This document shows positions 1 through 64,000 of a stretch of 64,000 nucleotides of DNA, in pieces. The position numbers were made by a program, and so were the translations under genes. Position 1 is the stretch's first letter; each line of letters starts with the position of its first letter. This DNA is from Candidatus Stercoripulliclostridium sp. (lineage in GTDB: Bacteria; Bacillota; Clostridia; Christensenellales; DTU072), in contig JAZSLG010000071.1 in the NCBI GenBank assembly GCA_045535235.1, positions 3,445 through 67,444 on the forward strand. The letters are read 5' to 3'. The notes beneath the pieces were generated by a model. It saw only the letters and a list, made by a program, of their open reading frames with translations, ran no database searches and was not told the origin of the DNA.

Positions 1-29
1 AAAATAAAAAAAGTAAAACGAGGTTTCAA

Positions 30-449
30 ATGATAAGATTCGAAAAAGGATTACAGTCAACACATGAATTAAAAAAAATTACTTATAGGATGCTTCGAAA
101 ACTGCATACTCTTGAATATAAGAGTTCATTAAAGGATTGTCAAAAAATAGGAAGTAAGTACGCAGTAATACTATATTTAGAACATATGTTAACGGTGATG
201 AAGCGTTCTTATGAGGGTTTAGAAATAATTAATCCGCTAATTGCAAAAATAGATAATCTTATCAGATCTATTCAAAATCAAAAACATGTGAATCGGGTGT
301 TACTGGTTTCATGCTTGAAAAAACATACATATGTATTTAATATGTTGGAGAGTAATCATGTCTATAATATTAAAAATGCTGAATTATCGGAACTATGGTC
401 AATGAAATGTCTGTCGACCTATGTGTTTCAATTCGGAAACAATTTGTAA
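30..449 (+). CDS. hypothetical protein (139 aa, looks all-helical), immediately upstream of SIR2 gene
   Basis: ORF track. It stops 28 nt before the SIR2 start. I recognise no motif, and only a weak RBS precedes the ATG. Confidence 0.45.
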   Translation: MIRFEKGLQSTHELKKITYRMLRKLHTLEYKSSLKDCQKIGSKYAVILYLEHMLTVMKRSYEGLEIINPLIAKIDNLIRSIQNQKHVNRVLLVSCLKKHTYVFNMLESNHVYNIKNAELSELWSMKCLSTYVFQFGNNL

Positions 450-476
450 TGGTCAAATTGTAAAGGAGGATTGTGA

Positions 477-1394
477 ATGGCGATTTCTATAGAGGAAGCA
501 AAAAAGGAATTGGGCGCACTGCTTAAAAAAAACAAATTGTGTATTTTTGCGGGGTCAGGTATTTCAGTACCAGCTCCATCTAATCTACCAACTTGGGATG
601 AATTTGTTGATAAATATATAGATATTTGCAAAGAAATCAATGAAATGGTTGATTCGACACTGAAATTTAAAGAGTTATTGGACGATGCGCAAAGCTACAA
701 AACAAAAAGTGCCATCAACACATTAACTGTTTTAAAAGATAAAATACGATTCTGCAAAAAACATGGGATGAGTACGACCATATACGATGAAATGTTAAAT
801 GAATTATTTGCAGCAAAAGATTTTAATGATTATCATAGCACAATCGTAGATACCAACTATAAATATATATTAACCACTAATTATGATACGTTGTTGGATA
901 AGGCAGCAAAAATGCATAAGCACTATGACTTAGTACAAAGAATATATTCTTACAAAAACCTGCAAGGAATTTCTGAAGCCATATATACTGAAGAACCTGC
1001 AATTATTCACATTCATGGTATTGCAACGGAGGTAGTTTTAGAAGACTTTATTCTAACGGCAGATGACTATAAGCGAATTCGTGATAAAAATAAGGGAATA
1101 AGGACTTTATTAAATATTCTTTTTATGAACTACTCTATGCTTATGGTGGGTTATGGCGCAAGTGATCCACATTTAGAAGATGTTATAGAAGACATAAATT
1201 TGAGTTTTGGATGGATGGATTCGGACAATATTCTTGATTTACCAACATATTATTTGATTATAAAAAAAGACAAAGTCAGTCCAATTTTTGATCAGTTAAA
1301 AAATAGGAATAGAACAAAAGTTATTGCGGTAGAAACACACGATGAGGCACTAGAGTTGTTAAAATACCTACAAACTATTTCCCCTAAAACATAA
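477..1394 (+). CDS. SIR2-family (SIR2_2/ThsA-DSR-like) NAD+-utilising protein, stand-alone 305 aa
   Basis: Motifs: N-terminal CIFAGSGIS..P..LPTW (Rossmann NAD-binding loop), TTNYD (aa 133-137), IHIHG (His180) and VGYGASDPH (aa 224-232), the pattern of defence-type SIR2_2 domains. Strong RBS aaaggagg upstream. Confidence 0.8.
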   Translation: MAISIEEAKKELGALLKKNKLCIFAGSGISVPAPSNLPTWDEFVDKYIDICKEINEMVDSTLKFKELLDDAQSYKTKSAINTLTVLKDKIRFCKKHGMSTTIYDEMLNELFAAKDFNDYHSTIVDTNYKYILTTNYDTLLDKAAKMHKHYDLVQRIYSYKNLQGISEAIYTEEPAIIHIHGIATEVVLEDFILTADDYKRIRDKNKGIRTLLNILFMNYSMLMVGYGASDPHLEDVIEDINLSFGWMDSDNILDLPTYYLIIKKDKVSPIFDQLKNRNRTKVIAVETHDEALELLKYLQTISPKT

Positions 1395-1540
1395 ATTTTA
1401 CATGACCATTGACAATAGAGAAATGTGTTCTTGCACCAAAATGCATTCTGGATCATATTGCAATATTTAGGTGCTCGTGATTTTGTAAAATGTGGTGAAA
1501 TCAAAGTGTAGCCTTTTCGTACTACTTAGACACAAAAGGG

Positions 1541-1566
1541 AAGCAAGTCTTATGACTTGCTTTTTC
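1541..1566 (+). terminator. rho-independent terminator downstream of SIR2 gene
   Basis: 9-bp stem aagcaagtc / gacttgctt, loop ttat, then a T-run. Confidence 0.55.
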
Positions 1567-1716
1567 TTCTGTCCCTCCTCCCTGTTGTCCTGCGAGCTTG
1601 TTTTCTTTAGAAAAATTGGTGCGCTAATTTGTGTTACGTGTGTAACAAAAATCTGGTGGATGTGCAAACAATGTTTGCAAGCATTCAATGTTTAAATGGT
1701 TTGGGAGAGAAAATAT

Positions 1717-1923
1717 TTATAACAATATTCCCAAAATATAATTTGCATCTAAATCCAATTCAATGCAAAGTTTAGCAAATGTGTCTAGTTTAGGTAGTTT
1801 TTTTGTTGTTTTATATTGCGTTATCATTTCTGGAGAAACCCCAACGCGCTTTGCTATTTCTATGGTTGTTAAACCACAATTTTTTATTTCATCACTTAAC
1901 CTTGCTTTAATTGTATTTTCCAT
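1717..1923 (-). CDS. XRE-family helix-turn-helix transcriptional regulator (68 aa)
   Basis: GLTTIEIAKRVGVSPEMITQYKTTKKLPKLDTFAKLC is a classic HTH_3 pattern. RBS gagg upstream on the minus strand. Confidence 0.8.
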   Translation of the reverse strand: MENTIKARLSDEIKNCGLTTIEIAKRVGVSPEMITQYKTTKKLPKLDTFAKLCIELDLDANYILGILL

Positions 1924-1968
1924 ATGTTATACCTCATTATTAGTATAACTATTAGTTAATAAAACATC

Positions 1969-1998
1969 TTGACAACTAACCAACAGTTAGTTTATAAT
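1969..1998 (+). promoter_or_regulatory. sigma70-like promoter with an embedded inverted repeat (likely XRE operator)
   Basis: TTGACA (1969-1974), 18-nt spacer, TATAAT (1993-1998). The spacer carries the inverted repeat actaac-caaca-gttagt (1975-1991). It lies between the divergent XRE gene and the small Zn-ribbon gene. Confidence 0.5.
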
Positions 1999-2028
1999 AA
2001 ATTTATCATAATAAAAAAGGAGAAAAAT

Positions 2029-2238
2029 ATGGCATACGCACCTAATAAATGCCCAATGTGTGGAGAAAGCGATAAATGGATAAAAGTTGATACGGATAAG
2101 AAAGGTTTTTCAGTAGGCAAGGCAGTCGTTGGAGGAGTTATTTTTGGTCCAATTGGATTGCTTGGTGGTGGATTAGGGAAAAAAACCGTAACATATGCTT
2201 GTGGTAAGTGCGGTTTTCAACACGAGTACAAAGGTTGA
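2029..2238 (+). CDS. small Zn-ribbon protein with a central glycine-zipper segment (69 aa)
   Basis: CPMCG ... CGKCG cysteine pairs flank AVVGGVIFGPIGLLGGGLG. RBS aaaaggag precedes the ATG at 2029. The 1969 start in the ORF track overlaps the promoter and is unlikely. Confidence 0.6.
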   Translation: MAYAPNKCPMCGESDKWIKVDTDKKGFSVGKAVVGGVIFGPIGLLGGGLGKKTVTYACGKCGFQHEYKG

Positions 2239-2391
2239 TAAACGAAATGAAGTTAGTTTTTTAAAAAATCGACTAAAATATAATATTATCGAATTTTACA
2301 AAAGGGTGAGTTTTTTCATCCTTTTTTATACACCTTAAAACTTTTAAAAATCCATATTGAAGTAATGGCATTTTTGTGTTAGAATGGTTTT

Positions 2392-3546
2392 ATGAATATA
2401 CTAAAGACAAAAGTATTTAGAATTATAGCTATTGTCGTTGCTTGCGTACTGGTCGTTGCAGGCTCGGTTTCTATTGGACTTTGGGAGTATGCCAAGGACG
2501 TTTATTACATAAATAAAGATGGTAACGTAGCATATCAACAAGAACATATGCGGTATCTTAGAGAGGATTTTTACTCCAATTATACGCCAAAAGGGGAGCA
2601 AATTTTTTGTGATTTCGATTTAGAGGAAGCTCTGAATAATGGCGTTAAGTATAACGAAATGGCCTTTTTAGCCACGCATAATAGTTATCAACGTCTTTCT
2701 ACGGAAACAACTAGAAAATTCCAAATACCTTTTAAGGTGATGGCATTGGGACTCAAAGAGTTTAACAAAGTGGATTTTGATTCCGATACTTTGACAAACC
2801 AATTTGAGCAAGGTATTCGTAGTATAGAGTTAGATATAGAGGCAATGGAAAAAGAAAGTGGCATTTCCTTTACCGTTATGCACAAGCCGGTTTTTGATAG
2901 TGCAACCACTTGCTTCGATTTTGGTATGGCGTTAGAAGAAATAGTTATGTGGTCAAATCACAACCCCAACCATTTACCCATATCCATTATTATAGAGGCT
3001 AAACAAGACGTTGGACCGGTTGACGGGCTAAAGATATTCTCCATTAAACACGCAGAGCAGTTTGACAACCTTCTTAGAGAAAAGTTGGGTAACAAGTTAC
3101 TAACTCCTGCAGATTTTTTAGGTGAACACGCTACCTTTGAAGATATGAGAAATGCCGATGATTGGATGAAAGTTAAGGATATGCTTGGAAAGGTCGTAGT
3201 TATTTTACACGAAAACAAAATGACCAAAGATTACGTTAAAAGGGATGAAACCTTGCGTACCCAAGCAATGATACCATCTGTTTTATACAAGCAAAGGAAC
3301 AGACATTATGCCGGAATTATCATAGAAAACAACCCCAAAAAGGCACTTGAAAGGCAGGACGTATTTGAAAGTGGTAACTTTATGGTAAGAACGAGGGCCG
3401 ATAGTTATCCCAAGTTTAGCGATACCAGATACGAGCGCACTGAGAGGTGTACTTCGCAAATAATCACGAGCGATTACGTACCTCGTTCCGTTAGATTAAA
3501 TCAACACGTTTACTCATTCAACGGATATACCGTAAAGCTATTGTAA
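2392..3546 (+). CDS. membrane-anchored PLC-like phosphodiesterase (PI-PLC X-domain-like)
   Basis: N-terminal TM segment (IIAIVVACVLVVAGSVSIGLW). FLATHNSYQ and IRSIELDIE motifs are typical of bacterial Ca-dependent PI-PLC-like domains. Confidence 0.7.
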   Translation: MNILKTKVFRIIAIVVACVLVVAGSVSIGLWEYAKDVYYINKDGNVAYQQEHMRYLREDFYSNYTPKGEQIFCDFDLEEALNNGVKYNEMAFLATHNSYQRLSTETTRKFQIPFKVMALGLKEFNKVDFDSDTLTNQFEQGIRSIELDIEAMEKESGISFTVMHKPVFDSATTCFDFGMALEEIVMWSNHNPNHLPISIIIEAKQDVGPVDGLKIFSIKHAEQFDNLLREKLGNKLLTPADFLGEHATFEDMRNADDWMKVKDMLGKVVVILHENKMTKDYVKRDETLRTQAMIPSVLYKQRNRHYAGIIIENNPKKALERQDVFESGNFMVRTRADSYPKFSDTRYERTERCTSQIITSDYVPRSVRLNQHVYSFNGYTVKLL

Positions 3547-3551
3547 TTGGA

Positions 3552-3576
3552 AGAACACCGATAGGTGTTCTTTTTT
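3552..3576 (+). terminator. rho-independent terminator
   Basis: Stem agaacacc / ggtgttct, loop gata, then a T6 run. Confidence 0.75.
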
Positions 3577-3688
3577 AGGTACAAATGATTATCTAATTAC
3601 GTGCTAATCGGTGTTTTTTAATTGTGGGAGCTATTGAAAAAAACTAAATTGTGTTATACAATAATAGTATTCTAGAAAGGGCGTCAAC

Positions 3689-4033
3689 TTGGTGATTTAT
3701 ATGGCGATAATGGTTAATATCTATTATACCGGTAAAGATGGAAATGCCGTAAAGTTTGCAAAAGAGATGACTGAAAGCGGAATTGTTAGTCAAATTCGTG
3801 CCGAAGAAGGCAATTTGAAATATGAATATTGCTTTTTGATGGAGGATCGCGAAACAGTGCTTCTAATTGATAGTTGGGTGAATCAACAAGCTCTTGATTT
3901 ACACCATGCGTCGCCCATGATGCAAAATATAATAGACTTGCGTGAAAAATATAATCTCTCTATGAGGGTGGAAAGATATATATTGGATGAGGCAGGTATT
4001 CCCGAAAAAGACAAGGCGTTCATTCGAGGTTAA
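3689..4033 (+). CDS. ABM-domain (antibiotic biosynthesis monooxygenase-like) protein
   Basis: About 105-114 aa with a ferredoxin-like ABM pattern (LLIDSWVNQQALDLHHASPMMQ). The start is uncertain: TTG 3689, ATG 3701 or ATG 3710. Confidence 0.65.
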   Translation: MVIYMAIMVNIYYTGKDGNAVKFAKEMTESGIVSQIRAEEGNLKYEYCFLMEDRETVLLIDSWVNQQALDLHHASPMMQNIIDLREKYNLSMRVERYILDEAGIPEKDKAFIRG

Positions 4034-4140
4034 GGTTTTATTGGAATCATATTATTAAAGGGGATAATCCAAAGTGTAAAAAGGGCATTGGTCTTTTGAT
4101 ATATTGTAGGTATTACGGGTTTTACAAAGGAGAAGGCGGG

Positions 4141-5058
4141 ATGAGGTTAGTAGATATAGGAAGTACTTTCGTTTTAGAAAAAGTTGGTACCCAAGAAAGA
4201 GAATATTACGTTTTAATTGAGCCTATCGTAGAGTATAAGCCCATTTTTTCAGGCGGAAGTTTTAGGGATAGGATTGCTCATAGGCGTGTCGTTCATATAA
4301 ACGTGGTAGACGTTGATAGCAAATTTGAAAGGGTCTCCAAGGATTCTGATTTTGGCAAGCACGTTTATGGAGCAAGCCTTGGGTCTTTGATTTATTGGAA
4401 AGATGAAACGGGCAAAAACGTGCCTTATCGTATTGTTGAAATAGATAATGAAAAAATAGTTTCTAGCGTAAAGCCTATTAAAAAGGTTGAATCTAAAAAA
4501 GAAATACAGACGCCAGAACCTAAAAAAGTAATTAATAAATCAAGCGAAGAGAAAAGAATTAAGGTTTCGGAAAAAGAAAAACGAGAGTATGCAACTGCTT
4601 TAGAAATAGTTAGAGAACAAGTTAAAAACAATCAAGGATTAATCGTTTTGTGGAGACCACAGTGGACGCATGATTTTTGTTTTGTCGTGGAATCTTTCGA
4701 ATGGGATAAAAATGAACTCTTTTTTGTTGGGACCTGTTTCGTTGAAGGAAAGGTTCATCAAAGGAATAGGCGATTTCTGGCAAGGCATGAATTCAAACTA
4801 TACGACGGTGTATATCTATCAAAAATACAATTCACTTATAAATATTTGCCTATAACGATAGAAAGAAAAGATTTTATCGAGTTGGATGAAAAATATATAA
4901 AAATAAAGGATGAACTCAATAACCTCATCATAGAGGAGATTGGAGAGGATACTTTTGAGGGGTATAAATATTTGTATTGGGGGATGAAAAAGAAAATATT
5001 AAAGGAAAAGTACGGTATTGATTGGAAAACCCCGAAAGAATTAAACCCTAATTTATAA
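4141..5058 (+). CDS. hypothetical protein; N-terminus resembles a GreA/B C-terminal (FKBP-like) fold, then a Lys/Glu linker and an unknown C-terminal domain
   Basis: RBS aaaggagaagg precedes the ATG at 4141. VGSTFVLE...YYVLIEP...FGKHVYGASLGSLIYW...YRIVEI follows the Gre C-terminal pattern by eye only. Confidence 0.55.
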   Translation: MRLVDIGSTFVLEKVGTQEREYYVLIEPIVEYKPIFSGGSFRDRIAHRRVVHINVVDVDSKFERVSKDSDFGKHVYGASLGSLIYWKDETGKNVPYRIVEIDNEKIVSSVKPIKKVESKKEIQTPEPKKVINKSSEEKRIKVSEKEKREYATALEIVREQVKNNQGLIVLWRPQWTHDFCFVVESFEWDKNELFFVGTCFVEGKVHQRNRRFLARHEFKLYDGVYLSKIQFTYKYLPITIERKDFIELDEKYIKIKDELNNLIIEEIGEDTFEGYKYLYWGMKKKILKEKYGIDWKTPKELNPNL

Positions 5059-5076
5059 ATAAAGGAAAGGAATAAC

Positions 5077-5496
5077 GTGAAAGAAAACAAAATTTTGGAA
5101 AACGGAAAGGGCAAATATTTGGATATCGTTGAGTACGATAAGGATATGGGCGAGTATAACATATCTGAAGAGGGATTAGCAAAACTCCGTGGCAAGTCCC
5201 TCATGGAACAAGTAGATTGCTACAAGGCGATTGCGACCACCAGTTTGTGTAGCTATTCCTATGGAAGAGAGGACGGCAGTAGTTACCGAGGCATAGAGAA
5301 TTCTTTTTGGACTGATAGCGATATTGAAGGAATTATTGTTGATAACGGCATAATTGTTGGCGTAAAAGCAAAAAAATTCTTGTACGGCTTATGCAATCTA
5401 TTCCCCGGTGAAACAATAAATACCTATTCCGCTTGTGACGAGGACGGCACCGGTGGAAGGGATAGGGATGATTATCTAAGAATAGAAATAAAATAA
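5077..5496 (+). CDS. hypothetical protein (139 aa)
   Basis: ORF with a GTG start 18 nt after the previous stop and RBS aaaggaaagg. No recognised motif. Confidence 0.5.
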   Translation: MKENKILENGKGKYLDIVEYDKDMGEYNISEEGLAKLRGKSLMEQVDCYKAIATTSLCSYSYGREDGSSYRGIENSFWTDSDIEGIIVDNGIIVGVKAKKFLYGLCNLFPGETINTYSACDEDGTGGRDRDDYLRIEIK

Positions 5497-5500
5497 AAAA

Positions 5501-5523
5501 AGGAGGCAAAACCTCCTTTTTTA
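5501..5523. terminator. bidirectional rho-independent terminator between convergent genes
   Basis: aggagg-caaaa-cctcct hairpin flanked by an A-run (5495-5500) and a T-run (5518-5523). Confidence 0.7.
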
Positions 5524-5530
5524 TTTAACT

Positions 5531-6325
5531 TTAGTCGATGGGGTAATGATGTAAAATATGATTTATAAGTTTTAACGAGGAACGCTCAATTTCACTTGCA
5601 TCAAAGGTGAAAATATCAAGTCCAGCAAGGAAAGGAAAATGATTAAGTATATTATCATAATCTTGACTTTCCATAATACCATTGTTTTTTATATATACAG
5701 GCACAATTATTTTATTCTGTGAAAAAGCTGTTTCGTATTCTGCGCGAATAAACTTACTGTTAATTGAATTTTCGGATATTAGTAGGAGGAAAAATGGATG
5801 ATTATCAATAGCATTTATTAGAGAAGAAACCCAATCAACGCCTACCAACAAATTGTCGAAAGACCAAAATTTTATGCCGTATTTTGAGAGATAGTCCATT
5901 ATTGATGAAGCTACTTGAGCGTCACGCCGTGAGTAACTAATAAAGAAGCCTTGCGCTAACAGTATCTTGCGAAAAACTTTATCTATTTGGCGTTTGGTAT
6001 CAAAAGATAGTTCATTATTGCTATCAAGACAGTTTTCCAAATCGATTTCCAATACGTTGTCTTTTCCCGTTTTTGCCACGTAATCAAGTTCGCTTTTTAC
6101 CCATTTTGATGCCTCGGCATTTTTAGATCTACAATAAATAAACCATATCCTTGCATCAATTTCGTCTTGTATGAGCTTAATTATGGTGTTTTCATCATCC
6201 AAAGATTTCAAAAAGAAAAGTATAGGCTCGCAACCAATCGATTCGAGATAATTTCGTATAAGTCTTACTTCATATAAGTCTTTATGTGAGTGTGAAACGA
6301 ATATATAAATTTGATTATCCAACAT
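5531..6325 (-). CDS. tandem TIR-TIR domain protein (264 aa)
   Basis: Domain 1: IYIFVSHSHKD ... SKWVKSELDY. Domain 2: FFISYSRRD ... ISENSINSKFIRAEYETA. Both show the TIR beta-A motif and a conserved Glu region. RBS ggagga precedes the ATG at 6325; the 6403 start has no RBS. Confidence 0.8.
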   Translation of the reverse strand: MLDNQIYIFVSHSHKDLYEVRLIRNYLESIGCEPILFFLKSLDDENTIIKLIQDEIDARIWFIYCRSKNAEASKWVKSELDYVAKTGKDNVLEIDLENCLDSNNELSFDTKRQIDKVFRKILLAQGFFISYSRRDAQVASSIMDYLSKYGIKFWSFDNLLVGVDWVSSLINAIDNHPFFLLLISENSINSKFIRAEYETAFSQNKIIVPVYIKNNGIMESQDYDNILNHFPFLAGLDIFTFDASEIERSSLKLINHILHHYPID

Positions 6326-6474
6326 GCTTCCTCCGTTGTGTACATTAATTATATACTTTTTCTCCCGCTTTTGTAAAGATGAAACGTATTTTACACCAGC
6401 CATAACCTAGAAAATTGCTCATTGATTTGTCTTATAGTATATGTTATAATAAATTTATACGAAGGAGAGAATAT

Positions 6475-6792
6475 ATGGAAAGAAAATACATTATTGATTG
6501 GAAAAAGACCAGTAGAAATTTATATCTTTTGAGAAAAGACAATATTGAATTACGCAAAAAAGTTTGTAAAGAATTGGATTTGCACAGGGAAGAATGTAGT
6601 GAAAACTGCAAAGAATGCAAATATGAAATGGATAGTAGCATTAGTAGATACGAGTTATCGCAAGTTTTTAACGTTTCGGAAAGCGTAATTTTTAATTGGG
6701 AAAACAATAAAACCACGGTTCCTTATGAAGATTTGTTGTTCTATTGCCAATTGGCAGAGGTAAGTGTGGAGGACATCGTAGTTTTTGAGTGA
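6475..6792 (+). CDS. XRE-like HTH protein with a Cys-containing insert (105 aa)
   Basis: ELSQVFNVSESVIFNWENNKTTVPYEDLLFYCQLAEVSVEDIV is an HTH_3-like C-terminus. RBS gaaggaga precedes the ATG at 6475. Divergent from the TIR gene. Confidence 0.6.
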   Translation: MERKYIIDWKKTSRNLYLLRKDNIELRKKVCKELDLHREECSENCKECKYEMDSSISRYELSQVFNVSESVIFNWENNKTTVPYEDLLFYCQLAEVSVEDIVVFE

Positions 6793-6865
6793 TAAAACTT
6801 AATGATAGTTTTATTAGTATCAAATGCCAACATTAACTAATTAATAATTGATAAGAACTCATTTT

Positions 6866-6890
6866 AAGCCACGCTTGTCGTGGCTTTTTT
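6866..6890 (+). terminator. rho-independent terminator
   Basis: Stem aagccacg / cgtggctt, loop cttgt, then a T-run. Confidence 0.75.
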
Positions 6891-7045
6891 ATAACGAAAA
6901 AAGGTCGCAAATTAATACCATGTCGCTTAGCTTTTTACATTTTTGAAAAGGGCGAAAAATTTATATTTTTTACGAAAAAAAGATATTAATTAAAAATAGT
7001 TTTTAATATTAATATAAAAGTAGTATTTGTCGAAAAAAAGGGATA

Positions 7046-7074
7046 TTGACGGTCTTTTATTATAATGTTATAAT
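7046..7074 (+). promoter_or_regulatory. sigma70-like promoter of the vWA-kinase-phosphatase operon
   Basis: TTGACG (7046-7051), 17-nt spacer, TATAAT (7069-7074), about 65 nt upstream of the first vWA start. Confidence 0.5.
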
Positions 7075-7139
7075 AATATCACAAGGACGAAAAGTCCAAA
7101 CAAAAAAGAAAAATTTTTTTAAGCCCAAAGGAGGTAAAT

Positions 7140-7859
7140 ATGGGATTAAATAGTGTAGGCGTATCAAGAAATATCGACATAGTATTTTGTATTGATGGAA
7201 CTGGTAGCATGTCTCCTTGCCTTGATAAGGTAAAAGCTAATGCAAGAAAGTTCTACATGGATTTCGTTGATGAAATGGTAAAAGACGGTACCAACGTTGA
7301 TTGCTTAAACATGAAAGTTATTACTTTCCGTGATTACAAGGACGATGGCCCCAATGCAATGATAGAAAGTGAATGGTATGATATGACCGCAGGCGATGAA
7401 GACAAATATGAAAAGCACCTTAGCGGTATTATTGCAGACGGTGGCGGTGACGAACCCGAAAACGGATTGGAAGCTTTGTTCCAAGCAATGTGTACAAAAT
7501 GGAATGCAAAGGGCGATAAGGATAGACAAATAATCGTATTGTTTACCGATGCGGATGCTCTTCCCTTAAAGGACCGTGAAGGCGTTTCCGGATATCCTGC
7601 AAATATGGTTGACCAAGATGGCTTGATTAAAGCTTGGTTCTGTACTCGCCCCGATTTTCTTTCACAAGGAGAATTTTCTCTAAGAGAAAGATGCAAGAGA
7701 TTGGTTATGTTTGCTCCCGCAGGTAGCGCTTATGAAAATCTTTCCACTCTTTTGAATCGTAGCATTTTCAAACCTGTTGAGATGAATTCCGGTCTAGGTG
7801 AAATAGATTTTAGTGACGTAATTAAAATCGTTAAAGCATCTGCTAGCGCTGCGTCATAA
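7140..7859 (+). CDS. vWA-domain protein, TerY-like (paralog A)
   Basis: MIDAS-type DIVFCIDGTGSM, GGGDEPENGLEA and LFTDADA motifs. Strong RBS aaaggagg. Confidence 0.85.
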   Translation: MGLNSVGVSRNIDIVFCIDGTGSMSPCLDKVKANARKFYMDFVDEMVKDGTNVDCLNMKVITFRDYKDDGPNAMIESEWYDMTAGDEDKYEKHLSGIIADGGGDEPENGLEALFQAMCTKWNAKGDKDRQIIVLFTDADALPLKDREGVSGYPANMVDQDGLIKAWFCTRPDFLSQGEFSLRERCKRLVMFAPAGSAYENLSTLLNRSIFKPVEMNSGLGEIDFSDVIKIVKASASAAS

Positions 7860-7902
7860 TTAGATTTCGGTTCAAACATTTTAATATTAATACAAAAATA
7901 AG

Positions 7903-7930
7903 TAATAAGCCGATTAATATCGGCTTATTA
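7903..7930 (+). promoter_or_regulatory. perfect 12-bp intercistronic stem-loop abutting the next RBS
   Basis: taataagccgat-taat-atcggcttatta. No T-run follows, and the RBS gaaggag begins at 7932. Confidence 0.5.
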
Positions 7931-7943
7931 CGAAGGAGAAGAT

Positions 7944-8801
7944 ATGTGTAAAAAGTACGTTAAAGTATATTGTCCTCAATCAAAATGTCATGGATTGGTT
8001 ACAATTGAAAATAATAACGGCGTAGATCAAGTCGTTAACTTTTACGAAATAGATAATGATACCGCAAACAAGATAAAAACCGATTATGAAGGCAATCTTC
8101 CTATGGTTTCTCAACATTTGAAGCCTTGTGCTGATACAGGTAGGAGGGAGCCAAAATGTTGTGATAAAAAGCGTTCTTGTAAAGTTAAGACTGGTGAATT
8201 ATGGTACCAATGCCTATATTGTTCCAATTTGGAATTGGCTAGAGAGAGCTCGGGTGGAGCAGAATTTTATTTCTTACTTGATGCTTCCGGCAGTATGAGT
8301 TATAGAGATAGGAAAGATGCTTCTAAGGCAGTAAGTAAAATGATGCAATCTTTACAGGGAAACGGCAATACGTATAGTTTCGTACCTTGGGCTTGTAGGG
8401 CAACCTATTTGTTCCATAGGGAAACCAATTTGTATAAGATGAATTCTGCATTAAGTCAATATGAAAATGATTTATGTGACGTAGGGGGAAGCACTGCTGC
8501 AGATGAAGCGTTTAAGTTTATATATTCAGACGTTATGAGTGCGAAGAAACCCGTAAGAATCATTTTGGTTACGGACGGATACTTTAACGACGATGATAGT
8601 GCTGTTAGAGCGAGAGATTTGTTGTTAAGAAAAAAAGACGTAGAAATCCTAGCTATTGGTATTACCGGGGCAAATGCTAGTACGCTAAAAAGAATAGGTA
8701 CTGTTTCCGACTTCTCAATAGTTGTAGGTGAAAGTTCTGCTTTGATTAGTACGTTTGAAGAAATAACACAAATATTAAAGAATAACGGCAACAACTTCTA
8801 A
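7944..8801 (+). CDS. vWA-domain protein with a Cys-rich (Zn-ribbon-like) N-terminal module
   Basis: N-terminal ~95 aa contain CPQSKCH, CC, C-x6-ish and CLYC cysteine clusters. The vWA part has FYFLLDASGSMS (DxSxS MIDAS), GGST and LVTDG. Confidence 0.8.
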   Translation: MCKKYVKVYCPQSKCHGLVTIENNNGVDQVVNFYEIDNDTANKIKTDYEGNLPMVSQHLKPCADTGRREPKCCDKKRSCKVKTGELWYQCLYCSNLELARESSGGAEFYFLLDASGSMSYRDRKDASKAVSKMMQSLQGNGNTYSFVPWACRATYLFHRETNLYKMNSALSQYENDLCDVGGSTAADEAFKFIYSDVMSAKKPVRIILVTDGYFNDDDSAVRARDLLLRKKDVEILAIGITGANASTLKRIGTVSDFSIVVGESSALISTFEEITQILKNNGNNF

Positions 8802-8811
8802 GGAGGGAAAT

Positions 8812-9507
8812 ATGGGATTCAATCAATTAAGCAAAGAAAGGAAAATTGATATTGTTTTTTGCATTGATGCAACCAGCAGTATGGGCCATTGCATCGATAA
8901 CGTAAAAAAGCACGCAAGAACGTTTTATCAAGAATTCGTTGATAAAATGACAAAAGAGTATAATAGTAAAGTTGACTCTCTTAGGGTACAAGTCATAGTT
9001 TTCCGTGATTTGGAATGTGACACCGAGGGGCTTGTTTGCAGTGAGTTCTTTGAATTACCTGCCGATACAAGCTATTTTGAAAACTATCTCGATAGAGTTA
9101 CTCCTAGAGGTGGCGGAGATTATAAGGAAAGCGGTTTGGAAGCAATATATACTGCAATGACGACTGATTGGATAGCTAGAGGAAGCAACGATAGACAAGT
9201 TATTCTATTCTTTTCCGATGCCGACGCTATTGATTTTGGCGAAAAGGAAAATAGAACCGGTTATCCCAAAATTTGTGACCAAGCAACATTTTTGAACATG
9301 TGGCTATGTAGAATGGGAAATGCCAACAAGCTTAGCGAAAGATGCAAGAGAATGGTAATGTTTGCTCCTGCAAAATCGGTTTATGAAAAGTTGCAAGGAA
9401 CGTTGAATAGGACTGCTTTTAAGGCAGTATTACCTCAAAAAGGAATGAAGGACGTTTCATTTGATGAAATAATGAAAATTCTTTGCGCTAGCGCATCCTC
9501 TATTTAA
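8812..9507 (+). CDS. vWA-domain protein, TerY-like (paralog C of 7140..7859)
   Basis: Motifs: DIVFCIDATSSM, GGGDYKESGLEA, FFSDADA. Collinear with paralog A along its whole length, including SERCKR.VMFAP and the C-terminal ASAS tail. Confidence 0.85.
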   Translation: MGFNQLSKERKIDIVFCIDATSSMGHCIDNVKKHARTFYQEFVDKMTKEYNSKVDSLRVQVIVFRDLECDTEGLVCSEFFELPADTSYFENYLDRVTPRGGGDYKESGLEAIYTAMTTDWIARGSNDRQVILFFSDADAIDFGEKENRTGYPKICDQATFLNMWLCRMGNANKLSERCKRMVMFAPAKSVYEKLQGTLNRTAFKAVLPQKGMKDVSFDEIMKILCASASSI

Positions 9508-9534
9508 CAAAGGTGTTTAACGAAGGAGAAAAAA

Positions 9535-11145
9535 ATGATTTATCATAGTAAATATAATGTAAACCCTGCCGACGTTGTCGATGGTGCAATCAATTGGAAG
9601 ATTACGGGCAACGGTGCATTTATCATCGCAGAATACGGTGGAACAAAGTATTTCGTTAAGAGATATACTATGGGTCCAAGAATGCCCACCTCTGAAATTC
9701 CAGAACCTGTTTATTCCGATAATAAAAAGACGGCGGACGCTTTGACACAAAAGCAGGAAGAAATCCGTCGTTTGTTTAAAAAGGCGGGACTTAACGTTGA
9801 CACTCATCACATAGTTGTAGAGGAAGAAAACTTTTGGGATGACGATAATATGTTCGTTACGGTTACTCGCGTAATACCCAACGAAAACGAAGGCTTTGAT
9901 TACAAGAGACTTAGTCAAAAGGATTTCGTAAAATTGTGTTGCGATATAACGGAACTCATAAGAAAAATTCACGATGCCGGTGTTACGCATGGTGATTTGA
10001 AAGAAAAAAATATATTAATTCAAAACAATTCCGGCGCATTTGTACCTTATCTTATTGACTTTGATTCCTCCTATCCAAGTGATTATCCTACTAGAAAAAA
10101 GAGTGATGGTACTCCCATGCTTTCTGTTCCGATAGTATATTCACCCGGTTATCAAAGTCCGGAAATCGCTATTAATAACTTTAATAATGATAATGGCGAC
10201 GAGGTTGACACAACGTTAATTAGTAATAAAACGGACATTTTCACGTTGGCTTTAATTTTCCACAAGCTTTGGACTGGTATTTTCCCTACCGTTATAGGTG
10301 ACGATTGTCCCGTTGCGGAAGCAGTATACATGAGAACGCCCATTAGATTAGACTCCAAGTTTGACGTAATCCTTGGAGCTAATAACGAGTGTAAATTCTC
10401 CGGCTTACTCGAGTGGATGCTTTCTAAAGAGGGTAAGGATAGACCTACCGCACAACAAGTATTGGACGTTTTGAACGATAGGTTGGACGTAGGCGAGCAT
10501 TTTGCTTACACGGGCGCTCCGCAAAGATTTGATTTGGATCCCCACCGCGTTCATGAAAGCGCAATAGAGATTTTGGATAGAGAAGCGCTAAGGGCACTTG
10601 GACTAAGATCTTTAGTAAAGATAACGGAAGGCGGTAATTACAAATATCTTGTTAGAAAAACAGATGGCTCTGAGTTTAGGTACACGGTAGACGAACTCAT
10701 AACTAACGGCTATGCTAAAGCAAAACCCATCAGTTTGGGTACGCTTTTCCCCGAGGATAGCGCAGTTATTGAATTTGTAAGCGCCGATGAGATAGCTAAG
10801 CTAGGTGTAATTTCGATTGAGCCTCGTGATTTGGGCTTTAGAAAATTCTACTTTGTTAAGCTAATGAATGGTGGTGGATATACAGCGAGCAAGACTGCTT
10901 TGATTGATAGAGGAATTGCAAGGCTTAAACCTGTTACTCCCGTATCGATAGCTATGGACGACGCTCCTTGGCCCGAGCATGGTTCAAGTTATCGTAAAGA
11001 AAATCTCATAGCAAGAAAAATTATTAAGATAGAAAAAGTAGTGGAAGACGGTCAACACAAATATAAGATTATTTATGATGATGGTGGTACACAAAGTGAA
11101 CGTATCGTTGCCGTAAGCTATCTTAAAATCATGAAAATATTATAA
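9535..11145 (+). CDS. Ser/Thr protein kinase (Hanks-type) with three C-terminal ~50-aa repeats
   Basis: Motifs: Gly loop ITGNGAF, beta3 Lys in YFVKRY, catalytic loop HGDLKEKN (Asp154 = nt 9994-9996), DFD (aa 175-177), YQSPE, DIFTLALIF and a DRPTA subdomain XI Arg. Confidence 0.85.
   Translation: MIYHSKYNVNPADVVDGAINWKITGNGAFIIAEYGGTKYFVKRYTMGPRMPTSEIPEPVYSDNKKTADALTQKQEEIRRLFKKAGLNVDTHHIVVEEENFWDDDNMFVTVTRVIPNENEGFDYKRLSQKDFVKLCCDITELIRKIHDAGVTHGDLKEKNILIQNNSGAFVPYLIDFDSSYPSDYPTRKKSDGTPMLSVPIVYSPGYQSPEIAINNFNNDNGDEVDTTLISNKTDIFTLALIFHKLWTGIFPTVIGDDCPVAEAVYMRTPIRLDSKFDVILGANNECKFSGLLEWMLSKEGKDRPTAQQVLDVLNDRLDVGEHFAYTGAPQRFDLDPHRVHESAIEILDREALRALGLRSLVKITEGGNYKYLVRKTDGSEFRYTVDELITNGYAKAKPISLGTLFPEDSAVIEFVSADEIAKLGVISIEPRDLGFRKFYFVKLMNGGGYTASKTALIDRGIARLKPVTPVSIAMDDAPWPEHGSSYRKENLIARKIIKIEKVVEDGQHKYKIIYDDGGTQSERIVAVSYLKIMKIL
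10579..11142 (+). repeat. three tandem protein-level repeats in the kinase C-terminus
   Basis: aa ~349-398, 417-467 and 487-536 share the core G-x(1,2)-[KR]-[YF]-x-[VIF]-x3-[DN]-G ... L-I-x2-G-x-A-[KR]-x-K-P. Aligned by eye. Confidence 0.5.
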
Positions 11146-11158
11146 TGAGGAAATTGCC

Positions 11159-13576
11159 GTGAATTATTTTAAGTTTTATAAAGTTCAAAAAAACGAAGAT
11201 TCGGACCCATATTTGTTTATTAATGAAGCAAATGGTGAAGGAATAGTTGCCGTTGCCGATGGTTTGGGTGGCTCCGGCTCTTTCGTTCACGTTATAGAAG
11301 AGAACGATAAGAAAGGAAATTTTGAAAAAACGCTAAAAGAGAGTTTTTTACCCGAGTATTATCTTAAGGAAGAAGTTCCCACCGAGGAAAAAGAAGAGAA
11401 AGTAGTAGAGCAAGCGCCAGAAAACGCAGATAATGCCTCCGAACAAGCGGAAAATGCGGAGGAGAAGGGCGAAGAACAAGCCGAAGAAATCCCCGTTGTT
11501 GAGGAAAAGGTTACCGTTGAGGAAGCACCTAAGGGCGACGAAGAGTTTGAAAAGTGGGTTGACCAAATGCTAGCTCCCATGCTTGACGACGAATCGGACA
11601 CCTCTGCTCTTTGGGGTTCACGTATTGCAATTGCGCGTACTATCTACTATTTGAAAAGCAACCCCAACAAGGCTCTTAGCGACGAAGAAACTAGGAAAGA
11701 AATGGTGGAATTCGTCTATAAAGGCTTGAATGACGTTAAAGATACTTTCCATTTGAAAACCGGTAATATCGCAGGTCAGTCAACCTTGCCTACCACTCTT
11801 GTAGTTATGAAGTACAAGGAAATGGAAGAGGGAGTAAAGGTTGAAGTTGTTTGGGCAGGCGACTCCAGAGGCTACGCGCTAATCCCCGGTAAAGGCTTAA
11901 AACAACTCACCGAGGACGACGAAGACGGCTCCGGTGCAATAAACAACCTCTTCTCTATCCATAAAGAGAAAAATGCAAACACCGTTTTGCATTATAAAGA
12001 GGTTCTTTTACCCAAGAAAAGTGCTATTTTTGCTTGCAGTGACGGTTTCTTCGACCCATTCGATCCCATCGATAACATTGGCGTAGAATGCGTATTGTTG
12101 GATGCGATAAATAAAGCAAATTCCTATGAGGAGTTTGAAGAAGAATGGCATGCTTTCTATAAGCCCACCACTCACGACGATTGCAGTATATCTTTCGTAT
12201 CCCTTGGCTATGATAGTTACGAGGCATTCAAAGATGATTTTTGTGATGCAGAAAGAATGCTAAAAGTAAGGGGCTTGTTTGACGATTATAGTAAGTATAG
12301 AAAGCTTTTCTTAATCTTTGATGGTATAGAAGATCGTCCCGAGGAATACATTGAAGAAAGAGCTATGGCAAGAAAGGATAGTATTTTGGATATTATTTCA
12401 CAAGCTATCGTAAGCGGACAAGAAGACGGTGTTATTACGGATAAAGAAATAGCCATATACGAAAAACTAAAGAAAGATAAAAAGGAAGAGGCAGAATCGA
12501 AAAAAGGTGAAGCCATATACAAAAAGAGAGCAGAAATATTAAATGATATTAATGATAATATCCAAGACTGTTCTAAAATCTTTGACGTTTTTAACCTTGA
12601 CCAAGGTGACGACGTGCTTTTAGCAATAAACGAGGCTAATGGTACGTATAAAGCGTTTGAACAAGCTAACAAAGAATTGGAGGCGGTGAATACACAACTG
12701 GCGGATTTGGAAAAGGATCAAAAGCAAGTTGAGGCTCGCGGAGATGCTATTATCAATTCAAAAAGCAAGAAAAATGCAGATGGGAAAATTATTTTCAGCT
12801 TGAACGACAGACTGCAAGAGTTGGAAAAATATATTGCCGAATACAAGCAAAGAGAGAATGAGAATAATGATATAACCCATCGCAAACCAATTAATTGTGG
12901 ACCGGACGACCATTATTTGGAAAATGCAAGAAAAACCAGCCATGAAGCAAGATCTCAATATAAAAAATGGGAAAAAGCCAAAGAAAATCTTGAAAAAGTT
13001 AAACAAGATTGGATTGACAAAAAACCAACTTGCAATAATTTCTTTGGAAAAATCTTTAAGCTGTTCTGTGGCTTGATGAATCAATTCTTTGATAGAAAAC
13101 TTTTTGAAATAGACAAAGAAATCATAGAGCCTATTAAAAAAGCACTTGAAGAATATCATCAAATAGGTGGGAAGATTGAGGCGATTAAGAAAGAGATAGA
13201 AAAGAAAGATAAAGAAAAAGAAAAGATTTGTGCCGAGTGGCAAAAGAATATGTCGTCTCTAAATAAAGATTTGCCGAAGATGATAGAGAATTGTGATCAT
13301 TACTTTACCAAAGAGGCAATTGTTAAATACGATTTACCGGTTAATTGTCCTCAACCGCAAGAGATTACGGCAGAAGATCTAAAAATTGCTCTAGATGATG
13401 AGTACGCTGGCATAATTGAAAATTATAAAAAGTGTAATCAAAGCTTAATAGATAGAGTGTTTAATCGTAGTAAGGTGGAGTTATTCAGGTCGTACAAGGA
13501 TTTGGATGAAAACGAGGCCAGAAAAGCGAAAAAAGAGATAGCCGAAATGGAAAAGAACTATTTTGTAATAGATTAA
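11159..13576 (+). CDS. PP2C-family Ser/Thr phosphatase fused to a ~450-aa coiled-coil C-terminus
   Basis: GTG start with RBS gagga. Motifs: VAVADGLGGSG (aa 31-40), VWAGDSRGY (aa 231-239), FACSDGFFD (aa 291-299). An acidic low-complexity insert spans aa ~70-135. From aa ~400 the sequence is Lys/Glu-rich and heptad-like. Confidence 0.8.
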   Translation: MNYFKFYKVQKNEDSDPYLFINEANGEGIVAVADGLGGSGSFVHVIEENDKKGNFEKTLKESFLPEYYLKEEVPTEEKEEKVVEQAPENADNASEQAENAEEKGEEQAEEIPVVEEKVTVEEAPKGDEEFEKWVDQMLAPMLDDESDTSALWGSRIAIARTIYYLKSNPNKALSDEETRKEMVEFVYKGLNDVKDTFHLKTGNIAGQSTLPTTLVVMKYKEMEEGVKVEVVWAGDSRGYALIPGKGLKQLTEDDEDGSGAINNLFSIHKEKNANTVLHYKEVLLPKKSAIFACSDGFFDPFDPIDNIGVECVLLDAINKANSYEEFEEEWHAFYKPTTHDDCSISFVSLGYDSYEAFKDDFCDAERMLKVRGLFDDYSKYRKLFLIFDGIEDRPEEYIEERAMARKDSILDIISQAIVSGQEDGVITDKEIAIYEKLKKDKKEEAESKKGEAIYKKRAEILNDINDNIQDCSKIFDVFNLDQGDDVLLAINEANGTYKAFEQANKELEAVNTQLADLEKDQKQVEARGDAIINSKSKKNADGKIIFSLNDRLQELEKYIAEYKQRENENNDITHRKPINCGPDDHYLENARKTSHEARSQYKKWEKAKENLEKVKQDWIDKKPTCNNFFGKIFKLFCGLMNQFFDRKLFEIDKEIIEPIKKALEEYHQIGGKIEAIKKEIEKKDKEKEKICAEWQKNMSSLNKDLPKMIENCDHYFTKEAIVKYDLPVNCPQPQEITAEDLKIALDDEYAGIIENYKKCNQSLIDRVFNRSKVELFRSYKDLDENEARKAKKEIAEMEKNYFVID

Positions 13577-13596
13577 TCTAGTCTTTTATTAAGAAA

Positions 13597-13623
13597 GGGT
13601 TCCTTTAGGAACCCTTTTTTTAT
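13597..13623 (+). terminator. rho-independent terminator of the vWA-kinase-PP2C operon
   Basis: gggttcc-ttta-ggaaccc followed by T9. Confidence 0.85.
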
Positions 13624-13822
13624 TGCTAATGAAAAAGTGAATTGCATTTTGTAAAATTTACAAAAAAGTTGTAAAAAGGGAAAAAGACTATGATTGAATA
13701 AAGACTGAGAGCATGATAGAATGTTAGTAGTAGGAGTAGAATGCTTACTTCGTAAGCAAAAATAAAGGAAGAAATTTTAGCAGTAAATGAGAAAAAAGCA
13801 TTAAAAATTTATCAAATTTCTA

Positions 13823-13851
13823 TTTACAAACCTAATTTTATGTGTTAATAT
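13823..13851 (+). promoter_or_regulatory. sigma70-like promoter driving a ~250-nt leader and the SNF2 operon
   Basis: TTTACA (13823-13828), 17-nt spacer ending in tgtgt (extended -10-like), TAATAT (13846-13851). Confidence 0.5.
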
Positions 13852-14104
13852 ACTTCTCGCACGGCTTTGAACGTGCGGTAGGACGAAAGATTATTTATCT
13901 AATCATCATTTAATTATCCAAACAAAAAATTAATAGACGTTAGCGGTAGGAGTATTCGTGTACCCTTATTGCTTAGTTAGTTTTAATCAATCAGCAATAT
14001 AATTGCGCTATTTTACGCGATATTTGTCGATTATTAGCGTACCGTAAAGAGGACGTATAATCATCTATAATATCAAACCAAAGAGAAAGATAAGGAGAAA
14101 AGAT

Positions 14105-17100
14105 ATGCTTCATTTGAGACGAAATGATTTGGAAGAGATTGTAAAATCAATGTCGAGTGGCCCTATAACCGCAAAAGACCTTGACGAATTAATCAAGGGC
14201 TTGGGTGAAGTGTATAAGGAAGTCAAAGAAAGAGAGGACGTCGCCGAACAAAAAAGGCTTCAAAAGGAAAAAGAAGAGCGCGAAAAGGTGGAAAACGTTA
14301 CCTGCATGGAGCTTCCTTTGGACTATGAGAACTATTTTGAATACGATATGAATGCAACGAGTGTGCGCGTAGAGTCGGCATCCGATGCTTTGATAACCTC
14401 GCTAAACAATTTGGGCAGAGTGGATATTGAGTATATGTCGGTAATATCGGGACTTACGCACAAGGCTCTCATAGTGGAACTTAAAGGTGCCATATACCAA
14501 AATCCGGACAAATGGGAGGAATGTTTTTACAAAGGTTGGGAGACTGCTGATGAATATTTGTCGGGCAATCTACTGCGCAAACGAGCCAAAGCCGTTGACT
14601 GTGAAAAAAAGTATAAAGGATGGTTCCAGGATAATATTAGGGCAATCGACGAGGTCCTTCCCGATGCCGTTTCCACCCTTGATATATACGTTACTTTAGG
14701 CTCGCCCTGGGTGCCGACCGACGTGATTGAGGACTTTATAGACTATCTATACAACCACAAAAAGACCTACGTAAAATTGCGTGGTAGCGTTATTCACGAC
14801 GAAGAAACGGGAACTTGGGAAATAATTGATAAAAACCGTTACTATCACGACACGCTAAGCACCAGCACCTACGGTACCGATAGAATGGAAGCACTTTACA
14901 TTTTGGAAAAAACACTCAATATGCGTTCGATTGCCGTAACCGACGAGGTGCCGTGCATTAGTAATAAGTCGGGTAAAAAGCGCGTAATTAATCAAAAAGA
15001 GACCCTTCTTGCTATTGAAAAGCAAAAGAAGATGATAAAAATGTTCCAAAATTGGGTGTGGCGTGACGATGCTCGCAGAGAGCGCCTTGAAATTATCTAC
15101 GAGAATAATTACAGTTGTTACCGCACGAGAAAGTATAACGGATCCTTCCTCACTTTTCCAAAGATGAATCCCGATATCGTTCTTTATCCATACCAAAAGG
15201 ACGCCGTCAGTCGCATATTGTTTTCGCCCAACACCTTGCTTGCGCACGACGTAGGCTCGGGGAAAACCTATATCATGATTGCCGCCGGTATGGAAATGCG
15301 CCGAATGGGTTTGTCTAAGAAGAATATGTACGTCGTACCTAACAATATAGTGGGACAATGGAACAGAATGTTCTTGGAGCTTTATCCTAGTGCGCACTTG
15401 CTCGTGGTGGAGCCAAAGCATTTTACACCCGCAAAAAGACAAGATACCCTAAAAAAGATTAGGGATAACGACTATGATGCGGTAATTATGGCGTACAGCT
15501 GTTTTGACCAAATTCCTCTTTCTTATGATTACTATCTTGCCGAAGCTAGGGAGCGTAAAAAGGAACTGGAGAACAGAGTTTTCTCTAGGGCTAGGACCAC
15601 GCATACCGTTCAAAAAAAGTTGGAGAAGATGAAAAAAGAGGTGTCGGAGCTATCACAACAGTTATATAACGTAGTGATGGCAGGTGAAATTTACTTTGAC
15701 CAGTTGGGCATTACCAGGTTATTCGTAGACGAGGCGCACAACTATAAGAACGTACCCGTGGAAACCAAGATTAATAACGTACTTGGAATATCGGAGACAG
15801 GTAGTGAAAAGTGTAAGCTTATGATGGCAAAGGTGCATCAAGTACAAAAGAGTAACGAGGGAAAGGGGGTTGTTTTTGCAACGGGAACGCCCATAACCAA
15901 CTCAATAACCGATGCCTTTATCATGCAACTCTATCTACAAAGCGGTGAACTTGCCTTATTAGATATACAAAACTTTGATGCGTGGGTAGGCATGTTTGCC
16001 GAGAAGGAAGAAAGCTTTGAAATCGACGTCGATACCAAGAATTATAGGTTGGCAACAAGGTTTTCCAAGTTTCATAATATCCCGGAGCTAACTTCGTTAT
16101 TATCATCTATTGCGGATTTTCATATCACTAAAACTAGCGAAGATTTACCCGTATTTACGGGATATACTGATGCTTTGGTGGGGAAAACGCCTGATTTCCA
16201 AGATTATTTGGACAAAATATCCGACCGAGCCGAAGCCGTAAGAAAGGGGCAAGTTGGTAGGAACGAGGACAATATGCTTTTGATAACTACCGATGGTAGA
16301 AAGGCTGCTCTCGACCTTCGTTTGGTGGATAACACTAAACCCTTCGTGTTCCAATCAAAGGTGGCACGTTGCGCCGAAAACGTCTATAACATATACGATA
16401 AGACAATGGAAGGGAAATTGACACAATTGGTTTTTTGTGATACATCCGTTCCCAGTGACCGGTTTAATATGTACGACGAACTCAAAAGGTTGCTTTTGGC
16501 CCTTGGTATTCCCGAGCAAGAAATAGCATTTATACACGACGCAACGACGGACAAGAGTAGGCTTGCATTCTTTGACAAGGTGCAAAAGGGCGAAATTAGA
16601 GTGCTAATGGGATCCACTTTCAAGTTGGGTATTGGCGTAAACGTACAAAACAAGCTGGTTGCCATCCATCATTTGGACGTGCCTTGGCGCCCTGCAGATA
16701 TGGTACAACGCGAAGGAAGAATACTACGTCCCGGCAATACTAATGGTAGAGTATTCATATACCGCTACGTAACGGAAGGGAGTTTTGATGCGTACTCGTG
16801 GCAACTCTTGGAGAGTAAGCAACGCTTCATATCCGGTCTGCTTGCCGGATCCATCACCGAAAGGAATAACGTTGATATTAGCGATACTATACTAAATTAC
16901 GCCGAAGTAAAGGCGCTCGCAATAGGTAATCCTCTCATTAAAAAGAGGGTGGAAAAGGCAAATGAGTTAACAAAACTTTATGCTTTACAAGCCAAACACG
17001 TGGAGAATAAGGACAAAATTTCGAGAAAACAGCAAGAAATTCCCACTCTTATCAGTCAGGCACAAGAGAGAGTGGACAAATGCAAGGCGGACTTTGATTA

Positions 17101-17527
17101 CTACACCGAGCATAGGATGGAGCTAGGAAAAGAGGATAAAACGCGCTACGCTAAGCTTGTTTACAACGGAGTATTAGACAACGAAATGCAAATTGAGGAG
17201 CGCGTGATAGGAGTCTTCCAAGGCTTTGATATCATACTTCCCTCCCACATGCAAAATGAAAGACCTTTTATTTATCTAGCGCGCGAAAGTCGTCACCAAG
17301 TGGAAATCGGCGAATCGGAAGTAGGTGTTGTTTTCCGCATGATTAACTGCTTAGATAACCTCGGCAAGCGCCTCGATAGACTAAGATACAGAGTGTCACA
17401 GTTGGAGTTTGAACGCATCGAAATTGAGCGCGAACTTAACAAACCGGGTGGATACCTTGATGAAATTGAGGCACTAAAGAATGAAATCAAAGAAATTGAT
17501 AGAAAATTGGGGGTAAAACTTAAATGA
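14105..17527 (+). CDS. SNF2-family (SF2) helicase/translocase, 1140 aa, with a non-helicase N-terminal region and a C-terminal coiled coil
   Basis: Motifs: LYPYQKDAV, HDVGSGKTY (GSGKT = nt 15254-15268), LFVDEAHNYKN (DEAH = nt 15728-15739), ATGTPITNS, MGSTFKLGIGVNVQ, MVQREGRILRPGN (nt ~16706-16720). RBS aaggag. Confidence 0.9.
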   Translation: MLHLRRNDLEEIVKSMSSGPITAKDLDELIKGLGEVYKEVKEREDVAEQKRLQKEKEEREKVENVTCMELPLDYENYFEYDMNATSVRVESASDALITSLNNLGRVDIEYMSVISGLTHKALIVELKGAIYQNPDKWEECFYKGWETADEYLSGNLLRKRAKAVDCEKKYKGWFQDNIRAIDEVLPDAVSTLDIYVTLGSPWVPTDVIEDFIDYLYNHKKTYVKLRGSVIHDEETGTWEIIDKNRYYHDTLSTSTYGTDRMEALYILEKTLNMRSIAVTDEVPCISNKSGKKRVINQKETLLAIEKQKKMIKMFQNWVWRDDARRERLEIIYENNYSCYRTRKYNGSFLTFPKMNPDIVLYPYQKDAVSRILFSPNTLLAHDVGSGKTYIMIAAGMEMRRMGLSKKNMYVVPNNIVGQWNRMFLELYPSAHLLVVEPKHFTPAKRQDTLKKIRDNDYDAVIMAYSCFDQIPLSYDYYLAEARERKKELENRVFSRARTTHTVQKKLEKMKKEVSELSQQLYNVVMAGEIYFDQLGITRLFVDEAHNYKNVPVETKINNVLGISETGSEKCKLMMAKVHQVQKSNEGKGVVFATGTPITNSITDAFIMQLYLQSGELALLDIQNFDAWVGMFAEKEESFEIDVDTKNYRLATRFSKFHNIPELTSLLSSIADFHITKTSEDLPVFTGYTDALVGKTPDFQDYLDKISDRAEAVRKGQVGRNEDNMLLITTDGRKAALDLRLVDNTKPFVFQSKVARCAENVYNIYDKTMEGKLTQLVFCDTSVPSDRFNMYDELKRLLLALGIPEQEIAFIHDATTDKSRLAFFDKVQKGEIRVLMGSTFKLGIGVNVQNKLVAIHHLDVPWRPADMVQREGRILRPGNTNGRVFIYRYVTEGSFDAYSWQLLESKQRFISGLLAGSITERNNVDISDTILNYAEVKALAIGNPLIKKRVEKANELTKLYALQAKHVENKDKISRKQQEIPTLISQAQERVDKCKADFDYYTEHRMELGKEDKTRYAKLVYNGVLDNEMQIEERVIGVFQGFDIILPSHMQNERPFIYLARESRHQVEIGESEVGVVFRMINCLDNLGKRLDRLRYRVSQLEFERIEIERELNKPGGYLDEIEALKNEIKEIDRKLGVKLK

Positions 17528-18639
17528 GTGATATAAAACTAAATGACGTAGTAAACATGAACGTAGACGCTTTCGTGGAAAAGCTAGGTGGGGCCTATTC
17601 TACCATTATAAACAAGGGATTGCCCGTCAAAAGTTTTCCATCCGTCATGCTTTGGGGCGCGCCGGGTGTCGGTAAATCGCAAGGAGTAAGGCAAATTGCC
17701 ACCAAAATAGAGGAAGAAACGGGCAAAAAGGTTTTCGTTACCGACGTTCGTCTGCTCCTATTTAATCCCATCGACCTTCGTGGTATACCCACGGCAAACC
17801 AAGATAAAACTCTTGCCGTTTGGCTAAAACCACAAATATTCCAAATGAACGAAAGTAAGGACGTTGTGAACATATTGTTTTTGGACGAAATATCGTCGGC
17901 TCCGCAGTCGGTACAAGCCTCCGCTTACCAAATTACTCTCGATAGGGTTGTGGGTGAGCATAAACTACCCGAAAACTGCATAGTTATTGGCGCAGGTAAC
18001 CGTTTGACCGATAAATCCGTCGCCTATAAAATGCCAAAAGCCCTTGCTAACCGTTTGCTACATATTAACGTTGAGGGTAGTTTTGCGTCGTGGAATAAGT
18101 GGGCGGTTAAGAGTGGAATAAACGCCAAAGTATTAGGCTTTCTTTCCTTCCAAAAGGATAGTTTGTTTAAGGGTAGCGAGAACTCGGAGGACCTCGCTTT
18201 CCCCACACCACGTTCGTGGGAAATGGTTAGCAACGTCCTTAACTCGGTATCCGACGACGTAAAAGAGGTTTTCCCATTTATTGCGGGGCTTGTGGGCGTG
18301 GGTATGGCATCGGAATTTCGTACTTGGTGCAAAATATATGCCAATTTGCCTAAAATAGAGGACATTTTTGCAGGAAAACGCCCGCCCGTTCCTCGCGATA
18401 CCGATGCATTATATGCTTTGGTTTCCGCCATGGTGTCCCATGCACGAGAGATTAAAAACGACCTTGGTAAAATCGCAAATTCCATCGATTATGCGAACTT
18501 AATCCCCGCAGACTTTTCGGTAATACTAATGAAAGATTATGCTTATTTGGAAAAGGATTATCAAAAAAAGTTAATGGCCATTCCCGAATATATGCGTTGG
18601 TTACAAACGAGGGGGAAATTGTTAAATGGTAATAACTAA
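17524..18639 (+). CDS. MoxR-like AAA+ ATPase (AAA_5 type)
   Basis: Walker A is LWGAPGVGKSQ (nt 17656-17679). Walker B is ILFLDEIS (DE = nt 17884-17889). GAGNR and PTPRSWE lie downstream. The ATG overlaps the SNF2 stop (ATGA). Confidence 0.85.
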   Translation: MSDIKLNDVVNMNVDAFVEKLGGAYSTIINKGLPVKSFPSVMLWGAPGVGKSQGVRQIATKIEEETGKKVFVTDVRLLLFNPIDLRGIPTANQDKTLAVWLKPQIFQMNESKDVVNILFLDEISSAPQSVQASAYQITLDRVVGEHKLPENCIVIGAGNRLTDKSVAYKMPKALANRLLHINVEGSFASWNKWAVKSGINAKVLGFLSFQKDSLFKGSENSEDLAFPTPRSWEMVSNVLNSVSDDVKEVFPFIAGLVGVGMASEFRTWCKIYANLPKIEDIFAGKRPPVPRDTDALYALVSAMVSHAREIKNDLGKIANSIDYANLIPADFSVILMKDYAYLEKDYQKKLMAIPEYMRWLQTRGKLLNGNN

Positions 18640-19882
18640 GGAGCAAAAAGCAGGTTTTGTGCGAAAACTTATTGCCTCTCGCACGCGCATGCTTTGCAAT
18701 CACGGCTTTTACGGAATGTTGTTGATGCACCTTCCCTTTATGTTAGACGAAAGCATAACGACTGCCGCAACCGATGGTAAAGCAATATACTTTAGCCCCA
18801 ATTTTCTTAGTCGTTTAACGAACTCGGAGTTGGATTTTGTACTCATGCACGAAGTGCTTCACGTTGTGCTAAGGCATATTAACAGGTCTAAAATTTTTGA
18901 GGAAAATCCAATTCTTGCCAATATCGCTTGCGATATAGTGGTAAATTCCAATATTTTGTACTCTTGCAGTATGAAGATAAGCTCCATATCGGTAGATGGA
19001 ACGGTGTCCATGCATCTTACTCCAAACGGCGACGAGGGATATTTGTATACGGCAGAAGAGGTATATAACATGCTTAATGTGTCGAATCAAAACGCAATAA
19101 AAGCAAAAGGTAGAGGGCGAAAAGGTAACGATGGTGAAAAATCCAACGGCGAATCAGACGAGTTGACTGTTGACGACCATAGCAAATGGGAATCTCTTGG
19201 AGAGGAAGAAAAGCAAGAGATACAAGAAAATTGGGAACAGCATTTGAGAAGTGCATCACAAAATATTAGGATAAAGGAAAGCAGTAACAATTGCGGTAAT
19301 ATTCCTCTTTGCGCGCAAAGGGTATTGCAAGAACTTAGCAAAGCGCAAACCGATTGGCGCACCTTACTGACCGATTTTGTGCAAGAAGAGGTGTTGGACT
19401 ACTCATTTAATCCTCCCGACAAAAGGTATAGTGAAAGCGACTTTTTTATCCCCGACTTTAACGTTAGTTACGATTTAGTGCCGGGAAACGTGCTATTTAT
19501 GATAGATACCTCGGGGTCGGTTTCGGACGATATGATAGCAAGAGCGTATAGCGAAATTAAGGGCGCAATAGACCAGTTTGATGGCAAAATAACAGGACAT
19601 TTGGGCTTCTTTGATGCAAGCGTTGTCCCTGCCCAACCCTTTGTTGACTTGGATACGTTACTCAAGATTCTACCAAGAGGTGGCGGTGGCACAAGTTTCC
19701 ATGCGGTATTCGATTACGTGGATTCCTTGGAAGAAAAGCCCACGAGCATAGTAATACTAACCGATGGAGAAGCCCGTTTTCCAAAAGAGGAAAGGGCGAA
19801 AGGCATACCCGTATTGTGGTTGATTATAGATAATAAAATAACCCCTCCCTGGGGAAAAACAGCAAGGGTTACCGCCGTGTAG
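18626..19882 (+). CDS. putative HExxH metallopeptidase domain + vWA domain protein (DUF2201_N/DUF2201-type MoxR partner)
   Basis: Motifs: TAATDGKAIYF, MHEVLHVVLRH (HEVLH = nt 18848-18862), NIACDIVVN. C-terminal vWA with LFMIDTSGSVS (DTSGS = nt 19505-19519), GGGTSF and ILTDGE. The start lies 14 nt inside the MoxR gene. Confidence 0.85.
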   Translation: MVITKEQKAGFVRKLIASRTRMLCNHGFYGMLLMHLPFMLDESITTAATDGKAIYFSPNFLSRLTNSELDFVLMHEVLHVVLRHINRSKIFEENPILANIACDIVVNSNILYSCSMKISSISVDGTVSMHLTPNGDEGYLYTAEEVYNMLNVSNQNAIKAKGRGRKGNDGEKSNGESDELTVDDHSKWESLGEEEKQEIQENWEQHLRSASQNIRIKESSNNCGNIPLCAQRVLQELSKAQTDWRTLLTDFVQEEVLDYSFNPPDKRYSESDFFIPDFNVSYDLVPGNVLFMIDTSGSVSDDMIARAYSEIKGAIDQFDGKITGHLGFFDASVVPAQPFVDLDTLLKILPRGGGGTSFHAVFDYVDSLEEKPTSIVILTDGEARFPKEERAKGIPVLWLIIDNKITPPWGKTARVTAV

Positions 19883-19906
19883 GGTAAGGCGGTGAAAAAA
19901 GGTGGT

Positions 19907-19940
19907 GCTACCCCACGCTTTGGCGTGGGGTAGCTTTTTT
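19907..19940 (+). terminator. strong rho-independent terminator ending the SNF2-MoxR-vWA operon
   Basis: 12-bp stem gctaccccacgc / gcgtggggtagc, loop tttg, T6. Confidence 0.85.
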
Positions 19941-20026
19941 ATAAGGCAACAGGTTATTTTTAGTTTTGTGGTAAATTTAGCGTTGAACGTCGGGTGTTTG
20001 TGTGCTACAATATATCAAGGTGAATT

Positions 20027-20503
20027 ATGTTTAGAGAATTAACTAGAAAAAAACAAGTACTTACGAATGAAGAATGTGTACGAATATTGATTAACGAAAG
20101 AAGGGGTGTCCTTTCGGTTAACGGTGACAACGGCTATCCTTACGGCATGCCTATGAATCATTATTATAATGAAAAAGACGGATGTATATATTTTCACCAA
20201 GGAAAAATAGGACACAGACTAGACTCCCTTAGGAAGGATGACAGAGTATCGTACTGCGTTTACGATAAAGGCGAAAGAAAGGAGGGAGAGTGGGCCTATC
20301 TCGTTAAAAGCGTTATCATCTTTGGAAGAGTGGAAATACTGGATGACTTTAATACTATAAATGAAATTAGTAGGGCAATTTCGGCTAATTTTACTCTTGA
20401 CGAACTTTACGTAGAAAAAGAAATCGAAAAATACGCAAAAGCAACCCTAATATTAAAACTCACTCCCGAACATATTTGCGGTAAAAGAGTTAAAGAGGAA
20501 TAA
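20027..20503 (+). CDS. pyridoxamine 5'-phosphate oxidase-family (Nim-like) flavoprotein
   Basis: The N-terminal pattern R..Q.L..EEC..IL...RGVLSVNGDNGYPYGMP.N is typical of Pyridox_ox_2/NimA-like proteins. Confidence 0.7.
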   Translation: MFRELTRKKQVLTNEECVRILINERRGVLSVNGDNGYPYGMPMNHYYNEKDGCIYFHQGKIGHRLDSLRKDDRVSYCVYDKGERKEGEWAYLVKSVIIFGRVEILDDFNTINEISRAISANFTLDELYVEKEIEKYAKATLILKLTPEHICGKRVKEE

Positions 20504-20505
20504 CG

Positions 20506-21549
20506 ATGAAAATACTAAAGAATAAGGTCTCAAAAACTATCGTTATAATTGCAATAATCGCCGTTTTGTGCGCTTCTGCTTTTGGCGCCTACGTTGGTGG
20601 TAGGGCTTGGACCAATAAAATAAACTACGACCATGCTTACGAAGAAGTATACTCAATGGGTGGTTACTCGCTGGAAACGGACGAAGAGGGTGAGTTTAGG
20701 GTGCTTAAGATTAATGACACGCACTTTATAAACGGAGAAATAGATAGTGATATACGCACCTTGGAGGGTATAAAAAGAGTGCTGGATAGCACGCCCGTCG
20801 ACCTAATAGTAATGGCGGGAGATTTGGTCGAAGGCTTTAATTTGAACGTAAAATACGACAAGGAAAAGGCAATACGCAAGTTTTCGGAGCTAATGGAAAA
20901 CTACGATATTCCGTGGACTTTTATCCCCGGCAATAACGACGGAGAAGTAGACGGTTCTACTCGTGAGGTTATTTCCCTCATGCTTTCTTACGAGCATTTT
21001 ATAACGGGCAACGTAAAGGACGTTTATGGTGACACCCAATTTTACGTCGATATTATGCACGAGGGACAAAGAGTACATTTGTTGGCATTCCTAGATACCG
21101 GCGCTAGAAAACCGCAAATTAGTGGTAGCTACGACCATTTGCGACAAAGTCAAATAGCTAATCTTAAAAGCGAAATATCTACCCGCGGAGTAAAAACTTC
21201 GCTCTTTATTCACATGCAAACGCCCGCTTTCGGCGATGCTTATGAAAATGGCATAGATTACGAAAACATGCCTAAAAGGCTCTCAAGTAGCTATAAATCG
21301 ATACCCAAAAACGCATTATTTGACAAAGAGTTGGAAGGTGAAAAGTTGCTAACTTTAATATCTAACGGACACCAACACGGCAATGATTTGTGTTCCTACT
21401 ATAACGGTAGGTACTATCAACTTTCTTCTCCTAGCGGATATACTGCTTGGATGCCTAAGGAGGTTTCTCCGTCCGTTACGCTCACCACTATAGATACGCA
21501 GGAGAGTAATCCTCAACTTGCTTACCATTTTGAAAAGATTGCAGTATGA
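20506..21549 (+). CDS. membrane-anchored calcineurin-like metallophosphoesterase
   Basis: N-terminal TM segment. Motifs: INDTH, AGDLVEG, IPGNNDG, NGHQH. Confidence 0.8.
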   Translation: MKILKNKVSKTIVIIAIIAVLCASAFGAYVGGRAWTNKINYDHAYEEVYSMGGYSLETDEEGEFRVLKINDTHFINGEIDSDIRTLEGIKRVLDSTPVDLIVMAGDLVEGFNLNVKYDKEKAIRKFSELMENYDIPWTFIPGNNDGEVDGSTREVISLMLSYEHFITGNVKDVYGDTQFYVDIMHEGQRVHLLAFLDTGARKPQISGSYDHLRQSQIANLKSEISTRGVKTSLFIHMQTPAFGDAYENGIDYENMPKRLSSSYKSIPKNALFDKELEGEKLLTLISNGHQHGNDLCSYYNGRYYQLSSPSGYTAWMPKEVSPSVTLTTIDTQESNPQLAYHFEKIAV

Positions 21550-22028
21550 TTGCTCATCCCATACCACCCGTATACGATAAAAACTCAAAGATACTAATAC
21601 TCGGCTCCTTCCCATCGGTAAAGTCAAGGGAGGAAGGTTTCTTTTACGGTCATCCCGGCAATAGATTTTGGAAGGTGATTTCCTCTCTCGTTAGGAGAGA
21701 TACGCCGACTAGTAAAGAGGAAAAGTTGGCGATACTGCGTGATAGTGGTATTGCACTTTGGGACGTTATAGCTAGTTGCGAGATAGTAGGGTCTAGTGAT
21801 AGCTCAATTAAAAACGTAACGGCTAACGATATTCGTGTTATTTTAGAAAATACTTCCTTGAAAGGTATATTCGTAAACGGAAAGACGGCAAAAAAATATT
21901 ACGATAAATATATTTATCCGTCGTTAAAGATAGAGGCCTATTGTTTGCCGTCCACCTCTCCCGCAAATGCGGTTTATTCTCTTCCGCGCTTAATTAAAGA
22001 GTGGGAAAGCATTTTGGCTTTTTTATAA
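21546..22028 (+). CDS. DNA-deoxyinosine (hypoxanthine) glycosylase, UDG superfamily
   Basis: ILILGSFPSVKSREEGFFYGHPGNRFW and LPSTSPAN motifs. The start overlaps the previous stop (ATGA). Confidence 0.75.
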   Translation: MIAHPIPPVYDKNSKILILGSFPSVKSREEGFFYGHPGNRFWKVISSLVRRDTPTSKEEKLAILRDSGIALWDVIASCEIVGSSDSSIKNVTANDIRVILENTSLKGIFVNGKTAKKYYDKYIYPSLKIEAYCLPSTSPANAVYSLPRLIKEWESILAFL

Positions 22029-22192
22029 TAGCCTATTTATTTTATAATAATGCCTTTTTATTGAAGGATGATGATATTCGCCAATTTTTTTGTTTAGAGT
22101 GGTAAAAATAAGGGACACCCCTATTTACAAGAGGGGTAAATATGTTATATAATAATATTAATGTGATAAATTCCTAAAGAGGAGGAAGAAAT

Positions 22193-23494
22193 ATGAAAAT
22201 TATCGTTATCGGCGCGGGTATTGGTGGTTTGCAATCCGCCAGAGTGCTTGCCGAGGGTGGACACGACGTTACCGTTTACGAAAAGTCGCCCAAAGGTAAA
22301 ATCAGTTACGACTGGAGAGACGACGTTGAATATAACGTTTTTGATGAGTTGAATATTCCCATTCCTAGCGACAGTCACCGTGTCCAAAACGTTTCTTTCC
22401 TAGCTCCGTTTAGTGACAAGCCCTTGTTCGTTTATCAAGATGAAGACAAAATGGAATGGGGCGTATATCGCCATACGTTTGGGGATATGCTTGCAAGTCG
22501 TGCCGAGGAAAAGGGCGCCAAGATTGAATACGAAACCGTGGTCGAAAGGTTGATAATAGATGGCAACTCGGTTAAGGGCGTAGTGATAGGTGGAAAAGAT
22601 AAACGTTGTGATTTGGTAATAGATTGTTCCGGCATGGATTCCAAGTTTAGGGCTTCTCTACCTGTAAGTATGGGTATCACAAAGTGCGCCAATGATGACG
22701 AAGCATTTAACGTATATCGCGCTCATTTTAATAAACGCGAAGGTGAGGCGGAGCCGGAAAAATACCGTAGGTTGGTTTATCTAAAGCCTGAGGGCGCTCT
22801 TGGAATAAGCTGGGTTGTTTGTGAACCCGACGGAACGGAAAACGTTCTTATCGGTAGGATAGGTAGTCTTCCCCAAGAGGAAATCGAGAGTTCGCTCAAA
22901 AAGCTAAAAGAGGCGCATCCCATTATTGGTGACGAGATAGTATATGGTGGCAGAAGAGCAAGAATACCAATCCGCTATCCTCTTCTAAAGATGGTTGGAG
23001 AGGGCTACGTTGCAATTGGCGACTCCGCATTCATGACTATACCGCTAATAGGCTCGGGTATAGCTTGTTCCTTGCGCGCAGGACTTTTCTTAGGTGAAGA
23101 AATCAATAAAGCGAACTCGGTTTCCGTAAATACGCTTTGGAAATATCAAGTAAGGTATTACCAAGAGGTTGCTAAGGAGCATTTTCTTATTGACTGTGTA
23201 AAGCGTAAAATATTGGTTGCGGACAACTACGACATTAAGTACGTTATAGAGTCCGGTTTTATAACTGAGGACGATATAAAGATGCTTACCGGAGGCGAGG
23301 GCGGAAAGATGAGTGCAAAAGCCATTTGTACCAAGCTCCGTCTTGCGTTAAAGAAACTTCCTTTTATCATGAGTGTATTAGGCGCTCTTCTCAAGGGCGT
23401 TGGCGCTATGAATAAAGCAAAGAAGATACCCGCCGAATACGATGAAAAGAAAATTGCTCGTTGGGCATCAAAACTTCAAAAGGTGTTTGAGTAA
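22193..23494 (+). CDS. FAD-dependent oxidoreductase (geranylgeranyl-reductase-like)
   Basis: The N-terminal dinucleotide-binding motif is KIIVIGAGIGGLQSARVLAEGGHDVTVYEK. GDSAF lies near the C-terminal part. Confidence 0.75.
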   Translation: MKIIVIGAGIGGLQSARVLAEGGHDVTVYEKSPKGKISYDWRDDVEYNVFDELNIPIPSDSHRVQNVSFLAPFSDKPLFVYQDEDKMEWGVYRHTFGDMLASRAEEKGAKIEYETVVERLIIDGNSVKGVVIGGKDKRCDLVIDCSGMDSKFRASLPVSMGITKCANDDEAFNVYRAHFNKREGEAEPEKYRRLVYLKPEGALGISWVVCEPDGTENVLIGRIGSLPQEEIESSLKKLKEAHPIIGDEIVYGGRRARIPIRYPLLKMVGEGYVAIGDSAFMTIPLIGSGIACSLRAGLFLGEEINKANSVSVNTLWKYQVRYYQEVAKEHFLIDCVKRKILVADNYDIKYVIESGFITEDDIKMLTGGEGGKMSAKAICTKLRLALKKLPFIMSVLGALLKGVGAMNKAKKIPAEYDEKKIARWASKLQKVFE

Positions 23495-23495
23495 C

Positions 23496-24479
23496 ATGGA
23501 AGACAATAATAAGCGAATAAGAATAATTAAAATTTGGGAAATGCTCAATCAAGAATCGGATGAGGAGCATCCTTTAACTACGGAGTATATATTAAACAAG
23601 TTGGAAGAACAAGGTATCCCTTGTCACCGTAAAACCTTGTATGAAGATATTAAACTGTTAAACGCAAACGGTTACGAGGTGATGGTAAATCGTGCGATAA
23701 GTAACGAGTATTACGTAGTGGACCGCACGTTTGACGTGCCGGAACTGCAAATTCTGATGGATGCAGTACAAGCTTCACGATTTATTTCCACCAAGAAGAC
23801 GGATGAACTCATACACAAAATAGCAAGCCTCGCCGGCTCTCGCAAAGGCGAGGTGTTAAAGAGAAACACGGTTGCGTTTAATACCTCCAAATGTACTAAC
23901 GAAAAGGTTTTTTATAGCATAAATGAAATTGCGCTCGCTCTAGAACGCCAATGCAAAATAACCTTTTATTATTTCAAATACGATAGTGCGCACAACAAAG
24001 TATACCAACGCAATCATAGGCCTTACGTAGTTAATCCTCTTGCAACGGTTTTTTGCGACGATAAGTATTACCTAATGTGTTACGACGATAAACATAGGAA
24101 TATCGTTCACTATCGCGTGGATAGGATGGAAAATCTTAATATGATAGACCAGCCTATTACTAGGACGAAAAAGACTAATAATTTTGACGTAAAGAGACAC
24201 AAGAAACAGCTGTTCGGCATGTACGTTGGCGTACCTAAAACGGTGATATTCGAAGCGGAAAAGGAGCTAACGGATACGCTCTTCGACAAGTTTGGGGACG
24301 ACCTTGACCTTACTGAAAGAAATGGTAAATTGGTGTTTCAAGCGGAAGCGCAAATCTCTCCAACCTTTCTTGCTTGGGCGACGGGCTTTGGCAACAAGTT
24401 AAAAGTAATTGCACCCAAAGAGGTGGTTAAAAAGATAAAAATACACCTTAGAGAAACGTTGGCTAGTTACGAGGACTAA
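23496..24479 (+). CDS. HTH-WYL-domain transcriptional regulator
   Basis: N-terminal wHTH (RIRIIKIWEMLN...TLYEDIKLL) followed by a WYL-type core (YYLMCYDDKHRNIVHYRVDRM). The ATG at 23496 lies 1 nt after the FAD gene stop. Confidence 0.75.
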   Translation: MEDNNKRIRIIKIWEMLNQESDEEHPLTTEYILNKLEEQGIPCHRKTLYEDIKLLNANGYEVMVNRAISNEYYVVDRTFDVPELQILMDAVQASRFISTKKTDELIHKIASLAGSRKGEVLKRNTVAFNTSKCTNEKVFYSINEIALALERQCKITFYYFKYDSAHNKVYQRNHRPYVVNPLATVFCDDKYYLMCYDDKHRNIVHYRVDRMENLNMIDQPITRTKKTNNFDVKRHKKQLFGMYVGVPKTVIFEAEKELTDTLFDKFGDDLDLTERNGKLVFQAEAQISPTFLAWATGFGNKLKVIAPKEVVKKIKIHLRETLASYED

Positions 24480-25391
24480 ATGAGATTACTGGATTTATTC
24501 AAAAGAAAACCAAAGACAAAATGGGTGGAAGAGTGGCCCGTTCCCTACAAAGACAACTGGGCTACGGATGAAATTCACCTTAGGGACCCATTTATCATAG
24601 TGGTAGGTGATACCTATTATTTGACCGGAACGCTATCGCATGATAATATTTCCGACGGCTACGGCGTGCCCCTATACGAGAGCAAGGATTTAAGGATATG
24701 GCGTGGACCGAGTCTCCTGGTTAACAAGAGTGAGGGGTACGACGATTATTCTTGCTTTTGGGCGCCCGAAATACACAAAGTGGAGGACGAATACTGGCTA
24801 TTTGTTACGCTTGAACCAAAGGGTGGCAAGAGGGGAACCTATCTTTTTAAGAGTAAGGAAATAGCGGGAGATTATAGGTTTTGTGCAAGAGTTACCCCGG
24901 AAGATATGTTTTCGCTCGACGGCACTTTATGGGAAGAAAAGGGCGAAAAATATATCGTGTATTGTTACGAATGGGTGGAGGCTCAAGACGGACACGTTAG
25001 GGCGGTAAAGCTTCTTGAAGATGGCAATGGAATAGATATCTCTACCGATAGGTTATTATTCAAAGCCAGTGCAAACGTGTTTTATCCGCGCGCAAATCCT
25101 AATAAGATTACGGATGGGCCTTATATATATAAGGATAAAGGGCAACTAAAAATGCTTTGGTCTACGGTGGGGGCAAATAGGGCGTATCTGCTTCTTTCCG
25201 CAACTAGTAAGGGCGGTCTTTTTGACGAATGGGTCCAAGACACTCTTTTGTACGAAGAGGATGGCGGACACGGTATGGTTTTTGAAACGCTAGCAGGGGA
25301 GAGGAAAATCGTTATACACGCTCCCAACGGAAGAAATCCCGCAAAATGGCAATTTGAGCATCCCGTTATTTTGGATTTCAAAGGTGAATAA
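24480..25391 (+). CDS. glycoside hydrolase family 43-like protein
   Basis: LRDPFIIVVGDTYYLTGT and FWAPEIHKVEDEYWLF are the GH43 catalytic Asp region and propeller blades. The start directly abuts the WYL stop. Confidence 0.75.
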   Translation: MRLLDLFKRKPKTKWVEEWPVPYKDNWATDEIHLRDPFIIVVGDTYYLTGTLSHDNISDGYGVPLYESKDLRIWRGPSLLVNKSEGYDDYSCFWAPEIHKVEDEYWLFVTLEPKGGKRGTYLFKSKEIAGDYRFCARVTPEDMFSLDGTLWEEKGEKYIVYCYEWVEAQDGHVRAVKLLEDGNGIDISTDRLLFKASANVFYPRANPNKITDGPYIYKDKGQLKMLWSTVGANRAYLLLSATSKGGLFDEWVQDTLLYEEDGGHGMVFETLAGERKIVIHAPNGRNPAKWQFEHPVILDFKGE

Positions 25392-25546
25392 AGAAAAACA
25401 GATGATTCAAAAATAATTCAAAAAAGAGAGAGGATTTTTAATAAAGCATTAATGATTTTATCTCATAATATAGGCACAAAGTAATTATACGAGACGAAAG
25501 TCAAGTATAACTTTTTCATCCAATCTCCTCCTTCTTTTATGAAAAA

Positions 25547-25567
25547 ACGCCGATTTCGGCGTTTTTT
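25547..25567. terminator. bidirectional terminator between convergent genes
   Basis: acgccg-attt-cggcgt hairpin flanked by A6 and T6. Confidence 0.7.
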
Positions 25568-25592
25568 CGTTTATTGACGTTTTGTAAAGGGA

Positions 25593-26561
25593 TTAATACA
25601 AGGGAATGGGCTGACTAAAAGCAACGCCACCATCGCCTTCCAGTTCGGCACGGATATATTTTTCGCAACCTATGGGGTTAAAAGTTGCCTCGTTACTTAC
25701 GATCTCGCCACAAGAAATCCAAGTAACTTTATTATAATTAGTACCTTCTATAGTGTAAGAGCCGTCCTCGTTTTGGCTAATACGAGTGATGCGAGGTTCG
25801 TTGCCTTTTACGGCGTAAACTATTGCGTTGGTTACGGTGTAGAAATGTCCGTTACGGAAGGCGTACTCAATGCTTTCTTCCGACCTATCGGGAGCTTGGA
25901 ACATGGTAAAACTCCAACCTATATCGTCGGTATCGTGGGTGTCGTCCGTACCCATACCGTAAATATTTCTTTCCGGCATAAGTGCTGTTAGGCAGGCATC
26001 CCAAATTTCTCTGTCGTTTTCATATCTATCGTTGCGGTTTACTATTTCCATACCGATAATAGAGGGATAGTCGGTAAACCACTTTATGCGTTGCTCGTTA
26101 GTAACGTTATCGTATTTACCGGGGTGGTTTAGTACTGCTATACCACCGCCGTCTTCCACCATTTGGAAGATGTTTTCGGGAGTATCAATGGCAAAGTGTA
26201 CGTAGGTGTAAAAAATATTAATGTGAGCGATTACCCCTTCAGCCTCGTTGGAGCAAATGGGGGTAATATAGTAATCGGTTACGCCTATATCTTCAAAAGA
26301 GGTGCAACCAAAGTAGTGGTCGCTTATTGCCAAGATATCATAACCCATGTTTTGGTATTGGTATACACGGTCTTGGGGCCAAGTTGAACTATCAAAGCTT
26401 CTATTTGTGTGCGTGTGCGTGTTAGCTTTATATTGATTATAGGACCAAATATCTTCAGGTGGAGTAATTTCATCGGAAGATGGAGCAAATTGATTGCCAA
26501 CGATAGCTACGCTAGTTGCGATAAAGATAGCGAGCAAAAGAACGACAACGAGTTTTTTCAT
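25593..26561 (-). CDS. secreted PHP-domain (CehA/McbA-like) metallohydrolase
   Basis: Signal peptide MKKLVVVLLLAIFIATSVAIV. Motifs: NTHTHTNRS, ISDH, LNHP, GTDDTHD. Confidence 0.7.
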   Translation of the reverse strand: MKKLVVVLLLAIFIATSVAIVGNQFAPSSDEITPPEDIWSYNQYKANTHTHTNRSFDSSTWPQDRVYQYQNMGYDILAISDHYFGCTSFEDIGVTDYYITPICSNEAEGVIAHINIFYTYVHFAIDTPENIFQMVEDGGGIAVLNHPGKYDNVTNEQRIKWFTDYPSIIGMEIVNRNDRYENDREIWDACLTALMPERNIYGMGTDDTHDTDDIGWSFTMFQAPDRSEESIEYAFRNGHFYTVTNAIVYAVKGNEPRITRISQNEDGSYTIEGTNYNKVTWISCGEIVSNEATFNPIGCEKYIRAELEGDGGVAFSQPIPLY

Positions 26562-26814
26562 ACGAACCTACCTTATTTATTGGGTAATATTGTAGCACAA
26601 GTTTTTAGGTTTGAGAATGGGCAAGGCAAAATATTTCTATTAATTTTGAGATGATGGAGTAAATAAAAAGGAAAAGTTTGATGGAGTTTGGAATAAGTAT
26701 CAAAATCGTTTGACACCGAGAGGGAGAATAAATTAAAATAAATATGTATTTTTAATACATACTAAATAAAACAAATAACAAAAATGCCTAAAGGCAAAAA
26801 AATGGAGGACACAC

Positions 26815-28098
26815 ATGAAAAAAGTTTTAGCTATCGTTCTATGCGTAGCACTACTCGCAACTCTTTCTGCAGTACTTTTCGCTTGCAATCCTACGGACGA
26901 CAATGGTCTAAACGAGCTAACTTTACCTGCATATGATGGTATCGAAGCTCCCGACTATTCTACTTTGAATATCCCCGCTGATTTTAAGGTAGGTCTAATT
27001 TGTTTGCACGATAAGAACTCAACTTATGACAAGAACTTTATTGAAGCTATGGAAGACGCTCAAGCAACTCTTGGTCTAAGCAACGAACAAGTTGTTATCG
27101 TAACTGGTATTCCGGAAGATAACTCTTGCTACGATAAGGCAAGAGAACTTGCACAACAAGGTTGTGATATTATCTTTGCTAACAGCTTTGGACACGAACC
27201 CTTTATCCTTAGAGCTGCTCAAGAATTCCCCAACGTTCAATTCTGCCACGCTACCGGAACTATGGCACACACCTCTGACGTAGCAAACTTTGGTAATGCA
27301 TTCGCATCTATCTACGAAGGCCGTTATCTTGCTGGCGTTGCTGCAGGTCTCAAATTAAAGGAACTATATGCTGATGAAAACGGCAACGTTTCTGACCAAA
27401 ATGCAAAAATCGGCTACGTAGGCGCTTACACCTATGCAGAAGTTATCTCCGGTTACACCTCTTTCTATCTTGGCGTTAAGTCTATCGTTTCCAACGTAAC
27501 TATGGACGTTCAATTCACCGGTTCTTGGTATGATGAAACTGCTGAAAACAATGCTGCTAAAGCACTTATCAACGGCGGTGCAAAACTTATAAGCCAACAC
27601 GCTGACTCCATGGGCGCACCTAACGCTTGTGAAGAAGCTGGTATCCCCAACGTTTCTTACAATGGTTCTACCCTTGCTGCTTGCCCCAACACCTTTATCG
27701 TTTCTTCCAGAATCAACTGGACTCCTTACTATCTATATGCAATCGCTCAAAAAGTTAAGGGCGAAGCTGTTGCTAAGGATTGGACCGGCACTCTTAAAAC
27801 CGGCTCTGTAGTTCTAACCAACGTTGGCGGTACTGCTGCTGCAGAAGGCACTGTAGAAAAGATCGTTGAAGTACGTGGTAAGATCGCAAGTGGCGAAGTT
27901 AAAGTATTTGATATTAATACTTTCACCAAAGATGGTCAAAAAATTAACAGCTACAATGCAGACGTTGATACCGATGCTAATTACACTCCTGATACCGAAG
28001 TTATTTCTAACGGCGCATTTGAAGAAAGCAAACATCGTTCTGCTCCTTACTTTGATATCCAAATTGATGGTATCACCCTTCTAAATTCTGCATTCTAA
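26815..28098 (+). CDS. BMP-family ABC transporter substrate-binding lipoprotein (nucleoside-type)
   Basis: Lipobox LFAC. Bmp/PnrA-like pattern (GLICLHD..., GYVGA..., FTGSWYD). Followed by the cognate ATPase and two permeases. Confidence 0.85.
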   Translation: MKKVLAIVLCVALLATLSAVLFACNPTDDNGLNELTLPAYDGIEAPDYSTLNIPADFKVGLICLHDKNSTYDKNFIEAMEDAQATLGLSNEQVVIVTGIPEDNSCYDKARELAQQGCDIIFANSFGHEPFILRAAQEFPNVQFCHATGTMAHTSDVANFGNAFASIYEGRYLAGVAAGLKLKELYADENGNVSDQNAKIGYVGAYTYAEVISGYTSFYLGVKSIVSNVTMDVQFTGSWYDETAENNAAKALINGGAKLISQHADSMGAPNACEEAGIPNVSYNGSTLAACPNTFIVSSRINWTPYYLYAIAQKVKGEAVAKDWTGTLKTGSVVLTNVGGTAAAEGTVEKIVEVRGKIASGEVKVFDINTFTKDGQKINSYNADVDTDANYTPDTEVISNGAFEESKHRSAPYFDIQIDGITLLNSAF

Positions 28099-28211
28099 TA
28101 TAACTTAACAAACTTAAAGGAAAGGCGGAGTAAATCTCCGCCCTTTCCAATATTATCTCGTTAAGCGCACTTTTTTGGTTGCGCTTAATTTGGTAAAACG
28201 GAGGAAAAATA

Positions 28212-29924
28212 GTGAACCAAGTAGCTATAGAATTGAAAAAAGTTACAAAACGGTTTGGCTCGGTTGTGGCAAATAACGAAGTAGACCTTAGTGTTAACAA
28301 AGGTGAAATCCTTGCCCTCCTTGGCGAAAACGGTAGTGGTAAAACCACCCTTATGAATATGATATCGGGTATTTATTTCCCCGATAGTGGAAGTATTCTT
28401 ATAGATGGTAAGGAGGTCGTTATCACTTCTCCTATTGATGCTTATAAATATAAAATAGGCATGATTCACCAACATTTTAAGTTGGTAGATTTATTCTCCG
28501 CGGCAGACAATATTATATTGGGCGAAAAGATGCCGAAGTATAGTATTCGTGAAGAATACAAAAAGCTTCTTGCTGATAATGATTGGAAAGCATTAAATGG
28601 CAAGGAAAAATGCAAGCTCAGCCTAAAAATTTCAGCTTTACCTTTTATAAAGCTTGGTAAAAAAATGAAGTTCAATTACTTGGGCAGAAAAAGGGCTGTT
28701 GAACTACAAAAAATAGTTGATAAGTATGGTTTTAATATTAACTTATCAAGGAAAATATACGATATGTCCGTTTCCGAAAAACAGACTGTCGAAATTATAA
28801 AAGTTTTATATCGCGGTGCGGAAATTCTCATTCTTGATGAGCCTACCGCAGTTCTTACTCCTCAAGAAATAAAAAAACTATTTGACGTTTTGCGCAAAAT
28901 GCGTGATGATGGCAAAGCTATCATTATCATAACTCACAAGCTAAACGAGGTTATGGAGATTTCCGACAAAGTTACCATTCTGCGTAAAGGCGAGTATATT
29001 GGTACCGTCGAAACCAAGGACACCAGCGAAAAAGAACTTACCGAAATGATGGTAGGTAAAAAGATAGCCCTTAATATTGATAGGACAATACCGAAGGATG
29101 CCGTTGATAGGCTCGTCATAAAAGACCTTTCGGTTATTAACCATGAAAGAATTAAGGTTTTGGATAATGTTAATTTTGTCGCGAAGAGTGGTGAGATTTT
29201 GGGTATTGCAGGCATCGCAGGAAGCGGTCAAAGAGAATTATTGGAGTCAATTGCAGGCCTAGTTAAACTAGATGGTGGCGATATTATTTACTATGACCCC
29301 CAAAAGGATAATGAAGAAGTTGATTTGAAGAGTAAAACACCCGTTCAAATCAGAGAACTTGGCGTAAGGTTATCATTTGTTCCCGAAGACAGATTAGGCA
29401 TGGGACTCGTTGGTAATATGGATTTGACTGATAACGTAATGTTGCGTTCTTATAAAAAAGGACACTCCGTATTCGTTGATAGAAAGGCGCCACGCGAACT
29501 TGCCGAACACATTGTACACGACCTAGAAGTTGTTACACCTTCGGTCAAAACGGCTGTTAGAAAACTTTCCGGTGGTAACGTACAAAAGGTACTTGTTGGT
29601 AGAGAAATTGCTTCCGCACCCACCGTTTTGATGGCTGCATATCCCGTAAGAGGCCTAGATATAAATTCTTCATATACTATTTATAATTTGCTTAACGATC
29701 AAAAAGAAAAGGGTGTTGCCGTTATCTTTGTTGGTGAAGATTTGGACGTTCTTATTGATTTGTGTGATAGAATACTTGTTCTTTGCGGAGGTAAAGTAAG
29801 TGGTATTGTAGATGCACGTAACTGCACTAAGGAAGAAATCGGCTTACTTATGACTTCGTTGCCCGAAAAAATAGATATTTTTGATGACGTTATTGAAGAT
29901 AATACAGAGGTGGGAAATGAGTAA
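28212..29924 (+). CDS. ABC transporter ATP-binding protein, two fused NBDs
   Basis: GTG start. NBD1 has GENGSGKTT and ILILDEPTA. NBD2 has GIAGSGQ, LSGGNVQK and the D-loop region. Confidence 0.9.
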   Translation: MNQVAIELKKVTKRFGSVVANNEVDLSVNKGEILALLGENGSGKTTLMNMISGIYFPDSGSILIDGKEVVITSPIDAYKYKIGMIHQHFKLVDLFSAADNIILGEKMPKYSIREEYKKLLADNDWKALNGKEKCKLSLKISALPFIKLGKKMKFNYLGRKRAVELQKIVDKYGFNINLSRKIYDMSVSEKQTVEIIKVLYRGAEILILDEPTAVLTPQEIKKLFDVLRKMRDDGKAIIIITHKLNEVMEISDKVTILRKGEYIGTVETKDTSEKELTEMMVGKKIALNIDRTIPKDAVDRLVIKDLSVINHERIKVLDNVNFVAKSGEILGIAGIAGSGQRELLESIAGLVKLDGGDIIYYDPQKDNEEVDLKSKTPVQIRELGVRLSFVPEDRLGMGLVGNMDLTDNVMLRSYKKGHSVFVDRKAPRELAEHIVHDLEVVTPSVKTAVRKLSGGNVQKVLVGREIASAPTVLMAAYPVRGLDINSSYTIYNLLNDQKEKGVAVIFVGEDLDVLIDLCDRILVLCGGKVSGIVDARNCTKEEIGLLMTSLPEKIDIFDDVIEDNTEVGNE

Positions 29925-31146
29925 TAAAGTAAAAACGGCAAGAGAACCTCTTTTTCATTTGAACAAGAGAACAGATATTAGTACAGGAAAGGCATGGTTT
30001 ATTAGAGTCGCGATGTTCATTTTTGCCTTCTTATTTAGCTCTATATTAACCATTCTATTATCGGGCCAAACGGTTGCATTCTTCTTCAAGTATTTCTTTG
30101 AAGGTGCATTCGGCGCAAAAGGAGTTACCGACGTAATTTGGGATTTGTTCTATGAAACTGCATTGCTTCTAATGATAGCTCTTGCGGTAACGCCTGCTTT
30201 CAAAATGCGTTTTTGGAACATAGGTGGAGAAGGACAAATTCTTATGGGCGCTCTTGGAACCGCCGTTATTATGAACGCTATGGGAGCTACAGCTGTTGAC
30301 GGTGTTAAATCCGACGGATTAACGATATTCTTATCTTTGTTGCTAGCTATGGCTTTTGGTATGGCATGGGCAGTTATTCCAGCACTCTTTAAGGCAAAGT
30401 GGAATACTAACGAAACCCTTTTGACACTTATGATGAATTACATAGCCATTAGATTAGTTCAATATTTTACAAAAGCCGCAGACCCAAGAGGAACAGGTTC
30501 ATTGTTCTTTAACGACGGACTTATTGCCGGTATAGCGGATAATCAAAGCATTCTTCCCATTATAATAAGTATTGTTTTAACTATAATTATGGCTATATAT
30601 TTTAATTATAGCAAGCATGGTTATGAAATTACCGTAGTAGGTGAATCTGAAAATACTGCTCGTTACGTTGGTATTAATACGAAGAAAGTGGTTATTAGAA
30701 CTTTATTACTATGCGGTGTTTTGAGTGGAATTATTGGATTCTTACTAGTAAGTGCAAAGAACTATTCCATTAACATGGATGCTGTAGGAGGCCGTGGTTT
30801 TACCGGTGTTCTTATTTCTTGGCTAGGACATTTTAATCCTTTTGCTATGGGCCTTTGTTCTTTTTTATACGCATTCGCTTTGCGTGGTTCAAGTAACGTA
30901 GGCAATATGGCAAGAATGGGTGATTCCTACGCGAACATTATAGTAGGTATTTTATTCCTCTTTATTTTGGCAACCGAGTTCTTTATTAACTATAAAGTGA
31001 CTTTCAAACATGGTGGCAAAGTTAAGGCATTCTTCCAAAAAATTATTGGAAAAATGATTAAAAAGGAAAACGTTGTAGTTGCTTCTAATGAAGAAGCCAC
31101 GCTAACTATATCGGCAAACGACGAGGCGCAAGAGGAGGACAAATAA
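29917..31146 (+). CDS. ABC transporter permease (BMP/nucleoside type)
   Basis: Multi-TM protein. The ATG at 29917 has RBS agaggtggg and overlaps the ATPase stop. The TTG at 29881 in the ORF track is less likely. Confidence 0.85.
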   Translation: MSNKVKTAREPLFHLNKRTDISTGKAWFIRVAMFIFAFLFSSILTILLSGQTVAFFFKYFFEGAFGAKGVTDVIWDLFYETALLLMIALAVTPAFKMRFWNIGGEGQILMGALGTAVIMNAMGATAVDGVKSDGLTIFLSLLLAMAFGMAWAVIPALFKAKWNTNETLLTLMMNYIAIRLVQYFTKAADPRGTGSLFFNDGLIAGIADNQSILPIIISIVLTIIMAIYFNYSKHGYEITVVGESENTARYVGINTKKVVIRTLLLCGVLSGIIGFLLVSAKNYSINMDAVGGRGFTGVLISWLGHFNPFAMGLCSFLYAFALRGSSNVGNMARMGDSYANIIVGILFLFILATEFFINYKVTFKHGGKVKAFFQKIIGKMIKKENVVVASNEEATLTISANDEAQEEDK

Positions 31147-32096
31147 TGATAGTAGCGAATATTTTATCACAAGCAATAAGATTTGGCACTGTATTCCTCT
31201 TGGGTTCCACCGGAGAAACAATAATAGAAAAGTCTGGTCACCTCAACCTTGGTATCCCTGGTATTATGTGTATGGGCGCTATTGGTGGATGCATTGGCGC
31301 TAAAATGGCTCAAACGGCAGGAATGCCTCCGATTCTAATAATTTTAATGGCTATTCTATTTGCTATGTTATTTGGCGCGATATTGGGTATAGTTTATGGC
31401 TTTTTTACCATTACGCTTAGATGTAATCAAAACGTTACCGGACTTATACTCACTACTCTTGGTACTGGTATACTAAGTTATTGGAGTTCTACCTTGGAAT
31501 TAGGTATGTTTGCTAGGGTAAGTTTGAACTTTACTAAACCCTTGTTCGGCACTGTTGGCAAGGATTGGTTTAGCACGATATTCCTTTCACATGGTGTATT
31601 GGTGTACGTTGCCATAATTATTGCTATAATAGTGGCTTTCGTCCTTAAAAAAACCAGAGTAGGTTTATCCCTTAATGCAATTGGAGAAAACCCTGCAGCC
31701 GCTGATGCTGCTGGTATCAACGTTACTCAATATAAATATGGTGCGTGTATTATTGGTTCAATGATAGCTGGTATAGGCGGTGCTTTCTATTATCTAGATT
31801 GTACTCGTGGGTCAATCGAACCCGGTGTTATTGATGCTATGGGTTGGCTTTCTGTTGCGTTGGTTATATTTACTCTATGGCGTCCCGGTATTGCAATTTT
31901 GGGTTCGTTTGTTTTCGGATTACTTTATATTTTACCGGAATATATTACGGGAATTGACCTTGCAATGAAGGAATTCTTAAAGATTATTCCCTACGTGGTA
32001 ACCGCATTAGTTCTTATAGTTATTTCGATGTTTAACAAAAAGGAAACTCAACCCCCGTCGGCTCTTGGATTAACCTATTTTAGAGAAGAACGATGA
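31146..32096 (+). CDS. ABC transporter permease (second subunit)
   Basis: Multi-TM protein. The start overlaps the previous stop. Confidence 0.85.
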   Translation: MIVANILSQAIRFGTVFLLGSTGETIIEKSGHLNLGIPGIMCMGAIGGCIGAKMAQTAGMPPILIILMAILFAMLFGAILGIVYGFFTITLRCNQNVTGLILTTLGTGILSYWSSTLELGMFARVSLNFTKPLFGTVGKDWFSTIFLSHGVLVYVAIIIAIIVAFVLKKTRVGLSLNAIGENPAAADAAGINVTQYKYGACIIGSMIAGIGGAFYYLDCTRGSIEPGVIDAMGWLSVALVIFTLWRPGIAILGSFVFGLLYILPEYITGIDLAMKEFLKIIPYVVTALVLIVISMFNKKETQPPSALGLTYFREER

Positions 32097-32707
32097 TGGA
32101 TAACTTGGAACGTATGAAGGCGGGGTTATTATATGACCCCACCACGAACGACGTTATGGATTATCAACTTTCCTTGCTTGATAAGATGGTAGAGTATAAC
32201 AATACTCTACCTCGTGAGCAGGAAAGACGACAAATATTACTCAAAGAGCTATTTGGGGCCGTTGGTAAAGGTTGTTACATTGAGGCTCCTTACCACGCTA
32301 ATTGGGGTGGTAAAAACGTTTTCCTTGGTGACTACGTATACGCTAACTTTGGTTTAACTCTCGTTGACGACGCTAATATCTACGTGGGAAACAACGTTAT
32401 GTTTGCGCCAAACGTCGTAGTTGCTACTGCAGGGCATCCACTTAATCCCACTTTGAGAGAAAAGGGTTACCAATATAACCAAGAAGTACGTATTGGTAAT
32501 AACGTGTGGATAGGCGCTAACGCCACCATTCTTCCCGGCGTAACCATTGGAGATAACTCTGTAATAGGGGCGGGTGCCGTTGTAAGCAAGGATATTCCTT
32601 CCAACGTTTTAGCCCTTGGTGTTCCGGCAAAAGTGGTTAGAGAGATAGGGGAACACGACAAAGAATATTATTTTCGCGATAAAAAAATCGACATTCCAAT
32701 AGAATAA
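32093..32707 (+). CDS. maltose/galactoside O-acetyltransferase-like hexapeptide-repeat acetyltransferase
   Basis: Maa N-terminal pattern (MKAGLLYDP) and left-handed beta-helix hexapeptides (IGNNVWIGANATILPGVTIGDNSVIGAGAVV). Confidence 0.85.
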   Translation: MMDNLERMKAGLLYDPTTNDVMDYQLSLLDKMVEYNNTLPREQERRQILLKELFGAVGKGCYIEAPYHANWGGKNVFLGDYVYANFGLTLVDDANIYVGNNVMFAPNVVVATAGHPLNPTLREKGYQYNQEVRIGNNVWIGANATILPGVTIGDNSVIGAGAVVSKDIPSNVLALGVPAKVVREIGEHDKEYYFRDKKIDIPIE

Positions 32708-32737
32708 CGCATATTTTACAAAAGATAAAGGAGCAAC

Positions 32738-34753
32738 GTGGCTAAAAAAGGTATTCTTATTATCCTTTTAGCATTAATTCTCGGCTGTATTCCTGCAGTC
32801 TATTTAGTAGAGAGCAATAGCCGTGAATATGCCTTTTCCAGTGCATCTTTAGACGAGTCTTACGCCATTTCTTCCAATCTTTACGGCATTTTTATAGAAG
32901 ACATTAATTACGCGGTTGACGGTGGGCTTAATGCCAATCTCATCCAAAACAATTCATTTGAATATTCATTTTTTAACGGAGCAAAAGACAATAAAATAGA
33001 ATATGCCAAGTCTAGATTCTGGGAACTTGACGATGCTTGTCGTATCGTTACGGAGTCTCCTATTGCAAAAGAAAACCCTACTTCGTTAAAAATTACTCTT
33101 TCAGGCGGAGTATCTACTATATATAACGTAGGATACGGCGAAATTGAAAAAGAAAGCGCCTCTATCCCCATGAACGCGGGTGAAACCTATGGTTTTGCAG
33201 TCTACGTGTTGGGAAATAGTTTTGAGGGAAATCTGTCCGTTTCCGTCGTAACCGAGGAGGGGCAACCACTAACTACCATAACTAAAATGGAAATTGCTCC
33301 GATTGCTTCGTATAAGCGATATGAAAGAGAGATAACGGCTCTTACTAGCGGTAATGGTAAGCTAAAAATAGAAGTTAGCGGAAGCGGTACTTTGTACCTT
33401 GATACTTTTACGTTACGCAGTACGACCTCTTACGGATACGGAAAAGAAGCATGGGGAGAAAGCTCCGTTCGTCTTGACTTATTTAATGCCCTAAAAGACC
33501 TTAATCCCTCCTTCCTACGATTTCCGGGCGGGTGCTTAGCAGAAGGCGCCTTTACTTGGGAGAACGATTACGATTGGAAAAGTACCGTAGGATCCAACGA
33601 GAAGCGTGTTCAAATGCCAAATCTTTGGGGATATTTCCAAAGCATGGAAATAGGCTTTTACGAATACTTTTTGTTAAGTGAGGCACTTGGCGCCACTCCC
33701 GTACCTGTGATTGGGGCGGGCGTACTGTGTCAAGCAAGAGGAGGCGGAAAATATCCGTTGGAGATAGAAAGCGAGCAGTTTGAGGCCATCGTAAACAATG
33801 CTATCGACCTCGTAGAGTTTGCAAATGGTGATGAAAGCACCCTTTACGGTTCTCTGCGCGCAAGTATGGGACATCCAGAGCCTTTTAATATGAAATATCT
33901 AGCCGTTGGTAACGAGAACTGGGGAGAGGAATATTACTCACGTTTCGAGGTGATTTATAACGCGCTAAAAGCCAAATATCCCGAGATAGTCGTTGTTTCC
34001 TCGTCGGGACCTAAACCAAGTGGCGAAGAATACGACTACAATTGGAGCGTTGTTAGAGAAAAATTTGCAGATACCGTGGTGGACGAGCATTACTACGTCG
34101 GCTCAGACGAACTTGAAAGCTTTTATTCTCGCTATGACGAATTTCCACGCACAACGGGTGTATTCGTCGGTGAATACGCCTCACACAGCGACTATTTCGT
34201 TTGGTGGGATATGGTAACGAGAAACAACTGGGACTCCGCGCTTAGCGAAGGTGCCTTTTTGACGGGCATAGAACGCAACGGAGATATTGTTGAAATGGCA
34301 ACCTATGCTCCGCTACTTTCAAAATACGGCTATCACGCTTGGGCACCGGACTTAATATGGTTTGATACGCACGACGTTGTTTTAACTCCAAACTATTACG
34401 TACAATATCTAAATATGAATTACGTGGGTGACGAATATCTGCCTCTTATTGGTAAGCAGAGAGAAAACGGACTTTATAGTTCGCTTACCATCAACCGTGC
34501 GGAGGGGAAAGCCTATCTAAAGGTGGTTAATACTTCAAACAGTGCGATAACTCTTAAAGCCGATTTAACCTCGCTTGGGGAATTGGGTAATATCACTAAA
34601 CGTTATATAAGGAATAATAATATAAAGATATATAACGATATAAATAAAGAAAGAATAGGTATCGAGAGTGAGGTTGTAATAACGAACGAATCGGTACTAA
34701 ACGACTTCCTACCCAAATATTCCTATACGGTTTTTGAAATAGATTTTAATTAA
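32738..34753 (+). CDS. alpha-L-arabinofuranosidase (GH51-like) with an N-terminal CBM-like region
   Basis: LRFPGGCLAEG, VGNENWG and FVGEYA motifs. N-terminal TM/signal anchor. GTG start. Confidence 0.8.
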   Translation: MAKKGILIILLALILGCIPAVYLVESNSREYAFSSASLDESYAISSNLYGIFIEDINYAVDGGLNANLIQNNSFEYSFFNGAKDNKIEYAKSRFWELDDACRIVTESPIAKENPTSLKITLSGGVSTIYNVGYGEIEKESASIPMNAGETYGFAVYVLGNSFEGNLSVSVVTEEGQPLTTITKMEIAPIASYKRYEREITALTSGNGKLKIEVSGSGTLYLDTFTLRSTTSYGYGKEAWGESSVRLDLFNALKDLNPSFLRFPGGCLAEGAFTWENDYDWKSTVGSNEKRVQMPNLWGYFQSMEIGFYEYFLLSEALGATPVPVIGAGVLCQARGGGKYPLEIESEQFEAIVNNAIDLVEFANGDESTLYGSLRASMGHPEPFNMKYLAVGNENWGEEYYSRFEVIYNALKAKYPEIVVVSSSGPKPSGEEYDYNWSVVREKFADTVVDEHYYVGSDELESFYSRYDEFPRTTGVFVGEYASHSDYFVWWDMVTRNNWDSALSEGAFLTGIERNGDIVEMATYAPLLSKYGYHAWAPDLIWFDTHDVVLTPNYYVQYLNMNYVGDEYLPLIGKQRENGLYSSLTINRAEGKAYLKVVNTSNSAITLKADLTSLGELGNITKRYIRNNNIKIYNDINKERIGIESEVVITNESVLNDFLPKYSYTVFEIDFN

Positions 34754-34950
34754 TGGTTAAAAAACATTGTAAATGGGGCGTTAGCCCATTTTTTTTGCAA
34801 TTTTGAGGTACGATTTTATTTTCTAAAAAAAATTTTAAAAAATATTGAAAAAACACTTTACAACTTTAGCGCAATGAAGTATAATACAAGCATCGCTTCA
34901 GTACTCTAAAGTGATAAAGCAAAAAATAAATCCAAAAAGGAAGTATTAGT

Positions 34951-35748
34951 ATGAAAAAGTTTTTAATGATTCTCTTAGTAGTTGCTCTCGGCGTATCCGC
35001 TATTTTTGGCCTCGTTGCTTGCCAAGATGAAACCCCGTCTGATCTCCAAGCAGTTAAAGATGCTGACAAGCTCGTAGTTGGCGTAACCGTATATCCTCCT
35101 ATGGATTACATTGATGAAGAGACTGGCGAATGGACCGGCTTTGATGCAGACCTTGCTAAAATGTTTGCAGACTCTCTCGGCGTAAACTGCCAAATCGTTA
35201 TCATTAACTGGAGCGAAAAAGTAGCTGAACTCAACTCCAAACAAATTGACCTTGTTTGGAACGGCATGACAGCTAGTGACGAACTAGGACAAGAAATTGA
35301 TTTTTCCGTATCATATGCAAAGAATGCACAAGTAGCAGTTGTTAAGGCTGATAGCACTATCACCAAGGATCAAGTTAAGACCGCTACCATCGCTGTTGAA
35401 AATGGCTCCGCAGGCATGACTGTTGCTCAAGATGACATCAAAGCAACTAACATCACTCCCGTTACGGCGCAAGTAGATGCACTTAACGAAGTTAAGGCTG
35501 GCACTTCCCAAGTCGCTATCGTAGATATCACCATGGCACAAAACCTAGTAGGAAAAGGCGAATATGCAAACCTTAAGATGGTTGAAGGTGCTTCTTACGG
35601 CGATGAAATCTTTGCAGTAGGTTTAAGAAAAGGAAGCGACATCAAAGCTGAACTAGACGCTTTCTTGAAGGCAAAATACGCAGACGGCACAATCACTGCT
35701 CTAGCAGAAAAATACAACGTAGGTATCAACGAAGACGCTCTCAAATAA
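34951..35748 (+). CDS. amino-acid ABC transporter substrate-binding lipoprotein
   Basis: Lipobox LVAC. SBP_bac_3 pattern (GFDADLAK..., WNGMT). Confidence 0.85.
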   Translation: MKKFLMILLVVALGVSAIFGLVACQDETPSDLQAVKDADKLVVGVTVYPPMDYIDEETGEWTGFDADLAKMFADSLGVNCQIVIINWSEKVAELNSKQIDLVWNGMTASDELGQEIDFSVSYAKNAQVAVVKADSTITKDQVKTATIAVENGSAGMTVAQDDIKATNITPVTAQVDALNEVKAGTSQVAIVDITMAQNLVGKGEYANLKMVEGASYGDEIFAVGLRKGSDIKAELDAFLKAKYADGTITALAEKYNVGINEDALK

Positions 35749-35760
35749 AAAGGATAACTA

Positions 35761-36450
35761 ATGGAACAATTTGCAAATGTATCGTTACGCTTGCTGGAAG
35801 GCTTTTCATCATCCGTAATAATATTCATCTCAACTCTAATATTTGCAATACCCTTAGGACTAGTTATAGCATTTTGCTCAATGAGCAAGTTTGCTCCACT
35901 AAGAATGGTATCAAGAACAATAGTGTGGGTGCTACGTGGCACCCCACTAATGTTGCAGATATTTGTAATATTCTATCTGCCCGGATTGCTCAACTTGTTC
36001 GTGTGGCCGTCAATGAATACCGGCTGGGAATGGTTTGATAGAACTATTTCGACTCGTCTTATAGCAACGGTAGTAGCTTTCTCCATCAACTATGCAGCCT
36101 ATTTTTCGGAAATATTCCGTGGCGGTATCGAAGGTATACCGAAGGGACAAATGGAAGCCGGAGAAGTGCTAGGAATGACCAAAACAAAAATATTCTTCAA
36201 GATTATCCTAATGCAAGTAGTCAAGAGAATTATTCCTCCCATGAGCAACGAAATCATAACGCTCATCAAGGATACTGCACTTGCAAATGTAATCGGTGTA
36301 TTAGAGTTGAATTATAGAGCAAAAGAATTCATGCTCCAAGGCTTGATTTGGCCTCTATTCTACGCAGGTGCATACTATTTGATATTCGTAGGTGCATTAA
36401 CAGTACTATTCAACTGGATAGAAAAGAAACTTTCCTACTATAAGGTGTAA
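35761..36450 (+). CDS. amino-acid ABC transporter permease
   Basis: Multi-TM protein with the EAA-like loop ([10 protein letters not shown]) typical of HisM/GlnP-type permeases. Confidence 0.85.
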
Positions 36451-36451
36451 T

Positions 36452-37246
36452 ATGGCATTTTTAGAAGTTAAAAACATACATAAAAGCTTTGGCAAGGTGG
36501 AAGTCCTAAAGGGAGTTTCCTTTTCCTTGGAAGAGGGACAGGTGCTTTCCATAATAGGCTCTTCCGGTAACGGAAAAACAACCCTGCTCAGATGCCTAAA
36601 TTACCTTGAGTTCGCAAACGAAGGAACCGTAGAGCTTAATGGTAAGTTGATTTCAGACGGTAAGGAATTAAAAAACCTTAAAGAGAGTCAAATTAGGGAA
36701 AATAGATTGCATTTTGGACTTGTTTTCCAATCATTCAATTTATTCCCACAATATACTGCACTTCAAAACGTAAACCTTGCACTCTCGTTAATGGAAAAGG
36801 AACGCGTTAAAAAGGGGTATGCCCCGCTATATAACGAGCCTTCCATGGAAGTTTCCAAAAAACTACTTGTCAAAGTAGGACTGGAAGATAAAATGAATTT
36901 GTATCCTTGCCAACTTTCGGGTGGTCAATGTCAAAGAGTAGCAATTGCAAGAGCCATGGCGCTAAAGCCTTCCGTTCTTTGCTTTGACGAACCAACGTCG
37001 GCCCTAGACCCCGAGTTAACAGGTGAAGTTCTCCGCGTAATAAAAGAGTTAAAGGAGAGCGAAGGAATTACTATGATAATAGTAACGCACGAGATGGGTT
37101 TTGCAAAAAACGTAAGCGACCAAGTACTATTCATGGTCGACGGACTTGTGGAGGAAATAGGCACCCCAAGTGAAATTTTTGATAACCCAAAATCGGAAAA
37201 ATTAAAGGCGTTTTTACAAGGATTAAACGCCAAAGAGGGGGAATGA
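36452..37246 (+). CDS. amino-acid ABC transporter ATP-binding protein
   Basis: Motifs: [34 protein letters not shown]. Confidence 0.9.
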
Positions 37247-37247
37247 T

Positions 37248-37514
37248 ATGTCAAACGATAAAGAGGACGTAAAGAGGCTTTATAGCATTTTAGCCACAAT
37301 TAACAGTGAAGAAGACGTAGAAATCTTTCTTGGCGACCTTTGCACCTACAAGGAAATTGAGTCCATGGCACAAAGGATAAAAGCAGCCCAAATGCTAATG
37401 AATGGTAGTACCTATGAGGAAATAATCAAAAACACGAATATATCCTCTGCAACGCTTTCGCGAGTAAGCAAATGTGTAAAATATGGGCAAGGATATAAGA
37501 AGATACTAAAATAA
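37248..37514 (+). CDS. TrpR-like YerC/YecD-family protein
   Basis: DLCTYKEIESMAQRIKAAQML..GSTYEEI...NISSATLSRVSKCVKYGQGY matches the YerC pattern. Confidence 0.7.
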   Translation: MSNDKEDVKRLYSILATINSEEDVEIFLGDLCTYKEIESMAQRIKAAQMLMNGSTYEEIIKNTNISSATLSRVSKCVKYGQGYKKILK

Positions 37515-37530
37515 ACGAATGCTATAAAAA

Positions 37531-37560
37531 AGGCGTAGCGGATTCCGCTACGCCTTTTTT
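37531..37560. terminator. bidirectional rho-independent terminator
   Basis: 11-bp stem aggcgtagcgg / ccgctacgcct, loop att, flanked by an A-run and a T-run. Confidence 0.85.
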
Positions 37561-37575
37561 AGTTATGCTTATATA

Positions 37576-37794
37576 TTATAGCAATCTCCAAATGCTTCCC
37601 TTGGTAATCATCATGAATAGGTCGATTACCCAAATGAGCCATCCGCCGAAAATACGGATAATAACTGCTAGCCATTTGCCTTCCTTAGCGCGGGTAAGAA
37701 CGCCAAGTAGCCATGCGGTAAAGGGAATGATAGCAAGAATAATGCTAACCAAACGACTAAAACCAAAATAATCTTTAGATGCTTTTTTTGCCAT
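37576..37794 (-). CDS. small membrane protein (72 aa, two hydrophobic segments)
   Basis: ORF with two TM-like stretches. No recognised family. Confidence 0.55.
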   Translation of the reverse strand: MAKKASKDYFGFSRLVSIILAIIPFTAWLLGVLTRAKEGKWLAVIIRIFGGWLIWVIDLFMMITKGSIWRLL

Positions 37795-37886
37795 AATAAT
37801 ATCTCCTATAGGTTTATGATATAAATATTATAGCATACGTGGTTTGTTTTGTAAATATGCGAAATTAAGTAAAATAAAAGTAATAC

Positions 37887-37942
37887 ATTGTTAGCCTTGG
37901 TGCATCATGTGGGTTGACAATAATGGTAGTATGCTTTACAAT
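37887..37942 (+). promoter_or_regulatory. birA-bioY promoter overlapped by a BirA operator-like inverted repeat
   Basis: ATTGTTAGCC-N15-GGTTGACAAT (37887-37921) resembles the Bacillota bioO consensus TGTTAACC...GGTTAACA. TTGACA (37914-37919), 17-nt spacer, TACAAT (37937-37942). Confidence 0.55.
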
Positions 37943-37958
37943 ATAATAAGGTGAAAAA

Positions 37959-38924
37959 ATGACCAAAGAGAACGTATTAAATTTTTTGGAACAAAATCGT
38001 GGTGCTTACGTTTCGGGAGCAAAGATAGCTCTTGCTCTAGGGGTTTCTCGTAACGCAATTTGGAAGAGTATCCGCGTGCTGGAAAAAGAAGGATACCGTA
38101 TTGATAAACGCACTAATGTAGGTTATAAACTTCTTGAACATAACGACGTCCTTTCCGCAAACGGAATACAAAATTGTTTTGGTAGGGTTCCTAAAGTGCG
38201 TGTCGAGGTTTATCAAACGTTAACTTCCACTAATGATTATTTGATAAACAAAGCTCAAGACGGAGAAGATGAGGGGTTGCTTGTTTGCGCCGAAAACCAA
38301 AGCGCGGGTAAGGGAAGACTGGGGAGAAAATTCTTCTCTCCTAGTGGCGGAGTGTATTTTTCGTTACTGTTACGTCCTCAAAAAGGTAGCACTGTTACGG
38401 AATATTTGACTGTTATTACGGCTATTGCCGTTTGCGAGTCGGTAAACGAACTTTTTGGCGTGGGGGCAGGTATCAAATGGGTTAACGACGTATACGTTGG
38501 CAATAAAAAGTGCGCTGGGATTTTAACGGAAGCATCCGTTGATTTTGAAACCGGTTCCGTCGCTTACGCGGTAATTGGGATAGGAATTAATATTAATGAA
38601 CCCATAGAGGGTTATCCCGATGACATAAAGGATATAGCCTGTTCACTAAATTCCAGAGTGCCGAATGCAAAAAACAAACTCGTTGCTTTAATAGTAGAGA
38701 AGCTATTGCACAACTACCAAAATTTTGATAAAGATAGTATCGTATCAAAATATAGGACCAATTCTATAATGAATGAAAGGAAGGTCTTGGTAAAGCGAGA
38801 AAGTGGCAATAGGCTTGCTACGGCTCTAGGCATAGACGATGAATGTAGGCTTATCGTCAAGTACGAAAACGGAGAAGAAGAAAGGCTATATTACGGTGAG
38901 GTTAGTTTGTGTCTAAAAGATTAG
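37959..38924 (+). CDS. birA: bifunctional biotin-[acetyl-CoA-carboxylase] ligase / biotin operon repressor
   Basis: N-terminal wHTH (YVSGAKIALALGVSRNAIWKSIRVLEKEGY). Ligase motif QSAGKGRLGRKFFSP. KWVNDV. Confidence 0.9.
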   Translation: MTKENVLNFLEQNRGAYVSGAKIALALGVSRNAIWKSIRVLEKEGYRIDKRTNVGYKLLEHNDVLSANGIQNCFGRVPKVRVEVYQTLTSTNDYLINKAQDGEDEGLLVCAENQSAGKGRLGRKFFSPSGGVYFSLLLRPQKGSTVTEYLTVITAIAVCESVNELFGVGAGIKWVNDVYVGNKKCAGILTEASVDFETGSVAYAVIGIGININEPIEGYPDDIKDIACSLNSRVPNAKNKLVALIVEKLLHNYQNFDKDSIVSKYRTNSIMNERKVLVKRESGNRLATALGIDDECRLIVKYENGEEERLYYGEVSLCLKD

Positions 38925-39442
38925 CGGTAAAAAAACTCGCCTATATCGCACTTTTTACTGCCCTAATAGTTGTAGGTGGTTTCGTGCGTATTCCGGTTGG
39001 AACCATTCCTATTACCTTGCAAACGCTATTCGTATTGTTGGGCGCTTCCTTGTGTGGCAAAACAGTAGGAGTGTTGTCTGCGGTAGTTTATTTAATAATT
39101 GGACTAATTGGCGTGCCTGTCTTTAGCGCCGGTGGCGGAATATTCTACGTGCTTCAACCAACGTTTGGTTACTTGCTGGGGTTCGTGCTTGCAGGATTAA
39201 TTGCAGGAGTGCCTAAAAAAGGATTTTGGAGTAGGTTGGGGTTTAATTTACTTTCTATAATCGTCATACACGTAGTTGGAGTTGTCTATTTTTATCTAAT
39301 ATCAAATTTATATTTGGATATTAGTTTGGGGCTAAGCCAAGTAATTCTAAGCGGAAGTATAATATTTCTTCCAGTTGATATAATTAGTGCAACGTTAAGT
39401 GCAATAATAGCAAATAAAGTATATCCTATCGTCAATAAGTAA
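38909..39442 (+). CDS. bioY: biotin transporter substrate-specific (S) component
   Basis: About 6 TM segments with a BioY pattern (PITLQTLFVLLGA, LIGVPVFSAGGGI, PTFGYLLGF). The GTG start overlaps the birA 3' end. Confidence 0.85.
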   Translation: MSKRLAVKKLAYIALFTALIVVGGFVRIPVGTIPITLQTLFVLLGASLCGKTVGVLSAVVYLIIGLIGVPVFSAGGGIFYVLQPTFGYLLGFVLAGLIAGVPKKGFWSRLGFNLLSIIVIHVVGVVYFYLISNLYLDISLGLSQVILSGSIIFLPVDIISATLSAIIANKVYPIVNK

Positions 39443-39451
39443 GGAGCAAAT

Positions 39452-40540
39452 ATGGAAATCAGAGTTGCTAAAAAAGAAGAAAATAAGAAAGTTATAACCT
39501 TTTTAAGTAAGGTTTTCACCAGACCTTTCCCTAGGCTCATTCCCAGCTTGTACGGCAAAGACAAAAATATGATGGACTACCACTATTTGGTAGAAGAAAA
39601 TGGCAAATTAATTGGTGCCGTTTGTGCTTATCCCGAGGATATCGTAACCTCTAATACCACCATAAAAGGGCTTGCAATAGGAATGGTTGCAACGTTAAAA
39701 TCGGCTAGAGGAAGGGGCGTTATGACCAGCATGTTAAAGCACGTTGATAAGGAATATCCCGGAGTTGACGTCATGTTTTTAACAGGAAGAAGGCATCGTT
39801 ACGAACACTTTGGCTATTATCCTGCAGGGGCTTGTTATTCTTTCTTAATTAGTAGTATGAGTATCAAAAAATGGGATATTGGTTGCCCATTTGAGGTAGT
39901 TGAGGCAAAAACGGAAAACGATTACCGTGAAGTAGACGAGTTAAATAATTTGGGAAAAGTGAGGGTAGATAAACCTCTTGCACGTGAAAGCGATACGCTA
40001 AGAAACTGGTTTTCCAAACTATACTTGATAAAGGAACAAGGTAAAACGGTGGGATTTGCTAGCGGGAAGTTCTTCAAAGGTCACGTATTGGAAAGAATAT
40101 TTATAAAGGATGGTAAAGTACAAGACTACGTTCAAGGTGTGTTGGCATACAAAAAATATAAAGGTGCAACCAATTTGAAAGTGGATGTGTTACCGCATGA
40201 GAGCGCCCTCAAAGAGGCCATGCATATGGTTTCGGAAGAGTGGTCTATTAATAGCCATGAAAAGTACAAGGTCGTAAATTATGCAAGATTAATAAAAAAA
40301 TTACTGACCGTTACATTGGAGGAAAAATACCTGAACGATTTTAGCTTTGTCGTTGAAATCGTTGGTAGAGAAAAGCTATTAGTTTCCGTAAAAGAGGGCG
40401 AGGCAATAGTGGAAGAAAGTAGCCGAGAACCCGACCTAACGTTGAGCGAGGCGCAAGCGATTGCCTCACTCCTTGGAGGAGAGGAAAGCATAGTTAACGG
40501 TATGGTTAAAATAGCATTAAGACACAGTGATTTTATTTAG
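39452..40540 (+). CDS. GNAT-family acetyltransferase (Eis-like, with a C-terminal SCP2-like region)
   Basis: Acetyl-CoA motif A-like GMVATLKSARGRGVMTSMLKHV. The size and layout resemble Eis-type GNATs. Called by eye only. Confidence 0.6.
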   Translation: MEIRVAKKEENKKVITFLSKVFTRPFPRLIPSLYGKDKNMMDYHYLVEENGKLIGAVCAYPEDIVTSNTTIKGLAIGMVATLKSARGRGVMTSMLKHVDKEYPGVDVMFLTGRRHRYEHFGYYPAGACYSFLISSMSIKKWDIGCPFEVVEAKTENDYREVDELNNLGKVRVDKPLARESDTLRNWFSKLYLIKEQGKTVGFASGKFFKGHVLERIFIKDGKVQDYVQGVLAYKKYKGATNLKVDVLPHESALKEAMHMVSEEWSINSHEKYKVVNYARLIKKLLTVTLEEKYLNDFSFVVEIVGREKLLVSVKEGEAIVEESSREPDLTLSEAQAIASLLGGEESIVNGMVKIALRHSDFI

Positions 40541-40553
40541 GGAGAATTAGAAT

Positions 40554-41573
40554 ATGCCGTTATATATAGTAAGACATGATATTACTAAAATGGAATGTGA
40601 TGCAATAGTTAACGCTGCAAATAAAAGCTTGTTGGGTGGTGGTGGAGTAGACGGTTGTATCCACAGGGCCGCCGGCCCTAAACTTTTTGATGAATGTTTG
40701 ACTCTTGGCGGGTGCAAAACGGGTGAGGCTAAAATTACCAAAGGATATAATCTGCCTGCAAAGTACGTTATTCATACCGTAGGCCCCGTGTGGGACGGTG
40801 GAACTAACGGAGAAAAAGCACTACTAGAATCTTGCTACAAAAAATCCTTGGAGCTTGCAAAAGCGCATGGTTGTACTAGCGTTGCTTTTCCTCTTATATC
40901 TTCGGGCGTATATGGTTATCCTAAGGACAAAGCACTTTCCGTAGCGGTAAGTATAATAAGCCGATTTGTGCTTGAAAACGATATGACCGTATATATTGTC
41001 GTCTTCGATAAAAATTCCTATAAAATCAGCAAGGAATTAATGGAAGACGTTTCTACGTATATAGACGATAATTACGCGGATGAAACGGCTCTTCGTTACG
41101 GCTACAAAAGAAGGAGCGCTAGCCTTAATAACTTGTTTTATGAACCGATTGAAGGAAAAGCATCGAACGATATTTCCCCTCAAACTGTATCTATAGATAC
41201 CAAAAGAGAACTTATTGACATACTTTCTAGGATTGACGAAAATTTTGCGATAACGCTTTTTAAGTTGATTGATGCAAGGGGAATTAGCGACGTGGAGTGT
41301 TATAAGAAGGCAAACGTAAGTAAGCAAACCTGGTATAAAATACTAAATGATGCAAGCTACAAGCCGAGCAAAAATACCGTTCTTTCTTTTGCCATTGCGT
41401 TGGAGCTGTCTCTTGTAGAAACGGAGAAACTGCTTGCAACCGTTGGATTTGCTCTTTCGAAGAGTAGTAAGTTTGATTTAATAATAGAATATTTTATCGT
41501 AAAGGGAAGTTACGATATATTCGTCATTAACGAAACTCTAGTTGCTTTTGACCAGCCTTGTCTTGGAATATAG
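40554..41573 (+). CDS. Macro domain (ADP-ribose/O-acetyl-ADP-ribose hydrolase-like) fused to a C-terminal HTH domain
   Basis: Motifs: [48 protein letters not shown]-terminal [22 protein letters not shown]...[10 protein letters not shown] is XRE-like. Confidence 0.85.
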
Positions 41574-41670
41574 CATGGTAAATTGACGATTGACCCAAAA
41601 TATAATTTCGCTCTTTATAATATGGTTGTAAGCAAAAGCTTGCAATCATTTTTTTATAAGGAGATATAAT

Positions 41671-42318
41671 ATGAAGACAACAGAACTGGTTTTTATTTTG
41701 GACAAAAGTGGCTCCATGTGTGGTATGGAGGACGACGTCATAGGTGGCTTTAACTCTATGATTGAAAAGCAAAAAAAGGAAGAAGGTAAAGCTTACGTAT
41801 CGACCGTTGCTTTTTCAAATTATTCGGAAGTAATACACGACAGAGTTTGTTTAGAAAGCGTTGCACCTCTAACCAGAAATGATTATTGCGTGGATGGATG
41901 TACTGCTCTATACGACGCAATAGGCGATGCGATAAAGCATATTCGTATGGTACATAAATACGTTAGGCCAGAAGATAAGCCTGAGCAAACCATCTTCATA
42001 ATCACAACCGACGGTATGGAAAACGCAAGCCATCGATATACTAAAAAGAGTGTAAAGAACATGATAGAAGAGCAAGAAAAAGAAGGCTGGGAATTTGTTT
42101 TTGTTGGTGCAAATATAGACGCCGTTGAGACGGCAACGGGTATTGGTATAAGGTCTAACAGAGCCGTCAACTATTCTGTTAAGGATGATACGGCTATCAT
42201 GTTCAAAGAAATGAGCGATACTATTGCTACCTTTAGGTCAAAAGGAAAGTTGGATGAGGATTGGGCGAAAAACGTGCAAGGAAATTTATTAAGTGGTGAC
42301 AAAAAAGTCAAAAAGTAA
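41671..42318 (+). CDS. small stand-alone vWA-domain protein (215 aa)
   Basis: Motifs: LVFILDKSGSM (DxSxS MIDAS), GCTALYDAI, IITTDGMENAS. Confidence 0.8.
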   Translation: MKTTELVFILDKSGSMCGMEDDVIGGFNSMIEKQKKEEGKAYVSTVAFSNYSEVIHDRVCLESVAPLTRNDYCVDGCTALYDAIGDAIKHIRMVHKYVRPEDKPEQTIFIITTDGMENASHRYTKKSVKNMIEEQEKEGWEFVFVGANIDAVETATGIGIRSNRAVNYSVKDDTAIMFKEMSDTIATFRSKGKLDEDWAKNVQGNLLSGDKKVKK

Positions 42319-42337
42319 AAGTGATGGGATTAAAAAA

Positions 42338-42362
42338 GGGTAGCATGATGCTACCCTTTTTT
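42338..42362. terminator. bidirectional rho-independent terminator
   Basis: gggtagca-tga-tgctaccc hairpin with an upstream A-run and downstream T6, between convergent genes. Confidence 0.85.
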
Positions 42363-42372
42363 AACGTTACTA

Positions 42373-43683
42373 TTAGTCTAGGCAGTTTGCGTTATGGTCG
42401 ATAAAGTCGTTAACGTTTCTATGGATAATTTCAAAGAAGTTTTTAACGGCCTCTCTATCCTTTTCGTTACCTTTAATTGCGATTGTCATGGTTAGCTCAC
42501 CGTTAAGAGAAGTGAGTGCAAGTTGCATGTAAGGTTTGTATTTTACTGCGCCGGTCATAAATCCGTCAATAAGTGATAGACCACTCAAACCTAACTTATT
42601 GGGGTCCAAAACACCAATGTTTGACATACCAATCAAGGGATTAAGGTATCCAATCTTAATGGCGATTTCGCTAATGGCGTAAGGTAAAATCGTGTAGGCA
42701 AGCTTTAATAGCGGAAGGGAGTATAGTCCCATATACTTGTCTTTTTTGGACTTTCTAACCGATTGTAAAACTTTAACTAAAGTTTCGTTCACGTTCTTGC
42801 CAACGCCCTCTACGCTACATTGCATAAAGCCGGTGTGGTTTGTAAGACCGCCCGATTCTTCTCCGCCCTCAATGTGTCTACGAAGGTCTACCATACAAGG
42901 AATGGTGACAGTGTCGGTGTCGGGATATTTGCCAAATTCGTAAAGGCTGTGCATGTAGACGGCAAGCATAAGGTCGTTTACCGTAACACCGTAGTATTTA
43001 CCAATTTTTCTAAACTTTGCAAAGGTTTCAGCGTCGATTTTGGAGCGATTAATCATGCTCTTGTCCTCGGGAGAATCGGGAGAAAGAGGGAAATAATGCT
43101 CGTCTTTAACCTGGGAAATATTTTTATAAAGATTTTTTGCAACCTCTTTATCTTCATCGTCAAGTTTAGTATAAACTTGGTCGTAGGAGCGAGAGCCGGT
43201 TTTAATATCAATAACTGGAGTTCCGCCTTTTACCGCGTTATAGTTGGAAGCAAGACGTTTGAGGAAGTATTTGAAGTCACCGCCGTCAAAACACATGTGG
43301 TTTACTATCATGCAAAGGGTGGAACGGCCGTTAGCGTTTAGTATTGCCATTTTGAATTGTACGCGCGAGGTAACTGGAATACATTGGGTGATAAAACTTT
43401 CTATTTCCTCTTCCAAGTTTTCTTCGCTAACCTCTTTTACGGTCAAAATATCGTCTATGGTATAGTCTTCTACAACCCAGTAAGGGTCGATTGCACTATC
43501 GTGAAAGCTAGAGCGCAAGACGGGAACTTTTTCCGTAGTAGCGATAAGAACGGTCTTTAAGGCTTCTATATCTATTAAGCCGTCGTAGTATAATACGGCG
43601 TGTACCATTCTATCGTAGTAGTTGCGGAAAAGATACTGCATCTTGTCCCAAAGTTCAGCTTTTATTTTTTGTCTTTTTTTCAT
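42373..43683 (-). CDS. condensation-domain (PapA5/WS-DGAT-like) acyltransferase
   Basis: The HHxxxDG-type active-site motif appears as NHMCFDGGD. The ~436-aa size is typical of free-standing C-domain acyltransferases. Confidence 0.7.
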   Translation of the reverse strand: MKKRQKIKAELWDKMQYLFRNYYDRMVHAVLYYDGLIDIEALKTVLIATTEKVPVLRSSFHDSAIDPYWVVEDYTIDDILTVKEVSEENLEEEIESFITQCIPVTSRVQFKMAILNANGRSTLCMIVNHMCFDGGDFKYFLKRLASNYNAVKGGTPVIDIKTGSRSYDQVYTKLDDEDKEVAKNLYKNISQVKDEHYFPLSPDSPEDKSMINRSKIDAETFAKFRKIGKYYGVTVNDLMLAVYMHSLYEFGKYPDTDTVTIPCMVDLRRHIEGGEESGGLTNHTGFMQCSVEGVGKNVNETLVKVLQSVRKSKKDKYMGLYSLPLLKLAYTILPYAISEIAIKIGYLNPLIGMSNIGVLDPNKLGLSGLSLIDGFMTGAVKYKPYMQLALTSLNGELTMTIAIKGNEKDREAVKNFFEIIHRNVNDFIDHNANCLD

Positions 43684-43753
43684 ATTTCTATCCTAATTAT
43701 AATAATATAAAAGTCAATTTAGGAGTCCTAATTTGGTATTAAGGTCACCCAAA

Positions 43754-44599
43754 TTACCATTCGGTGTAATACTTTTCGTCTAAGTCAGTGGCTTTTACGG
43801 CGTTCTTTTTAACCCTAGGACCCTTCTTTTTATTGGAGCGATGGACGAGCATGGATATTAGTCCTGCAACTGCGGTGAGTGCGCTTAGTGCGGGAAGTAG
43901 CCAACCGGGATGCCAAGGCATAACGTGGGCGATGCCAAGCATAACGTAAATCAAAGAAGCGCTTACTATTAAAGTAAATAAGCTTTCTATGAAGGCAAGC
44001 TTAGACTTGGTTATGAAAGCAAAAAGCGTGTCGCCTACTAAGATTGCTATTGCCATGGCTAGGAAGGTGAAGTAATGATATTTCTCCTTGGAAAGCATTA
44101 ATATTAATAGGAATATAAAGCTTGAAAGAAGAATGAGAGATACCGCTAGATTTACGCGTGGTATTACGAAAGATTTCCTTTTTGCTACTTTTATAGATAC
44201 CATCGTTAAAGTGCCTACTATTGCGGTAAAAAGAGCACCTACTAAAATTAGCCAGCTAATACTCCATGGAATAACGTGTACTAGAGAAAGGGTTAGGTAT
44301 AGTCCAAGAACGATTACTACGGTTGCAAGTATCATCATGGTGGAAGTGAGTCTTACTGCATTCTTTTTGGAACGGGTAGTAAGTTCTTCGTTAAACTTTA
44401 CTAAGGTGGATTGGAAATCGCCAAGGGAGTCTATTGCTAGTTGATAGATGGCGTCCTCGTCGGTCATGCCCTTAATCTTGGCGTCTTGGGCGTATTCTTC
44501 CAAGTAAACCAGCGTTTCCTTGCGGTAGTCCATGGCTCCTTTGGTGGGCGGTATGGCACGAAATTGTTCTTCAAGGTATTTCTTAAAACGTTCTGTCAT
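43754..44599 (-). CDS. polytopic membrane protein with an N-terminal cytoplasmic helical (HAAS / permease-prefix-like) domain
   Basis: An ~80-aa N-terminal soluble helical region (KKYLEEQF...MTDEDAIYQLAIDSLGDF) followed by about 6 TM segments. Confidence 0.6.
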   Translation of the reverse strand: MTERFKKYLEEQFRAIPPTKGAMDYRKETLVYLEEYAQDAKIKGMTDEDAIYQLAIDSLGDFQSTLVKFNEELTTRSKKNAVRLTSTMMILATVVIVLGLYLTLSLVHVIPWSISWLILVGALFTAIVGTLTMVSIKVAKRKSFVIPRVNLAVSLILLSSFIFLLILMLSKEKYHYFTFLAMAIAILVGDTLFAFITKSKLAFIESLFTLIVSASLIYVMLGIAHVMPWHPGWLLPALSALTAVAGLISMLVHRSNKKKGPRVKKNAVKATDLDEKYYTEW

Positions 44600-44638
44600 G
44601 GTCGTATTCTCCCATTTTTAGATTTTTATAAGTGTGTC

Positions 44639-44692
44639 TAGATAGGTTGACTATCTAAACAGATTATATACTAGGCGGTATGAACGTGTCAA
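44639..44692 (-). promoter_or_regulatory. promoter plus palindromic operator for the 43754..44599 gene
   Basis: On the minus strand: TTGACA (44692-44687), 18-nt spacer, TATAAT (44668-44663), then the perfect inverted repeat tagatag-N5-ctatcta (44639-44657) just downstream of the -10. Confidence 0.5.
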
Positions 44693-44710
44693 GCGTGCGA
44701 TATAAAATTT

Positions 44711-45595
44711 TTAGCGCAGATATTTTCTAAAGAAATCTGCAGTAGTGTCGTTAGCCTTTTTGGACTCATCCCAATCCGGTTGCGTTACGTTGTAAACGTG
44801 GGCAAGTTTATTGGTTTGCTCCTCTTTTAGGAAATGTATCAACTGACAATCGGCGCCTGTTTGCTTGTATGATTCGTAACCTTTTAACGTTTGACCTTTC
44901 ATAAAGTCTCCGTCACAAGTGATAAACAAAGAGGGTATAAGGTTGCATTTATCGGGGCGGAAGTCCACGAAGGGGAAAAGAGCGTGATCCTTTGCGTTTT
45001 TACCTAGCAAAGGAGTAAAGTAGCTCTTTACTACGGGCATGGTGGCAAGAGAGGAAACGTAAAAGGCGGGACAAGTGTAACAAACGGCGTTAAATTTGGC
45101 TTTTAAGCTTATTCCTAAAGCGTTTTGCATTTCTTCGTCGGCGCAAAGATTTATCATTAATGCGGTAAGATGTCCGCCGGCGCTATCGCCCGTGATAAAT
45201 AGGTTGTTAACGTCTATTCCCAGTTCATCCGCGTTATCATATATATAATTAATAGCGTTTGCTACGTCGCTAATCTGTTCTTGCAGAGAGACCGCAGGTG
45301 TTAGTCTATAACTTATATTTGCGACCTTAAAACCGCGTTCGGCAAGATTCAGACAGTAAATTTTATTAAGCTCTTTGTCGCCGTAATACCATCCGCCACC
45401 GTGTACGTCAATAATAGTAGGGAGCTTTCCACAATCTTCGTTTGGCGAGTATACGTCAAACCTGTGGTAGTCGTCGCCGTCGTCTAGATAGGCGATATTG
45501 GTTTTTTCGGGTAGGGTAGGTACGCGCAAAGTTGCTATGCGTTTTTCATCCATAGGTTTAGTAATATTTTCCCAAAACCAAGTAAAAAGGCTCAT
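44711..45595 (-). CDS. alpha/beta-hydrolase esterase/lipase (HSL-like)
   Basis: HGGGW oxyanion motif and GDSAGG nucleophile elbow. RBS aaggag precedes the ATG at 45595. Confidence 0.85.
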   Translation of the reverse strand: MSLFTWFWENITKPMDEKRIATLRVPTLPEKTNIAYLDDGDDYHRFDVYSPNEDCGKLPTIIDVHGGGWYYGDKELNKIYCLNLAERGFKVANISYRLTPAVSLQEQISDVANAINYIYDNADELGIDVNNLFITGDSAGGHLTALMINLCADEEMQNALGISLKAKFNAVCYTCPAFYVSSLATMPVVKSYFTPLLGKNAKDHALFPFVDFRPDKCNLIPSLFITCDGDFMKGQTLKGYESYKQTGADCQLIHFLKEEQTNKLAHVYNVTQPDWDESKKANDTTADFFRKYLR

Positions 45596-45993
45596 AAAAA
45601 CTCCTTTTCCGTATCCCAAGCTACAAAATAATTGTTTTTATATGGATTACGATTTTTATTATTACAAATATTATATCACATGGCTGTAACTGCTACAAGA
45701 CCCCAAATTTACGAGTTTCAAAATTTTTTGCTTTATCGATTATCATCGCATGGTACGCCGACGTTTTGCGTCGTTACAAGAGTGAAAAAGCATCCCATAA
45801 ATCTTTTCCTTGGGGTGTGGACCCTCTTGAAACACAACATATTGTTCGCGCGCGTTTGCCTGCACGGTAATATTTTAGTAAAATCGCGCGTAATATGTAG
45901 CGCAATAGCGCGCGTATGTGTTACAATGTTACCGACAAAGGGGATAGTGTTCCCTATTTTCCTACGCGTGCGTAGGCATAAATAAAATATTAT

Positions 45994-48900
45994 ATGACGG
46001 AAAGTGTAATGATGCCGGTTAGAAAAATAAAAATTAACAAATTAGTTACCATTCTTTTTGCTCTACTGATTACTTTATCGGTGGTTGCTTGTTTAACTTT
46101 TGCTTCTTTTGGAGGAGGGGAGGTCGCTCTTGCTGCGAACGATAGTACCGGTTCCTCTGTGAATAACGCAACTATTAGCGGTTACGACCAAATGGTTGAG
46201 ACCGGCGCAAGCATTACGCTAAACGCAAACGCTGTGGAAACTGCCTACGCTCCCGACCTAGCCATTGCGGTTGCCGAGGCAAGAATGGAGTCGGTAATCA
46301 CTCTTAGCGGGGACTTGTGGAAGGCGGTTCAAAGCGGAAGAATAACCGCCACGTTGTATGCAAATGGATTTAACACTTACACGACCGTAAAGGGAACGGC
46401 TGGACAAAAGGAAGCCGGTTACGTCGTAAAAGGCGCTCTTAGTGGTAGTGGAAAGTTCTCCACGGCAAATACTACCTACGAGGATAAAGCTCTAACGGAA
46501 AAAACTTTACTTAACGCCGAAGACGGTAATCAAATTATAATCGAATACTATGCCACTCACACCGCGATAGACTCCAAGAACACCCTTGGCGAGTTGATAG
46601 CAGAGTCTAGCGTAGAAGGAGAGATGGAATTTGTTCTAGCGCTGGAGTTTGAGGAAGTTGTAGTAACCATAGCTTCTTCCGCCGGTGGTGTAGTAAAGGA
46701 TGCAAAAGATGAAAGCATAGACTATACCGCGGGTGAAAAGCAAATATCGTTTGGCTTTGGAGATAGTATTAAATTTACTGCTATTCCCGATGACGGCAAC
46801 TACTTTATGGGTTGGAAAAATCTATCCGCTAGCGAAAACCTCCCCGGTACCGTTTTAGACTTTGGCTATGCCGTAGATATTCCTAGTGGAGAAAGTCCTG
46901 CTTATAGCGCACAATTCCAACAAATAACCGTTGCGAAACAAGACGAATACATTTATTCCGGTACACCCACTGGTCCCGTAGTAAGGGCCGCTGCTTATAC
47001 GGGCGTTTACTATTTGTCGCACAACTATACCGGAACTACCGTTTCTGGCGAGACGGTTGATTTCAAGTCCGAAGGCGCCCAAGATATCGTTTCCGCACCT
47101 ATTCGTGCCGGTTCGTTTAATTATACTTGTGAGTTCTACTATCGCGTTTCGGTAGAAGGCGGTTATACCAAGGGAGAACGCATCGGCGGTGTTTCTATTG
47201 ACTTTGAAATTAAGAAAAATACCCCGATTGTGACGCGTGGCGAGGATAATGCAAGCAGTGTTACTCTTAGCTTTGGCGACAACTTGGACGACCTCGATTT
47301 GTCCTATTCGGCAACCAACTCCATTGATACGTTGGTACGTTTGAGTGGTGTTTTGGAGGTCTATCTCGGAGAGGAAAAAGTAGACGTTAGCAAGCTTTTG
47401 CCAATGAGTGAAAGCGGTACCGATTACACTTTGCGTTTTACTCCTACCGACCTTAATAACTACAACGTTTTGAATACCCCCTTTAAGATTTATGTTAAAG
47501 ACGATATAGCTGGTTCGGGAACGAATATTGAAGAAGGAAAAAGAGATTATACAATCAGCAAGCAAATCGCTACCGCAACCGACGTTCAAGAGGGAGTACA
47601 AACAAACTTTGCAAGTCTTACCGTGCCGGAAGGCGGGGAGTTAATCAAAGTTTCGTTGCGTGCTAACATGAAAGATGAAAGTGGACAATTCTTCTTTATC
47701 GGTTGGAGAATAGGTCTTTCACGCGACGGCTCGTTTAGCGAGAACTCTTACGATTATACCTATTTGAACTCGGGTAAAGTTAACCGTGGCGCAGATGGAG
47801 CGATAGAGTCTATAAGCGGTCTAGAATACGACTATTACCTACCGCACTATTCCAATTTAACCGATGCAGAAATGGCAAAATATACGCACGCTATTTTCCA
47901 AGCGGTCTTTATTATGGACACCACTTGTAGCGCAAATACCATAAACAAGCCTTACGTTGGTTCTCCTTCCTATACTACTCCTACTTTTATACCTGAATCG
48001 GCTTATTATTCGTTTGGACACAGCACGCCTTTATATTACTATGCCGACAACAAAGACGTTGGTGTTACGGGTGCGCCATCCGCAATAGGTGAGCATGAGT
48101 TAAGGTACAACATTATCAACCATGCGGTTGACGATACCATAGTAGACGTAAGAGTTATTAAATACAACATAACTATTGGTGTATTGGTCGCTGAAATAGA
48201 CGAGCGCAATTCCATTGTTAACGGTGGCTACGATAAGAGTAGCGGTTGGGCAAGACAAATGTATTACAATTTGAAAGTTGACGGACTACTTAGCAAGGGT
48301 GCGGAAGCTTACTACTATTCTACCGATAACGGTGAAAACTGGACTAAGATTGTAGGTACGATTGCTGATTCTACCGGATGTAACCTTTCTTTCGTCACCC
48401 CCGAAGTGGTTAACGATACCCAAGTACGCAGTTACATATTTATTGCTACCCACGAAACGAACGGTATGTCCACTATTTTGGGTGGAAAAGAATATAAAGT
48501 AGTTGCTGGTGTAGCTACTCATACTCTTGCCAAAATAGATACCGTTAATCCCTCTCTCACCTATGTGACGGAAACCACAGGTCTAAACGGTGCTTGGACC
48601 TCTTCTGCCGTTGAATATTCTGCTTTAGCAAATTATGGTGGAAGCGGTGCCGTTATGGAGGTATGTTACGTTAACAAGTCTAGCACCTTCGTAATGGTTG
48701 ATAGTAATATATCCATTAAAAAAGGTGACGAACAAATCAATACGTCGAATGAAGCCGTAAACTTTAGTATTAACACTCAATATAGCGGTAACGTTAAAAT
48801 TAGAATTAGAACGGGTACGGGATTAACTTTTGAAGTAGGCAACCTTTACGAAGTTAACATTGATATGACTCCTCCCGTTTTTAGTCCCTTTGAAAAGGAC

Positions 48901-51900
48901 CACGTTGCTACTACCGCACAAGGTTGGATTGGTGAAAATACTCAAGTAACCTTTACTATCACTAACGAGGGTGGTTCACCCCTTGTTAAGCCCACGGCTA
49001 AAGACAATAAAGGCAACACCGTGGATGTTGTTTCTGTTGGCGGCGGAAAGTATATGATAGTACTAAGCAACTCTCTCGAATACGTAATAGTTGCTTGTGA
49101 CGAAGCCGGTAACACAAGACAAGCAACTATACAAGAAAAAATAGACGTCGAAGACGTTGTTTATACCTTTGACGAAGAAAGCTTTCTTGGAAGTGAAATA
49201 GTCGAAGAAGGCGAAGAAAGATGGGCCAAAAACGGATCCAAGGTCATTTTGAACGTTAATATGGGTGCAAGTGGCGCAAGACTACGTTGCTCTGTCGATA
49301 ACGGCTCATATCAACCCGTAACCGAATTTACCGGTGGTGAAATTGGAGCTATTACCAAAAGTGTTACCTTGGAGTATGAAATTCCTTATTCAGCTAGCGC
49401 TAAAACTTACGCATTCCAAATTGAAACGGGAACGGGTGAAATTATAAACGTACCTTTTGGTGAAGTAAAATTCGATATTGAAGCACCGGTATTTACCCTT
49501 TTGACCGATTTGAGTTCGTATCAAGGAGCGAGATGGACCTCAACCGCTATTAACGCAGAGTTTACTGCAGTTGACGACCAAGGAGCTATTAATTCCGGTA
49601 TCGCCGAGGACGGCGTTAGCGTAGATAACGGTGGAAGTATTGATCACCAAGATGGCAAGTACGTACTCAAGATTGATAAATGTACCGAGTTTACCATAAC
49701 GATAAAAGACCGTGCAGGTAACTTTATCGAAGTGATAATCCAAGCAAACGTAGATACCGTTTCTCCCACCATGACCCTTAAGGCTTATATTGGTGGCGGT
49801 AATCCTAACGACGTGGAAGAAGAGGTAGACGAGCCCTACGAGGATGAAAACAGCAATGGTATATACGACGAAGGGGAAGCCTTTACCGATAAAAATAATA
49901 ACGGAAAAAGAGACACCGCCGAAGATTTTGAGGAGTATGACTTTGAAAATTGGATAACCAAAGAAAAGTATTCTGAGCCTTGGCTAAGATTGGAGTTTAC
50001 CATTAATCTTACCGCATCCGGCTCCAAGCTAGAGTACTCCAACGACAACGGCAACACTTGGAAAGCATTAACTCCCACTTATACTCCTCCTAAGGACAAG
50101 ATAGAAAGTACCATTTCAGCTCGTACTTATATTAAAGATGAGCAAAACAAGAAATATATGTTCCGTTTGGCAACGGGCTCCGGCAAATACGTATTGTACG
50201 AGTCCGGAAAAGAGCTATTCGTCAAGATTGACTCTACGGCTCCCTCTCTTCGTTCCGAAACCTTTAGGGTAGGCAATAACGCCAACTTTGACCTAAAGAA
50301 CGTATGGGTAAACCAAGACGGACAATACAGAATAATGCTACAAGACAGTTTGACCGGCTCCGGTGTAAACGTCAGTAGCGTCGTTCTAAAAGAATATCCT
50401 CTTGATGCTAGTGACGAGGCTATCTTAAAGAATGAAATTACCGCGATAGATAACACAATGAGTCAATCGGGCGACTATTTCATTTTTAACATGACGGAAG
50501 CAAAGAAATATCGTTTGTTCTTTAGTGATATGGCAGGAAACGTATACAAAGGCGATATTTTCATTCCCCATATCGATAAGACCGAAGGCTTTAGTTTAAC
50601 CATAAAAGCAAGTAAATACAATAGCTCCGGAATTGGTAACGAGCTAACTGCTAACGATTGGTTAAACGCTAACGATTACGTTCTTTTCATAGGAACGCCC
50701 ACGTTTAGTAACGGTAGTGGTTTTGGCCCCAGCGGTGGTGAAATGCAATTCTCCATAGACGGTGGCGTTACCTATCAAAGTGCTAGGACGATAAACGGAG
50801 ACGAAGTATCGGTAATCAAAAACTTTGCAAACCAATACGAAATGACGGTTAGAGCCGAGCAATACTATACCTACAAATTTAGGCTAGTAACCGGTGCGGG
50901 AGTAGAGTACGTTTACAATACCGAGTTTACCGTTCGCAAGGACAACACGTCTCCCCAAGTTTCCTCCACGCTCACCTATCAAACCGGTGGCGAGTATCTT
51001 GGAGAGTGGACCACTAAGAATTTGCGCTTCACAGTGAGCGTAACCGTAGGTGCTTCGGGCGGAACGTTGTATTACGGTATTGGCGAAACTGCCGATAGTG
51101 CAACTTGGACGGCAATAGAAGAGCTACCCAAAAACGCGGGTTATATTAATCCAATAGCTTACGATTTGGTAAGCTCCACTAACGGAAACTATTTCTTCAA
51201 AGTGGAAAGCGGACGCCCCAACGTATCCGTCGTTACTTTGGACGCACACGTAGTAAAACTTGATAATACTGCTATCGCAGTTGAATCCGTTGCTACAAGA
51301 GTGGAGGATGGCATAGCGGTAACCAGTGGTAGTTGGGTTGACGGAGATACCGATATGTATCCTAACGTTATAACGATAGGCGAAAGCGGAGTATCTGCAG
51401 TATACGTTAAGAGTAACGCCGGCTCCGGTTACGGCGAATACGTGGAAGTAACCTCGGCTAATTATATAATCGAACTAAGGGAAAACACCACTTCCTTAAT
51501 CGCTTACGTATTCAAAGTAGTATCTCAAAGCGGTATGGAAGCCGAAACCGAGGAATTCGTTATTGGTTACGATAACGTTTCACCCGAGTTTAGCTACAAC
51601 TTGGGTGGTAGTAAACTCCCCGTAGGAAACCTCTATCAAGACTGGTATATTAGCGATATTCAAATATCGGTTATGATGGCAAACGCCGTAAATTCCGGTT
51701 ATCAAATTTACTATTCCTATAGGGATAACGTAGAGAACGCCCTTTCTTCCGATTGGATAGCCGTTCAAGATAGCTTTATTCTTACCGATAACGCCGTTCA
51801 AGGCGGACTAGACCGTTACTATACAATAAAAGCGGTTTCCGGTAGCGGTAAGGAAGTAGTAAAAGACGAGGTATATCTACCAATAGATACCTACTTGTAC

Positions 51901-54900
51901 GAAGCAAGCGTAAATTGCTTTGTTGGCGATAAAAAGAGCGATGGTGCTCACGAATACGCCGAAGTTACCGGCACTGGTGAGTACAATAGGGGAAGTAGCG
52001 TAACGCTAGCGATAACTCCTAACGCTACTTACGTATTTAAGTCCATAACGGAAATAGTGGGTGAGGATGCTCCCAATATAATATTCGACTCCGCTTACGA
52101 CGCTACTGCAACGGCAACGGAAAGCAGAGTTTACGTAATTGGCTCCAAAGACGTTACTTTGGAAGTCACGTTCTACAAAGAGGTTAACGTAGAGTACGGT
52201 GTTGACGTAGTAGAAGGTGTGGAAGTAGATGCAAGCGCATTATTGCGTCAAAGTCTACAATCGGGCGAGATAAAAGAAGTTCCCGTCAAAGCAACGGAAG
52301 ACGACTTTGATGCCTTCTTTATTCCCCTTTACGATATTATTGCTATTACCTACGAAAAAGATGGTGAAGTTTTCAATAGGGCAAATGCGATTAAGGAAAT
52401 GGGAGAATACGAAATTAACGTTGCAAGCGTTAATGAAAACTATGTGATAGTAAACGGTACTCAAAGAATGGTAGTCGTTTACTTTGAAAACAACGGAACG
52501 ATAATAGACCCCTACTTGGTATACGATCTTAACGACTTCTATTATATAGACGAATATATGCACTACGAAACTGGCTACGACGTACTCGATCCTAGGGCGT
52601 ATATAATGGAAAATTTACCGGAGAACGAAAGGATAGATAGAAGAAACGCTTACTTTAAGCAAGTTGCCGACATAGTGTTAACTGCATCCTTTGTTCCCAA
52701 CGGAGACGTAGGAGAGGGATATACCAACGAGTTTAGCGGAAGCTACGATGGCAACGGTTATACCATTAGTTATAATCCCAATTCCGCTTTCGTAACTAAA
52801 GGAGACTTCGGTTTGTTCCTCAATATTAGCGGTGGCGCATCCATTACTAATTTGGGCGTAAGATACAACGTCAGCGTGGAAAATGCTAACGGTGCAAACG
52901 TAGGTTTGCTAGTAGCTAACGCGACTACCGGCGGTATCTCCTCCGTTTACGTAATAGGTAACGTCTACGTTGCTAATAGCAAGAACGTTCAAGTCGGTGG
53001 GTTTGCAGGTAGCCTTCAAGCAGGAAGCTTAATATCCGAATCTTTTGCCGACGTTACGATTTCCGTTGGCAACTCAGGCGGATACTTTGGTGGTTTCGTT
53101 GGCTATGCTAACGCATCCTATACCGCAAACGTATATACCATATCGAGAATAACCCTAAGTAACTGTGAAAAATATTCCGTAACAGCTCCTTCGGGTACCG
53201 AATTTGCCTATGCAGGTGCAGTTCTTGGTTACATAGAGAATTTGGAGGGCGCAGGTAATCCCCCAAAACAAGGTAACGAAAGCTACTACCTTGATAGCAA
53301 TATTAGTTACGACGGCTCCATTGAAAAAGGTTTGTCACTCGGTAACCGCAATACGTTTGGACAATACAATAGTTTGAGACACGCGGGCGCGAATATTGAT
53401 ATGTTTGCAAGTAACGACGAAACCTCGGCTAGCGGTGTAAAGATTATTGAGCTTGCTCACAAGACGTTAACCGTAAAACAACTTGTCAATATTAGGATTG
53501 TCGAAATTAAAGCTAATGCAAACATGGAAGGCGATGGTACTACCGATAGTCCTTTCTTGGTAGACTCACAAGAAAAATTGGCATACGTAGAAACCTTCCC
53601 ATGGGCGGTATTTAAGCAAACTGCCGATATCACTCTTAACGAAGAGCAAGGAGCAGTAGTATTTGCGGATAATATACCCTTCGTTGGAGTATACGACGGA
53701 GATAATCACGTTATAGTAGGCGCTTCCGTAGAAAGTTCCACTGCAGTATACGGCGGAATTTTTGGTGTAGTAAGCGGAACGATAAAGAACCTTAAAGTTA
53801 TTAACGTCGCATTCAATTACGGCGGAGATAACGAGCTTTATGCCGGTGGCTTGGTAGGTGTTTTGGAAGGCGGTTCTATCCAAAACGTGGTTGTAACCGG
53901 TACTTTGGAAATAAATAGTTCTGCAAAAGTAATCTATGCAGGCGGTTTGGTCGGCGTTATGATAGACGGTAACGTGGATAATTCCATTAGTATGGTAAAC
54001 GTAACCGCACACGGTGTAAACGTTGTAATTGGTGGCGTAGTTGCCCAAGTACAAGGAAAGGCTTACTTACAAAACGTGGTCAACCTTTCGGCAATAAGCA
54101 CGCGTTACGAAGAAAAAGCCAACGTAGGGTCTACGCTAGGCTCGGCAAATAGTAACGAAGCAGTACTCCAAAGCGTATATCACTTGGTACAAAACGCCTA
54201 TGCGAACGATAAGATAATTTCTTCCGCAATAGGTTACGATAGCGGTGCAACGCAAGAAGACGTCGTTGCCAAGACCTATCAAGGAATAATGGAAACCGTA
54301 GTATCTATCGGCGTAGTTCAAGAGGTAGTTGGTACGCTCTATCCCTTTGAGGGTAAGGGTACCAAATTAGACCCCTTCCAAATTGATAGTTACGCTAAGT
54401 TAGAGCTGGTAGGTAACTATATGTACGCAAGCTTTATACTAACCGATAACGTCGTAATTGGCGACTGGAACGACGACGGTAAGCTAGACTTTGCAGACGA
54501 CTACGATTACGACTATGAGGTAATTGGCAAGGGCGCAACCTTTACCGGTTCGTTTGACGGCGACGGTTATTCCATTATTGGATTAAGCGATAGCTTGTTT
54601 GCAGTAAATGCCGGTGCAATAAGCGACTTAACGCTAAACCTTAATTATAAGATATACGCGAGCGAGAACGATATTCCCGAGGAGGACAAAGTATACGATG
54701 CTACTACCGGTAAAGAGTATACCTCCTCCAAAGTAGCAAGGATGGGCGAAGAAATATTGTTCGGCGCACTCGCTAAGGTAAATACCGCAAGTGGTAGTCT
54801 AATCCGCCTATCGGTATCGGGTGATATCTACGTTCGTACTAAGGGCAATACCAAAGTGACGCTTGGCGGTTTGGTAGGCTTAGATATGGGCGGACAAATA

Positions 54901-55188
54901 GCAGCATCACGCGTTAGTGCAAATCTATCCGTTCGCGCTAACCAAATGGTAGTTGGCGGTATCGTTGGCGAAATCAAGTACGGCGACCGCGCTCTTGTAC
55001 AAATTGCTACCAACCGTATATTGATTGATAGTGGTATTGATTTGGGCGGTGGCGTAGTAATAGCCGGTGCATTCGTGGGAAGAATAGGGGTAAGCAGTAG
55101 TTACCTACCCTCCTACGGAACGGCTACCGAGGTAATAATAAACGGAGTATCACAAGGCAATACCTGCTACGTTGGACTCTCCAAGTAA
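45994..55188 (+). CDS. giant cell-surface protein (3064 aa): N-terminal TM anchor, many Ig-like modules, C-terminal GLUG-type beta-helix region
   Basis: N-terminal hydrophobic anchor LVTILFALLITLSVVACLTFASF. Module borders recur as D-x-[TV]-x-P (IDMTPPVF, DIEAPVF, VDTVSPTM, IDSTAPSL, KDNTSPQV, YDNVSPEF). There is no LPXTG motif. The exact start (ATG 45994 vs 46009/46012) is uncertain. Confidence 0.85.
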   Translation: MTESVMMPVRKIKINKLVTILFALLITLSVVACLTFASFGGGEVALAANDSTGSSVNNATISGYDQMVETGASITLNANAVETAYAPDLAIAVAEARMESVITLSGDLWKAVQSGRITATLYANGFNTYTTVKGTAGQKEAGYVVKGALSGSGKFSTANTTYEDKALTEKTLLNAEDGNQIIIEYYATHTAIDSKNTLGELIAESSVEGEMEFVLALEFEEVVVTIASSAGGVVKDAKDESIDYTAGEKQISFGFGDSIKFTAIPDDGNYFMGWKNLSASENLPGTVLDFGYAVDIPSGESPAYSAQFQQITVAKQDEYIYSGTPTGPVVRAAAYTGVYYLSHNYTGTTVSGETVDFKSEGAQDIVSAPIRAGSFNYTCEFYYRVSVEGGYTKGERIGGVSIDFEIKKNTPIVTRGEDNASSVTLSFGDNLDDLDLSYSATNSIDTLVRLSGVLEVYLGEEKVDVSKLLPMSESGTDYTLRFTPTDLNNYNVLNTPFKIYVKDDIAGSGTNIEEGKRDYTISKQIATATDVQEGVQTNFASLTVPEGGELIKVSLRANMKDESGQFFFIGWRIGLSRDGSFSENSYDYTYLNSGKVNRGADGAIESISGLEYDYYLPHYSNLTDAEMAKYTHAIFQAVFIMDTTCSANTINKPYVGSPSYTTPTFIPESAYYSFGHSTPLYYYADNKDVGVTGAPSAIGEHELRYNIINHAVDDTIVDVRVIKYNITIGVLVAEIDERNSIVNGGYDKSSGWARQMYYNLKVDGLLSKGAEAYYYSTDNGENWTKIVGTIADSTGCNLSFVTPEVVNDTQVRSYIFIATHETNGMSTILGGKEYKVVAGVATHTLAKIDTVNPSLTYVTETTGLNGAWTSSAVEYSALANYGGSGAVMEVCYVNKSSTFVMVDSNISIKKGDEQINTSNEAVNFSINTQYSGNVKIRIRTGTGLTFEVGNLYEVNIDMTPPVFSPFEKDHVATTAQGWIGENTQVTFTITNEGGSPLVKPTAKDNKGNTVDVVSVGGGKYMIVLSNSLEYVIVACDEAGNTRQATIQEKIDVEDVVYTFDEESFLGSEIVEEGEERWAKNGSKVILNVNMGASGARLRCSVDNGSYQPVTEFTGGEIGAITKSVTLEYEIPYSASAKTYAFQIETGTGEIINVPFGEVKFDIEAPVFTLLTDLSSYQGARWTSTAINAEFTAVDDQGAINSGIAEDGVSVDNGGSIDHQDGKYVLKIDKCTEFTITIKDRAGNFIEVIIQANVDTVSPTMTLKAYIGGGNPNDVEEEVDEPYEDENSNGIYDEGEAFTDKNNNGKRDTAEDFEEYDFENWITKEKYSEPWLRLEFTINLTASGSKLEYSNDNGNTWKALTPTYTPPKDKIESTISARTYIKDEQNKKYMFRLATGSGKYVLYESGKELFVKIDSTAPSLRSETFRVGNNANFDLKNVWVNQDGQYRIMLQDSLTGSGVNVSSVVLKEYPLDASDEAILKNEITAIDNTMSQSGDYFIFNMTEAKKYRLFFSDMAGNVYKGDIFIPHIDKTEGFSLTIKASKYNSSGIGNELTANDWLNANDYVLFIGTPTFSNGSGFGPSGGEMQFSIDGGVTYQSARTINGDEVSVIKNFANQYEMTVRAEQYYTYKFRLVTGAGVEYVYNTEFTVRKDNTSPQVSSTLTYQTGGEYLGEWTTKNLRFTVSVTVGASGGTLYYGIGETADSATWTAIEELPKNAGYINPIAYDLVSSTNGNYFFKVESGRPNVSVVTLDAHVVKLDNTAIAVESVATRVEDGIAVTSGSWVDGDTDMYPNVITIGESGVSAVYVKSNAGSGYGEYVEVTSANYIIELRENTTSLIAYVFKVVSQSGMEAETEEFVIGYDNVSPEFSYNLGGSKLPVGNLYQDWYISDIQISVMMANAVNSGYQIYYSYRDNVENALSSDWIAVQDSFILTDNAVQGGLDRYYTIKAVSGSGKEVVKDEVYLPIDTYLYEASVNCFVGDKKSDGAHEYAEVTGTGEYNRGSSVTLAITPNATYVFKSITEIVGEDAPNIIFDSAYDATATATESRVYVIGSKDVTLEVTFYKEVNVEYGVDVVEGVEVDASALLRQSLQSGEIKEVPVKATEDDFDAFFIPLYDIIAITYEKDGEVFNRANAIKEMGEYEINVASVNENYVIVNGTQRMVVVYFENNGTIIDPYLVYDLNDFYYIDEYMHYETGYDVLDPRAYIMENLPENERIDRRNAYFKQVADIVLTASFVPNGDVGEGYTNEFSGSYDGNGYTISYNPNSAFVTKGDFGLFLNISGGASITNLGVRYNVSVENANGANVGLLVANATTGGISSVYVIGNVYVANSKNVQVGGFAGSLQAGSLISESFADVTISVGNSGGYFGGFVGYANASYTANVYTISRITLSNCEKYSVTAPSGTEFAYAGAVLGYIENLEGAGNPPKQGNESYYLDSNISYDGSIEKGLSLGNRNTFGQYNSLRHAGANIDMFASNDETSASGVKIIELAHKTLTVKQLVNIRIVEIKANANMEGDGTTDSPFLVDSQEKLAYVETFPWAVFKQTADITLNEEQGAVVFADNIPFVGVYDGDNHVIVGASVESSTAVYGGIFGVVSGTIKNLKVINVAFNYGGDNELYAGGLVGVLEGGSIQNVVVTGTLEINSSAKVIYAGGLVGVMIDGNVDNSISMVNVTAHGVNVVIGGVVAQVQGKAYLQNVVNLSAISTRYEEKANVGSTLGSANSNEAVLQSVYHLVQNAYANDKIISSAIGYDSGATQEDVVAKTYQGIMETVVSIGVVQEVVGTLYPFEGKGTKLDPFQIDSYAKLELVGNYMYASFILTDNVVIGDWNDDGKLDFADDYDYDYEVIGKGATFTGSFDGDGYSIIGLSDSLFAVNAGAISDLTLNLNYKIYASENDIPEEDKVYDATTGKEYTSSKVARMGEEILFGALAKVNTASGSLIRLSVSGDIYVRTKGNTKVTLGGLVGLDMGGQIAASRVSANLSVRANQMVVGGIVGEIKYGDRALVQIATNRILIDSGIDLGGGVVIAGAFVGRIGVSSSYLPSYGTATEVIINGVSQGNTCYVGLSK
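49843..49914 (+). repeat. 24-residue paired Ca2+-loop-like motif, copy 1 (DENSNGIYDEGEAFTDKNNNGKRD)
   Basis: Fits D-x-N-x-N-G-x-Y-D-x-G-E-x-F-T-D-x-N-x-N-G-x-x-D. In frame in the 45994 gene. Confidence 0.6.
52790..55100 (+). repeat. GLUG-motif-like repeats (protein level) in the C-terminal third of the giant protein
   Basis: Recurring G-[GL]-[FLV]-[AV]-G units: FGLFLNISGG, VGGFAGSLQAG, FGGFVGYAN, YGGIFGVVSG, AGGLVGVLEGG, AGGLVGVMIDG, IGGVVAQVQG, LGGLVGLDMGG, VGGIVGEI. Confidence 0.6.
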
Positions 55189-55293
55189 AAAGTAGTAAAC
55201 GAAAACAAAGTGTTTAACACGAAAATAATAACCAAATAACCAAAAACAAAAGAACAAAACAAGAAATATTGTAAACTCGTAGAGAGGTAAAAT

Positions 55294-58200
55294 ATGAACA
55301 AGCAGTTTGAACTAGTACCAATGGAAGTTAACGTAACTAACGATACGGCGACCAAGAAAAAGTCACCGGCGCTAAAATTCCTAAAGTATGCAATAGTGGG
55401 GATAGCAGTTTTCCTTGCCTTTGTTATCCTATTCACCGTAGGGGCGGAAAAGATAAACCCTGCGGTAGATACCATTATGCAAAAAATGGGAATGGGCGAA
55501 CAAATCGTAGCTAACTCTTCCCCCGTAGCTCATGCCTGGACGTATGCTTGGACGAATCCGTACCCATCCAACGGCGCAAACAACGAAAACTACGTTGCGT
55601 CAACCAGTAGTTTTAGCTGGAGAGTACAAAACCAAGCTAACACGTTGCGTCCTACCACTAATCACTCTGGGTGGAACTGGGGCGTTCGCGAAAAAAGTGG
55701 TAGCGGATATAGTATAGCTGATAACGGCCAAATTTCCTGCAATACAGGTAATGCTTTTAACGTTCAAACGATATTTTACGTTGATATTTACATTGACGAC
55801 CTTGCAAGGGCAGCAATAGCTAACGGTCAAATTACCACTTGCTCGGTAAAACTTGCCGTTTCGGGCGTTGGAACTAAAAATGCTTACGACTACGGCATGC
55901 TTTACGGCACCTTCTTCATGTGCGCTTCGTACGAGGGCGAATCAAGCGCCGCTTGGAATAAGATGGGTGCAAACAACGTGACTGCAACTGGAGATAAATT
56001 TGATTGTAAACTTAATAGTAGTGGTGGAGTGAATACGCTTGCAAATTACGATAGTGGCAGTAATTTGTCATTAACGTTAAATTCGCAAATGAAAAAGATA
56101 AGGTTTGGCCTTTACTACAATATGAATAAAACGGAAAGGGCGTGGTGGTACGTCTCTGACGCGGAATGTTTTGCACCTCCACCCACCATTTCCACCAACT
56201 TTACTACCGACTCGTATAAAAACGCTAAGCTTAGTTTTTCCGTTAATGGCGCAGGTGGACACATATATCCCGCGGTTGCCAATACTTTTGGTAAATCATC
56301 TACGGATGATAACCTTGATACCTGGTCAGCTACTGATGGCAAAACTTATACGAAAGTATCATTTGACTCTGCAAATCTTTACGGCGGTGTCGATATAGGT
56401 AACGTAATTGCAAAACCCGATCCGGGCTACTATTTTTCGGGGTGGAAGATAGTGTCGGGAGGGCTTAGTAGCTCACACGATAAACGGTCTACTACGTTAA
56501 ACATTATAGACGGAGCGTACTTGAAAGGAAATACGGAGACCAAGATAACGGCGTACTTTAGGAAACTGGATATAGTAGACGTAGACAGGGAATGGATCTA
56601 CCTACAACTCTTAAAGTCTGACGGGACGTTGGAGTTGGATACTAACGGCAATCCTACGTTAGTTAGACAAGGCCCCTCAGTCGTAGTTCCTAGTGCTAAT
56701 TCCGATACCGGTACCTCGGCTTCCTTCGTTTTAACGGGAGGCGTATACTCCGATACCGGCTCAACCTTTAGCTCTAGCCACGGTATGTATCAATCTGCCG
56801 ACGGAGGTAAGACCTACAAGGATAACTTAAAACCCTATAACGCCGGTCAATACAGACTTATAGTAGGCGTGTTCGTTTCGGGAACGGAGACGAGTACCAG
56901 TAAGGTGCTGGGTTACTATATTACGACGTTTGAAATTAAAGCAGTTAACGTAACTAATAACCCGGATAATAATCACACTGTAACCACGTCTGCGGATATC
57001 GAAAAGCGTGCCTATTCCGGTACTGCGTATACTCCCGTTCCAACCTACGTTGATATAGTAGTAAACGGACGTCCGTATAGAATGCTTAACTCTACGGATT
57101 ATACAATTAATGCGTATGCAAACAACGTGAACGTTACTCGTGATCCACTTGGAGAGGCTATTAACGGTGCATACTTTACCTTTGGAGCAAAGGGTAACTT
57201 TACCGGCCAAAACGACGTTAAGTTTGGTATTGACCATCTTGATATAAGTAATTTTACTTATGAATCCGCCATGGCGACGGAAATACAACAAAACTACGGA
57301 GTCGTATATAACGGATACGAGCAAAGACCCGGTACCGGTGACCAACTACACCAATACGGCGTTATTGCAATACGTATAACGGGTGACGTTTATCAAGCAG
57401 GCGATTTGAATGCGGGAAAGGAAACCAAGACTTTTACGATTTATATTAGGACTGCCACCAACGCCTCTGCTTACAACGACGCTCTTTCAACCTATAAAGC
57501 GAGTGGCGGGCATTATTACATATACGATTACGAGTCCTTCGTTGATAAAAACAGTAACGGCGCATACGATTCGGGCGAAGAATTTACCGACCTTAACGGC
57601 AATGGTAAGTACGATACAGGTGCGGTAAATACTAATAAGGAATATTCGTCTTTAGTAATGCAAGACGAAGGTGGAAATTATCTTGGCGATAGTTATAGTT
57701 ATTTCTATATTAAATACTTGGGCAACATTTTAATACCCGACTTGGTATACGAGAATAACGTTGACGTTTGTACCTATTTGCCAAATTCATCGACCAATGA
57801 GGAAAATTGTGCTTACTTCAGTATCTTAATGGCACAAGAATCTAGCAATATGAAAGGTGAACTCAAAGCATTCTTTAATATTGCCCCTCTTGACTTGAAT
57901 AATTTACCTGATGGTAGTAGCGTAACCCTCATACCACAAACGCTATCGCACGTTTATACCTCTGAATCAATCACGCCGATACCCGACGTGGTTCAAATAA
58001 AGGTATCCGGATTATATCCTTATTTGTATTCAGCAGGTGACAATACCTACTCCAACAAGGAAACCCTTCCTATTACATATAGTATCGCGCGTGAGGAAGC
58101 TATAAGTGCGGGACTAGTGTACGAAGATGCTATCGACGTAAGCAAGACGGGCGTTGGCGGAGTACATAGCTTTAATGCATGGAACGCGTACTATAATGGT

Positions 58201-61200
58201 ACTCTTCCTTCTCACTTTATCTATGAGAATAACGTAACCGTATCGGATAGCGCCAAAATCTCCTTCAATCTTTCCGCGGGCGGCAATATCATAGGTAACG
58301 TTTCTACTCTATTTAGTATTACTCCTCGTTCGTTTGAGGAGATTGCTACCGGTCTTGGTAGCGGTACCAACCAAACCGTATGTAGGATTATGACTACTGG
58401 CGCGAATAACGTTGTTACCTACGTTGGTAAGGACATACCCGTTACGACTACGAGTCAAGTTATAGCATATCCGTTACCCGGGACTATAACCAGTGAGGTT
58501 TTGGAAGAGGGCGTTGACTTTGAGTTCTCATTCTCCAACAATACCCAAGTAACTCAATACGCAATAATGACGGTAACCGGAAAGGGCAACTACCAAGGTA
58601 CTATTAGTGCTTACTACTATATTGTTGCAAGAGACGTTAGCAAGATACAAAATCTAATAGTTCCTCTTGAGGACCAAACCTATACCGGTTCCGTAATCAA
58701 TCCTACGCCGGATACTATAACGATAGTCGTTGATGGCGAGAACGTAACCCTTCGTCGTGGAGTAGATTACAACAAAGCGGATGCTCACGGTGAAAATCAG
58801 TTCGTTTACGCAAGCGATGCTGACCAAAAAGCAAACAACTATATTACGATTGACTTTACCGGATACTCCAAAGATTCTCCAAACAAGGGAACGGGTGGTA
58901 ACTATTACGGCAAAGGTATAGTTGCATACTTTACGATTGTACCCAAGAATTTGGATTCTAGCGACGTTGAAACTTACGCAAGTTGGAAGAATAACCAAAG
59001 CGTAGCAACCTATAACGGTGAAAGCATAAAAGACCTACCCTTAGAAACGGAAAAAGATACTATTAAGGGTTCCACCACCACTAATACCCTTTACGTTTGG
59101 GATACCGTTGCAAACGCGAACGCTCCTCTAGCCAAAGATAGCGATTACGTGGTTGTCGGCTGGGGCGAAAATATTAACGCAGGCGACGACTCCGGTGAAC
59201 TTTACGTAGAAGGCCTTGGTAACTATACGGGTAGAGTAACTATCACCTTTAAGATTTATCCTAGGAACTTTAGTCCCAAAGAGGGATACGACCCGTTATC
59301 CATATCCCTTAGTGCAACCCAATTTGAATATACGGGAAGCATGATTACGCCCACCGGTGAAATCGTTAAAGATACCGGTCTAGGCGAGGTAAAATTAGTT
59401 CTTGGTAAAGATTACGAATTAAAGTATGGTGATGATAAAGTTTCCCAAGACGGACTTGACTACAACATTGACGTACTTAAGGGTGGTAAGGTTACCGTAG
59501 TAGGTATAGGAAACTATGCCGGAGAAAAGACGGCAACTTTCGCAATTACCCAAAAGGAACAAAACGTATGGTTGGAAAATCCCTATGGTAACGGCTACAA
59601 CGAGGATATCCTTGCTCTTGAAAGTTGGGCAAACAAAGCCTCGCTAAAGAAAGAAGCCAACGATGGCAATATCGGCGTTCATTACGCAGATTACGAAATT
59701 AATTCCGTAGTAGCAAAGACTATGACCGTAGTCGCTTACACCGATGCTATTTACCCCTTACGTTTGGTTAAGATTAAGGCGATTAATATTTCGGGTTCCA
59801 CTTCGGGTGTAGTTAGTGTAAGTTACACCAAATTGGAAGCCACCGAAATAGATGGCAAGATTTACGCAAAGACTACCGCAAAGCTAACCTTTAGCAATAA
59901 TTACGGTATAGTAAGAATATATGCTGTTCAAGAAGACGACGTTATAGAAAACAATCGTCTTAACACCTCGACTACCAACCCCGATGCGAAGATAGGGGAG
60001 GGTGAAAGCGCTGTTATTTACCAAAACCGCGGTAACTACAAGGGCTACACCCACACTTGGGGTAAGGATAACGTATATTCCATTTATGCAAAACGTCAAG
60101 ATAGCTTCGGTAACGGCGTACCTACCTATATTAGCAAGATTTACGGTAACGAGAACTTTACTATTGCTCCCAACCTAAATTCTACTGCTACCTTACAAAA
60201 CGCTTTTGGATACTCCGTAAAGACCGACTGCTCGGCGGAAACCTACGTTGATACCAACCTAAACGGCAAATACGACGCGGGAGAAACCTTTACCGACCTT
60301 AATGGTAACGGTGCTTACGACCCCTATATCGTGTTGGTTACCGGCACCGGTAACACTAGAACGGCAAGCGTTGGTATTGCCGGTACTGCAACGATAACCG
60401 TTTATCACAACGGCTACGTTCCGCGTGAATACGATTCCAATAGCGGTAAATACGTTGCTTTGGATTACATTAATGCCGGCGACGACGAGAAGGCTTATTT
60501 AGCGTTTGAAGACGATATATCGGTAACGGTAAAGAAGAGACTACTATACATATCTTTTGAAGAGCTAACCGTTGCATACGGCGAGACGCCAGAGTTCAAA
60601 TTCACCTATACGACTGAGTCTAGTAACACCAATCCTACCGAGTCCGACCCCTGGACTACGTTGAATTACGGTACCAGAGAGGATAGCATAGAGGATATTA
60701 TACAAGGATTCAAAGTTGCTTACGACGAATCTTATAGAGACGTTAACGAAGACCGCGGTTACGAATTGGAGGTATTCCAACTTGACGATGCTTACGTAAC
60801 CAAAGGTTCATTGTACGACAACTATGATATCAGATATAAAGAAAGCTTCCTAAAGATTAGAAAAAAAGAAGTAATGGTTTCCGTTTCCATGGCAGGAAGT
60901 TCGGCAAATACTATTACAAAAGTATATGGTGCAAAGAATCCCACTTCTACGGATTATACCATAAACTACGACGGTTTCGTCTTTGGCGATACCGTGAGTG
61001 TTTTGATGGAAAAGGATGCTTCATTCATAGCTCCTACCGTAAACTTTGACGGCGGAATAGTAATCGTTACCAATGAAAGCACGGGTACGACTATTACTAC
61101 TCAAAAGATTGATACTTATACCGGCGTTGGCGGTTACGTTGTTGCGTTAACGAATGGTAGTGCAACCAGCTACGTATTCAAGACCGTAGCGGTAGACTTG

Positions 61201-64000
61201 AACGTTATTCCCGCCGAAGTAGTTATTAAGATTGGTAAGACCGTAGACGGAGAGTTCCAAGAAGCAACCGATGGTATTGCAATAGAAAAAGACTACGACG
61301 GTTCACCCGTACCCATGACGAAAGAGAACGTAAGTATACAAGGACTCAGCTTAGACCATACCTTACCTATTCAAAACGATAAGACGAGAATAACCTTTAC
61401 TTACGGCTATGGTACCAATGAAACGAGTATAGCACAATCCTATGCTAGAACCTATTCGGTAAAAGTTACTTTCTACGCAGCAGACGGCGATAACTACACC
61501 ACTACTATACAAAAGTTTGAAGGAGCTATAGTTATTAACAAAGTTCCTCCCGTCATTACTTTGAATAAAGCGGAAGTAGAGTATTCCTCGGGTAGACCTA
61601 TTGACACTAAATACGTTCAACCCGTCATCTCCAGACTACCCGGCGGTAAGGAAGTAGGTAACCCCAAGCCAAATAAGCTATTATTCGAAATTAACCCCGA
61701 AGAGGGCTATGAACCCAATTATGACAAGGAAACCGGTATAATTATTAGCTACGATGAGAGCAAGTATACCGATACTCCTCCTTCGGAAATCGGCGTATAC
61801 GACATGATAGTTATCTACGTTGCAAACGCCGACGACTGTTACTCCGACGTTACCGTGTACTTTGAGGACGTACTTGAAGTTGCAACCGGTATTGCTACCA
61901 TAAATTACACCGGTGGCAAGAAGGCACACAAATACGATGGTAAAGGCTTTGGTGTTAACGCTCAAGCGGACTTCAAAATAACCTTTACTTCCCAAGAAAC
62001 CGGTATAACCCAAACTATTAGTGGCGGAACTATAAACGTAGAATATTCTATTGATGGTATTACCTTTACTTCCGACGAACCAAAGGACGTTGGTTCCTAT
62101 GCGATTAAGGTTACCTATATTCCGGAAGAGGGCGCCCAAATTAGAGGAAATACGGCAACGTTTACCGAAGTTATAACCATTACGCCTTACGACCTTGCCG
62201 AGGGTGGAATTGTTGTCAAACTAGATGGAATGAGCTACGGATGGCATACCGTAACCTACGACGCAAAGGGACATGCTTTGTCAAATTCCGAGATAGTCCT
62301 AGTTCCCGTTCCCGCAGACCAATCAAATGCAGACAGAAAACCCAAAGGTAGCATTTCCGTAATTTACGTTAACGAGTACGGTGATGAGTTTACTACGCCC
62401 GTTGGCGCAGGCAAGTACAAGGCAAGGATTACCTATATCGCAAACGAAAGTGGTGATAACTATTATGCTTCCATGCCGGTAGAAACCGCAGTCGTAATGC
62501 AAATTAATCCCGCAGGTGTACGCATTGAGGAGATATTAAACAATTATAACTCTCCTTATACTGGTAACGGCGTTCAAATGCCCCCGGTATACTTCTACGG
62601 TGTAGAAATTGCTCCCGGAGAATACGACGTACCCAAGGGCACGCTAGTATATCAATATCGTAAGAGTGGTACCCAAGACGCTTGGTCGATTAATCGTCCC
62701 GTAAACGCAGGTACCTACGACGTATTGGTAAAATATCGTGCCGCTGAAAAGGATAACTACTTTAACCACACCGATAACGACGGTAAAATAGGCATTGGCG
62801 TTATAACAATAGACCCCGTTAAACCCAATATCATTATCAACCCGATGGTATTTGATTTTGGTACCAATATTGCTCCTTACTACGACGTGCTTGACAATAG
62901 CGTAGATAACGCGTTTGCATTACTTGGCGCTACGGCAGACGTTAACGGTCCCTCTAAAGACCTTATCGCTCCCGACCAATACCACAACGCGGTTGCACAA
63001 ATCATCGTTCAATATGGTACTCGTTACACCAACTCTTCTACCAACAAGATAGAATACGCTTGGTCCACCACTCCTCCCACGACTTCGGGTAAGTATAGCA
63101 TTAAGGTTATTTACCAAGTGCTTCAAAGCGGTTCTTCCAACTATAGTACCACTTCCGTAACTAAGCAAGACTACTTGACCATCAACAACATCGTGCCGTG
63201 GTTTACTCTTGAAAGTAAAGAAGTAGATTATGCCGGTACGCGTATGGAAGCAAACGTTGCAAAGATATTCGATAGTGCTAGCTACGACAACGAATACGTA
63301 AAGTGGGTTGAAGGCATAGACGAACTTGATTACAACTGCTACTACGGTACTATCAGCTACGAGTACAGGAAGTACGGTACCGAGACGTGGTCAACCTTGG
63401 CTCCCTCCGAGGTCGGTTTGTACGACGTTCGTGTTGCGTACATAGAAAACAAGCAAAAAGACGTATTTACCTCTACTACCATGATATTCGAGGGCGCACT
63501 CAATATTAATCAACTCGTTATTACGGTAATGCCCATTTACGGACAAGGAAACGTATACGACGGCTCCTATACGGACGGCAACGCAATTGCTTACGTTTAC
63601 TCTTACGAACGTGACGGTTACAAATATATGGTATACTCCAACGTGGGCAATTTGGATAAGAACGAAATTATCGATATTTCTTCCGCCGAGTACGTTGCTG
63701 ATAACGGCTACGTATATACCATAATTACCGATACCGGTTTATTAACAGATGCATGGCTTGACTACTATACTAGAGTACTAACCCTAGTTTCCGGTAGTTT
63801 CGTAGATGGAAATACTACCGTAGAGTTCAACTTTGGCGACCTTGACGACGTTGAGGGTAAAGTAGCTTTCACCTCTGGGGAGGGCAAGAATTACGTTATT
63901 GATTTGGATAACGAAATCGTTTACTTGAACGACGGCATAGAGTATACGTTAGGCGTAGAAAGCGGATACTTCTTTACCGAAATTGACGGCGAAGGCAGAG
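55294..64000 (+). CDS. second giant cell-surface protein, 3'-partial (more than 2902 aa): N-terminal TM anchor, Ig-like/MBG-like repeats
   Basis: Absent from the ORF track because no stop occurs before the window end. ATG at 55294 with RBS agagagg. My spot translations at four places (55294-56470, 57541, 60241 and 63961) are all in frame and protein-like. TM segment FLKYAIVGIAVFLAFVILFTV. Modules with Y-[TS]-G-x2-[IQ]-x-P ... DY ... GNY-x-G signatures, and an MBG-like KVYGAKNPTSTDYTINYDGFVFGD. Confidence 0.8.
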   Translation, partial: MNKQFELVPMEVNVTNDTATKKKSPALKFLKYAIVGIAVFLAFVILFTVGAEKINPAVDTIMQKMGMGEQIVANSSPVAHAWTYAWTNPYPSNGANNENYVASTSSFSWRVQNQANTLRPTTNHSGWNWGVREKSGSGYSIADNGQISCNTGNAFNVQTIFYVDIYIDDLARAAIANGQITTCSVKLAVSGVGTKNAYDYGMLYGTFFMCASYEGESSAAWNKMGANNVTATGDKFDCKLNSSGGVNTLANYDSGSNLSLTLNSQMKKIRFGLYYNMNKTERAWWYVSDAECFAPPPTISTNFTTDSYKNAKLSFSVNGAGGHIYPAVANTFGKSSTDDNLDTWSATDGKTYTKVSFDSANLYGGVDIGNVIAKPDPGYYFSGWKIVSGGLSSSHDKRSTTLNIIDGAYLKGNTETKITAYFRKLDIVDVDREWIYLQLLKSDGTLELDTNGNPTLVRQGPSVVVPSANSDTGTSASFVLTGGVYSDTGSTFSSSHGMYQSADGGKTYKDNLKPYNAGQYRLIVGVFVSGTETSTSKVLGYYITTFEIKAVNVTNNPDNNHTVTTSADIEKRAYSGTAYTPVPTYVDIVVNGRPYRMLNSTDYTINAYANNVNVTRDPLGEAINGAYFTFGAKGNFTGQNDVKFGIDHLDISNFTYESAMATEIQQNYGVVYNGYEQRPGTGDQLHQYGVIAIRITGDVYQAGDLNAGKETKTFTIYIRTATNASAYNDALSTYKASGGHYYIYDYESFVDKNSNGAYDSGEEFTDLNGNGKYDTGAVNTNKEYSSLVMQDEGGNYLGDSYSYFYIKYLGNILIPDLVYENNVDVCTYLPNSSTNEENCAYFSILMAQESSNMKGELKAFFNIAPLDLNNLPDGSSVTLIPQTLSHVYTSESITPIPDVVQIKVSGLYPYLYSAGDNTYSNKETLPITYSIAREEAISAGLVYEDAIDVSKTGVGGVHSFNAWNAYYNGTLPSHFIYENNVTVSDSAKISFNLSAGGNIIGNVSTLFSITPRSFEEIATGLGSGTNQTVCRIMTTGANNVVTYVGKDIPVTTTSQVIAYPLPGTITSEVLEEGVDFEFSFSNNTQVTQYAIMTVTGKGNYQGTISAYYYIVARDVSKIQNLIVPLEDQTYTGSVINPTPDTITIVVDGENVTLRRGVDYNKADAHGENQFVYASDADQKANNYITIDFTGYSKDSPNKGTGGNYYGKGIVAYFTIVPKNLDSSDVETYASWKNNQSVATYNGESIKDLPLETEKDTIKGSTTTNTLYVWDTVANANAPLAKDSDYVVVGWGENINAGDDSGELYVEGLGNYTGRVTITFKIYPRNFSPKEGYDPLSISLSATQFEYTGSMITPTGEIVKDTGLGEVKLVLGKDYELKYGDDKVSQDGLDYNIDVLKGGKVTVVGIGNYAGEKTATFAITQKEQNVWLENPYGNGYNEDILALESWANKASLKKEANDGNIGVHYADYEINSVVAKTMTVVAYTDAIYPLRLVKIKAINISGSTSGVVSVSYTKLEATEIDGKIYAKTTAKLTFSNNYGIVRIYAVQEDDVIENNRLNTSTTNPDAKIGEGESAVIYQNRGNYKGYTHTWGKDNVYSIYAKRQDSFGNGVPTYISKIYGNENFTIAPNLNSTATLQNAFGYSVKTDCSAETYVDTNLNGKYDAGETFTDLNGNGAYDPYIVLVTGTGNTRTASVGIAGTATITVYHNGYVPREYDSNSGKYVALDYINAGDDEKAYLAFEDDISVTVKKRLLYISFEELTVAYGETPEFKFTYTTESSNTNPTESDPWTTLNYGTREDSIEDIIQGFKVAYDESYRDVNEDRGYELEVFQLDDAYVTKGSLYDNYDIRYKESFLKIRKKEVMVSVSMAGSSANTITKVYGAKNPTSTDYTINYDGFVFGDTVSVLMEKDASFIAPTVNFDGGIVIVTNESTGTTITTQKIDTYTGVGGYVVALTNGSATSYVFKTVAVDLNVIPAEVVIKIGKTVDGEFQEATDGIAIEKDYDGSPVPMTKENVSIQGLSLDHTLPIQNDKTRITFTYGYGTNETSIAQSYARTYSVKVTFYAADGDNYTTTIQKFEGAIVINKVPPVITLNKAEVEYSSGRPIDTKYVQPVISRLPGGKEVGNPKPNKLLFEINPEEGYEPNYDKETGIIISYDESKYTDTPPSEIGVYDMIVIYVANADDCYSDVTVYFEDVLEVATGIATINYTGGKKAHKYDGKGFGVNAQADFKITFTSQETGITQTISGGTINVEYSIDGITFTSDEPKDVGSYAIKVTYIPEEGAQIRGNTATFTEVITITPYDLAEGGIVVKLDGMSYGWHTVTYDAKGHALSNSEIVLVPVPADQSNADRKPKGSISVIYVNEYGDEFTTPVGAGKYKARITYIANESGDNYYASMPVETAVVMQINPAGVRIEEILNNYNSPYTGNGVQMPPVYFYGVEIAPGEYDVPKGTLVYQYRKSGTQDAWSINRPVNAGTYDVLVKYRAAEKDNYFNHTDNDGKIGIGVITIDPVKPNIIINPMVFDFGTNIAPYYDVLDNSVDNAFALLGATADVNGPSKDLIAPDQYHNAVAQIIVQYGTRYTNSSTNKIEYAWSTTPPTTSGKYSIKVIYQVLQSGSSNYSTTSVTKQDYLTINNIVPWFTLESKEVDYAGTRMEANVAKIFDSASYDNEYVKWVEGIDELDYNCYYGTISYEYRKYGTETWSTLAPSEVGLYDVRVAYIENKQKDVFTSTTMIFEGALNINQLVITVMPIYGQGNVYDGSYTDGNAIAYVYSYERDGYKYMVYSNVGNLDKNEIIDISSAEYVADNGYVYTIITDTGLLTDAWLDYYTRVLTLVSGSFVDGNTTVEFNFGDLDDVEGKVAFTSGEGKNYVIDLDNEIVYLNDGIEYTLGVESGYFFTEIDGEGR
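57544..57615 (+). repeat. 24-residue paired Ca2+-loop-like motif, copy 2 (DKNSNGAYDSGEEFTDLNGNGKYD)
   Basis: Same pattern as copy 1. In frame in the 55294 gene. Confidence 0.6.
60250..60321 (+). repeat. 24-residue paired Ca2+-loop-like motif, copy 3 (DTNLNGKYDAGETFTDLNGNGAYD)
   Basis: Same pattern as copies 1 and 2. In frame in the 55294 gene. Confidence 0.6.

What the first reader, a model, noticed from the sequence alone, without database searches (positions are those of the whole stretch)
1..19940. The first ~20 kb behaves as a defence island abutting ordinary metabolic genes
At least four modules with defence-type domains are packed together: SIR2; TIR-TIR; vWA-kinase-PP2C; SNF2-MoxR-vWA. 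Small regulators, a phospholipase-like protein and unknown genes lie between them. Each module has its own terminator. A block of housekeeping-type genes follows from 20,027. By eye, the first ~7 kb looks markedly more AT-rich than the rest of the window (not computed). No integrase, transposase, tRNA or flanking repeat is visible in the window, so the acquisition mechanism is unclear. SIR2 and TIR co-occur but are ~4 kb apart on opposite strands, so this is not a canonical Thoeris layout.
Basis: partly seen in the sequence, partly recalled or inferred. Interest (0 to 1): 0.6.

Follow-up and report, generated by a model that had tools for sequence, protein, structure and literature searches.

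The report
Patchwork island of defence-type gene cassettes
The first 20 kb of this gut Clostridia contig is a patchwork of separately acquired accessory gene cassettes with immune-type domains, in a slot whose content differs between related genomes; none is a recognised complete defence system, and one three-gene cassette is widespread and seemingly undescribed.

Summary
All domain calls are right. GC is 0.31-0.34 over 1-7000 against 0.415 for 19941-64000. The window holds no tRNA, integrase or flanking repeat.

The region is a mosaic that varies between relatives, but antiphage function is untested and PADLOC models give only domain-level hits.

- **1-1532** is the right end of a mobile element. 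It is 99.2-99.6% identical to ten metagenome contigs and homology stops at 1532, with at least four different right flanks. Three serine recombinases and TnpV lie just upstream in four of those contigs. Its terminal cargo is a conserved pair: a 139-aa protein plus a 305-aa SIR2.
- **TIR-TIR** is a solitary gene with a strain-level hypervariable patch. It is not linked to SIR2, so this is not Thoeris.
- **HTH plus three vWA, kinase and PP2C** is a TerY-P-like triad variant. It forms about 109 protein clusters from gut and rumen Clostridia.
- **"SNF2-MoxR-vWA"** is a DarB-like helicase, a MoxR-like ATPase and a zincin-vWA protein. The operon is intact in nearly all of the 80 species loci examined, often beside WYL regulators or restriction genes, and I found no paper describing it.

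Two related genomes each carry only one of these last two cassettes at the same locus.

The parts
1..1532 (+). Right-hand terminal segment of a mobile element that carries three large serine recombinases and TnpV just upstream in related contigs. The element ends at ...CTTAGACA (1532).
   Evidence: It is 99.2-99.6% identical to L001-L010. Homology stops at 1532, followed by at least four unrelated right flanks. The recombinase and TnpV genes appear in L001, L002, L005 and L007.
30..449 (+). 139-aa partner of the SIR2 protein. It has no Pfam, PADLOC or PHROG hit and evolves quickly.
   Evidence: No hits. A 140-aa homologue (51% identity) sits in the same position next to a 78%-identical SIR2 in L191. 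A weakly similar 144-aa ORF lies downstream of a 38% SIR2 in L195. Only 20 cluster representatives exist among 1.84 billion proteins.
477..1394 (+). Standalone 305-aa SIR2_2 protein, resembling the ThsA SIR2 domain but without a SLOG domain. Predicted NAD-consuming effector.
   Evidence: Pfam SIR2_2 at 5e-20. PADLOC ThsA1 matches only profile positions 6-214 of 478. TTNYD and HIHG motifs are present. There are 129 homologues of about 300 aa.
1541..1562 (.). Hairpin terminator of the target site, immediately outside the element end.
   Evidence: The other three insertion flanks also start with a hairpin terminator.
1969..2238 (+). Small zinc-ribbon and glycine-zipper protein. The likely start is the ATG at 2029, behind a perfect TTGACA-18-TATAAT promoter at 1969-1998.
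   Evidence: PHROG phrog_2546 at 4.5e-14 and others. Promoter. Sequence.
2392..3546 (+). PI-PLC-like protein with an N-terminal membrane anchor. It is a gene conserved at this locus across related genomes, not a mobile cassette.
   Evidence: Pfam PI-PLC-C1 at 4e-34. It is 84% identical in L106 and 69% in L020.
3689..4033 (+). ABM-family monooxygenase-like protein, absent from L106 and L020 at this locus.
4096..5058 (+). Unknown 305-320-aa protein with low GC (0.342) and no family hits. It is absent from L106 and L020.
5077..5496 (+). Unknown 139-aa protein that follows PI-PLC directly in L106/L111 (79% identity), so it is part of the conserved scaffold.
5531..6325 (-). Solitary protein with two tandem TIR domains (264 aa from the ATG at 6325; the ORF extends to 6403). 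GC is 0.33.
   Evidence: Pfam TIR_2 at 9e-28 (two stretches) and ThsB_TIR. PADLOC ThsB models give partial matches. It is absent from L020 and L106.
5750..5999 (-). Hypervariable patch in the C-terminal TIR domain, seen between two strains that are otherwise 99% identical.
   Evidence: 41 of the 222 differences across 22.7 kb between the window and L017 fall in this one 250-bp bin.
6475..6792 (+). HTH (Cro/C1-type) regulator linked to the vWA-kinase-PP2C block. It has its own terminator at 6866-6886.
   Evidence: Pfam HTH_26/HTH_3. It is 75% identical and in the same position in L020-L022.
7140..9507 (+). Three TerY-like vWA proteins (7140-7859, 7944-8801, 8812-9507). The first and third are paralogues (44% identity). 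The second has a Cys-rich N-terminus. MIDAS DxS/TxS motifs are present.
   Evidence: The promoter at 7046-7074 is conserved in L020.
9535..11145 (+). Hanks-type Ser/Thr kinase with three C-terminal small beta-rich repeats of unidentified fold.
   Evidence: Pfam Pkinase at 6e-16. K42, HGD152-154, K156, N159, DFD175-177, SPE208-210 and R303 are invariant in 35 sequences. AlphaFold2 pLDDT is 89.7 and the fold matches kinases.
11159..13576 (+). PP2C phosphatase (about the first 350 aa, with an acidic insert) fused to a coiled-coil tail of about 450 aa.
   Evidence: DGxGG, GDSR, DG and D340 are invariant. A profile search hits PppA (6jkv, 3.7e-10), tPphA, Stp1 and PstP.
14105..17527 (+). 1140-aa helicase matching the helicase core of DarB-like giant proteins. 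It has no methyltransferase or nuclease domain.
   Evidence: phrog_10089 at 7.5e-241 over residues 87-1107. Matches in 2085 plasmid and 146 phage records. Pfam SNF2-rel, ResIII and Helicase_C.
17524..18639 (+). MoxR-like AAA+ ATPase. Its start overlaps the helicase stop.
   Evidence: Pfam AAA_3. phrog_1297 at 2e-91. Matches in 850 phage records.
18626..19882 (+). Zincin metallopeptidase (HExxHxxxxH) fused to a vWA domain (DUF2201_N plus DUF2201). Its start overlaps the ATPase stop. A strong terminator follows at 19907-19934.
   Evidence: Pfam at 8e-31 and 2e-17. H75, E76, H79, H84 and MIDAS D294, T295, S296, S298 are invariant. The vWA fold is confirmed. Terminator.
20027..20503 (+). Nim-like PNPOx-family protein. 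It is variable: absent at this position in L020 and L106.
20506..22028 (+). Metallophosphoesterase plus deoxyinosine-glycosylase (UDG family) pair. This is the conserved right flank of the variable slot.
   Evidence: 64-76% and 63-68% identical and adjacent in L020 and L106.
23442..24479 (+). WYL-domain regulator. It may be associated with the helicase trio.
   Evidence: Pfam WYL. Homologues lie within 10 kb of the trio in 30 of 80 species loci.

Best explanation
Window 1-20505 is a composite variable region in an uncultured gut or rumen Clostridia genome. It was built by several independent events around a conserved scaffold, which runs PI-PLC, the 139-aa gene at 5077-5496, ..., metallophosphoesterase-UDG.

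**(a) Mobile element end, 1-1532.** A mobile element moved by large serine recombinases inserted next to a terminator and ends at 1532. Its last two genes are a two-gene cassette. I infer that the SIR2 domain depletes NAD+ and that the fast-evolving 139-aa partner senses or restrains it.

**(b) Low-GC insertions.** These add ABM, an unknown 320-aa gene, and a solitary TIR-TIR protein. The C-terminal TIR domain of that protein is diversifying between strains. I infer an NAD-cleaving or signal-making abortive-infection protein.

**(c) Older resident cassette: HTH, three vWA, kinase and PP2C.** This is a TerY-P-like phosphorylation switch. I infer that vWA MIDAS proteins bind a target. The Hanks kinase, with its three C-terminal repeats as the likely ligand-binding part, and the PP2C with its coiled-coil tail would set a phospho-state that triggers the response.

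**(d) Helicase, MoxR-like ATPase and zincin-vWA operon.** The three genes are translationally coupled. I infer that a DNA-translocating helicase recruits a MoxR-driven vWA-peptidase.

**Shown:** the element boundary, the presence or absence of cassettes between relatives, the conserved catalytic motifs, and the conservation of each cassette as a unit.

**Inferred:** every biochemical activity and the antiphage role.
For: **Mobile element.**
- Homology with ten contigs stops exactly at 1532, with at least four different right flanks.
- The recombinases and TnpV lie upstream in four of them.
- The 139-aa/SIR2 pair is conserved at 51% and 78% identity in a different island that carries a reverse transcriptase, a 998-aa SIR2 protein and a NACHT protein.

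**Variable slot.** The three related genomes read:
- L020: HTH, three vWA, kinase, PP2C, a 328-aa gene, PI-PLC, Metallophos, UDG.
- L106/L111: PI-PLC, the u139 homologue, a 205-aa gene, Metallophos229, the trio, an 886-aa gene, an FtsH-like gene, a 109-aa gene, Metallophos, UDG.
- The window has both cassettes, plus TIR, ABM and PNPOx.

**Composition.** GC is 0.31-0.34 for 1-7000 against 0.415.

**TerY-P link.**
- Of 80 metagenome loci holding distant relatives of the kinase, 50 have vWA (one to three copies), PP2C and kinase in the canonical order. Seven more have PP2C-kinase on cut contigs.
- Catalytic residues are invariant.
- Other genomic contexts of the cassette:
  - a TraG/VirD4 coupling protein;
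  - a tyrosine integrase with a TIR protein;
  - a TIR-STAND protein;
  - a serine recombinase.

**Trio.**
- The same order and the same overlapping gene boundaries occur in nearly every one of 80 species loci with enough upstream DNA.
- Neighbours include WYL (30 of 80), an IetA-like AAA-protease (12 of 80), GmrSD-like genes, a Cas4-like gene, type III R-M and PDC-S02.
- One copy lies in an island integrated at a tRNA.
Against: - No module matches a complete known system. PADLOC HMM hits are partial.
- The helicase, ATPase and zincin-vWA families are best known from phages and plasmids.
- The trio has host-like GC. Its identity to L106 (79-85% for the helicase and ATPase) is as high as that of the flanking genes, which suggests long residence rather than recent gain.
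- Only 3 of 80 trio loci have an integrase or recombinase within 10 kb.
- The left chromosomal flank is outside the window.
- All close relatives are metagenome assemblies, so presence or absence elsewhere in those genomes is unknown.
- No function was tested.
Confidence: 0.6

Rival explanations
1. The helicase, MoxR-like ATPase and zincin-vWA operon, and perhaps more of the region, serves mobile elements rather than the host. It would be an antirestriction or establishment function like P1 DarB, or a virion or complex-assembly chaperone like the phage MoxR-vWA-peptidase pairs. On this reading the block is a remnant of an integrated element, not host immunity.
For: - phrog_10089 "DarB-like antirestriction" matches at E 7.5e-241. 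phrog_1297 and phrog_1314 match at full length.
- The helicase matches 2085 plasmid records, 706 of them conjugative. The ATPase matches 850 phage records.
- The ATPase and zincin-vWA pair occurs in Bacillus phage G and in an IMG/VR contig.
- A published proposal assigns such pairs a virion-assembly role in jumbo phages (PMC7824862).
- One copy lies inside an island carrying a tyrosine integrase at a tRNA.
Against: - The helicase lacks the methyltransferase part of DarB-like proteins.
- The phage and plasmid records do not carry the three genes together.
- 77 of 80 species loci have no integrase or recombinase within 10 kb.
- GC is host-like, and divergence from L106 tracks the flanking genes.
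- Neighbours are restriction and regulator genes rather than phage structural or conjugation genes.
Confidence: 0.2
2. Only the SIR2 pair and the TIR-TIR gene are immune genes. The vWA-kinase-PP2C block would be an ordinary stress-signalling module. The trio would be a DNA or protein quality-control machine, for example one that removes proteins stuck on DNA. "Defence island" would then overstate what is simply a plastic accessory region.
For: - TerY-P triads were first described as a metal-sensing phosphorylation switch in tellurite-resistance loci (Anantharaman 2012, as quoted in PMC11090510).
- The block and its HTH, promoter and flanks are syntenic in a genome only 63-75% identical, so it is old at this locus.
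- The trio matches 545 stretches in a collection of one genome per species and has host-like GC.
- A few homologues carry a precomputed SprT-like hit (PF10263).
Against: - TerY-P-like modules are reported as stand-alone antiphage systems (Gao 2020, as quoted).
- The block sits beside a TIR-STAND protein, TIR with an integrase, a TraG-like gene or serine recombinases in other genomes.
- The trio is missing from L020 at the shared locus, and its neighbours are enriched in restriction-type genes.
- The fold search did not match the peptidase part to SprT or any other solved peptidase.
Confidence: 0.2
3. The SIR2 gene and the TIR-TIR gene together form a split, non-canonical Thoeris system.
For: PADLOC ThsA1 and ThsB models hit the SIR2 and TIR domains. 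Both genes lie within 5 kb of each other.
Against: - The SIR2 protein has no SLOG or Macro sensor domain and is only 305 aa.
- It lies on a separate mobile element that occurs in ten other contexts without the TIR gene.
- It has its own conserved 139-aa partner.
- The strain L017 contig, which carries the TIR gene, breaks before reaching SIR2.
Confidence: 0.03

Closest known systems
TerY-P triad (Anantharaman, Iyer and Aravind 2012; stand-alone antiphage TerY-P of Gao et al. 2020, as summarised in PMC11090510)
   Same: It has TerY-like vWA proteins with MIDAS motifs, a Hanks Ser/Thr kinase and a PP2C phosphatase in one operon. Distant relatives of this kinase sit in canonical vWA-PP2C-kinase triads in most of 80 metagenome loci.
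   Different: The gene order is vWA (two or three copies), kinase, PP2C. The PP2C carries a coiled-coil tail of about 450 aa. The kinase C-terminus is three small beta-rich repeats, not the OB-fold or zinc ribbon described for TerY-P. A linked HTH gene is present. No PADLOC model matches the vWA or PP2C proteins, and STK_OB reaches only E 0.009 on the kinase core.
Thoeris (ThsA SIR2-SLOG plus ThsB TIR)
   Same: A SIR2_2 domain resembling the ThsA N-terminus and ThsB-like TIR domains both occur within 5 kb.
   Different: There is no SLOG or Macro domain. The two genes belong to different, independently moving segments. SIR2 has its own 139-aa partner, and the TIR protein has two TIR domains.
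DarB of phage P1 and DarB-like methyltransferase-helicase proteins of phages and plasmids (phrog_10089)
   Same: Residues 87-1107 of the 1140-aa helicase align to the helicase core of this family at E 7.5e-241. Thousands of plasmid homologues show 36-38% identity.
   Different: It has no methyltransferase domain. It is chromosomal, and always fused in an operon with a MoxR-like ATPase and a zincin-vWA protein.
MoxR-vWA systems: conflict systems with a third component (Kaur et al. 2020, PMC7159879; PMC12839542) and the jumbo-phage MoxR plus peptidase-vWA pair (PMC7824862)
   Same: A MoxR-type AAA+ ATPase is paired with a vWA protein fused to a peptidase. The phage pair is directly homologous (45% and 33% identity to phage G).
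   Different: The third component here is a DarB-like helicase, not a VMAP or inactive STAND protein. The peptidase is an N-terminal zincin with an intact HExxH motif.
Mobile elements moved by large serine recombinases and carrying TnpV (the Tn4451 family is the textbook example, recalled from my own knowledge)
   Same: Related contigs have TnpV plus large serine recombinase genes next to one element end, and insertions at several different sites.
   Different: There are three tandem recombinase genes. The terminal cargo is a SIR2 pair rather than a resistance gene. The left end, the size and the transfer genes of the element were not seen.
Defence islands and integration hotspots in bacterial genomes
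   Same: Different cargo occupies the same slot between conserved flanking genes in related genomes. There is a low-GC segment and a mobile-element end.
   Different: No complete known system was identified here. Two of the four cassettes look like old residents, not recent arrivals.

Membership tests
Thoeris | ThsA: an NADase effector (SIR2 or a transmembrane domain) fused to a SLOG or Macro signal-binding domain | tested here: not met
   The 305-aa protein has only SIR2_2 (residues 131-266). PADLOC ThsA1 covers profile positions 6-214 of 478, so there is no SLOG part.
Thoeris | ThsB: a TIR-domain protein | tested here: met
   TIR_2 at 9e-28 and ThsB_TIR at 9e-8. PADLOC ThsB models reach down to 6e-12 as partial matches.
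Thoeris | thsA and thsB are adjacent and inherited together | tested here: not met
   They are 4 kb apart on opposite strands. SIR2 lies on an element ending at 1532, which is found in ten contigs without the TIR gene.
TerY-P | TerY-like vWA protein | tested here: met
   Three vWA proteins with MIDAS motifs. Homologous vWA genes stand next to related kinases in canonical triads.
TerY-P | PP2C-family phosphatase | tested here: met
   Pfam PP2C_2 is only 7e-5. The family profile hits solved PP2C phosphatases at 3.7e-10, and the metal-binding Asp motifs are invariant.
TerY-P | Ser/Thr kinase | tested here: met
   Pkinase at 6e-16, invariant catalytic residues and a kinase fold.
TerY-P | Kinase fused at its C-terminus to an OB-fold (Gao 2020 type) or a zinc ribbon (CoCoNuT type) | tested here: inconclusive
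   The C-terminus is three confident small beta-rich repeats (pLDDT about 87-90). No Cys ribbon is present, and there is no sequence match in PDB. The repeat fold was not compared on its own.
TerY-P | Match to the system's published sequence models | tested here: not met
   PADLOC gives no hit for the vWA or PP2C proteins even at E 10. STK_OB reaches E 0.009 on the kinase core only.
TerY-P | Protects against phage | not testable with these tools
   This needs cloning and phage challenge.
DarB-like antirestriction proteins | Helicase core of the family | tested here: met
   phrog_10089 at 7.5e-241, residues 87-1107 against profile positions 2105-3180 of 4647.
DarB-like antirestriction proteins | N6-adenine methyltransferase domain in the same protein | tested here: not met
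   No methyltransferase domain appears in Pfam or in the precomputed domain list: WH_1, DUF8437, SNF2-rel, ResIII, Helicase_dom, Helicase_C.
MoxR-vWA conflict systems with a third component | MoxR AAA+ ATPase plus a vWA protein carrying a peptidase | tested here: met
   AAA_3, DUF2201_N with an invariant HExxHxxxxH motif, and a vWA domain with MIDAS; the vWA fold is confirmed.
MoxR-vWA conflict systems with a third component | Third component of the VMAP or inactive-STAND type | tested here: not met
   The only conserved third gene is the DarB-like helicase.
Defence island or hotspot | Content differs between related genomes at the same flanked locus | tested here: met
   The window, L106/L111 and L020 share PI-PLC and Metallophos-UDG but differ in cassettes.
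Defence island or hotspot | Contains several recognised defence systems | tested here: not met
   There are only domain-level PADLOC HMM hits. The full DefenseFinder or PADLOC rule sets could not be run.
Defence island or hotspot | Association with mobile-element genes or ends | tested here: met
   An element end lies at 1532, with recombinases upstream in related contigs. A serine recombinase lies 7 kb upstream of the block in L020.

The most novel reading that the evidence does not exclude
The operon of DarB-like helicase, MoxR-like ATPase and zincin-vWA protein (14105-19882) is a new, self-contained immune system of gut Firmicutes. It matches 545 stretches in a collection holding one genome per species, is often paired with a WYL regulator, and is absent from current defence catalogues. 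In this reading a DNA-tracking helicase directs an ATP-driven peptidase against proteins of an invading element. The three-vWA, kinase and long-PP2C cassette would be a second new antiphage variant, of TerY-P.
Probability: 0.3. Interest if true: 0.75.

Novelty: new variant of a known kind. Interest (0 to 1): 0.55.

Why it matters
Gut and rumen Clostridia are poorly covered by defence catalogues, which were built mostly from cultured Proteobacteria and Bacilli. This one locus yields three testable candidates:

- a minimal two-gene SIR2 cassette carried as terminal cargo of a serine-recombinase element;
- a distinct TerY-P-like clade;
- a three-gene helicase, MoxR-like ATPase and peptidase-vWA operon that is conserved as a unit in hundreds of species and that I found undescribed.

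If the last proves to be immunity, it would add a peptidase-based effector coupled to a DNA translocase. It would also show host use of protein families so far known from phage and plasmid counter-defence. If it proves to be counter-defence or repair, that corrects a natural misreading of such "defence-type" domains.

Tried and rejected
**Searches that found nothing**
- A genome-contig scan with the kinase alone found no relative.
- Exact look-ups of PI-PLC, the 305-aa unknown and the 264-aa TIR protein found no other contig, so the left part (1533-4100) could not be compared with any relative.
- Viral-contig scans for SIR2 and TIR-TIR found nothing.
- PADLOC at E up to 10 for the vWA, PP2C, 139-aa and unknown proteins gave only noise.
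- Single-sequence PDB searches gave nothing for the PP2C N-terminus or the kinase C-terminus. Only the family profile worked for PP2C.
- Literature searches gave no description of the trio: DUF2201 with MoxR, DUF2201 alone, DarB with MoxR, and DUF8437.

- The Foldseek search of the kinase returned only kinase domains, so the C-terminal repeats stay unidentified.
- The Foldseek search of the zincin-vWA model matched only the vWA half. The linker is poorly modelled (pLDDT below 50 for 161-181 and 214-284). The idea that the peptidase is SprT/Wss1-like therefore remains a guess.

**Ideas rejected**
- The trio as typical integrase-linked cargo: only 3 of 80 loci have an integrase or recombinase nearby.
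- A 22-nt repeat upstream of vWA1 and vWA2 as a conserved operator: it is not conserved in L020.
- Thoeris (see the membership test).

Full report
**Source.** Exact-sequence look-ups place the window on a 70,984-bp NCBI contig of an uncultured Clostridia bacterium. The few near-identical sequences come from gut and rumen-type metagenomes. The window holds no tRNA and no Rfam family.

**The observation.**
PI-PLC-like, ABM, HTH and unknown genes lie between them.
- GC was computed as follows:

| Interval | GC |
|---|---|
| 1-1532 | 0.313 |
| 1533-7000 | 0.344 |
| 7001-13576 | 0.381 |
| 14105-19940 | 0.433 |
| 19941-64000 | 0.415 |

- No integrase, transposase or flanking repeat is in the window.
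- Terminator-like hairpins follow some but not all modules.
- PADLOC models give only partial, domain-level matches: the ThsA SIR2 part, ThsB, kinase cores, and the DrmD/BrxH helicase C-terminus. They give nothing for the vWA, PP2C or DUF2201 proteins, even at E 10.

**Segment 1-1532 is the end of a mobile element.**
- The exact SIR2 protein occurs on 16 contigs. Ten were fetched. All align to window 1-1532 at 99.2-99.6% identity.
- All ten lose homology at the same base, after ...CTTAGACA. The exception is L001, where an IS interrupts at 1472.
- Beyond that base the window and the contigs have at least four unrelated sequences, each beginning with a hairpin terminator.
- In L001, L002, L005 and L007 the 139-aa ORF is preceded directly by three large serine recombinase genes and a TnpV gene.
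- In the L003 group the recombinases are replaced by a radical-SAM, PNP and NADAR cluster. Homology to the recombinase context begins inside the 3' end of the third recombinase gene, so this is a rearranged derivative.
- The window is slightly closer to the recombinase-bearing contigs (99.6% against 99.15%). This suggests, but does not prove, that recombinases lie just upstream of the window.

**The 139-aa/SIR2 pair is a unit.**
- A 78%-identical SIR2 in a different island has a 140-aa gene (51% identical) in the same position. That island also carries an RHS toxin, a reverse transcriptase, a 998-aa SIR2 protein, TnpV and a NACHT protein.
- A 38% homologue has a weakly similar 144-aa gene downstream.
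- The partner family is tiny: 20 representatives among 1.84 billion proteins.

**1533-7000.**
- This low-GC stretch mixes scaffold genes with insertions.
- PI-PLC (84% identical in L106, 69% in L020) and the 139-aa gene at 5077-5496 (79% in L106, directly after PI-PLC there) are conserved locus genes.
- ABM, the 320-aa unknown and TIR-TIR are not found in those relatives.
- The TIR-TIR gene is solitary, and the HTH next to it belongs to the vWA block (see below).
- Strain contig L017 is 99% identical to the window over 4101-26861. Of the 222 differences, 41 fall in one 250-bp bin (5750-5999), inside the C-terminal TIR domain. Such local diversification is expected of a protein that contacts a fast-changing partner.

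**HTH, three vWA, kinase and PP2C (6475-13576).**
- *Family.* The kinase has 109 homologous protein clusters, nearly all full-length. Every named source is an uncultured Clostridia-type MAG.
- *Kinase.* An alignment of 35 shows all Hanks catalytic residues invariant. The AlphaFold2 model (pLDDT 89.7) is a kinase plus three small C-terminal beta-rich repeats.
- *Phosphatase.* The 805-aa protein is a true PP2C. DGxGG, GDSR, DG and a final Asp are invariant in 20 family members. The family profile hits PppA, tPphA, Stp1 and PstP (best 3.7e-10). About 450 aa of coiled coil follow.
- *Contexts.*
  - L020-L022 (63% kinase identity) have the same HTH (75%), three vWA, kinase and PP2C, with a conserved promoter.
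  - L023-L025 (34%) have two vWA, kinase and PP2C beside a TIR-STAND protein.
  - L026 lies beside a TraG/VirD4 coupling protein.
  - L028 lies beside a tyrosine integrase, a TIR protein and an HD-AAA protein.
- *Link to TerY-P.*
  - A metagenome scan with the kinase alignment gave 80 loci. 50 of them have vWA (one to three copies), PP2C and kinase in that order, and 7 more have PP2C-kinase on cut contigs.
  - That order is the TerY-P triad as defined in the literature (PMC11090510).
  - The window's cassette is therefore a distinct clade of that superfamily, differing in four ways: the kinase and phosphatase are swapped, the phosphatase is long, the kinase C-terminus is different, and there are extra vWA paralogues.

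**The helicase trio (14105-19882).**
- *Family matches.*
  - The "SNF2" protein matches the helicase core of DarB-like antirestriction proteins at E 7.5e-241. It has homologues in 2085 plasmid and 146 phage records.
  - It has no methyltransferase domain.
  - The ATPase and the zincin-vWA protein match phage families at full length (2e-91 and 3e-80). The ATPase is in 850 phage records. The pair occurs in phage G and an IMG/VR contig without the helicase.
  - A jumbo-phage survey noted such a MoxR plus peptidase-vWA pair and proposed a virion-assembly role (PMC7824862).
- *Motifs.* The zincin HExxHxxxxH motif and the MIDAS motif are invariant. The vWA fold is confirmed, but the peptidase half found no structural match.
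- *Conservation.*
  - A scan of one genome per species found 545 matching stretches.
  - In the best 80 loci the three genes stand in the same order with the same overlapping boundaries wherever upstream DNA exists. The helicase is disrupted in two loci.
  - The titles span many Bacillota families plus single Eggerthellaceae, Muribaculaceae and Parasutterella bins, all at about 50% identity. This indicates horizontal spread or mis-binned contigs.
- *Neighbours.*
  - Nothing else is conserved around the trio except a WYL regulator, present in 30 of 80 loci. The window has one at 23442-24479.
  - Other recurrent neighbours:
    - an IetA-like AAA-protease (12 of 80);
    - GmrSD-like enzymes;
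    - a Cas4-like nuclease;
    - an AAA_21 ATPase;
    - in L108, PDC-S02 and a type III R-M system inside an island integrated at a tRNA with a tyrosine integrase.
  - Only 3 of 80 loci have an integrase or recombinase within 10 kb.

**Locus comparison.** Three related genomes share PI-PLC on one side and metallophosphoesterase-UDG on the other.

| Genome | Gene order at the locus |
|---|---|
| Window | PI-PLC, ABM, u320, u139, TIR, HTH-vWA-kinase-PP2C, trio, PNPOx, Metallophos, UDG |
| L106/L111 (74-80% DNA identity) | PI-PLC, u139, 205 aa, Metallophos229, trio, 886 aa, FtsH-like, 109 aa, Metallophos, UDG |
| L020 (66-70%) | serine recombinase ... HTH-vWA-kinase-PP2C, 328 aa, PI-PLC, Metallophos, UDG |

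- Each big cassette is present in one relative and missing from the other at this locus.
It is not met.
- Trio identity to L106 (helicase 79%, ATPase 85%) matches that of the flanks (Metallophos 76%, PI-PLC 84%), and its GC is host-like. The trio and the vWA block are therefore old residents, not recent arrivals.
- Synteny to the right of UDG is lost between the window and the other two genomes.

**How it most likely works.**
- *Shown:* the boundaries, the cassette integrity and the intact catalytic motifs.
- *Inferred from the named families:*
  - SIR2 and TIR would consume NAD+ or make nucleotide signals on infection. The 139-aa partner and the variable TIR patch would be the recognition parts.
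  - The vWA-kinase-PP2C block would act as a phosphorylation switch under an HTH regulator.
  - The trio would be a DNA translocase coupled to an ATP-driven peptidase-vWA complex, perhaps under WYL control.
- Whether the trio serves the host (defence), mobile elements (counter-defence) or repair cannot be decided from sequence.

**Known or new.**
- A variable island of immune-type genes is a known kind of thing.
- The TerY-P-like clade and the two-gene SIR2 cassette are new variants.
- The trio is not in PADLOC-DB v2, and I found no paper on it in the searchable library. That library is incomplete and DefenseFinder could not be run, so prior description elsewhere cannot be excluded.

**Caveats.**
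- All relatives are metagenome assemblies.
- The left chromosomal flank and the recombinase genes are outside the window.
- The neighbourhood enrichment lacks a background control.

Noticed in passing
window 45994-55188 and 55291-63999: Two tandem giant ORFs: one of 3064 aa and one of at least 2903 aa that runs off the window end. The first has an N-terminal membrane or signal segment, is rich in G, V, S and T, and has no Pfam hit at E 1e-5. They are probably huge surface proteins.
   Followed up: partly
window 5750-5999: 41 of the 222 differences between the window and the 99%-identical strain contig L017 cluster in the C-terminal TIR domain, and they include an indel. This is local diversification or gene conversion.
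   Followed up: yes
window 23442-24479: WYL-domain regulator. Homologues lie within 10 kb of the helicase, ATPase and zincin-vWA operon in 30 of 80 species loci, on either side and either strand. It may be the operon's regulator.
   Followed up: partly
window 26861 (inside 26815-28098, a Bmp/PnrA-like binding protein): Homology to strain contig L017 stops 46 bp into this gene although L017 continues for another 600 bp. This is a second strain-variable point downstream of the island.
   Followed up: no
L003, L004, L006, L008-L010 (upstream of the 139-aa/SIR2 pair): In six contigs the three recombinases are replaced by a cluster of radical-SAM enzymes, a PNP_UDP_1 protein, DUF6273 proteins and a NADAR protein. 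Homology to the recombinase context resumes inside the 3' end of the third recombinase gene.
   Followed up: partly
L191-L194: An island with an RHS toxin, a sigma factor, the 140-aa/SIR2 pair, a reverse transcriptase (RVT_1) with a 229-aa partner, a 998-aa SIR2 protein, TnpV and a NACHT protein.
   Followed up: no
L152 and L168: In 2 of the 80 species loci the helicase gene of the trio is disrupted. L168 has two helicase pieces about 5.5 kb apart. L152 has only an 858-bp fragment, with a serine recombinase in the locus.
   Followed up: no
window 1969-2238: A small zinc-ribbon and glycine-zipper protein sits behind a perfect TTGACA-18-TATAAT promoter. It matches the C-termini of several PHROG families of unknown function, immediately outside the mobile-element end.
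   Followed up: partly
window 7001-7022 and 7879-7900: A 22-nt AT-rich repeat (91% identical) lies upstream of vWA1 and of vWA2. It is not conserved in L020, so it is probably not an operator.
   Followed up: yes
window 42373-43683 (minus strand): A stand-alone condensation-domain protein (NRPS-type), next to an alpha/beta hydrolase at 44711-45619 and just upstream of the giant ORFs.
   Followed up: no
L106/L111 11413-15720: In the closest relative, the trio is followed by an 886-aa unknown protein and an FtsH-like AAA plus M41 protease. In another species the homologue of this protease matches PADLOC IetA at 2.9e-25. It recurs near the trio in 12 of 80 species.
   Followed up: partly

Follow-up and report, generated by a model that had tools for sequence, protein, structure and literature searches.

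A Short SIR2 Protein and Its Small Helical Partner: A Conserved Gene Pair and Candidate Phage-Defence System on a Predicted Conjugative Element

Introduction

Bacterial immune systems count SIR2 NADases among their commonest effectors. To our knowledge, every characterised member is placed under a large sensor, fused or partnered (SLOG, HerA, pAgo, the DSR C-terminal domain, KomB or STAND), and we know of no characterised relative in which the bare SIR2 effector domain is active before a sensor domain or subunit triggers its oligomerisation. In DSR2, effector and C-terminal sensor share a single chain of about 1000 aa, and the NADase is held off until the helical sensor region meets a phage protein. 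Lamassu systems require the SMC protein LmuB, and SpbK consists of one TIR protein, which responds to a protein of phage SPbeta. The end of a mobile element, where the attachment site lies, is the usual place for defence and exclusion genes. In the Kongming system, dITP is bound by KomB, an NTP pyrophosphatase of HAM1 type, and the signal is made by KomA (PMC13454610).

The locus reported here lies in a stretch of 64,000 nucleotides from Candidatus Stercoripulliclostridium sp. (GCA_045535235.1 JAZSLG010000071.1:3445-67444), hereafter called the window. The original prediction, made from the sequence alone, had noted a stand-alone 305-aa SIR2_2 protein preceded by a 139-aa open reading frame (ORF), and had read the two either as a minimal two-gene SIR2 system or as the tail of a larger one.

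Comparison with Described SIR2 Systems

By analogy, KomBC is the closest mechanistic precedent, being a short single-domain SIR2 protein without a fused sensor that is regulated through a separately encoded small sensing subunit. The model of the 305-aa protein superposed on the entire KomC (264 aa) with TM values of 0.75–0.78 normalised to KomC, and the KomC sequence matched residues 12–295 with an E value of 2e-4. The partner, however, is predicted to be all-helical and basic, is unrelated to KomB (HAM1) and is accompanied by no conserved signal-making enzyme, so that a KomC-like fold was found here with neither a KomA deaminase nor a HAM1-like KomB subunit. In sequence, the 305-aa protein appears closest to DSR2, its best match among PDB sequences (E 5e-8), and the two have their catalytic Asn and His at the same positions. 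The restraint of an NADase until a helical sensor is triggered is a logic that the present pair would share with DSR2. The putative sensor is here a separate protein of 139 aa, without detectable similarity to that of DSR2, and the 305-aa protein falls outside DSR1/DSR2, which are single proteins of about 1000–1300 aa, with NCBIfam scores of 30 bits for Dsr2 and 15 bits for Dsr1 against a cut-off of 1400.

The best PADLOC matches of the 305-aa protein were to the SIR2 part of ThsA (top), LmuA-SIR2, PDC-S25 and Dsr2, in each case over the SIR2 portion only. The SIR2 domain of ThsA, from type I Thoeris, was also the top Foldseek match, but the locus has neither a SLOG domain (the ThsA match spans profile positions 6–214 of 478) nor a linked TIR gene; the place adjacent to the pair is not taken by a ThsB, the nearest TIR gene being beyond the element end at 1532. 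The SIR2 domains of PDC-S25 and LmuA-SIR2 are similar to the present one (E 6e-12 and 7e-15, respectively), whereas those proteins measure 430–530 aa and carry C-terminal extensions; the matches were limited to the SIR2 part, and that to LmuA covered only positions 6–254 of 433, which does not make a Lamassu. Similarly, SPARSA, in which SIR2 is fused to an APAZ domain and accompanied by a short pAgo, was represented by weak PADLOC matches on the SIR2 part only, with no pAgo nearby, and SIR2-HerA (Nezha) is unsupported, no HerA-type ATPase being a neighbour. The view that the protein lacks SLOG, HerA-partner, pAgo, TIR and DSR-type extensions therefore stands, since a single SIR2 domain and partial profile matches were all that was found. 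The proposed PADLOC run, together with NCBIfam, PHROGs and Pfam, returned no known-system assignment: matches were at the level of the SIR2 domain and the partner was unmatched.

Regarding the carrier, the likeness is to SpbK, an NAD+-degrading abortive-infection gene carried as cargo by the integrative conjugative element ICEBs1 of Bacillus subtilis (PMC11984713). The effector of the present locus is instead a SIR2 protein with an obligatory partner.

Results and Discussion

Organisation of the Gene Pair

Both ORFs were found where the original prediction had placed them (30–449 and 477–1394, plus strand), except that the spacer between them (450–476) measures 27 nt and not 28 nt. The features of the locus are collected in Table 1. 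Only 29 nt of the window precede the partner ORF, and the context further upstream was read from contigs 99% identical to it. On contig L002, position 9524 of which corresponds to window base 1, a promoter-like site (TTGAAA-16 nt-TGcTAAAAT, 9495–9522; a consensus match only) was located 32 nt upstream of the partner ATG; on these contigs, of 99.6% identity, it falls immediately outside the window's left edge, in the interval from the stop codon of a recombinase gene to the partner ATG. The end formerly given to the locus, 1566, has no biological meaning, as the element stops at 1532 and 1541–1562 is a hairpin of the host flank. This hairpin probably also terminates read-through from the SIR2 operon.

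Table 1. Features of the gene pair and its surroundings, in window coordinates.
Feature	Position	Strand	Basis or remark
5' leader of the pair's operon, containing GAGG at 20–23	1–29	+	Left of partner ATG
Partner gene, 139-aa basic, predicted all-helical orphan protein	30–449	+	ORF, conserved beside SIR2, AlphaFold2
AAGGAGG, ribosome-binding site of SIR2 gene	463–469	+	Read from the sequence, 7 nt before ATG
SIR2_2 (SIRim-type) single-domain protein, predicted NAD+ hydrolase	477–1394	+	305-aa ORF, PF13289, model
Predicted catalytic Asn135	879–881	+	HMMER alignment onto DSR2 N133
Predicted catalytic His180	1014–1016	+	HMMER alignment onto DSR2 H171
3' untranslated region of the operon, final 138 nt of the mobile element	1395–1532	+	Contig identity
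Right end of the integrative/conjugative element, host junction (...CTTAGACA / A)	1532–1533	.	Identity stops here
Hairpin and T-run in host flank	1541–1562	.	Same pattern begins the other three flanks
Tandem-TIR gene, ThsB-like	5531–6403		4 kb downstream of the pair, in host flank

The SIR2 Protein

The assignment of the 305-aa protein to SIR2_2 was upheld by Pfam PF13289 (E 5e-20, 72.4 bits against a gathering cut-off of 24.5), and all four of the motifs originally pointed out were present, namely GSGIS (residues 26–30), TTNYD (133–137), HIHG (178–181) and GYGASDP (225–231). The core residues of these motifs, Asn135 and His180 included, were invariant in an alignment of 40 homologues of 32–81% identity, all of about 300–330 aa, and H171 of DSR2, onto which His180 aligns, is the position mutated in the catalytically dead DSR2 structures (PDB listing). 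Both the domain score and the catalytic Asn and His, the latter as a predictor of activity, thus place the protein within SIR2_2/SIRim. The SIR2 proteins of the clade are acidic, with a median pI of 5.8.

The AlphaFold2 model, built on the homologue alignment (pLDDT 91.6), consists of a single unbroken SIR2 Rossmann domain to which nothing is appended. The protein is therefore short and free of added domains, as had been proposed, but the final 70 or so residues do not lie beyond the catalytic domain: they supply two more strands and helices of the same fold. Foldseek searches with this model gave the SIR2 domain of ThsA (E 1.6e-13), KomC and DSR2 as top matches, over a range of E 1e-13 to 1e-10, and the SIR2 subunit of SPARSA was also among the best. 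Judged by the model, the closest structural relatives of the protein are anti-phage NADases, and the fold and catalytic motifs point to NADase activity.

The sirtuin fold also includes deacylases and ADP-ribosyltransferases, for example the SirTM-Macro pairs cited in PMC9503650, and the partner is rich in lysine; on these grounds the protein could be a non-immune regulatory sirtuin (protein deacylase or ADP-ribosyltransferase) with the basic partner as its substrate or specificity factor. This is very unlikely. By family it is a SIR2_2 protein of the SIRim subfamily rather than a classical sirtuin, and a Zn-ribbon module is absent; every close structural relative is a defence NADase; and the patchy occurrence, the low GC and the location on mobile elements speak against a housekeeping role. 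Additionally, the SIRim clade as a whole has been reported as 12-fold enriched near defence systems (bioRxiv 10.1101/2024.09.18.613514).

The Partner Protein

The 139-aa ORF, which had been suspected to encode a small helical protein, proved to be a real gene of a widespread family. When 1.84 billion representative proteins were searched exhaustively with HMMER, 134 partner clusters at 50% identity were recovered, nearly all of them stand-alone proteins of 140–160 aa, and no SIR2-partner fusion was detected with the partner profile in this collection. The family is basic (pI 8.7–11.1, and 9.6 for the present protein), with 6–14 Lys or Arg within the first 35 residues, and is marked by an N-terminal basic helix (LKK.xY..L.KLH.LE), followed by HT..FN and a C-terminal W......WGN; the family alignment contained no invariant polar residues that would hint at catalysis. 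Five helices (8–30, 42–60, 65–83, 89–108 and 117–135) were predicted by AlphaFold2 with moderate confidence (pLDDT 65). The partner had no match in Pfam, PADLOC, NCBIfam, PHROGs or PDB sequences, where searches with the single sequence and with the profile returned only generic or designed helical bundles, and its model gave no Foldseek match below E 0.6 against PDB and BFVD. The partner is an orphan family, with a five-helix bundle predicted by this model.

One protein of 492 aa (P0263) carries a partner-like domain with the family motifs at residues 190–317, followed by a TIR_2 domain (E 2e-22). This fusion was seen on a single metagenomic contig of 1.7 kb, and no relatives of it were found in JGI metagenomes. 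It suggests that the partner-like domain is a portable regulatory module.

Conservation and Co-Divergence of the Pair

A scan with the SIR2 alignment, using one genome per GTDB species, yielded 25 loci of the same clade (31–81% identity) and about 55 loci of other SIR2_2 families. The clade loci were distributed among Bacillota, Acidobacteriota, Cyanobacteria, Chloroflexota, Bacteroidota and relatives, Spirochaetota, Proteobacteria, Desulfobacterota, Verrucomicrobiota and Planctomycetota, so that, by sequence, the gene pair is present in at least ten bacterial phyla. The co-occurrence check that had been called for was positive: the iterated partner profile found an ORF of 139–169 aa (one called at 193 aa) directly adjoining the short SIR2 gene in 19 of the 25 loci, and had no match in the roughly 55 loci of other SIR2_2 families. 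In five Bacteroidota-type loci, an ORF of 143–152 aa, basic in four of the five, was found at the same position, downstream of SIR2. Its hhalign probability against the partner family was 6%, or 23% with a profile of 154 sequences, which is colinear and not significant, and it is a probable positional equivalent of the partner. In the last locus the contig stops 52 nt past the SIR2 gene. A small ORF thus abuts the SIR2 gene in 24 of the 24 clade loci with enough sequence (five by size and position), and the association persists in homologues whose SIR2 identity is as low as about 32%.

The order of the genes is partner-SIR2 in Clostridia and SIR2-partner elsewhere, adjacency being kept throughout. 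The spacing ranges from −11 to +76 nt, often as a 4-nt overlap of the SIR2 stop and the partner start, and the two genes are translationally coupled in many loci. Pairwise identities of the partner and SIR2 proteins were correlated over 19 loci (Mantel r = 0.75, reached by none of 5000 permutations), and their means were 19% and 38%, respectively, so that the partner diverges about twice as fast. When three weak matches of the partner profile were looked up, two immediately followed a SIR2_2 gene, and the third (L096) was a partner-like ORF beside an IS fragment, on a 0.9-kb contig too short to tell. No member of the SIR2 clade or of the partner family was found in the plasmid and phage GenBank collections, where the SIR2 proteins were at most 29% identical. 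The adjacency maintained down to about 32% SIR2 identity, together with co-divergence and coupling, supports the first alternative of the original prediction, a minimal two-gene SIR2 system.

The Mobile Element and Its Right End

Bases 1–1532 of the window were 99.2–99.6% identical to nine independent contigs, and the identity ceased at exactly one shared base. Past this base at least four unrelated right flanks were distinguished (that of the window; L002; L003, L004, L006, L008 and L009; L005 and L007), each opening with a hairpin and a T-run, and the GC content changed from 31% on the left of the junction to 36–43% on the right. In a tenth contig (L001) the match to the window stopped at 1472 and was followed by different sequence with an IS-type transposase gene. 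The exact SIR2 protein was found on 16 metagenomic contigs, which presented two upstream contexts. In the first (L001, L002, L005, L007, L011 and L012), the pair, with a partner protein identical to that of the window, lies downstream of three large serine recombinases, TnpV and genes for conjugation, the latter encoding a DUF87/TraG-type ATPase and a 1372-aa protein. In the second (L003, L004, L006 and L008), a radical-SAM/PNP_UDP_1/DUF6273/NADAR cluster is followed by a 241-aa ORF, a C-terminal remnant of the recombinase of the first context (84% identity to its residues 357–544). Inspection of the upstream sequence, as had been advised, thus disclosed either recombinases and TnpV or the radical-SAM/NADAR cluster with a recombinase remnant, and no known SIR2 partner.

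By these gene contents the carrier is a serine-recombinase conjugative element, with the pair as its last cargo, 138 nt from the right end; within the element, the pair is bounded on one side by the recombinase genes and on the other by a sharp end with varying flanks. Similarly, a prophage contig of IMG/VR (L097) carries a 46%-identical pair at the same place, in the order tail protein, holin, endolysin, two serine integrases, partner, SIR2 and tRNA-Gln. The position at an element end was therefore met in two independent cases, a conjugative element and a prophage.

Because the element ends at 1532, all DNA past this base is host sequence, including the tandem-TIR gene. This bears on a Thoeris-like arrangement, in which a TIR protein encoded elsewhere, such as the one at 5531–6403, would make a nucleotide signal that activates the SIR2/partner complex. 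Such a scheme would agree with the rank of ThsA as best PADLOC and top Foldseek match, with the ThsB-like tandem-TIR protein 4 kb away and with TIR genes within 3 kb in two of the 25 other loci; nevertheless, it is extremely unlikely. The protein has no SLOG or Macro domain to bind a signal, the boundary at 1532 parts the pair from the TIR gene while the same pair meets four other flanks without TIR, and TIR genes are absent from 23 of the 25 other loci. A link to the tandem-TIR gene was rejected on account of the element boundary and the TIR-free loci.

Neighbouring Genes

The survey of 136 flanking ORFs from the 25 genomic loci revealed no third gene common to the loci, no family occurring in more than three of them. 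HerA, pAgo, SLOG, KomA/B and LmuB were in no case shared as a third gene, and no deaminase was found among the flanking ORFs and no pAgo in the flanks surveyed; SMC_N/AAA matches were given by two of the 136 neighbours. Genes of defence type (GajA, mad2/3, HEC-01, TIR, methyltransferases and integrases) were present, mixed with housekeeping genes, and many flanks were housekeeping. HerA was not an immediate neighbour in any context, the sole DUF87 protein being the conjugation ATPase 9.5 kb upstream in L011.

These results bear on the second alternative of the original prediction, according to which the pair is the tail of a larger SIR2 system with its other genes upstream of the window. That the window begins just 29 nt before the partner ORF, and that a DUF87/TraG-type ATPase occurs upstream in L011, had left room for it. 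It is refuted, its remaining probability being negligible: the matching contigs carry recombinases and TnpV upstream, or another cluster in the second context, with no known SIR2 partner in either; the promoter-like site parts the upstream genes from the pair; the DUF87 protein belongs to conjugation, lies at a distance of eight genes and has no counterpart in any other locus; and no gene recurs in the 25 loci.

The main rival to a defence reading is a toxin-antitoxin or addiction module, in which SIR2 would be an NAD+-depleting toxin and the partner a labile antitoxin, serving mainly to stabilise the element or prophage, a role that can coexist with defence. The architecture of two small coupled genes is compatible with type II toxin-antitoxin systems, and the strict co-occurrence and tight coupling in a compact operon, the fast evolution of the small partner, the carriage on mobile elements next to recombinases and a MazF-like gene adjoining one homologue (L019) would all be accommodated. 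On the other side, no DNA-binding antitoxin fold (RHH, HTH or AbrB) was recognised in the partner with Pfam or in the AlphaFold2 model, the cis fusion of a partner-like domain to a TIR effector fits a regulator or sensor better than a degradable antitoxin, and in most phyla the pair sits in chromosomal variable regions and not on an obvious mobile element. We regard the addiction module as rather unlikely, though a serious contender.

Proposed Function and Mechanism

The pair is probably an undescribed phage-defence system, because it combines a SIR2 protein of the anti-phage type, a constant partner and a position as cargo of a predicted conjugative element. Specifically, we consider it reasonably probable that the two proteins form a two-subunit abortive-infection NADase, with the partner as regulator or sensor, carried as accessory cargo of mobile elements. 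The partner is proposed as both the restraint of SIR2 and the sensor of infection because a bare effector is here joined to an obligatory, co-evolving and fast-diverging small subunit; the evidence may fit a sensor and a simple inhibitor or antitoxin alike.

According to this proposal, a self-contained module with its own promoter-like site would supply, in coupled amounts, a single-domain SIR2 NAD+ hydrolase and a small basic five-helix partner, and the two would associate, the NADase being silenced within the complex. The fast-evolving partner, as regulatory and sensing subunit, would detect a cue of the phage or foreign DNA directly, whether protein or nucleic acid. On sensing, the SIR2 subunits would be released or would assemble as an active oligomer, in the manner of other SIR2 defence enzymes, and the resulting destruction of cellular NAD+ would abort the infection. 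A wider proposal, which we put forward tentatively and regard as doubtful, is that the partner is a portable sensor or regulator of NAD+ effectors, acting in trans with minimal SIR2 proteins across ten or more phyla and, in one lineage or more, in cis with TIR, and thereby defining a widespread, unnamed abortive-infection system that would recognise phage directly, without a nucleotide second messenger, an NTPase or an Argonaute.

Significance

Neither the partner nor the pair is covered by any model of PADLOC 2.0 (2023), Pfam (2025), NCBIfam (2026) or PHROGs, and no published system of matching composition was found in the literature, the coverage of which was incomplete, so that an earlier description is possible. 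Both the SIR2 effector and the overall logic are familiar; the pair is accordingly a candidate new defence system and not a categorically new one. It spans 1.4 kb and totals 444 aa and, if active, would be the smallest SIR2 system so far, offering a compact model for the switching on of a bare SIR2 domain by a sensor or regulator from a fold family without known relatives. Activity would likewise add to the defence catalogues an unannotated family of about 130 partner clusters, mostly from uncultured bacteria, and to the gut Clostridia a further NAD+-depleting defence located at the attachment-site end of conjugative elements and prophages.

Related pairs and partner-like proteins

A prophage contig from IMG/VR encodes a partner-SIR2 pair that was found to be 46% identical to the window pair and lies between the prophage's two serine integrases on one side and a gene for tRNA-Gln on the other; location at the end of an element is common to both pairs. 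A partner-like domain (residues 190–317) was also found in the protein P0263, known from one 1.7-kb contig only, where it lies between an unknown N-terminal domain and a TIR_2 domain (345–443). The Bacteroidota-type SIR2 homologues (L022, L027, L031, L033 and L036) are followed by a family of 143–152-aa ORFs with the motif MKKAI.A....DKLY.LERIHSK..., which match the partner in size and position and are basic in four of the five loci; homology of this family to the partner was not detectable.

Features of the window and of related loci
Feature	Location	Strand	Remarks
Prophage partner-SIR2 pair	L097 7548-8909		IMG/VR UViG_3300029033_000100
P0263	L093 93-1571		492 aa
ORF 3' of SIR2	L022, L031, L033, L036 about 6930-7420; L027 4262-4696		143-152 aa
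Alternative upstream cluster of element	L003 1-9405		also in L004, L006
Hairpin + T-run at right flank	window 1533-1565; L002 11057-11100; L003 11057-11120; L005 8974-9010
IS-type (rve) transposase gene	L001 11175-12329	-
Xre-type HTH gene	window 1717-1923	-
Small Zn-ribbon/TM-like ORF	window 1969-2238
Ca2+-dependent PI-PLC-like protein	window 2392-3546		N-terminal TM helix
Tandem-TIR protein	window 5531-6403	-	290 aa
vWA x3, Ser/Thr protein kinase, PP2C-like protein	window 7140-13576	+	PP2C-like protein 805 aa
SNF2-type helicase, MoxR-type AAA ATPase, DUF2201 vWA-metallopeptidase	window 14105-19882	+	helicase 1140 aa

Element variants and insertion site

Since a hairpin and then a T-run open all four differing right flanks of the element (window, L002, L003 and L005), the serine-recombinase element is suggested to insert beside intrinsic terminators. 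Identity between the window and contig L001 ends at 1472, about 60 nt short of the element end, and is followed in L001 by unlike sequence, with a transposase gene about 180 nt further along; this may be the reason that many assemblies break shortly 3' of the SIR2 gene. A second element version (L003, L004 and L006) retains only a C-terminal remnant of the recombinase, the recombinase genes 5' of the pair being swapped for a cluster of three radical-SAM enzymes, one PNP_UDP_1 phosphorylase, two DUF6273 proteins and one NADAR protein. NADAR and PNP domains are themselves tied to NAD/ADP-ribose conflict systems.

Genes of the host flank

Directly beyond the element end lie the Xre-type HTH gene, oriented away from the Zn-ribbon/TM-like ORF, and then that ORF and the PI-PLC-like gene. 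Further into the host flank, the tandem-TIR protein combines a ThsB-like N-terminal half with a C-terminal TIR_2 domain; its gene neighbours two unannotated ORFs (4096–5058 and 5077–5496), and no ThsA-like effector adjoins it. Further along the window, three successive vWA-domain proteins precede the Ser/Thr protein kinase and PP2C-like protein, an architecture similar to that of TerY-P, and the PADLOC TerY-P models gave zero matches to this cluster. The kinase matches the kinase domains of MkoA, mad6 and PD-T4-6. The SNF2-type helicase, with a DrmD/BrxH-like C-terminal half, is followed by the MoxR-type ATPase and then the DUF2201 protein, and these genes may constitute a further defence or regulatory cluster of the same island.

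What the first reader, a model, noticed from the sequence alone, without database searches (positions are those of the whole stretch)
5531..6792. Fused double-TIR protein divergently paired with an atypical HTH gene
One 264-aa polypeptide carries two TIR-like domains and no other domain: IFVSHSHKD...WVKSELDY and FISYSRRD...SKFIRAEYETA.

Established knowledge: bacterial TIR domains act as NADases or signal-nucleotide synthases in Thoeris, CBASS-associated and other defence systems, and TIR activity depends on self-association.

Inference: a covalently duplicated TIR could be a pre-assembled sensor or effector. The divergent 105-aa HTH protein (6475-6792), with its Cys-containing insert, may be its regulator or a second component. 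No SLOG/Macro-type ThsA is adjacent.
Basis: partly seen in the sequence, partly recalled or inferred. Interest (0 to 1): 0.6.

Follow-up and report, generated by a model that had tools for sequence, protein, structure and literature searches.

The report
Stand-alone two-TIR protein, unrelated HTH neighbour
One 264-residue protein really does carry two TIR (NAD-cleaving immune-type) domains and belongs to an uncharacterised family of lone genes in gut and rumen bacteria, but the neighbouring regulator gene belongs to a different gene cluster.

Summary
Window 5531-6325 (-) encodes a 264-aa protein made of two TIR domains and nothing else. Both domains keep the Glu at the catalytic position (E79, E196).

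It belongs to a sizeable, unnamed family: 638 clusters at 50% identity and 72 species genomes, almost all gut or rumen Firmicutes, with none in viral contigs.

The two halves are not equivalent:
- The N-terminal ThsB-like TIR is almost frozen. Mean identity is 62%, E79 is present in 223 of 223 members, and its BB loop is the most conserved segment.
- The C-terminal canonical TIR is fast-evolving. Mean identity is 30%, E196 is kept in 86%, and its BB loop is the most variable segment.
- In a 98%-identical sister island, a third of all differences fall in a 400-bp patch of the C-TIR.

No neighbour is conserved across 68 loci, and no SIR2, SLOG or Macro protein is adjacent.

The pairing with the HTH gene is coincidental. 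Homologues of the HTH, which share four invariant cysteines, sit at the head of vWA-kinase-PP2C clusters that have no TIR gene.

Most likely this is a self-contained, single-gene NAD+-cleaving immune protein, with a constant catalytic TIR fused to a variable specificity TIR. That function is inferred and has not been shown. I rate it a new variant of a known kind, of moderate interest.

The parts
5531..6325 (-). Two-TIR gene, 264 aa plus stop, monocistronic
   Evidence: ORF. TIR_2 at E 6.4e-28 with two stretches. 56 close homologues. AF2 pLDDT 90.3.
6026..6313 (-). N-terminal TIR, residues about 5-100. It is ThsB-like and short (four strands), with the motifs F-x-S-H-S-H-x-D, EPILFFLK and DEIDAR and a W75-x3-E79 motif. 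E79 is encoded at 6089-6091.
   Evidence: - PADLOC ThsB models reach 1e-11 on residues 5-97.
- The profile matches PDB 8btn_B, and E79 aligns with that protein's Glu.
- E79 is present in 223 of 223 members, and W or Y at position 75 in 220 of 223.
- Mean pairwise identity is 62%.
- Its BB loop has the lowest entropy of any segment, 1.05 bits.
5954..6025 (-). Loop and long helix linking the two TIR domains (residues about 101-124)
   Evidence: DSSP on the AF2 model gives a helix at 108-123. The segment is variable, at 2.6-3.2 bits.
5534..5953 (-). C-terminal TIR, residues about 125-264. It is a complete five-strand canonical TIR_2 domain. E196 is encoded at 5738-5740.
   Evidence: - The profile matches Cat1 (1e-11) and AbTir (3.5e-7), with E196 aligned to their catalytic Glu.
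- E196 is kept in 192 of 223 members, and 11 more have Asp.
- Mean pairwise identity is 30%, and 20% in the tail.
- Its BB loop has the highest entropy of any segment, 3.36 bits.
5575..5974 (-). Divergence hot-spot between this window and the sister island L001, covering C-TIR residues about 133-203 (alpha-A through BB loop to alpha-C)
   Evidence: 52 of the 165 differences in 9.95 kb fall in this patch. In the C-TIR (res 123-215) pS is 0.31 and pN 0.13, against pS 0.014 and pN 0 in the N-TIR. That pattern points to an imported allele segment.
6348..6377 (-). Promoter-like site for the TIR gene (TTTACA, 18-nt spacer, TATAAT)
   Evidence: 11 of 12 matches. An RBS, GGAGGAAGC, lies at about 6330-6338.
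5496..5522 (.). Bidirectional terminator hairpin shared by the TIR gene and the convergent ORF at 5077-5496
   Evidence: The terminator scan finds it on both strands.
6475..6792 (+). Xre-type HTH protein of 105 aa with a Cys4 insert (C31, C41, C45, C48). It has its own promoter (6422-6450) and terminator (6866-6886). It is not part of the TIR unit and travels with the downstream vWA-kinase-PP2C cluster.
   Evidence: HTH_26 match. Invariant cysteines. Promoter and terminator. Genomic contexts of its homologues. Homology boundary at 6475. Lambda-cI-like fold.
7140..13576 (+). Neighbouring module to which the HTH belongs: three vWA proteins, a Ser/Thr kinase and a PP2C-like protein, with its own promoter at 7046-7074
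   Evidence: Pfam matches. The same module follows HTH homologues in L079, L080 and L083.

Best explanation
The gene encodes a solitary, self-contained TIR enzyme of the bacterial immune type. It is a member of a widespread but uncharacterised family of two-TIR proteins of about 250-275 aa, found in gut and rumen Firmicutes.

The two domains divide the work. The nearly invariant N-terminal ThsB-like TIR (W75-x3-E79) is the constant catalytic engine that cleaves NAD+. The fast-evolving C-terminal canonical TIR sets specificity and regulation. It would do this by sensing an infection cue, by contributing the second TIR needed to complete or gate a composite active site, and by steering higher-order assembly.

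On activation the protein would deplete NAD+ or make an ADPR-derived product, and so stop growth of the infected cell.

The HTH gene is not part of this unit.

Shown: the architecture, the Glu residues, the asymmetric conservation, the absence of a conserved partner, and the independence of the HTH. Inferred: NADase chemistry, a role in defence, and which domain senses.
For: **TIR identity**
- Two TIR folds and nothing else.
- E79 aligns with the Glu of PDB 8btn_B, TLR2 and RPS4.
- E196 aligns with the catalytic Glu of AbTir and Cat1.
- E79 and E196 align with each other.

**Asymmetry between the halves**
- E79 is present in 223 of 223 members, with an aromatic residue at -4 in 220. This is the W-x3-E arrangement that is catalytic in AbTir (W204/E208; 10.1101/2022.05.07.491051).
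- E196 is kept in 86%.
- The N half averages 62% identity and the C half 30%.
- The N BB loop is the most conserved segment and the C BB loop the most variable.
- A recombinant patch confined to the C-TIR separates two otherwise 98%-identical islands.

**Single-gene unit**
- The gene is monocistronic, with its own promoter and terminator.
- No neighbour family is shared across 70 loci.
- Among 127 immediate neighbours the commonest Pfam family is TIR_2, at 6 of 127. None has SIR2, SLOG or Macro.

**Context and distribution**
- Here the gene sits in a low-GC island of about 14 kb, together with SIR2, vWA-kinase-PP2C, SNF2 and MoxR modules.
- The distribution is patchy, 72 species genomes, and no copy is found in viral contigs.

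**Modularity**
- Relatives add N-terminal modules to the same two-TIR core: a Zn-ribbon, a third TIR, DUF4062 or Macro.

**Why a pair matters**
Against: - There is no experimental data for any family member.
- Many neighbours are housekeeping genes such as SecA, PPDK and GreA. Only about 10 of 127 have strong PADLOC hits, so enrichment in defence islands is weak or unproven.
- The intramolecular N-C geometry could not be compared with known active TIR-TIR interfaces.
- The C-TIR keeps its Glu in most members, so it may also be catalytic rather than a pure sensor.
- The variable patch has high pS as well as pN (pN/pS 0.42). This indicates allele exchange, not proven positive selection.
Confidence: 0.45

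Rival explanations
1. An orphan ThsB-like signal generator. The two-TIR protein senses infection and makes a cADPR-type or ADPR-derived messenger, which is read by an effector encoded elsewhere. One candidate is the SIR2 protein at 477-1394, 4 kb away.
For: The N-TIR matches PADLOC ThsB models (1e-11) and Pfam ThsB_TIR. The SIR2 protein matches the SIR2 part of ThsA models at 2.3e-16. Thoeris loci often carry several divergent ThsB genes (10.1101/2021.01.06.425286).
Against: - The SIR2 protein is 305 aa and has no SLOG or other ligand-binding domain.
- Together with the 139-aa ORF at 30-449 it forms an independent two-gene cassette. That cassette is found, unchanged, next to recombinases and in other contexts without any two-TIR gene.
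- phmmer with the window's SIR2 finds no homologue within about 8 kb in about 70 other two-TIR loci, and no immediate neighbour carries a SIR2, SLOG or Macro domain.
- The two genes lie on opposite strands with five genes between them.
Confidence: 0.2
2. A non-immune NAD-metabolising enzyme of gut anaerobes. It would make cADPR isomers or other NAD-derived metabolites for physiology or for interaction with the host or the microbial community.
For: The family is overwhelmingly from gut and rumen Firmicutes. Many copies sit among housekeeping genes. Gut-bacterial TIR domains are known to make cADPR variants (PMC9092222).
Against: - The distribution is patchy and accessory.
- The C-TIR is hypervariable and shows allele exchange.
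- Other TIR genes are occasionally clustered nearby, and here the gene lies in a low-GC island.
- Fusions to DUF4062 and Macro domains point toward conflict systems.
Confidence: 0.12
3. One reading: a two-component unit in which the divergent Cys-rich HTH protein regulates, or works together with, the two-TIR protein.
For: The two genes have back-to-back promoters about 45 bp apart. The arrangement is kept in the sister island L001.
Against: - HTH homologues head vWA-kinase-PP2C clusters that have no TIR gene.
- Homology to L079 begins exactly at the HTH start codon.
- HTH domains are found in 2 of 127 neighbours of two-TIR genes elsewhere.
- L001 is the same island at 98% identity, so it is not independent evidence.
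Confidence: 0.04
4. A non-catalytic TIR adaptor, scaffold or decoy, for example one that titrates or nucleates other TIR proteins.
For: Other TIR-domain genes are the only recurrent neighbours, 6 of 127, and they form arrays in L075 and L039. About 9% of members have neither Glu nor Asp at the position of E196.
Against: E79, the aromatic residue at -4, and some twenty further polar residues of the N-TIR are invariant across 223 members. That is typical of an active site, not of a scaffold surface alone.
Confidence: 0.05

Closest known systems
ThsB (Thoeris TIR sensor-synthases)
   Same: It is a small TIR protein of bacterial defence type. The N-TIR matches ThsB profiles and has the catalytic-position Glu. 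Like ThsB, part of the protein is highly divergent between relatives.
   Different: There are two TIR domains in one chain. No ThsA or other effector gene is adjacent, either here or in 68 other loci. It therefore cannot be called Thoeris.
Stand-alone or effector TIR NADases that act by assembly (AbTir/BtTir, Cat1 CARF-TIR, SpbK, SARM1 TIR)
   Same: The C-TIR is closest in sequence to the Cat1 and AbTir TIRs. A W-x3-E type motif is present. [quoted passage not shown]
   Different: Those proteins have one TIR plus a coiled-coil, CARF, SAM/ARM or other sensing domain. Here the only extra domain is a second, divergent TIR.
Plant paired TIRs RPS4/RRS1 (executor and sensor TIR heterodimer)
   Same: The parallel is conceptual: one conserved, competent TIR is paired with a divergent partner TIR that regulates it.
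   Different: The plant TIRs sit on separate NLR proteins with many other domains, and they are not homologous in detail. This is an analogy only.
Eukaryotic tandem-TIR proteins (mollusc Toll-2 family; Dictyostelium TirE)
   Same: Two TIR domains lie in tandem in a single polypeptide (PMC4929906; PMC13142454).
   Different: Those are large receptor or RCC1-repeat proteins in eukaryotes. This is a minimal bacterial protein containing only TIR domains.
Swarozyc / DUF4062 TIR-like NADases
   Same: They are single-gene TIR-like NADase defence proteins. The N-TIR gives weak DUF4062 hits, and one relative (P0155) fuses DUF4062 to the two-TIR core (10.64898/2026.05.01.722283).
   Different: The DUF4062 hits fall below threshold (E 0.005). 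The architecture is different and no link to a phage portal protein is known.

Membership tests
TIR domain superfamily (Pfam TIR_2 / ThsB_TIR) | Profile match above the curated threshold, for each half | tested here: met
   The whole protein scores 98.1 bits against a cut-off of 28, with two stretches. The N half alone scores 38.1 bits, and all 16 N halves tested match. The C half matches PDB TIRs at up to 1e-11.
TIR domain superfamily (Pfam TIR_2 / ThsB_TIR) | Flavodoxin-like TIR fold | tested here: met
   AF2 gives pLDDT 90.3. The top Foldseek PDB hits are the SPARTA, RPPT and SARM1 TIR domains at probability 1.0.
Catalytic (NADase-type) TIRs | Glu at the start of alpha-C, with an aromatic residue four positions before it | tested here: met
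   N-TIR: W75 and E79, with E in 223 of 223 members. C-TIR: F192 and E196, with E in 192 of 223 and Y, W or F at -4 in 131 of 223.
Catalytic (NADase-type) TIRs | NAD+ cleavage or cyclase activity | not testable with these tools
   This needs biochemistry.
Thoeris (ThsA + ThsB) | ThsB-type TIR protein | tested here: met
   PADLOC ThsB models reach 1.1e-11 on the N-TIR.
Thoeris (ThsA + ThsB) | An adjacent effector gene with a signal-binding domain (SIR2-SLOG, Macro-TM or another ThsA type) | tested here: not met
   - No such gene flanks the TIR gene.
- The nearest SIR2 is 4 kb away, lacks SLOG and belongs to another cassette.
- None of 127 neighbours in 68 loci carries SIR2, SLOG or Macro.
Signal-activated TIR effectors (CBASS TIR-SAVED/TIR-STING, Pycsar TIR, Cat1) | A fused nucleotide-sensor domain and a linked cyclase or CRISPR locus | tested here: not met
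   The protein has no SAVED, STING, CARF or cNMP-binding domain, and no cyclase is among the neighbours.
Xre/cI-type HTH regulators (for ORF 6475-6792) | HTH profile match and five-helix cI-like fold | tested here: met
   HTH_26 scores 23.4 bits against a cut-off of 22. HipB(Lp) matches at 0.0027. Foldseek hits lambda cI and the C.BclI and C.AhdI controller proteins, with weak E-values but probability about 1.

The most novel reading that the evidence does not exclude
The family is a minimal one-protein immune receptor built from a fused executor-sensor TIR heterodimer. The hypervariable C-terminal TIR is not primarily an enzyme. It acts as the receptor, or as an integrated decoy, that recognises phage factors. 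Its central BB-loop to alpha-C cassette is exchanged between strains by recombination. The invariant N-terminal TIR is held inactive by the C-TIR until the trigger arrives. This would be a bacterial, covalent counterpart of the plant RRS1/RPS4 TIR pair.
Probability: 0.2. Interest if true: 0.7.

Novelty: new variant of a known kind. Interest (0 to 1): 0.5.

Why it matters
TIR enzymes need at least two TIR domains to form an active site. How that assembly is held in check and then triggered is a central question in bacterial, plant and animal immunity.

This is a natural protein of about 260 aa containing only two unequal TIR domains, one frozen and one hypervariable. It would be the smallest system available for dissecting division of labour between TIRs: which one is catalytic, which one regulates or senses, and which face does what.

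It would also fill a gap left by systematic surveys, which deliberately discarded stand-alone TIR genes (10.64898/2025.12.03.692087). The family is common in gut and rumen Firmicutes, whose defence repertoire is poorly charted.

Tried and rejected
- **HTH as partner: rejected**.
- **SIR2 at 477-1394 as ThsA-like partner: rejected as a linked component.** It has no SLOG domain, it forms an independent cassette with the 139-aa ORF, and it is absent from the other loci.
- **Phage origin or anti-defence protein: no support.** There were zero confirmed hits in IMG/VR. PHROGs gave only one sub-threshold hit. BFVD gave only single-domain TIR or deoxyribosyltransferase-fold matches.
- **Search for an HTH operator.** I looked for a motif shared between the TIR-HTH intergenic region and HTH or vWA upstream regions elsewhere. 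Only a weak ATTTGTCGA lead turned up, upstream of the vWA genes and of the L029 HTH, and nothing in the TIR-HTH spacer.
- **Macro-TIR-TIR fusion (P0162).** I followed it up as a clue to ADPR chemistry. It is a singleton and its genomic context is uninformative.
- **NCBIfam.** It has no model for the two-TIR protein, and public sources give it no name.
- **Literature.** Searches for bacterial tandem, double or dual TIR proteins found only eukaryotic cases and bicistronic constructs.
Full report
**1. What is there**

A longer in-frame ATG at 6403 is unlikely to be used, for three reasons:
- An 11-of-12 sigma-70-like promoter (-35 at 6377, -10 ending at 6348) lies inside that extension.
- A GGAGGAAGC ribosome-binding site precedes the ATG at 6325.
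- An NCBI copy of the protein is called at 264 aa.

A hairpin at 5496-5522 scores as a terminator on both strands. It separates the gene from the convergent ORF 5077-5496, so the gene is monocistronic.

Pfam TIR_2 matches at 6.4e-28 with two separate stretches. ThsB_TIR also matches twice, and nothing else is found. AlphaFold2 with 43 homologues gives pLDDT 90.3 and pTM 0.85. The model shows two beta-alpha units joined by a long helix at residues 108-123. Foldseek's best PDB matches are the SPARTA, RPPT and SARM1 TIR domains.

The divergent gene 6475-6792 encodes a 105-aa Xre/cI-type HTH protein.

**2. The two TIR domains are unequal**

| Feature | N-terminal TIR (res ~5-100) | C-terminal TIR (res ~125-264) |
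|---|---|---|
| Closest profiles | ThsB (PADLOC 1e-11; PDB 8btn_B 4e-5) | Cat1 (1e-11), AbTir (3.5e-7) |
| Strands | four (short) | five (complete) |
| Mean pairwise identity, 43 full-length homologues | 62% | 30% (tail 20%) |
| Catalytic-position Glu, 223 non-identical members | E79, 223/223 | E196, 192/223, plus 11 Asp |
| Aromatic residue at -4 | W or Y in 220/223 | Y, W or F in 131/223 |
| BB-loop entropy | 1.05 bits, lowest of all segments | 3.36 bits, highest of all segments |

Sources.

Profile-profile comparison of the halves gives 97.6% probability but only 22% identity. E79 aligns with E196.

E79 aligns with the Glu of 8btn_B, TLR2 and RPS4. E196 aligns with the catalytic Glu of AbTir and Cat1. 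In AbTir the W204-x3-E208 pair is catalytic (10.1101/2022.05.07.491051).

E55, R59, F62, S67 and S73 are also 100% conserved in the N-TIR.

**3. Micro-evolution**

A metagenomic contig, L001, carries the same island at 98.3% identity over 9.95 kb. Of the 165 differences, 52 fall between 5575 and 5974. That stretch is the centre of the C-TIR, residues about 133-203, running from alpha-A through the BB loop to alpha-C and flanking E196. The 122 N-terminal residues are identical between the two copies.

In the C-TIR (residues 123-215) both pS (0.31) and pN (0.13) are high, against pS 0.014 in the N-TIR. The simplest reading is import of a divergent allele segment, a cassette exchange, and not point-wise positive selection.

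**4. Family and distribution**

- The profile finds 638 clusters at 50% identity with E at or below 1e-30 among 1.84 billion representatives.
- It finds 72 loci among GTDB species genomes. Nearly all are gut or rumen Clostridia, Christensenellaceae, Oscillospiraceae, Lachnospiraceae, Bacilli or Erysipelotrichales. There are a few outliers, including a fragmented Methanobrevibacter copy.
- It finds none in IMG/VR viral contigs, and there is no full-length structural match in BFVD.
- NCBIfam has no model, and no public source names the protein.
- Some relatives extend the same core at the N terminus: with a CxxC...CxxC Zn-ribbon (P0048, P0052, L029), a third TIR (P0075, P0080, P0117, P0125), DUF4062 (P0155) or a Macro domain (P0162, a singleton).

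**5. Genomic context**

- I made my own ORF calls in 70 loci and clustered all proteins within 5 kb. No family is shared beyond near-identical islands.
- Among 127 immediate neighbours in 68 loci, the commonest Pfam family is TIR_2, at 6 of 127. Everything else occurs three times or fewer, and includes SecA, PPDK, GreA and chromate transporters. There is no SIR2, SLOG or Macro domain, and HTH_3 occurs twice.
- Strong PADLOC hits occur in about 10 of 127 neighbours.
- phmmer searches with each window neighbour recover only L001, plus one HTH homologue in L029.

The gene is therefore a solitary unit. In this window it lies in a 14-kb stretch of lower GC (0.31-0.38, except one 2-kb bin at 0.41, against about 0.42 elsewhere). 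That stretch is a mosaic of independent conflict-type modules.

**6. The HTH gene**

Its family of 18 members has four invariant cysteines, C31, C41, C45 and C48, in an insert between helix 1 and the recognition unit. So the 'atypical' feature is real.

Its partners lie elsewhere, however:
- In L079, L080, L081 and L083, homologues at 55-79% identity sit upstream of, and co-oriented with, vWA(-vWA-vWA)-kinase-PP2C clusters with no two-TIR gene nearby.
- In L082 and L084 the homologue stands alone.
- blastn homology between the window and L079 begins at base 6475, the HTH start codon, and continues through the vWA cluster. The TIR gene and the 150-bp spacer are not shared.

In the window the HTH has its own promoter (6422-6450) and terminator (6866-6886). 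The vWA operon has a separate promoter (7046-7074). The divergent arrangement with the TIR gene is an accident of island assembly.

**7. The nearby SIR2**

ORF 477-1394 matches the SIR2 portion of ThsA, LmuA and Dsr models. It is only 305 aa, however, and has no SLOG domain. The identical protein, always preceded by the 139-aa ORF (30-449 here), occurs next to serine recombinases and an IS element (L086, L087) and in a radical-SAM/NADAR neighbourhood (L088). None of those contexts has a two-TIR gene. It is an independent cassette.

**8. Mechanism**

Established knowledge:
- TIR NADases use the alpha-C Glu.
- The BB loop mediates and gates that association (10.1101/2022.05.07.491051; PMC12162218).

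Inference from the anatomy:
- The invariant N-TIR, with its invariant BB loop and W-x3-E motif, is the constant enzyme.
- The C-TIR is most variable at its BB loop, alpha-B and alpha-C, and that region is exchanged between strains. It is the specificity or regulatory partner.
- The protein is probably kept inactive as a monomer. It would become active on trigger-induced rearrangement or oligomerisation, and then deplete NAD+ or release an ADPR-derived product.

I put this at about 0.45. The rivals are:

| Rival | Confidence |
|---|---|
| Orphan ThsB-type signal maker with an unlinked effector | 0.2 |
| Non-immune NAD-metabolite enzyme of gut anaerobes | 0.12 |
| Non-catalytic adaptor or decoy | 0.05 |

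**9. Comparison with what is known, and novelty**

The protein is a TIR-superfamily member: profile, fold and Glu were all tested and met. It fails the defining Thoeris criterion, an adjacent ThsA-type effector. It also lacks the sensor domains of the CBASS, Pycsar and Cat1 TIR effectors.

I found no description of a bacterial protein with two TIR domains in tandem. Tandem TIRs are reported in mollusc Tolls and in Dictyostelium TirE (PMC4929906; PMC13142454). A recent systematic survey of bacterial TIR signalling removed stand-alone TIR genes by design (10.64898/2025.12.03.692087).

I therefore rate it a new variant of a known kind, of moderate interest (0.5). It is a clean and experimentally tractable family with a striking internal asymmetry, but no function has been demonstrated for it.

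Noticed in passing
window 6475-6792 with 7140-13576; also L079, L080, L083: A family of small Xre-type HTH proteins has four invariant cysteines (C-x9-C-x3-C-x2-C) inserted after helix 1. It recurrently heads clusters of one to three vWA proteins, a Ser/Thr kinase and a PP2C-like protein (TerY-P-triad-like). It may be a metal- or redox-sensing regulator of that conflict module.
   Followed up: partly
window 30-1394; L086, L087, L088: A two-gene cassette consists of an unknown 139-aa protein and a 305-aa SIR2-only protein that matches the ThsA, LmuA and Dsr SIR2 parts. The identical cassette occurs in other contexts, including directly after three serine recombinases and next to an IS transposase. 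It is probably a small mobile defence module.
   Followed up: partly
window 2375-3174: There is a second cluster of differences between the window and L001, 45 of the 165, in the 5' two-thirds of the PI-PLC-like gene (2392-3546). The rest of the island is almost identical.
   Followed up: no
window 1528-1591; L001 10041-10096; L079 1916-1979: A sequence of about 60 bp containing a hairpin (aagcaagtcttatgacttgctt) is conserved at 84-93%. In L079 it lies in an otherwise unrelated position, beside a 446-aa TIR_2 gene. It may be a terminator or a small repeat element at module junctions.
   Followed up: no
window 1717-1923 (-) and about 2031-2238 (+): A divergent pair of small genes: a 68-aa Xre-type HTH protein, and a protein of about 69 aa with two CxxC pairs flanking a Gly-rich hydrophobic segment (a Zn-ribbon membrane peptide).
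   Followed up: no
window 14105-19882: An SNF2/DrmD-like helicase (1140 aa) is followed by a MoxR-type AAA ATPase and a DUF2201 vWA-metallopeptidase protein. This is another conflict-type module just outside the low-GC island.
   Followed up: no
window 4096-5496: Two co-oriented ORFs of 320 aa and 139 aa have no match in Pfam, NCBIfam, PHROGs or PADLOC. They are convergent on the TIR gene and are found only in the sister island L001.
   Followed up: partly
L075 4647-14694; L039 4060-11554: Arrays of five to seven consecutive TIR-domain ORFs surround a two-TIR homologue, which in L075 is fragmented.
   Followed up: no
P0057, P0062, P0064 (representative library): Giant proteins of 1,400-2,300 aa have five to seven TIR stretches that match the C-TIR half of the profile. 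Their origin is unknown.
   Followed up: no
L067 7977-8753 (Methanobrevibacter MAG): A two-TIR homologue in an archaeal bin is split into ORFs of 155 aa and 99 aa. It could be a pseudogene, a transferred fragment or binning contamination.
   Followed up: no
window 45994-55188: A single 3,064-aa ORF. I did not examine it.
   Followed up: no
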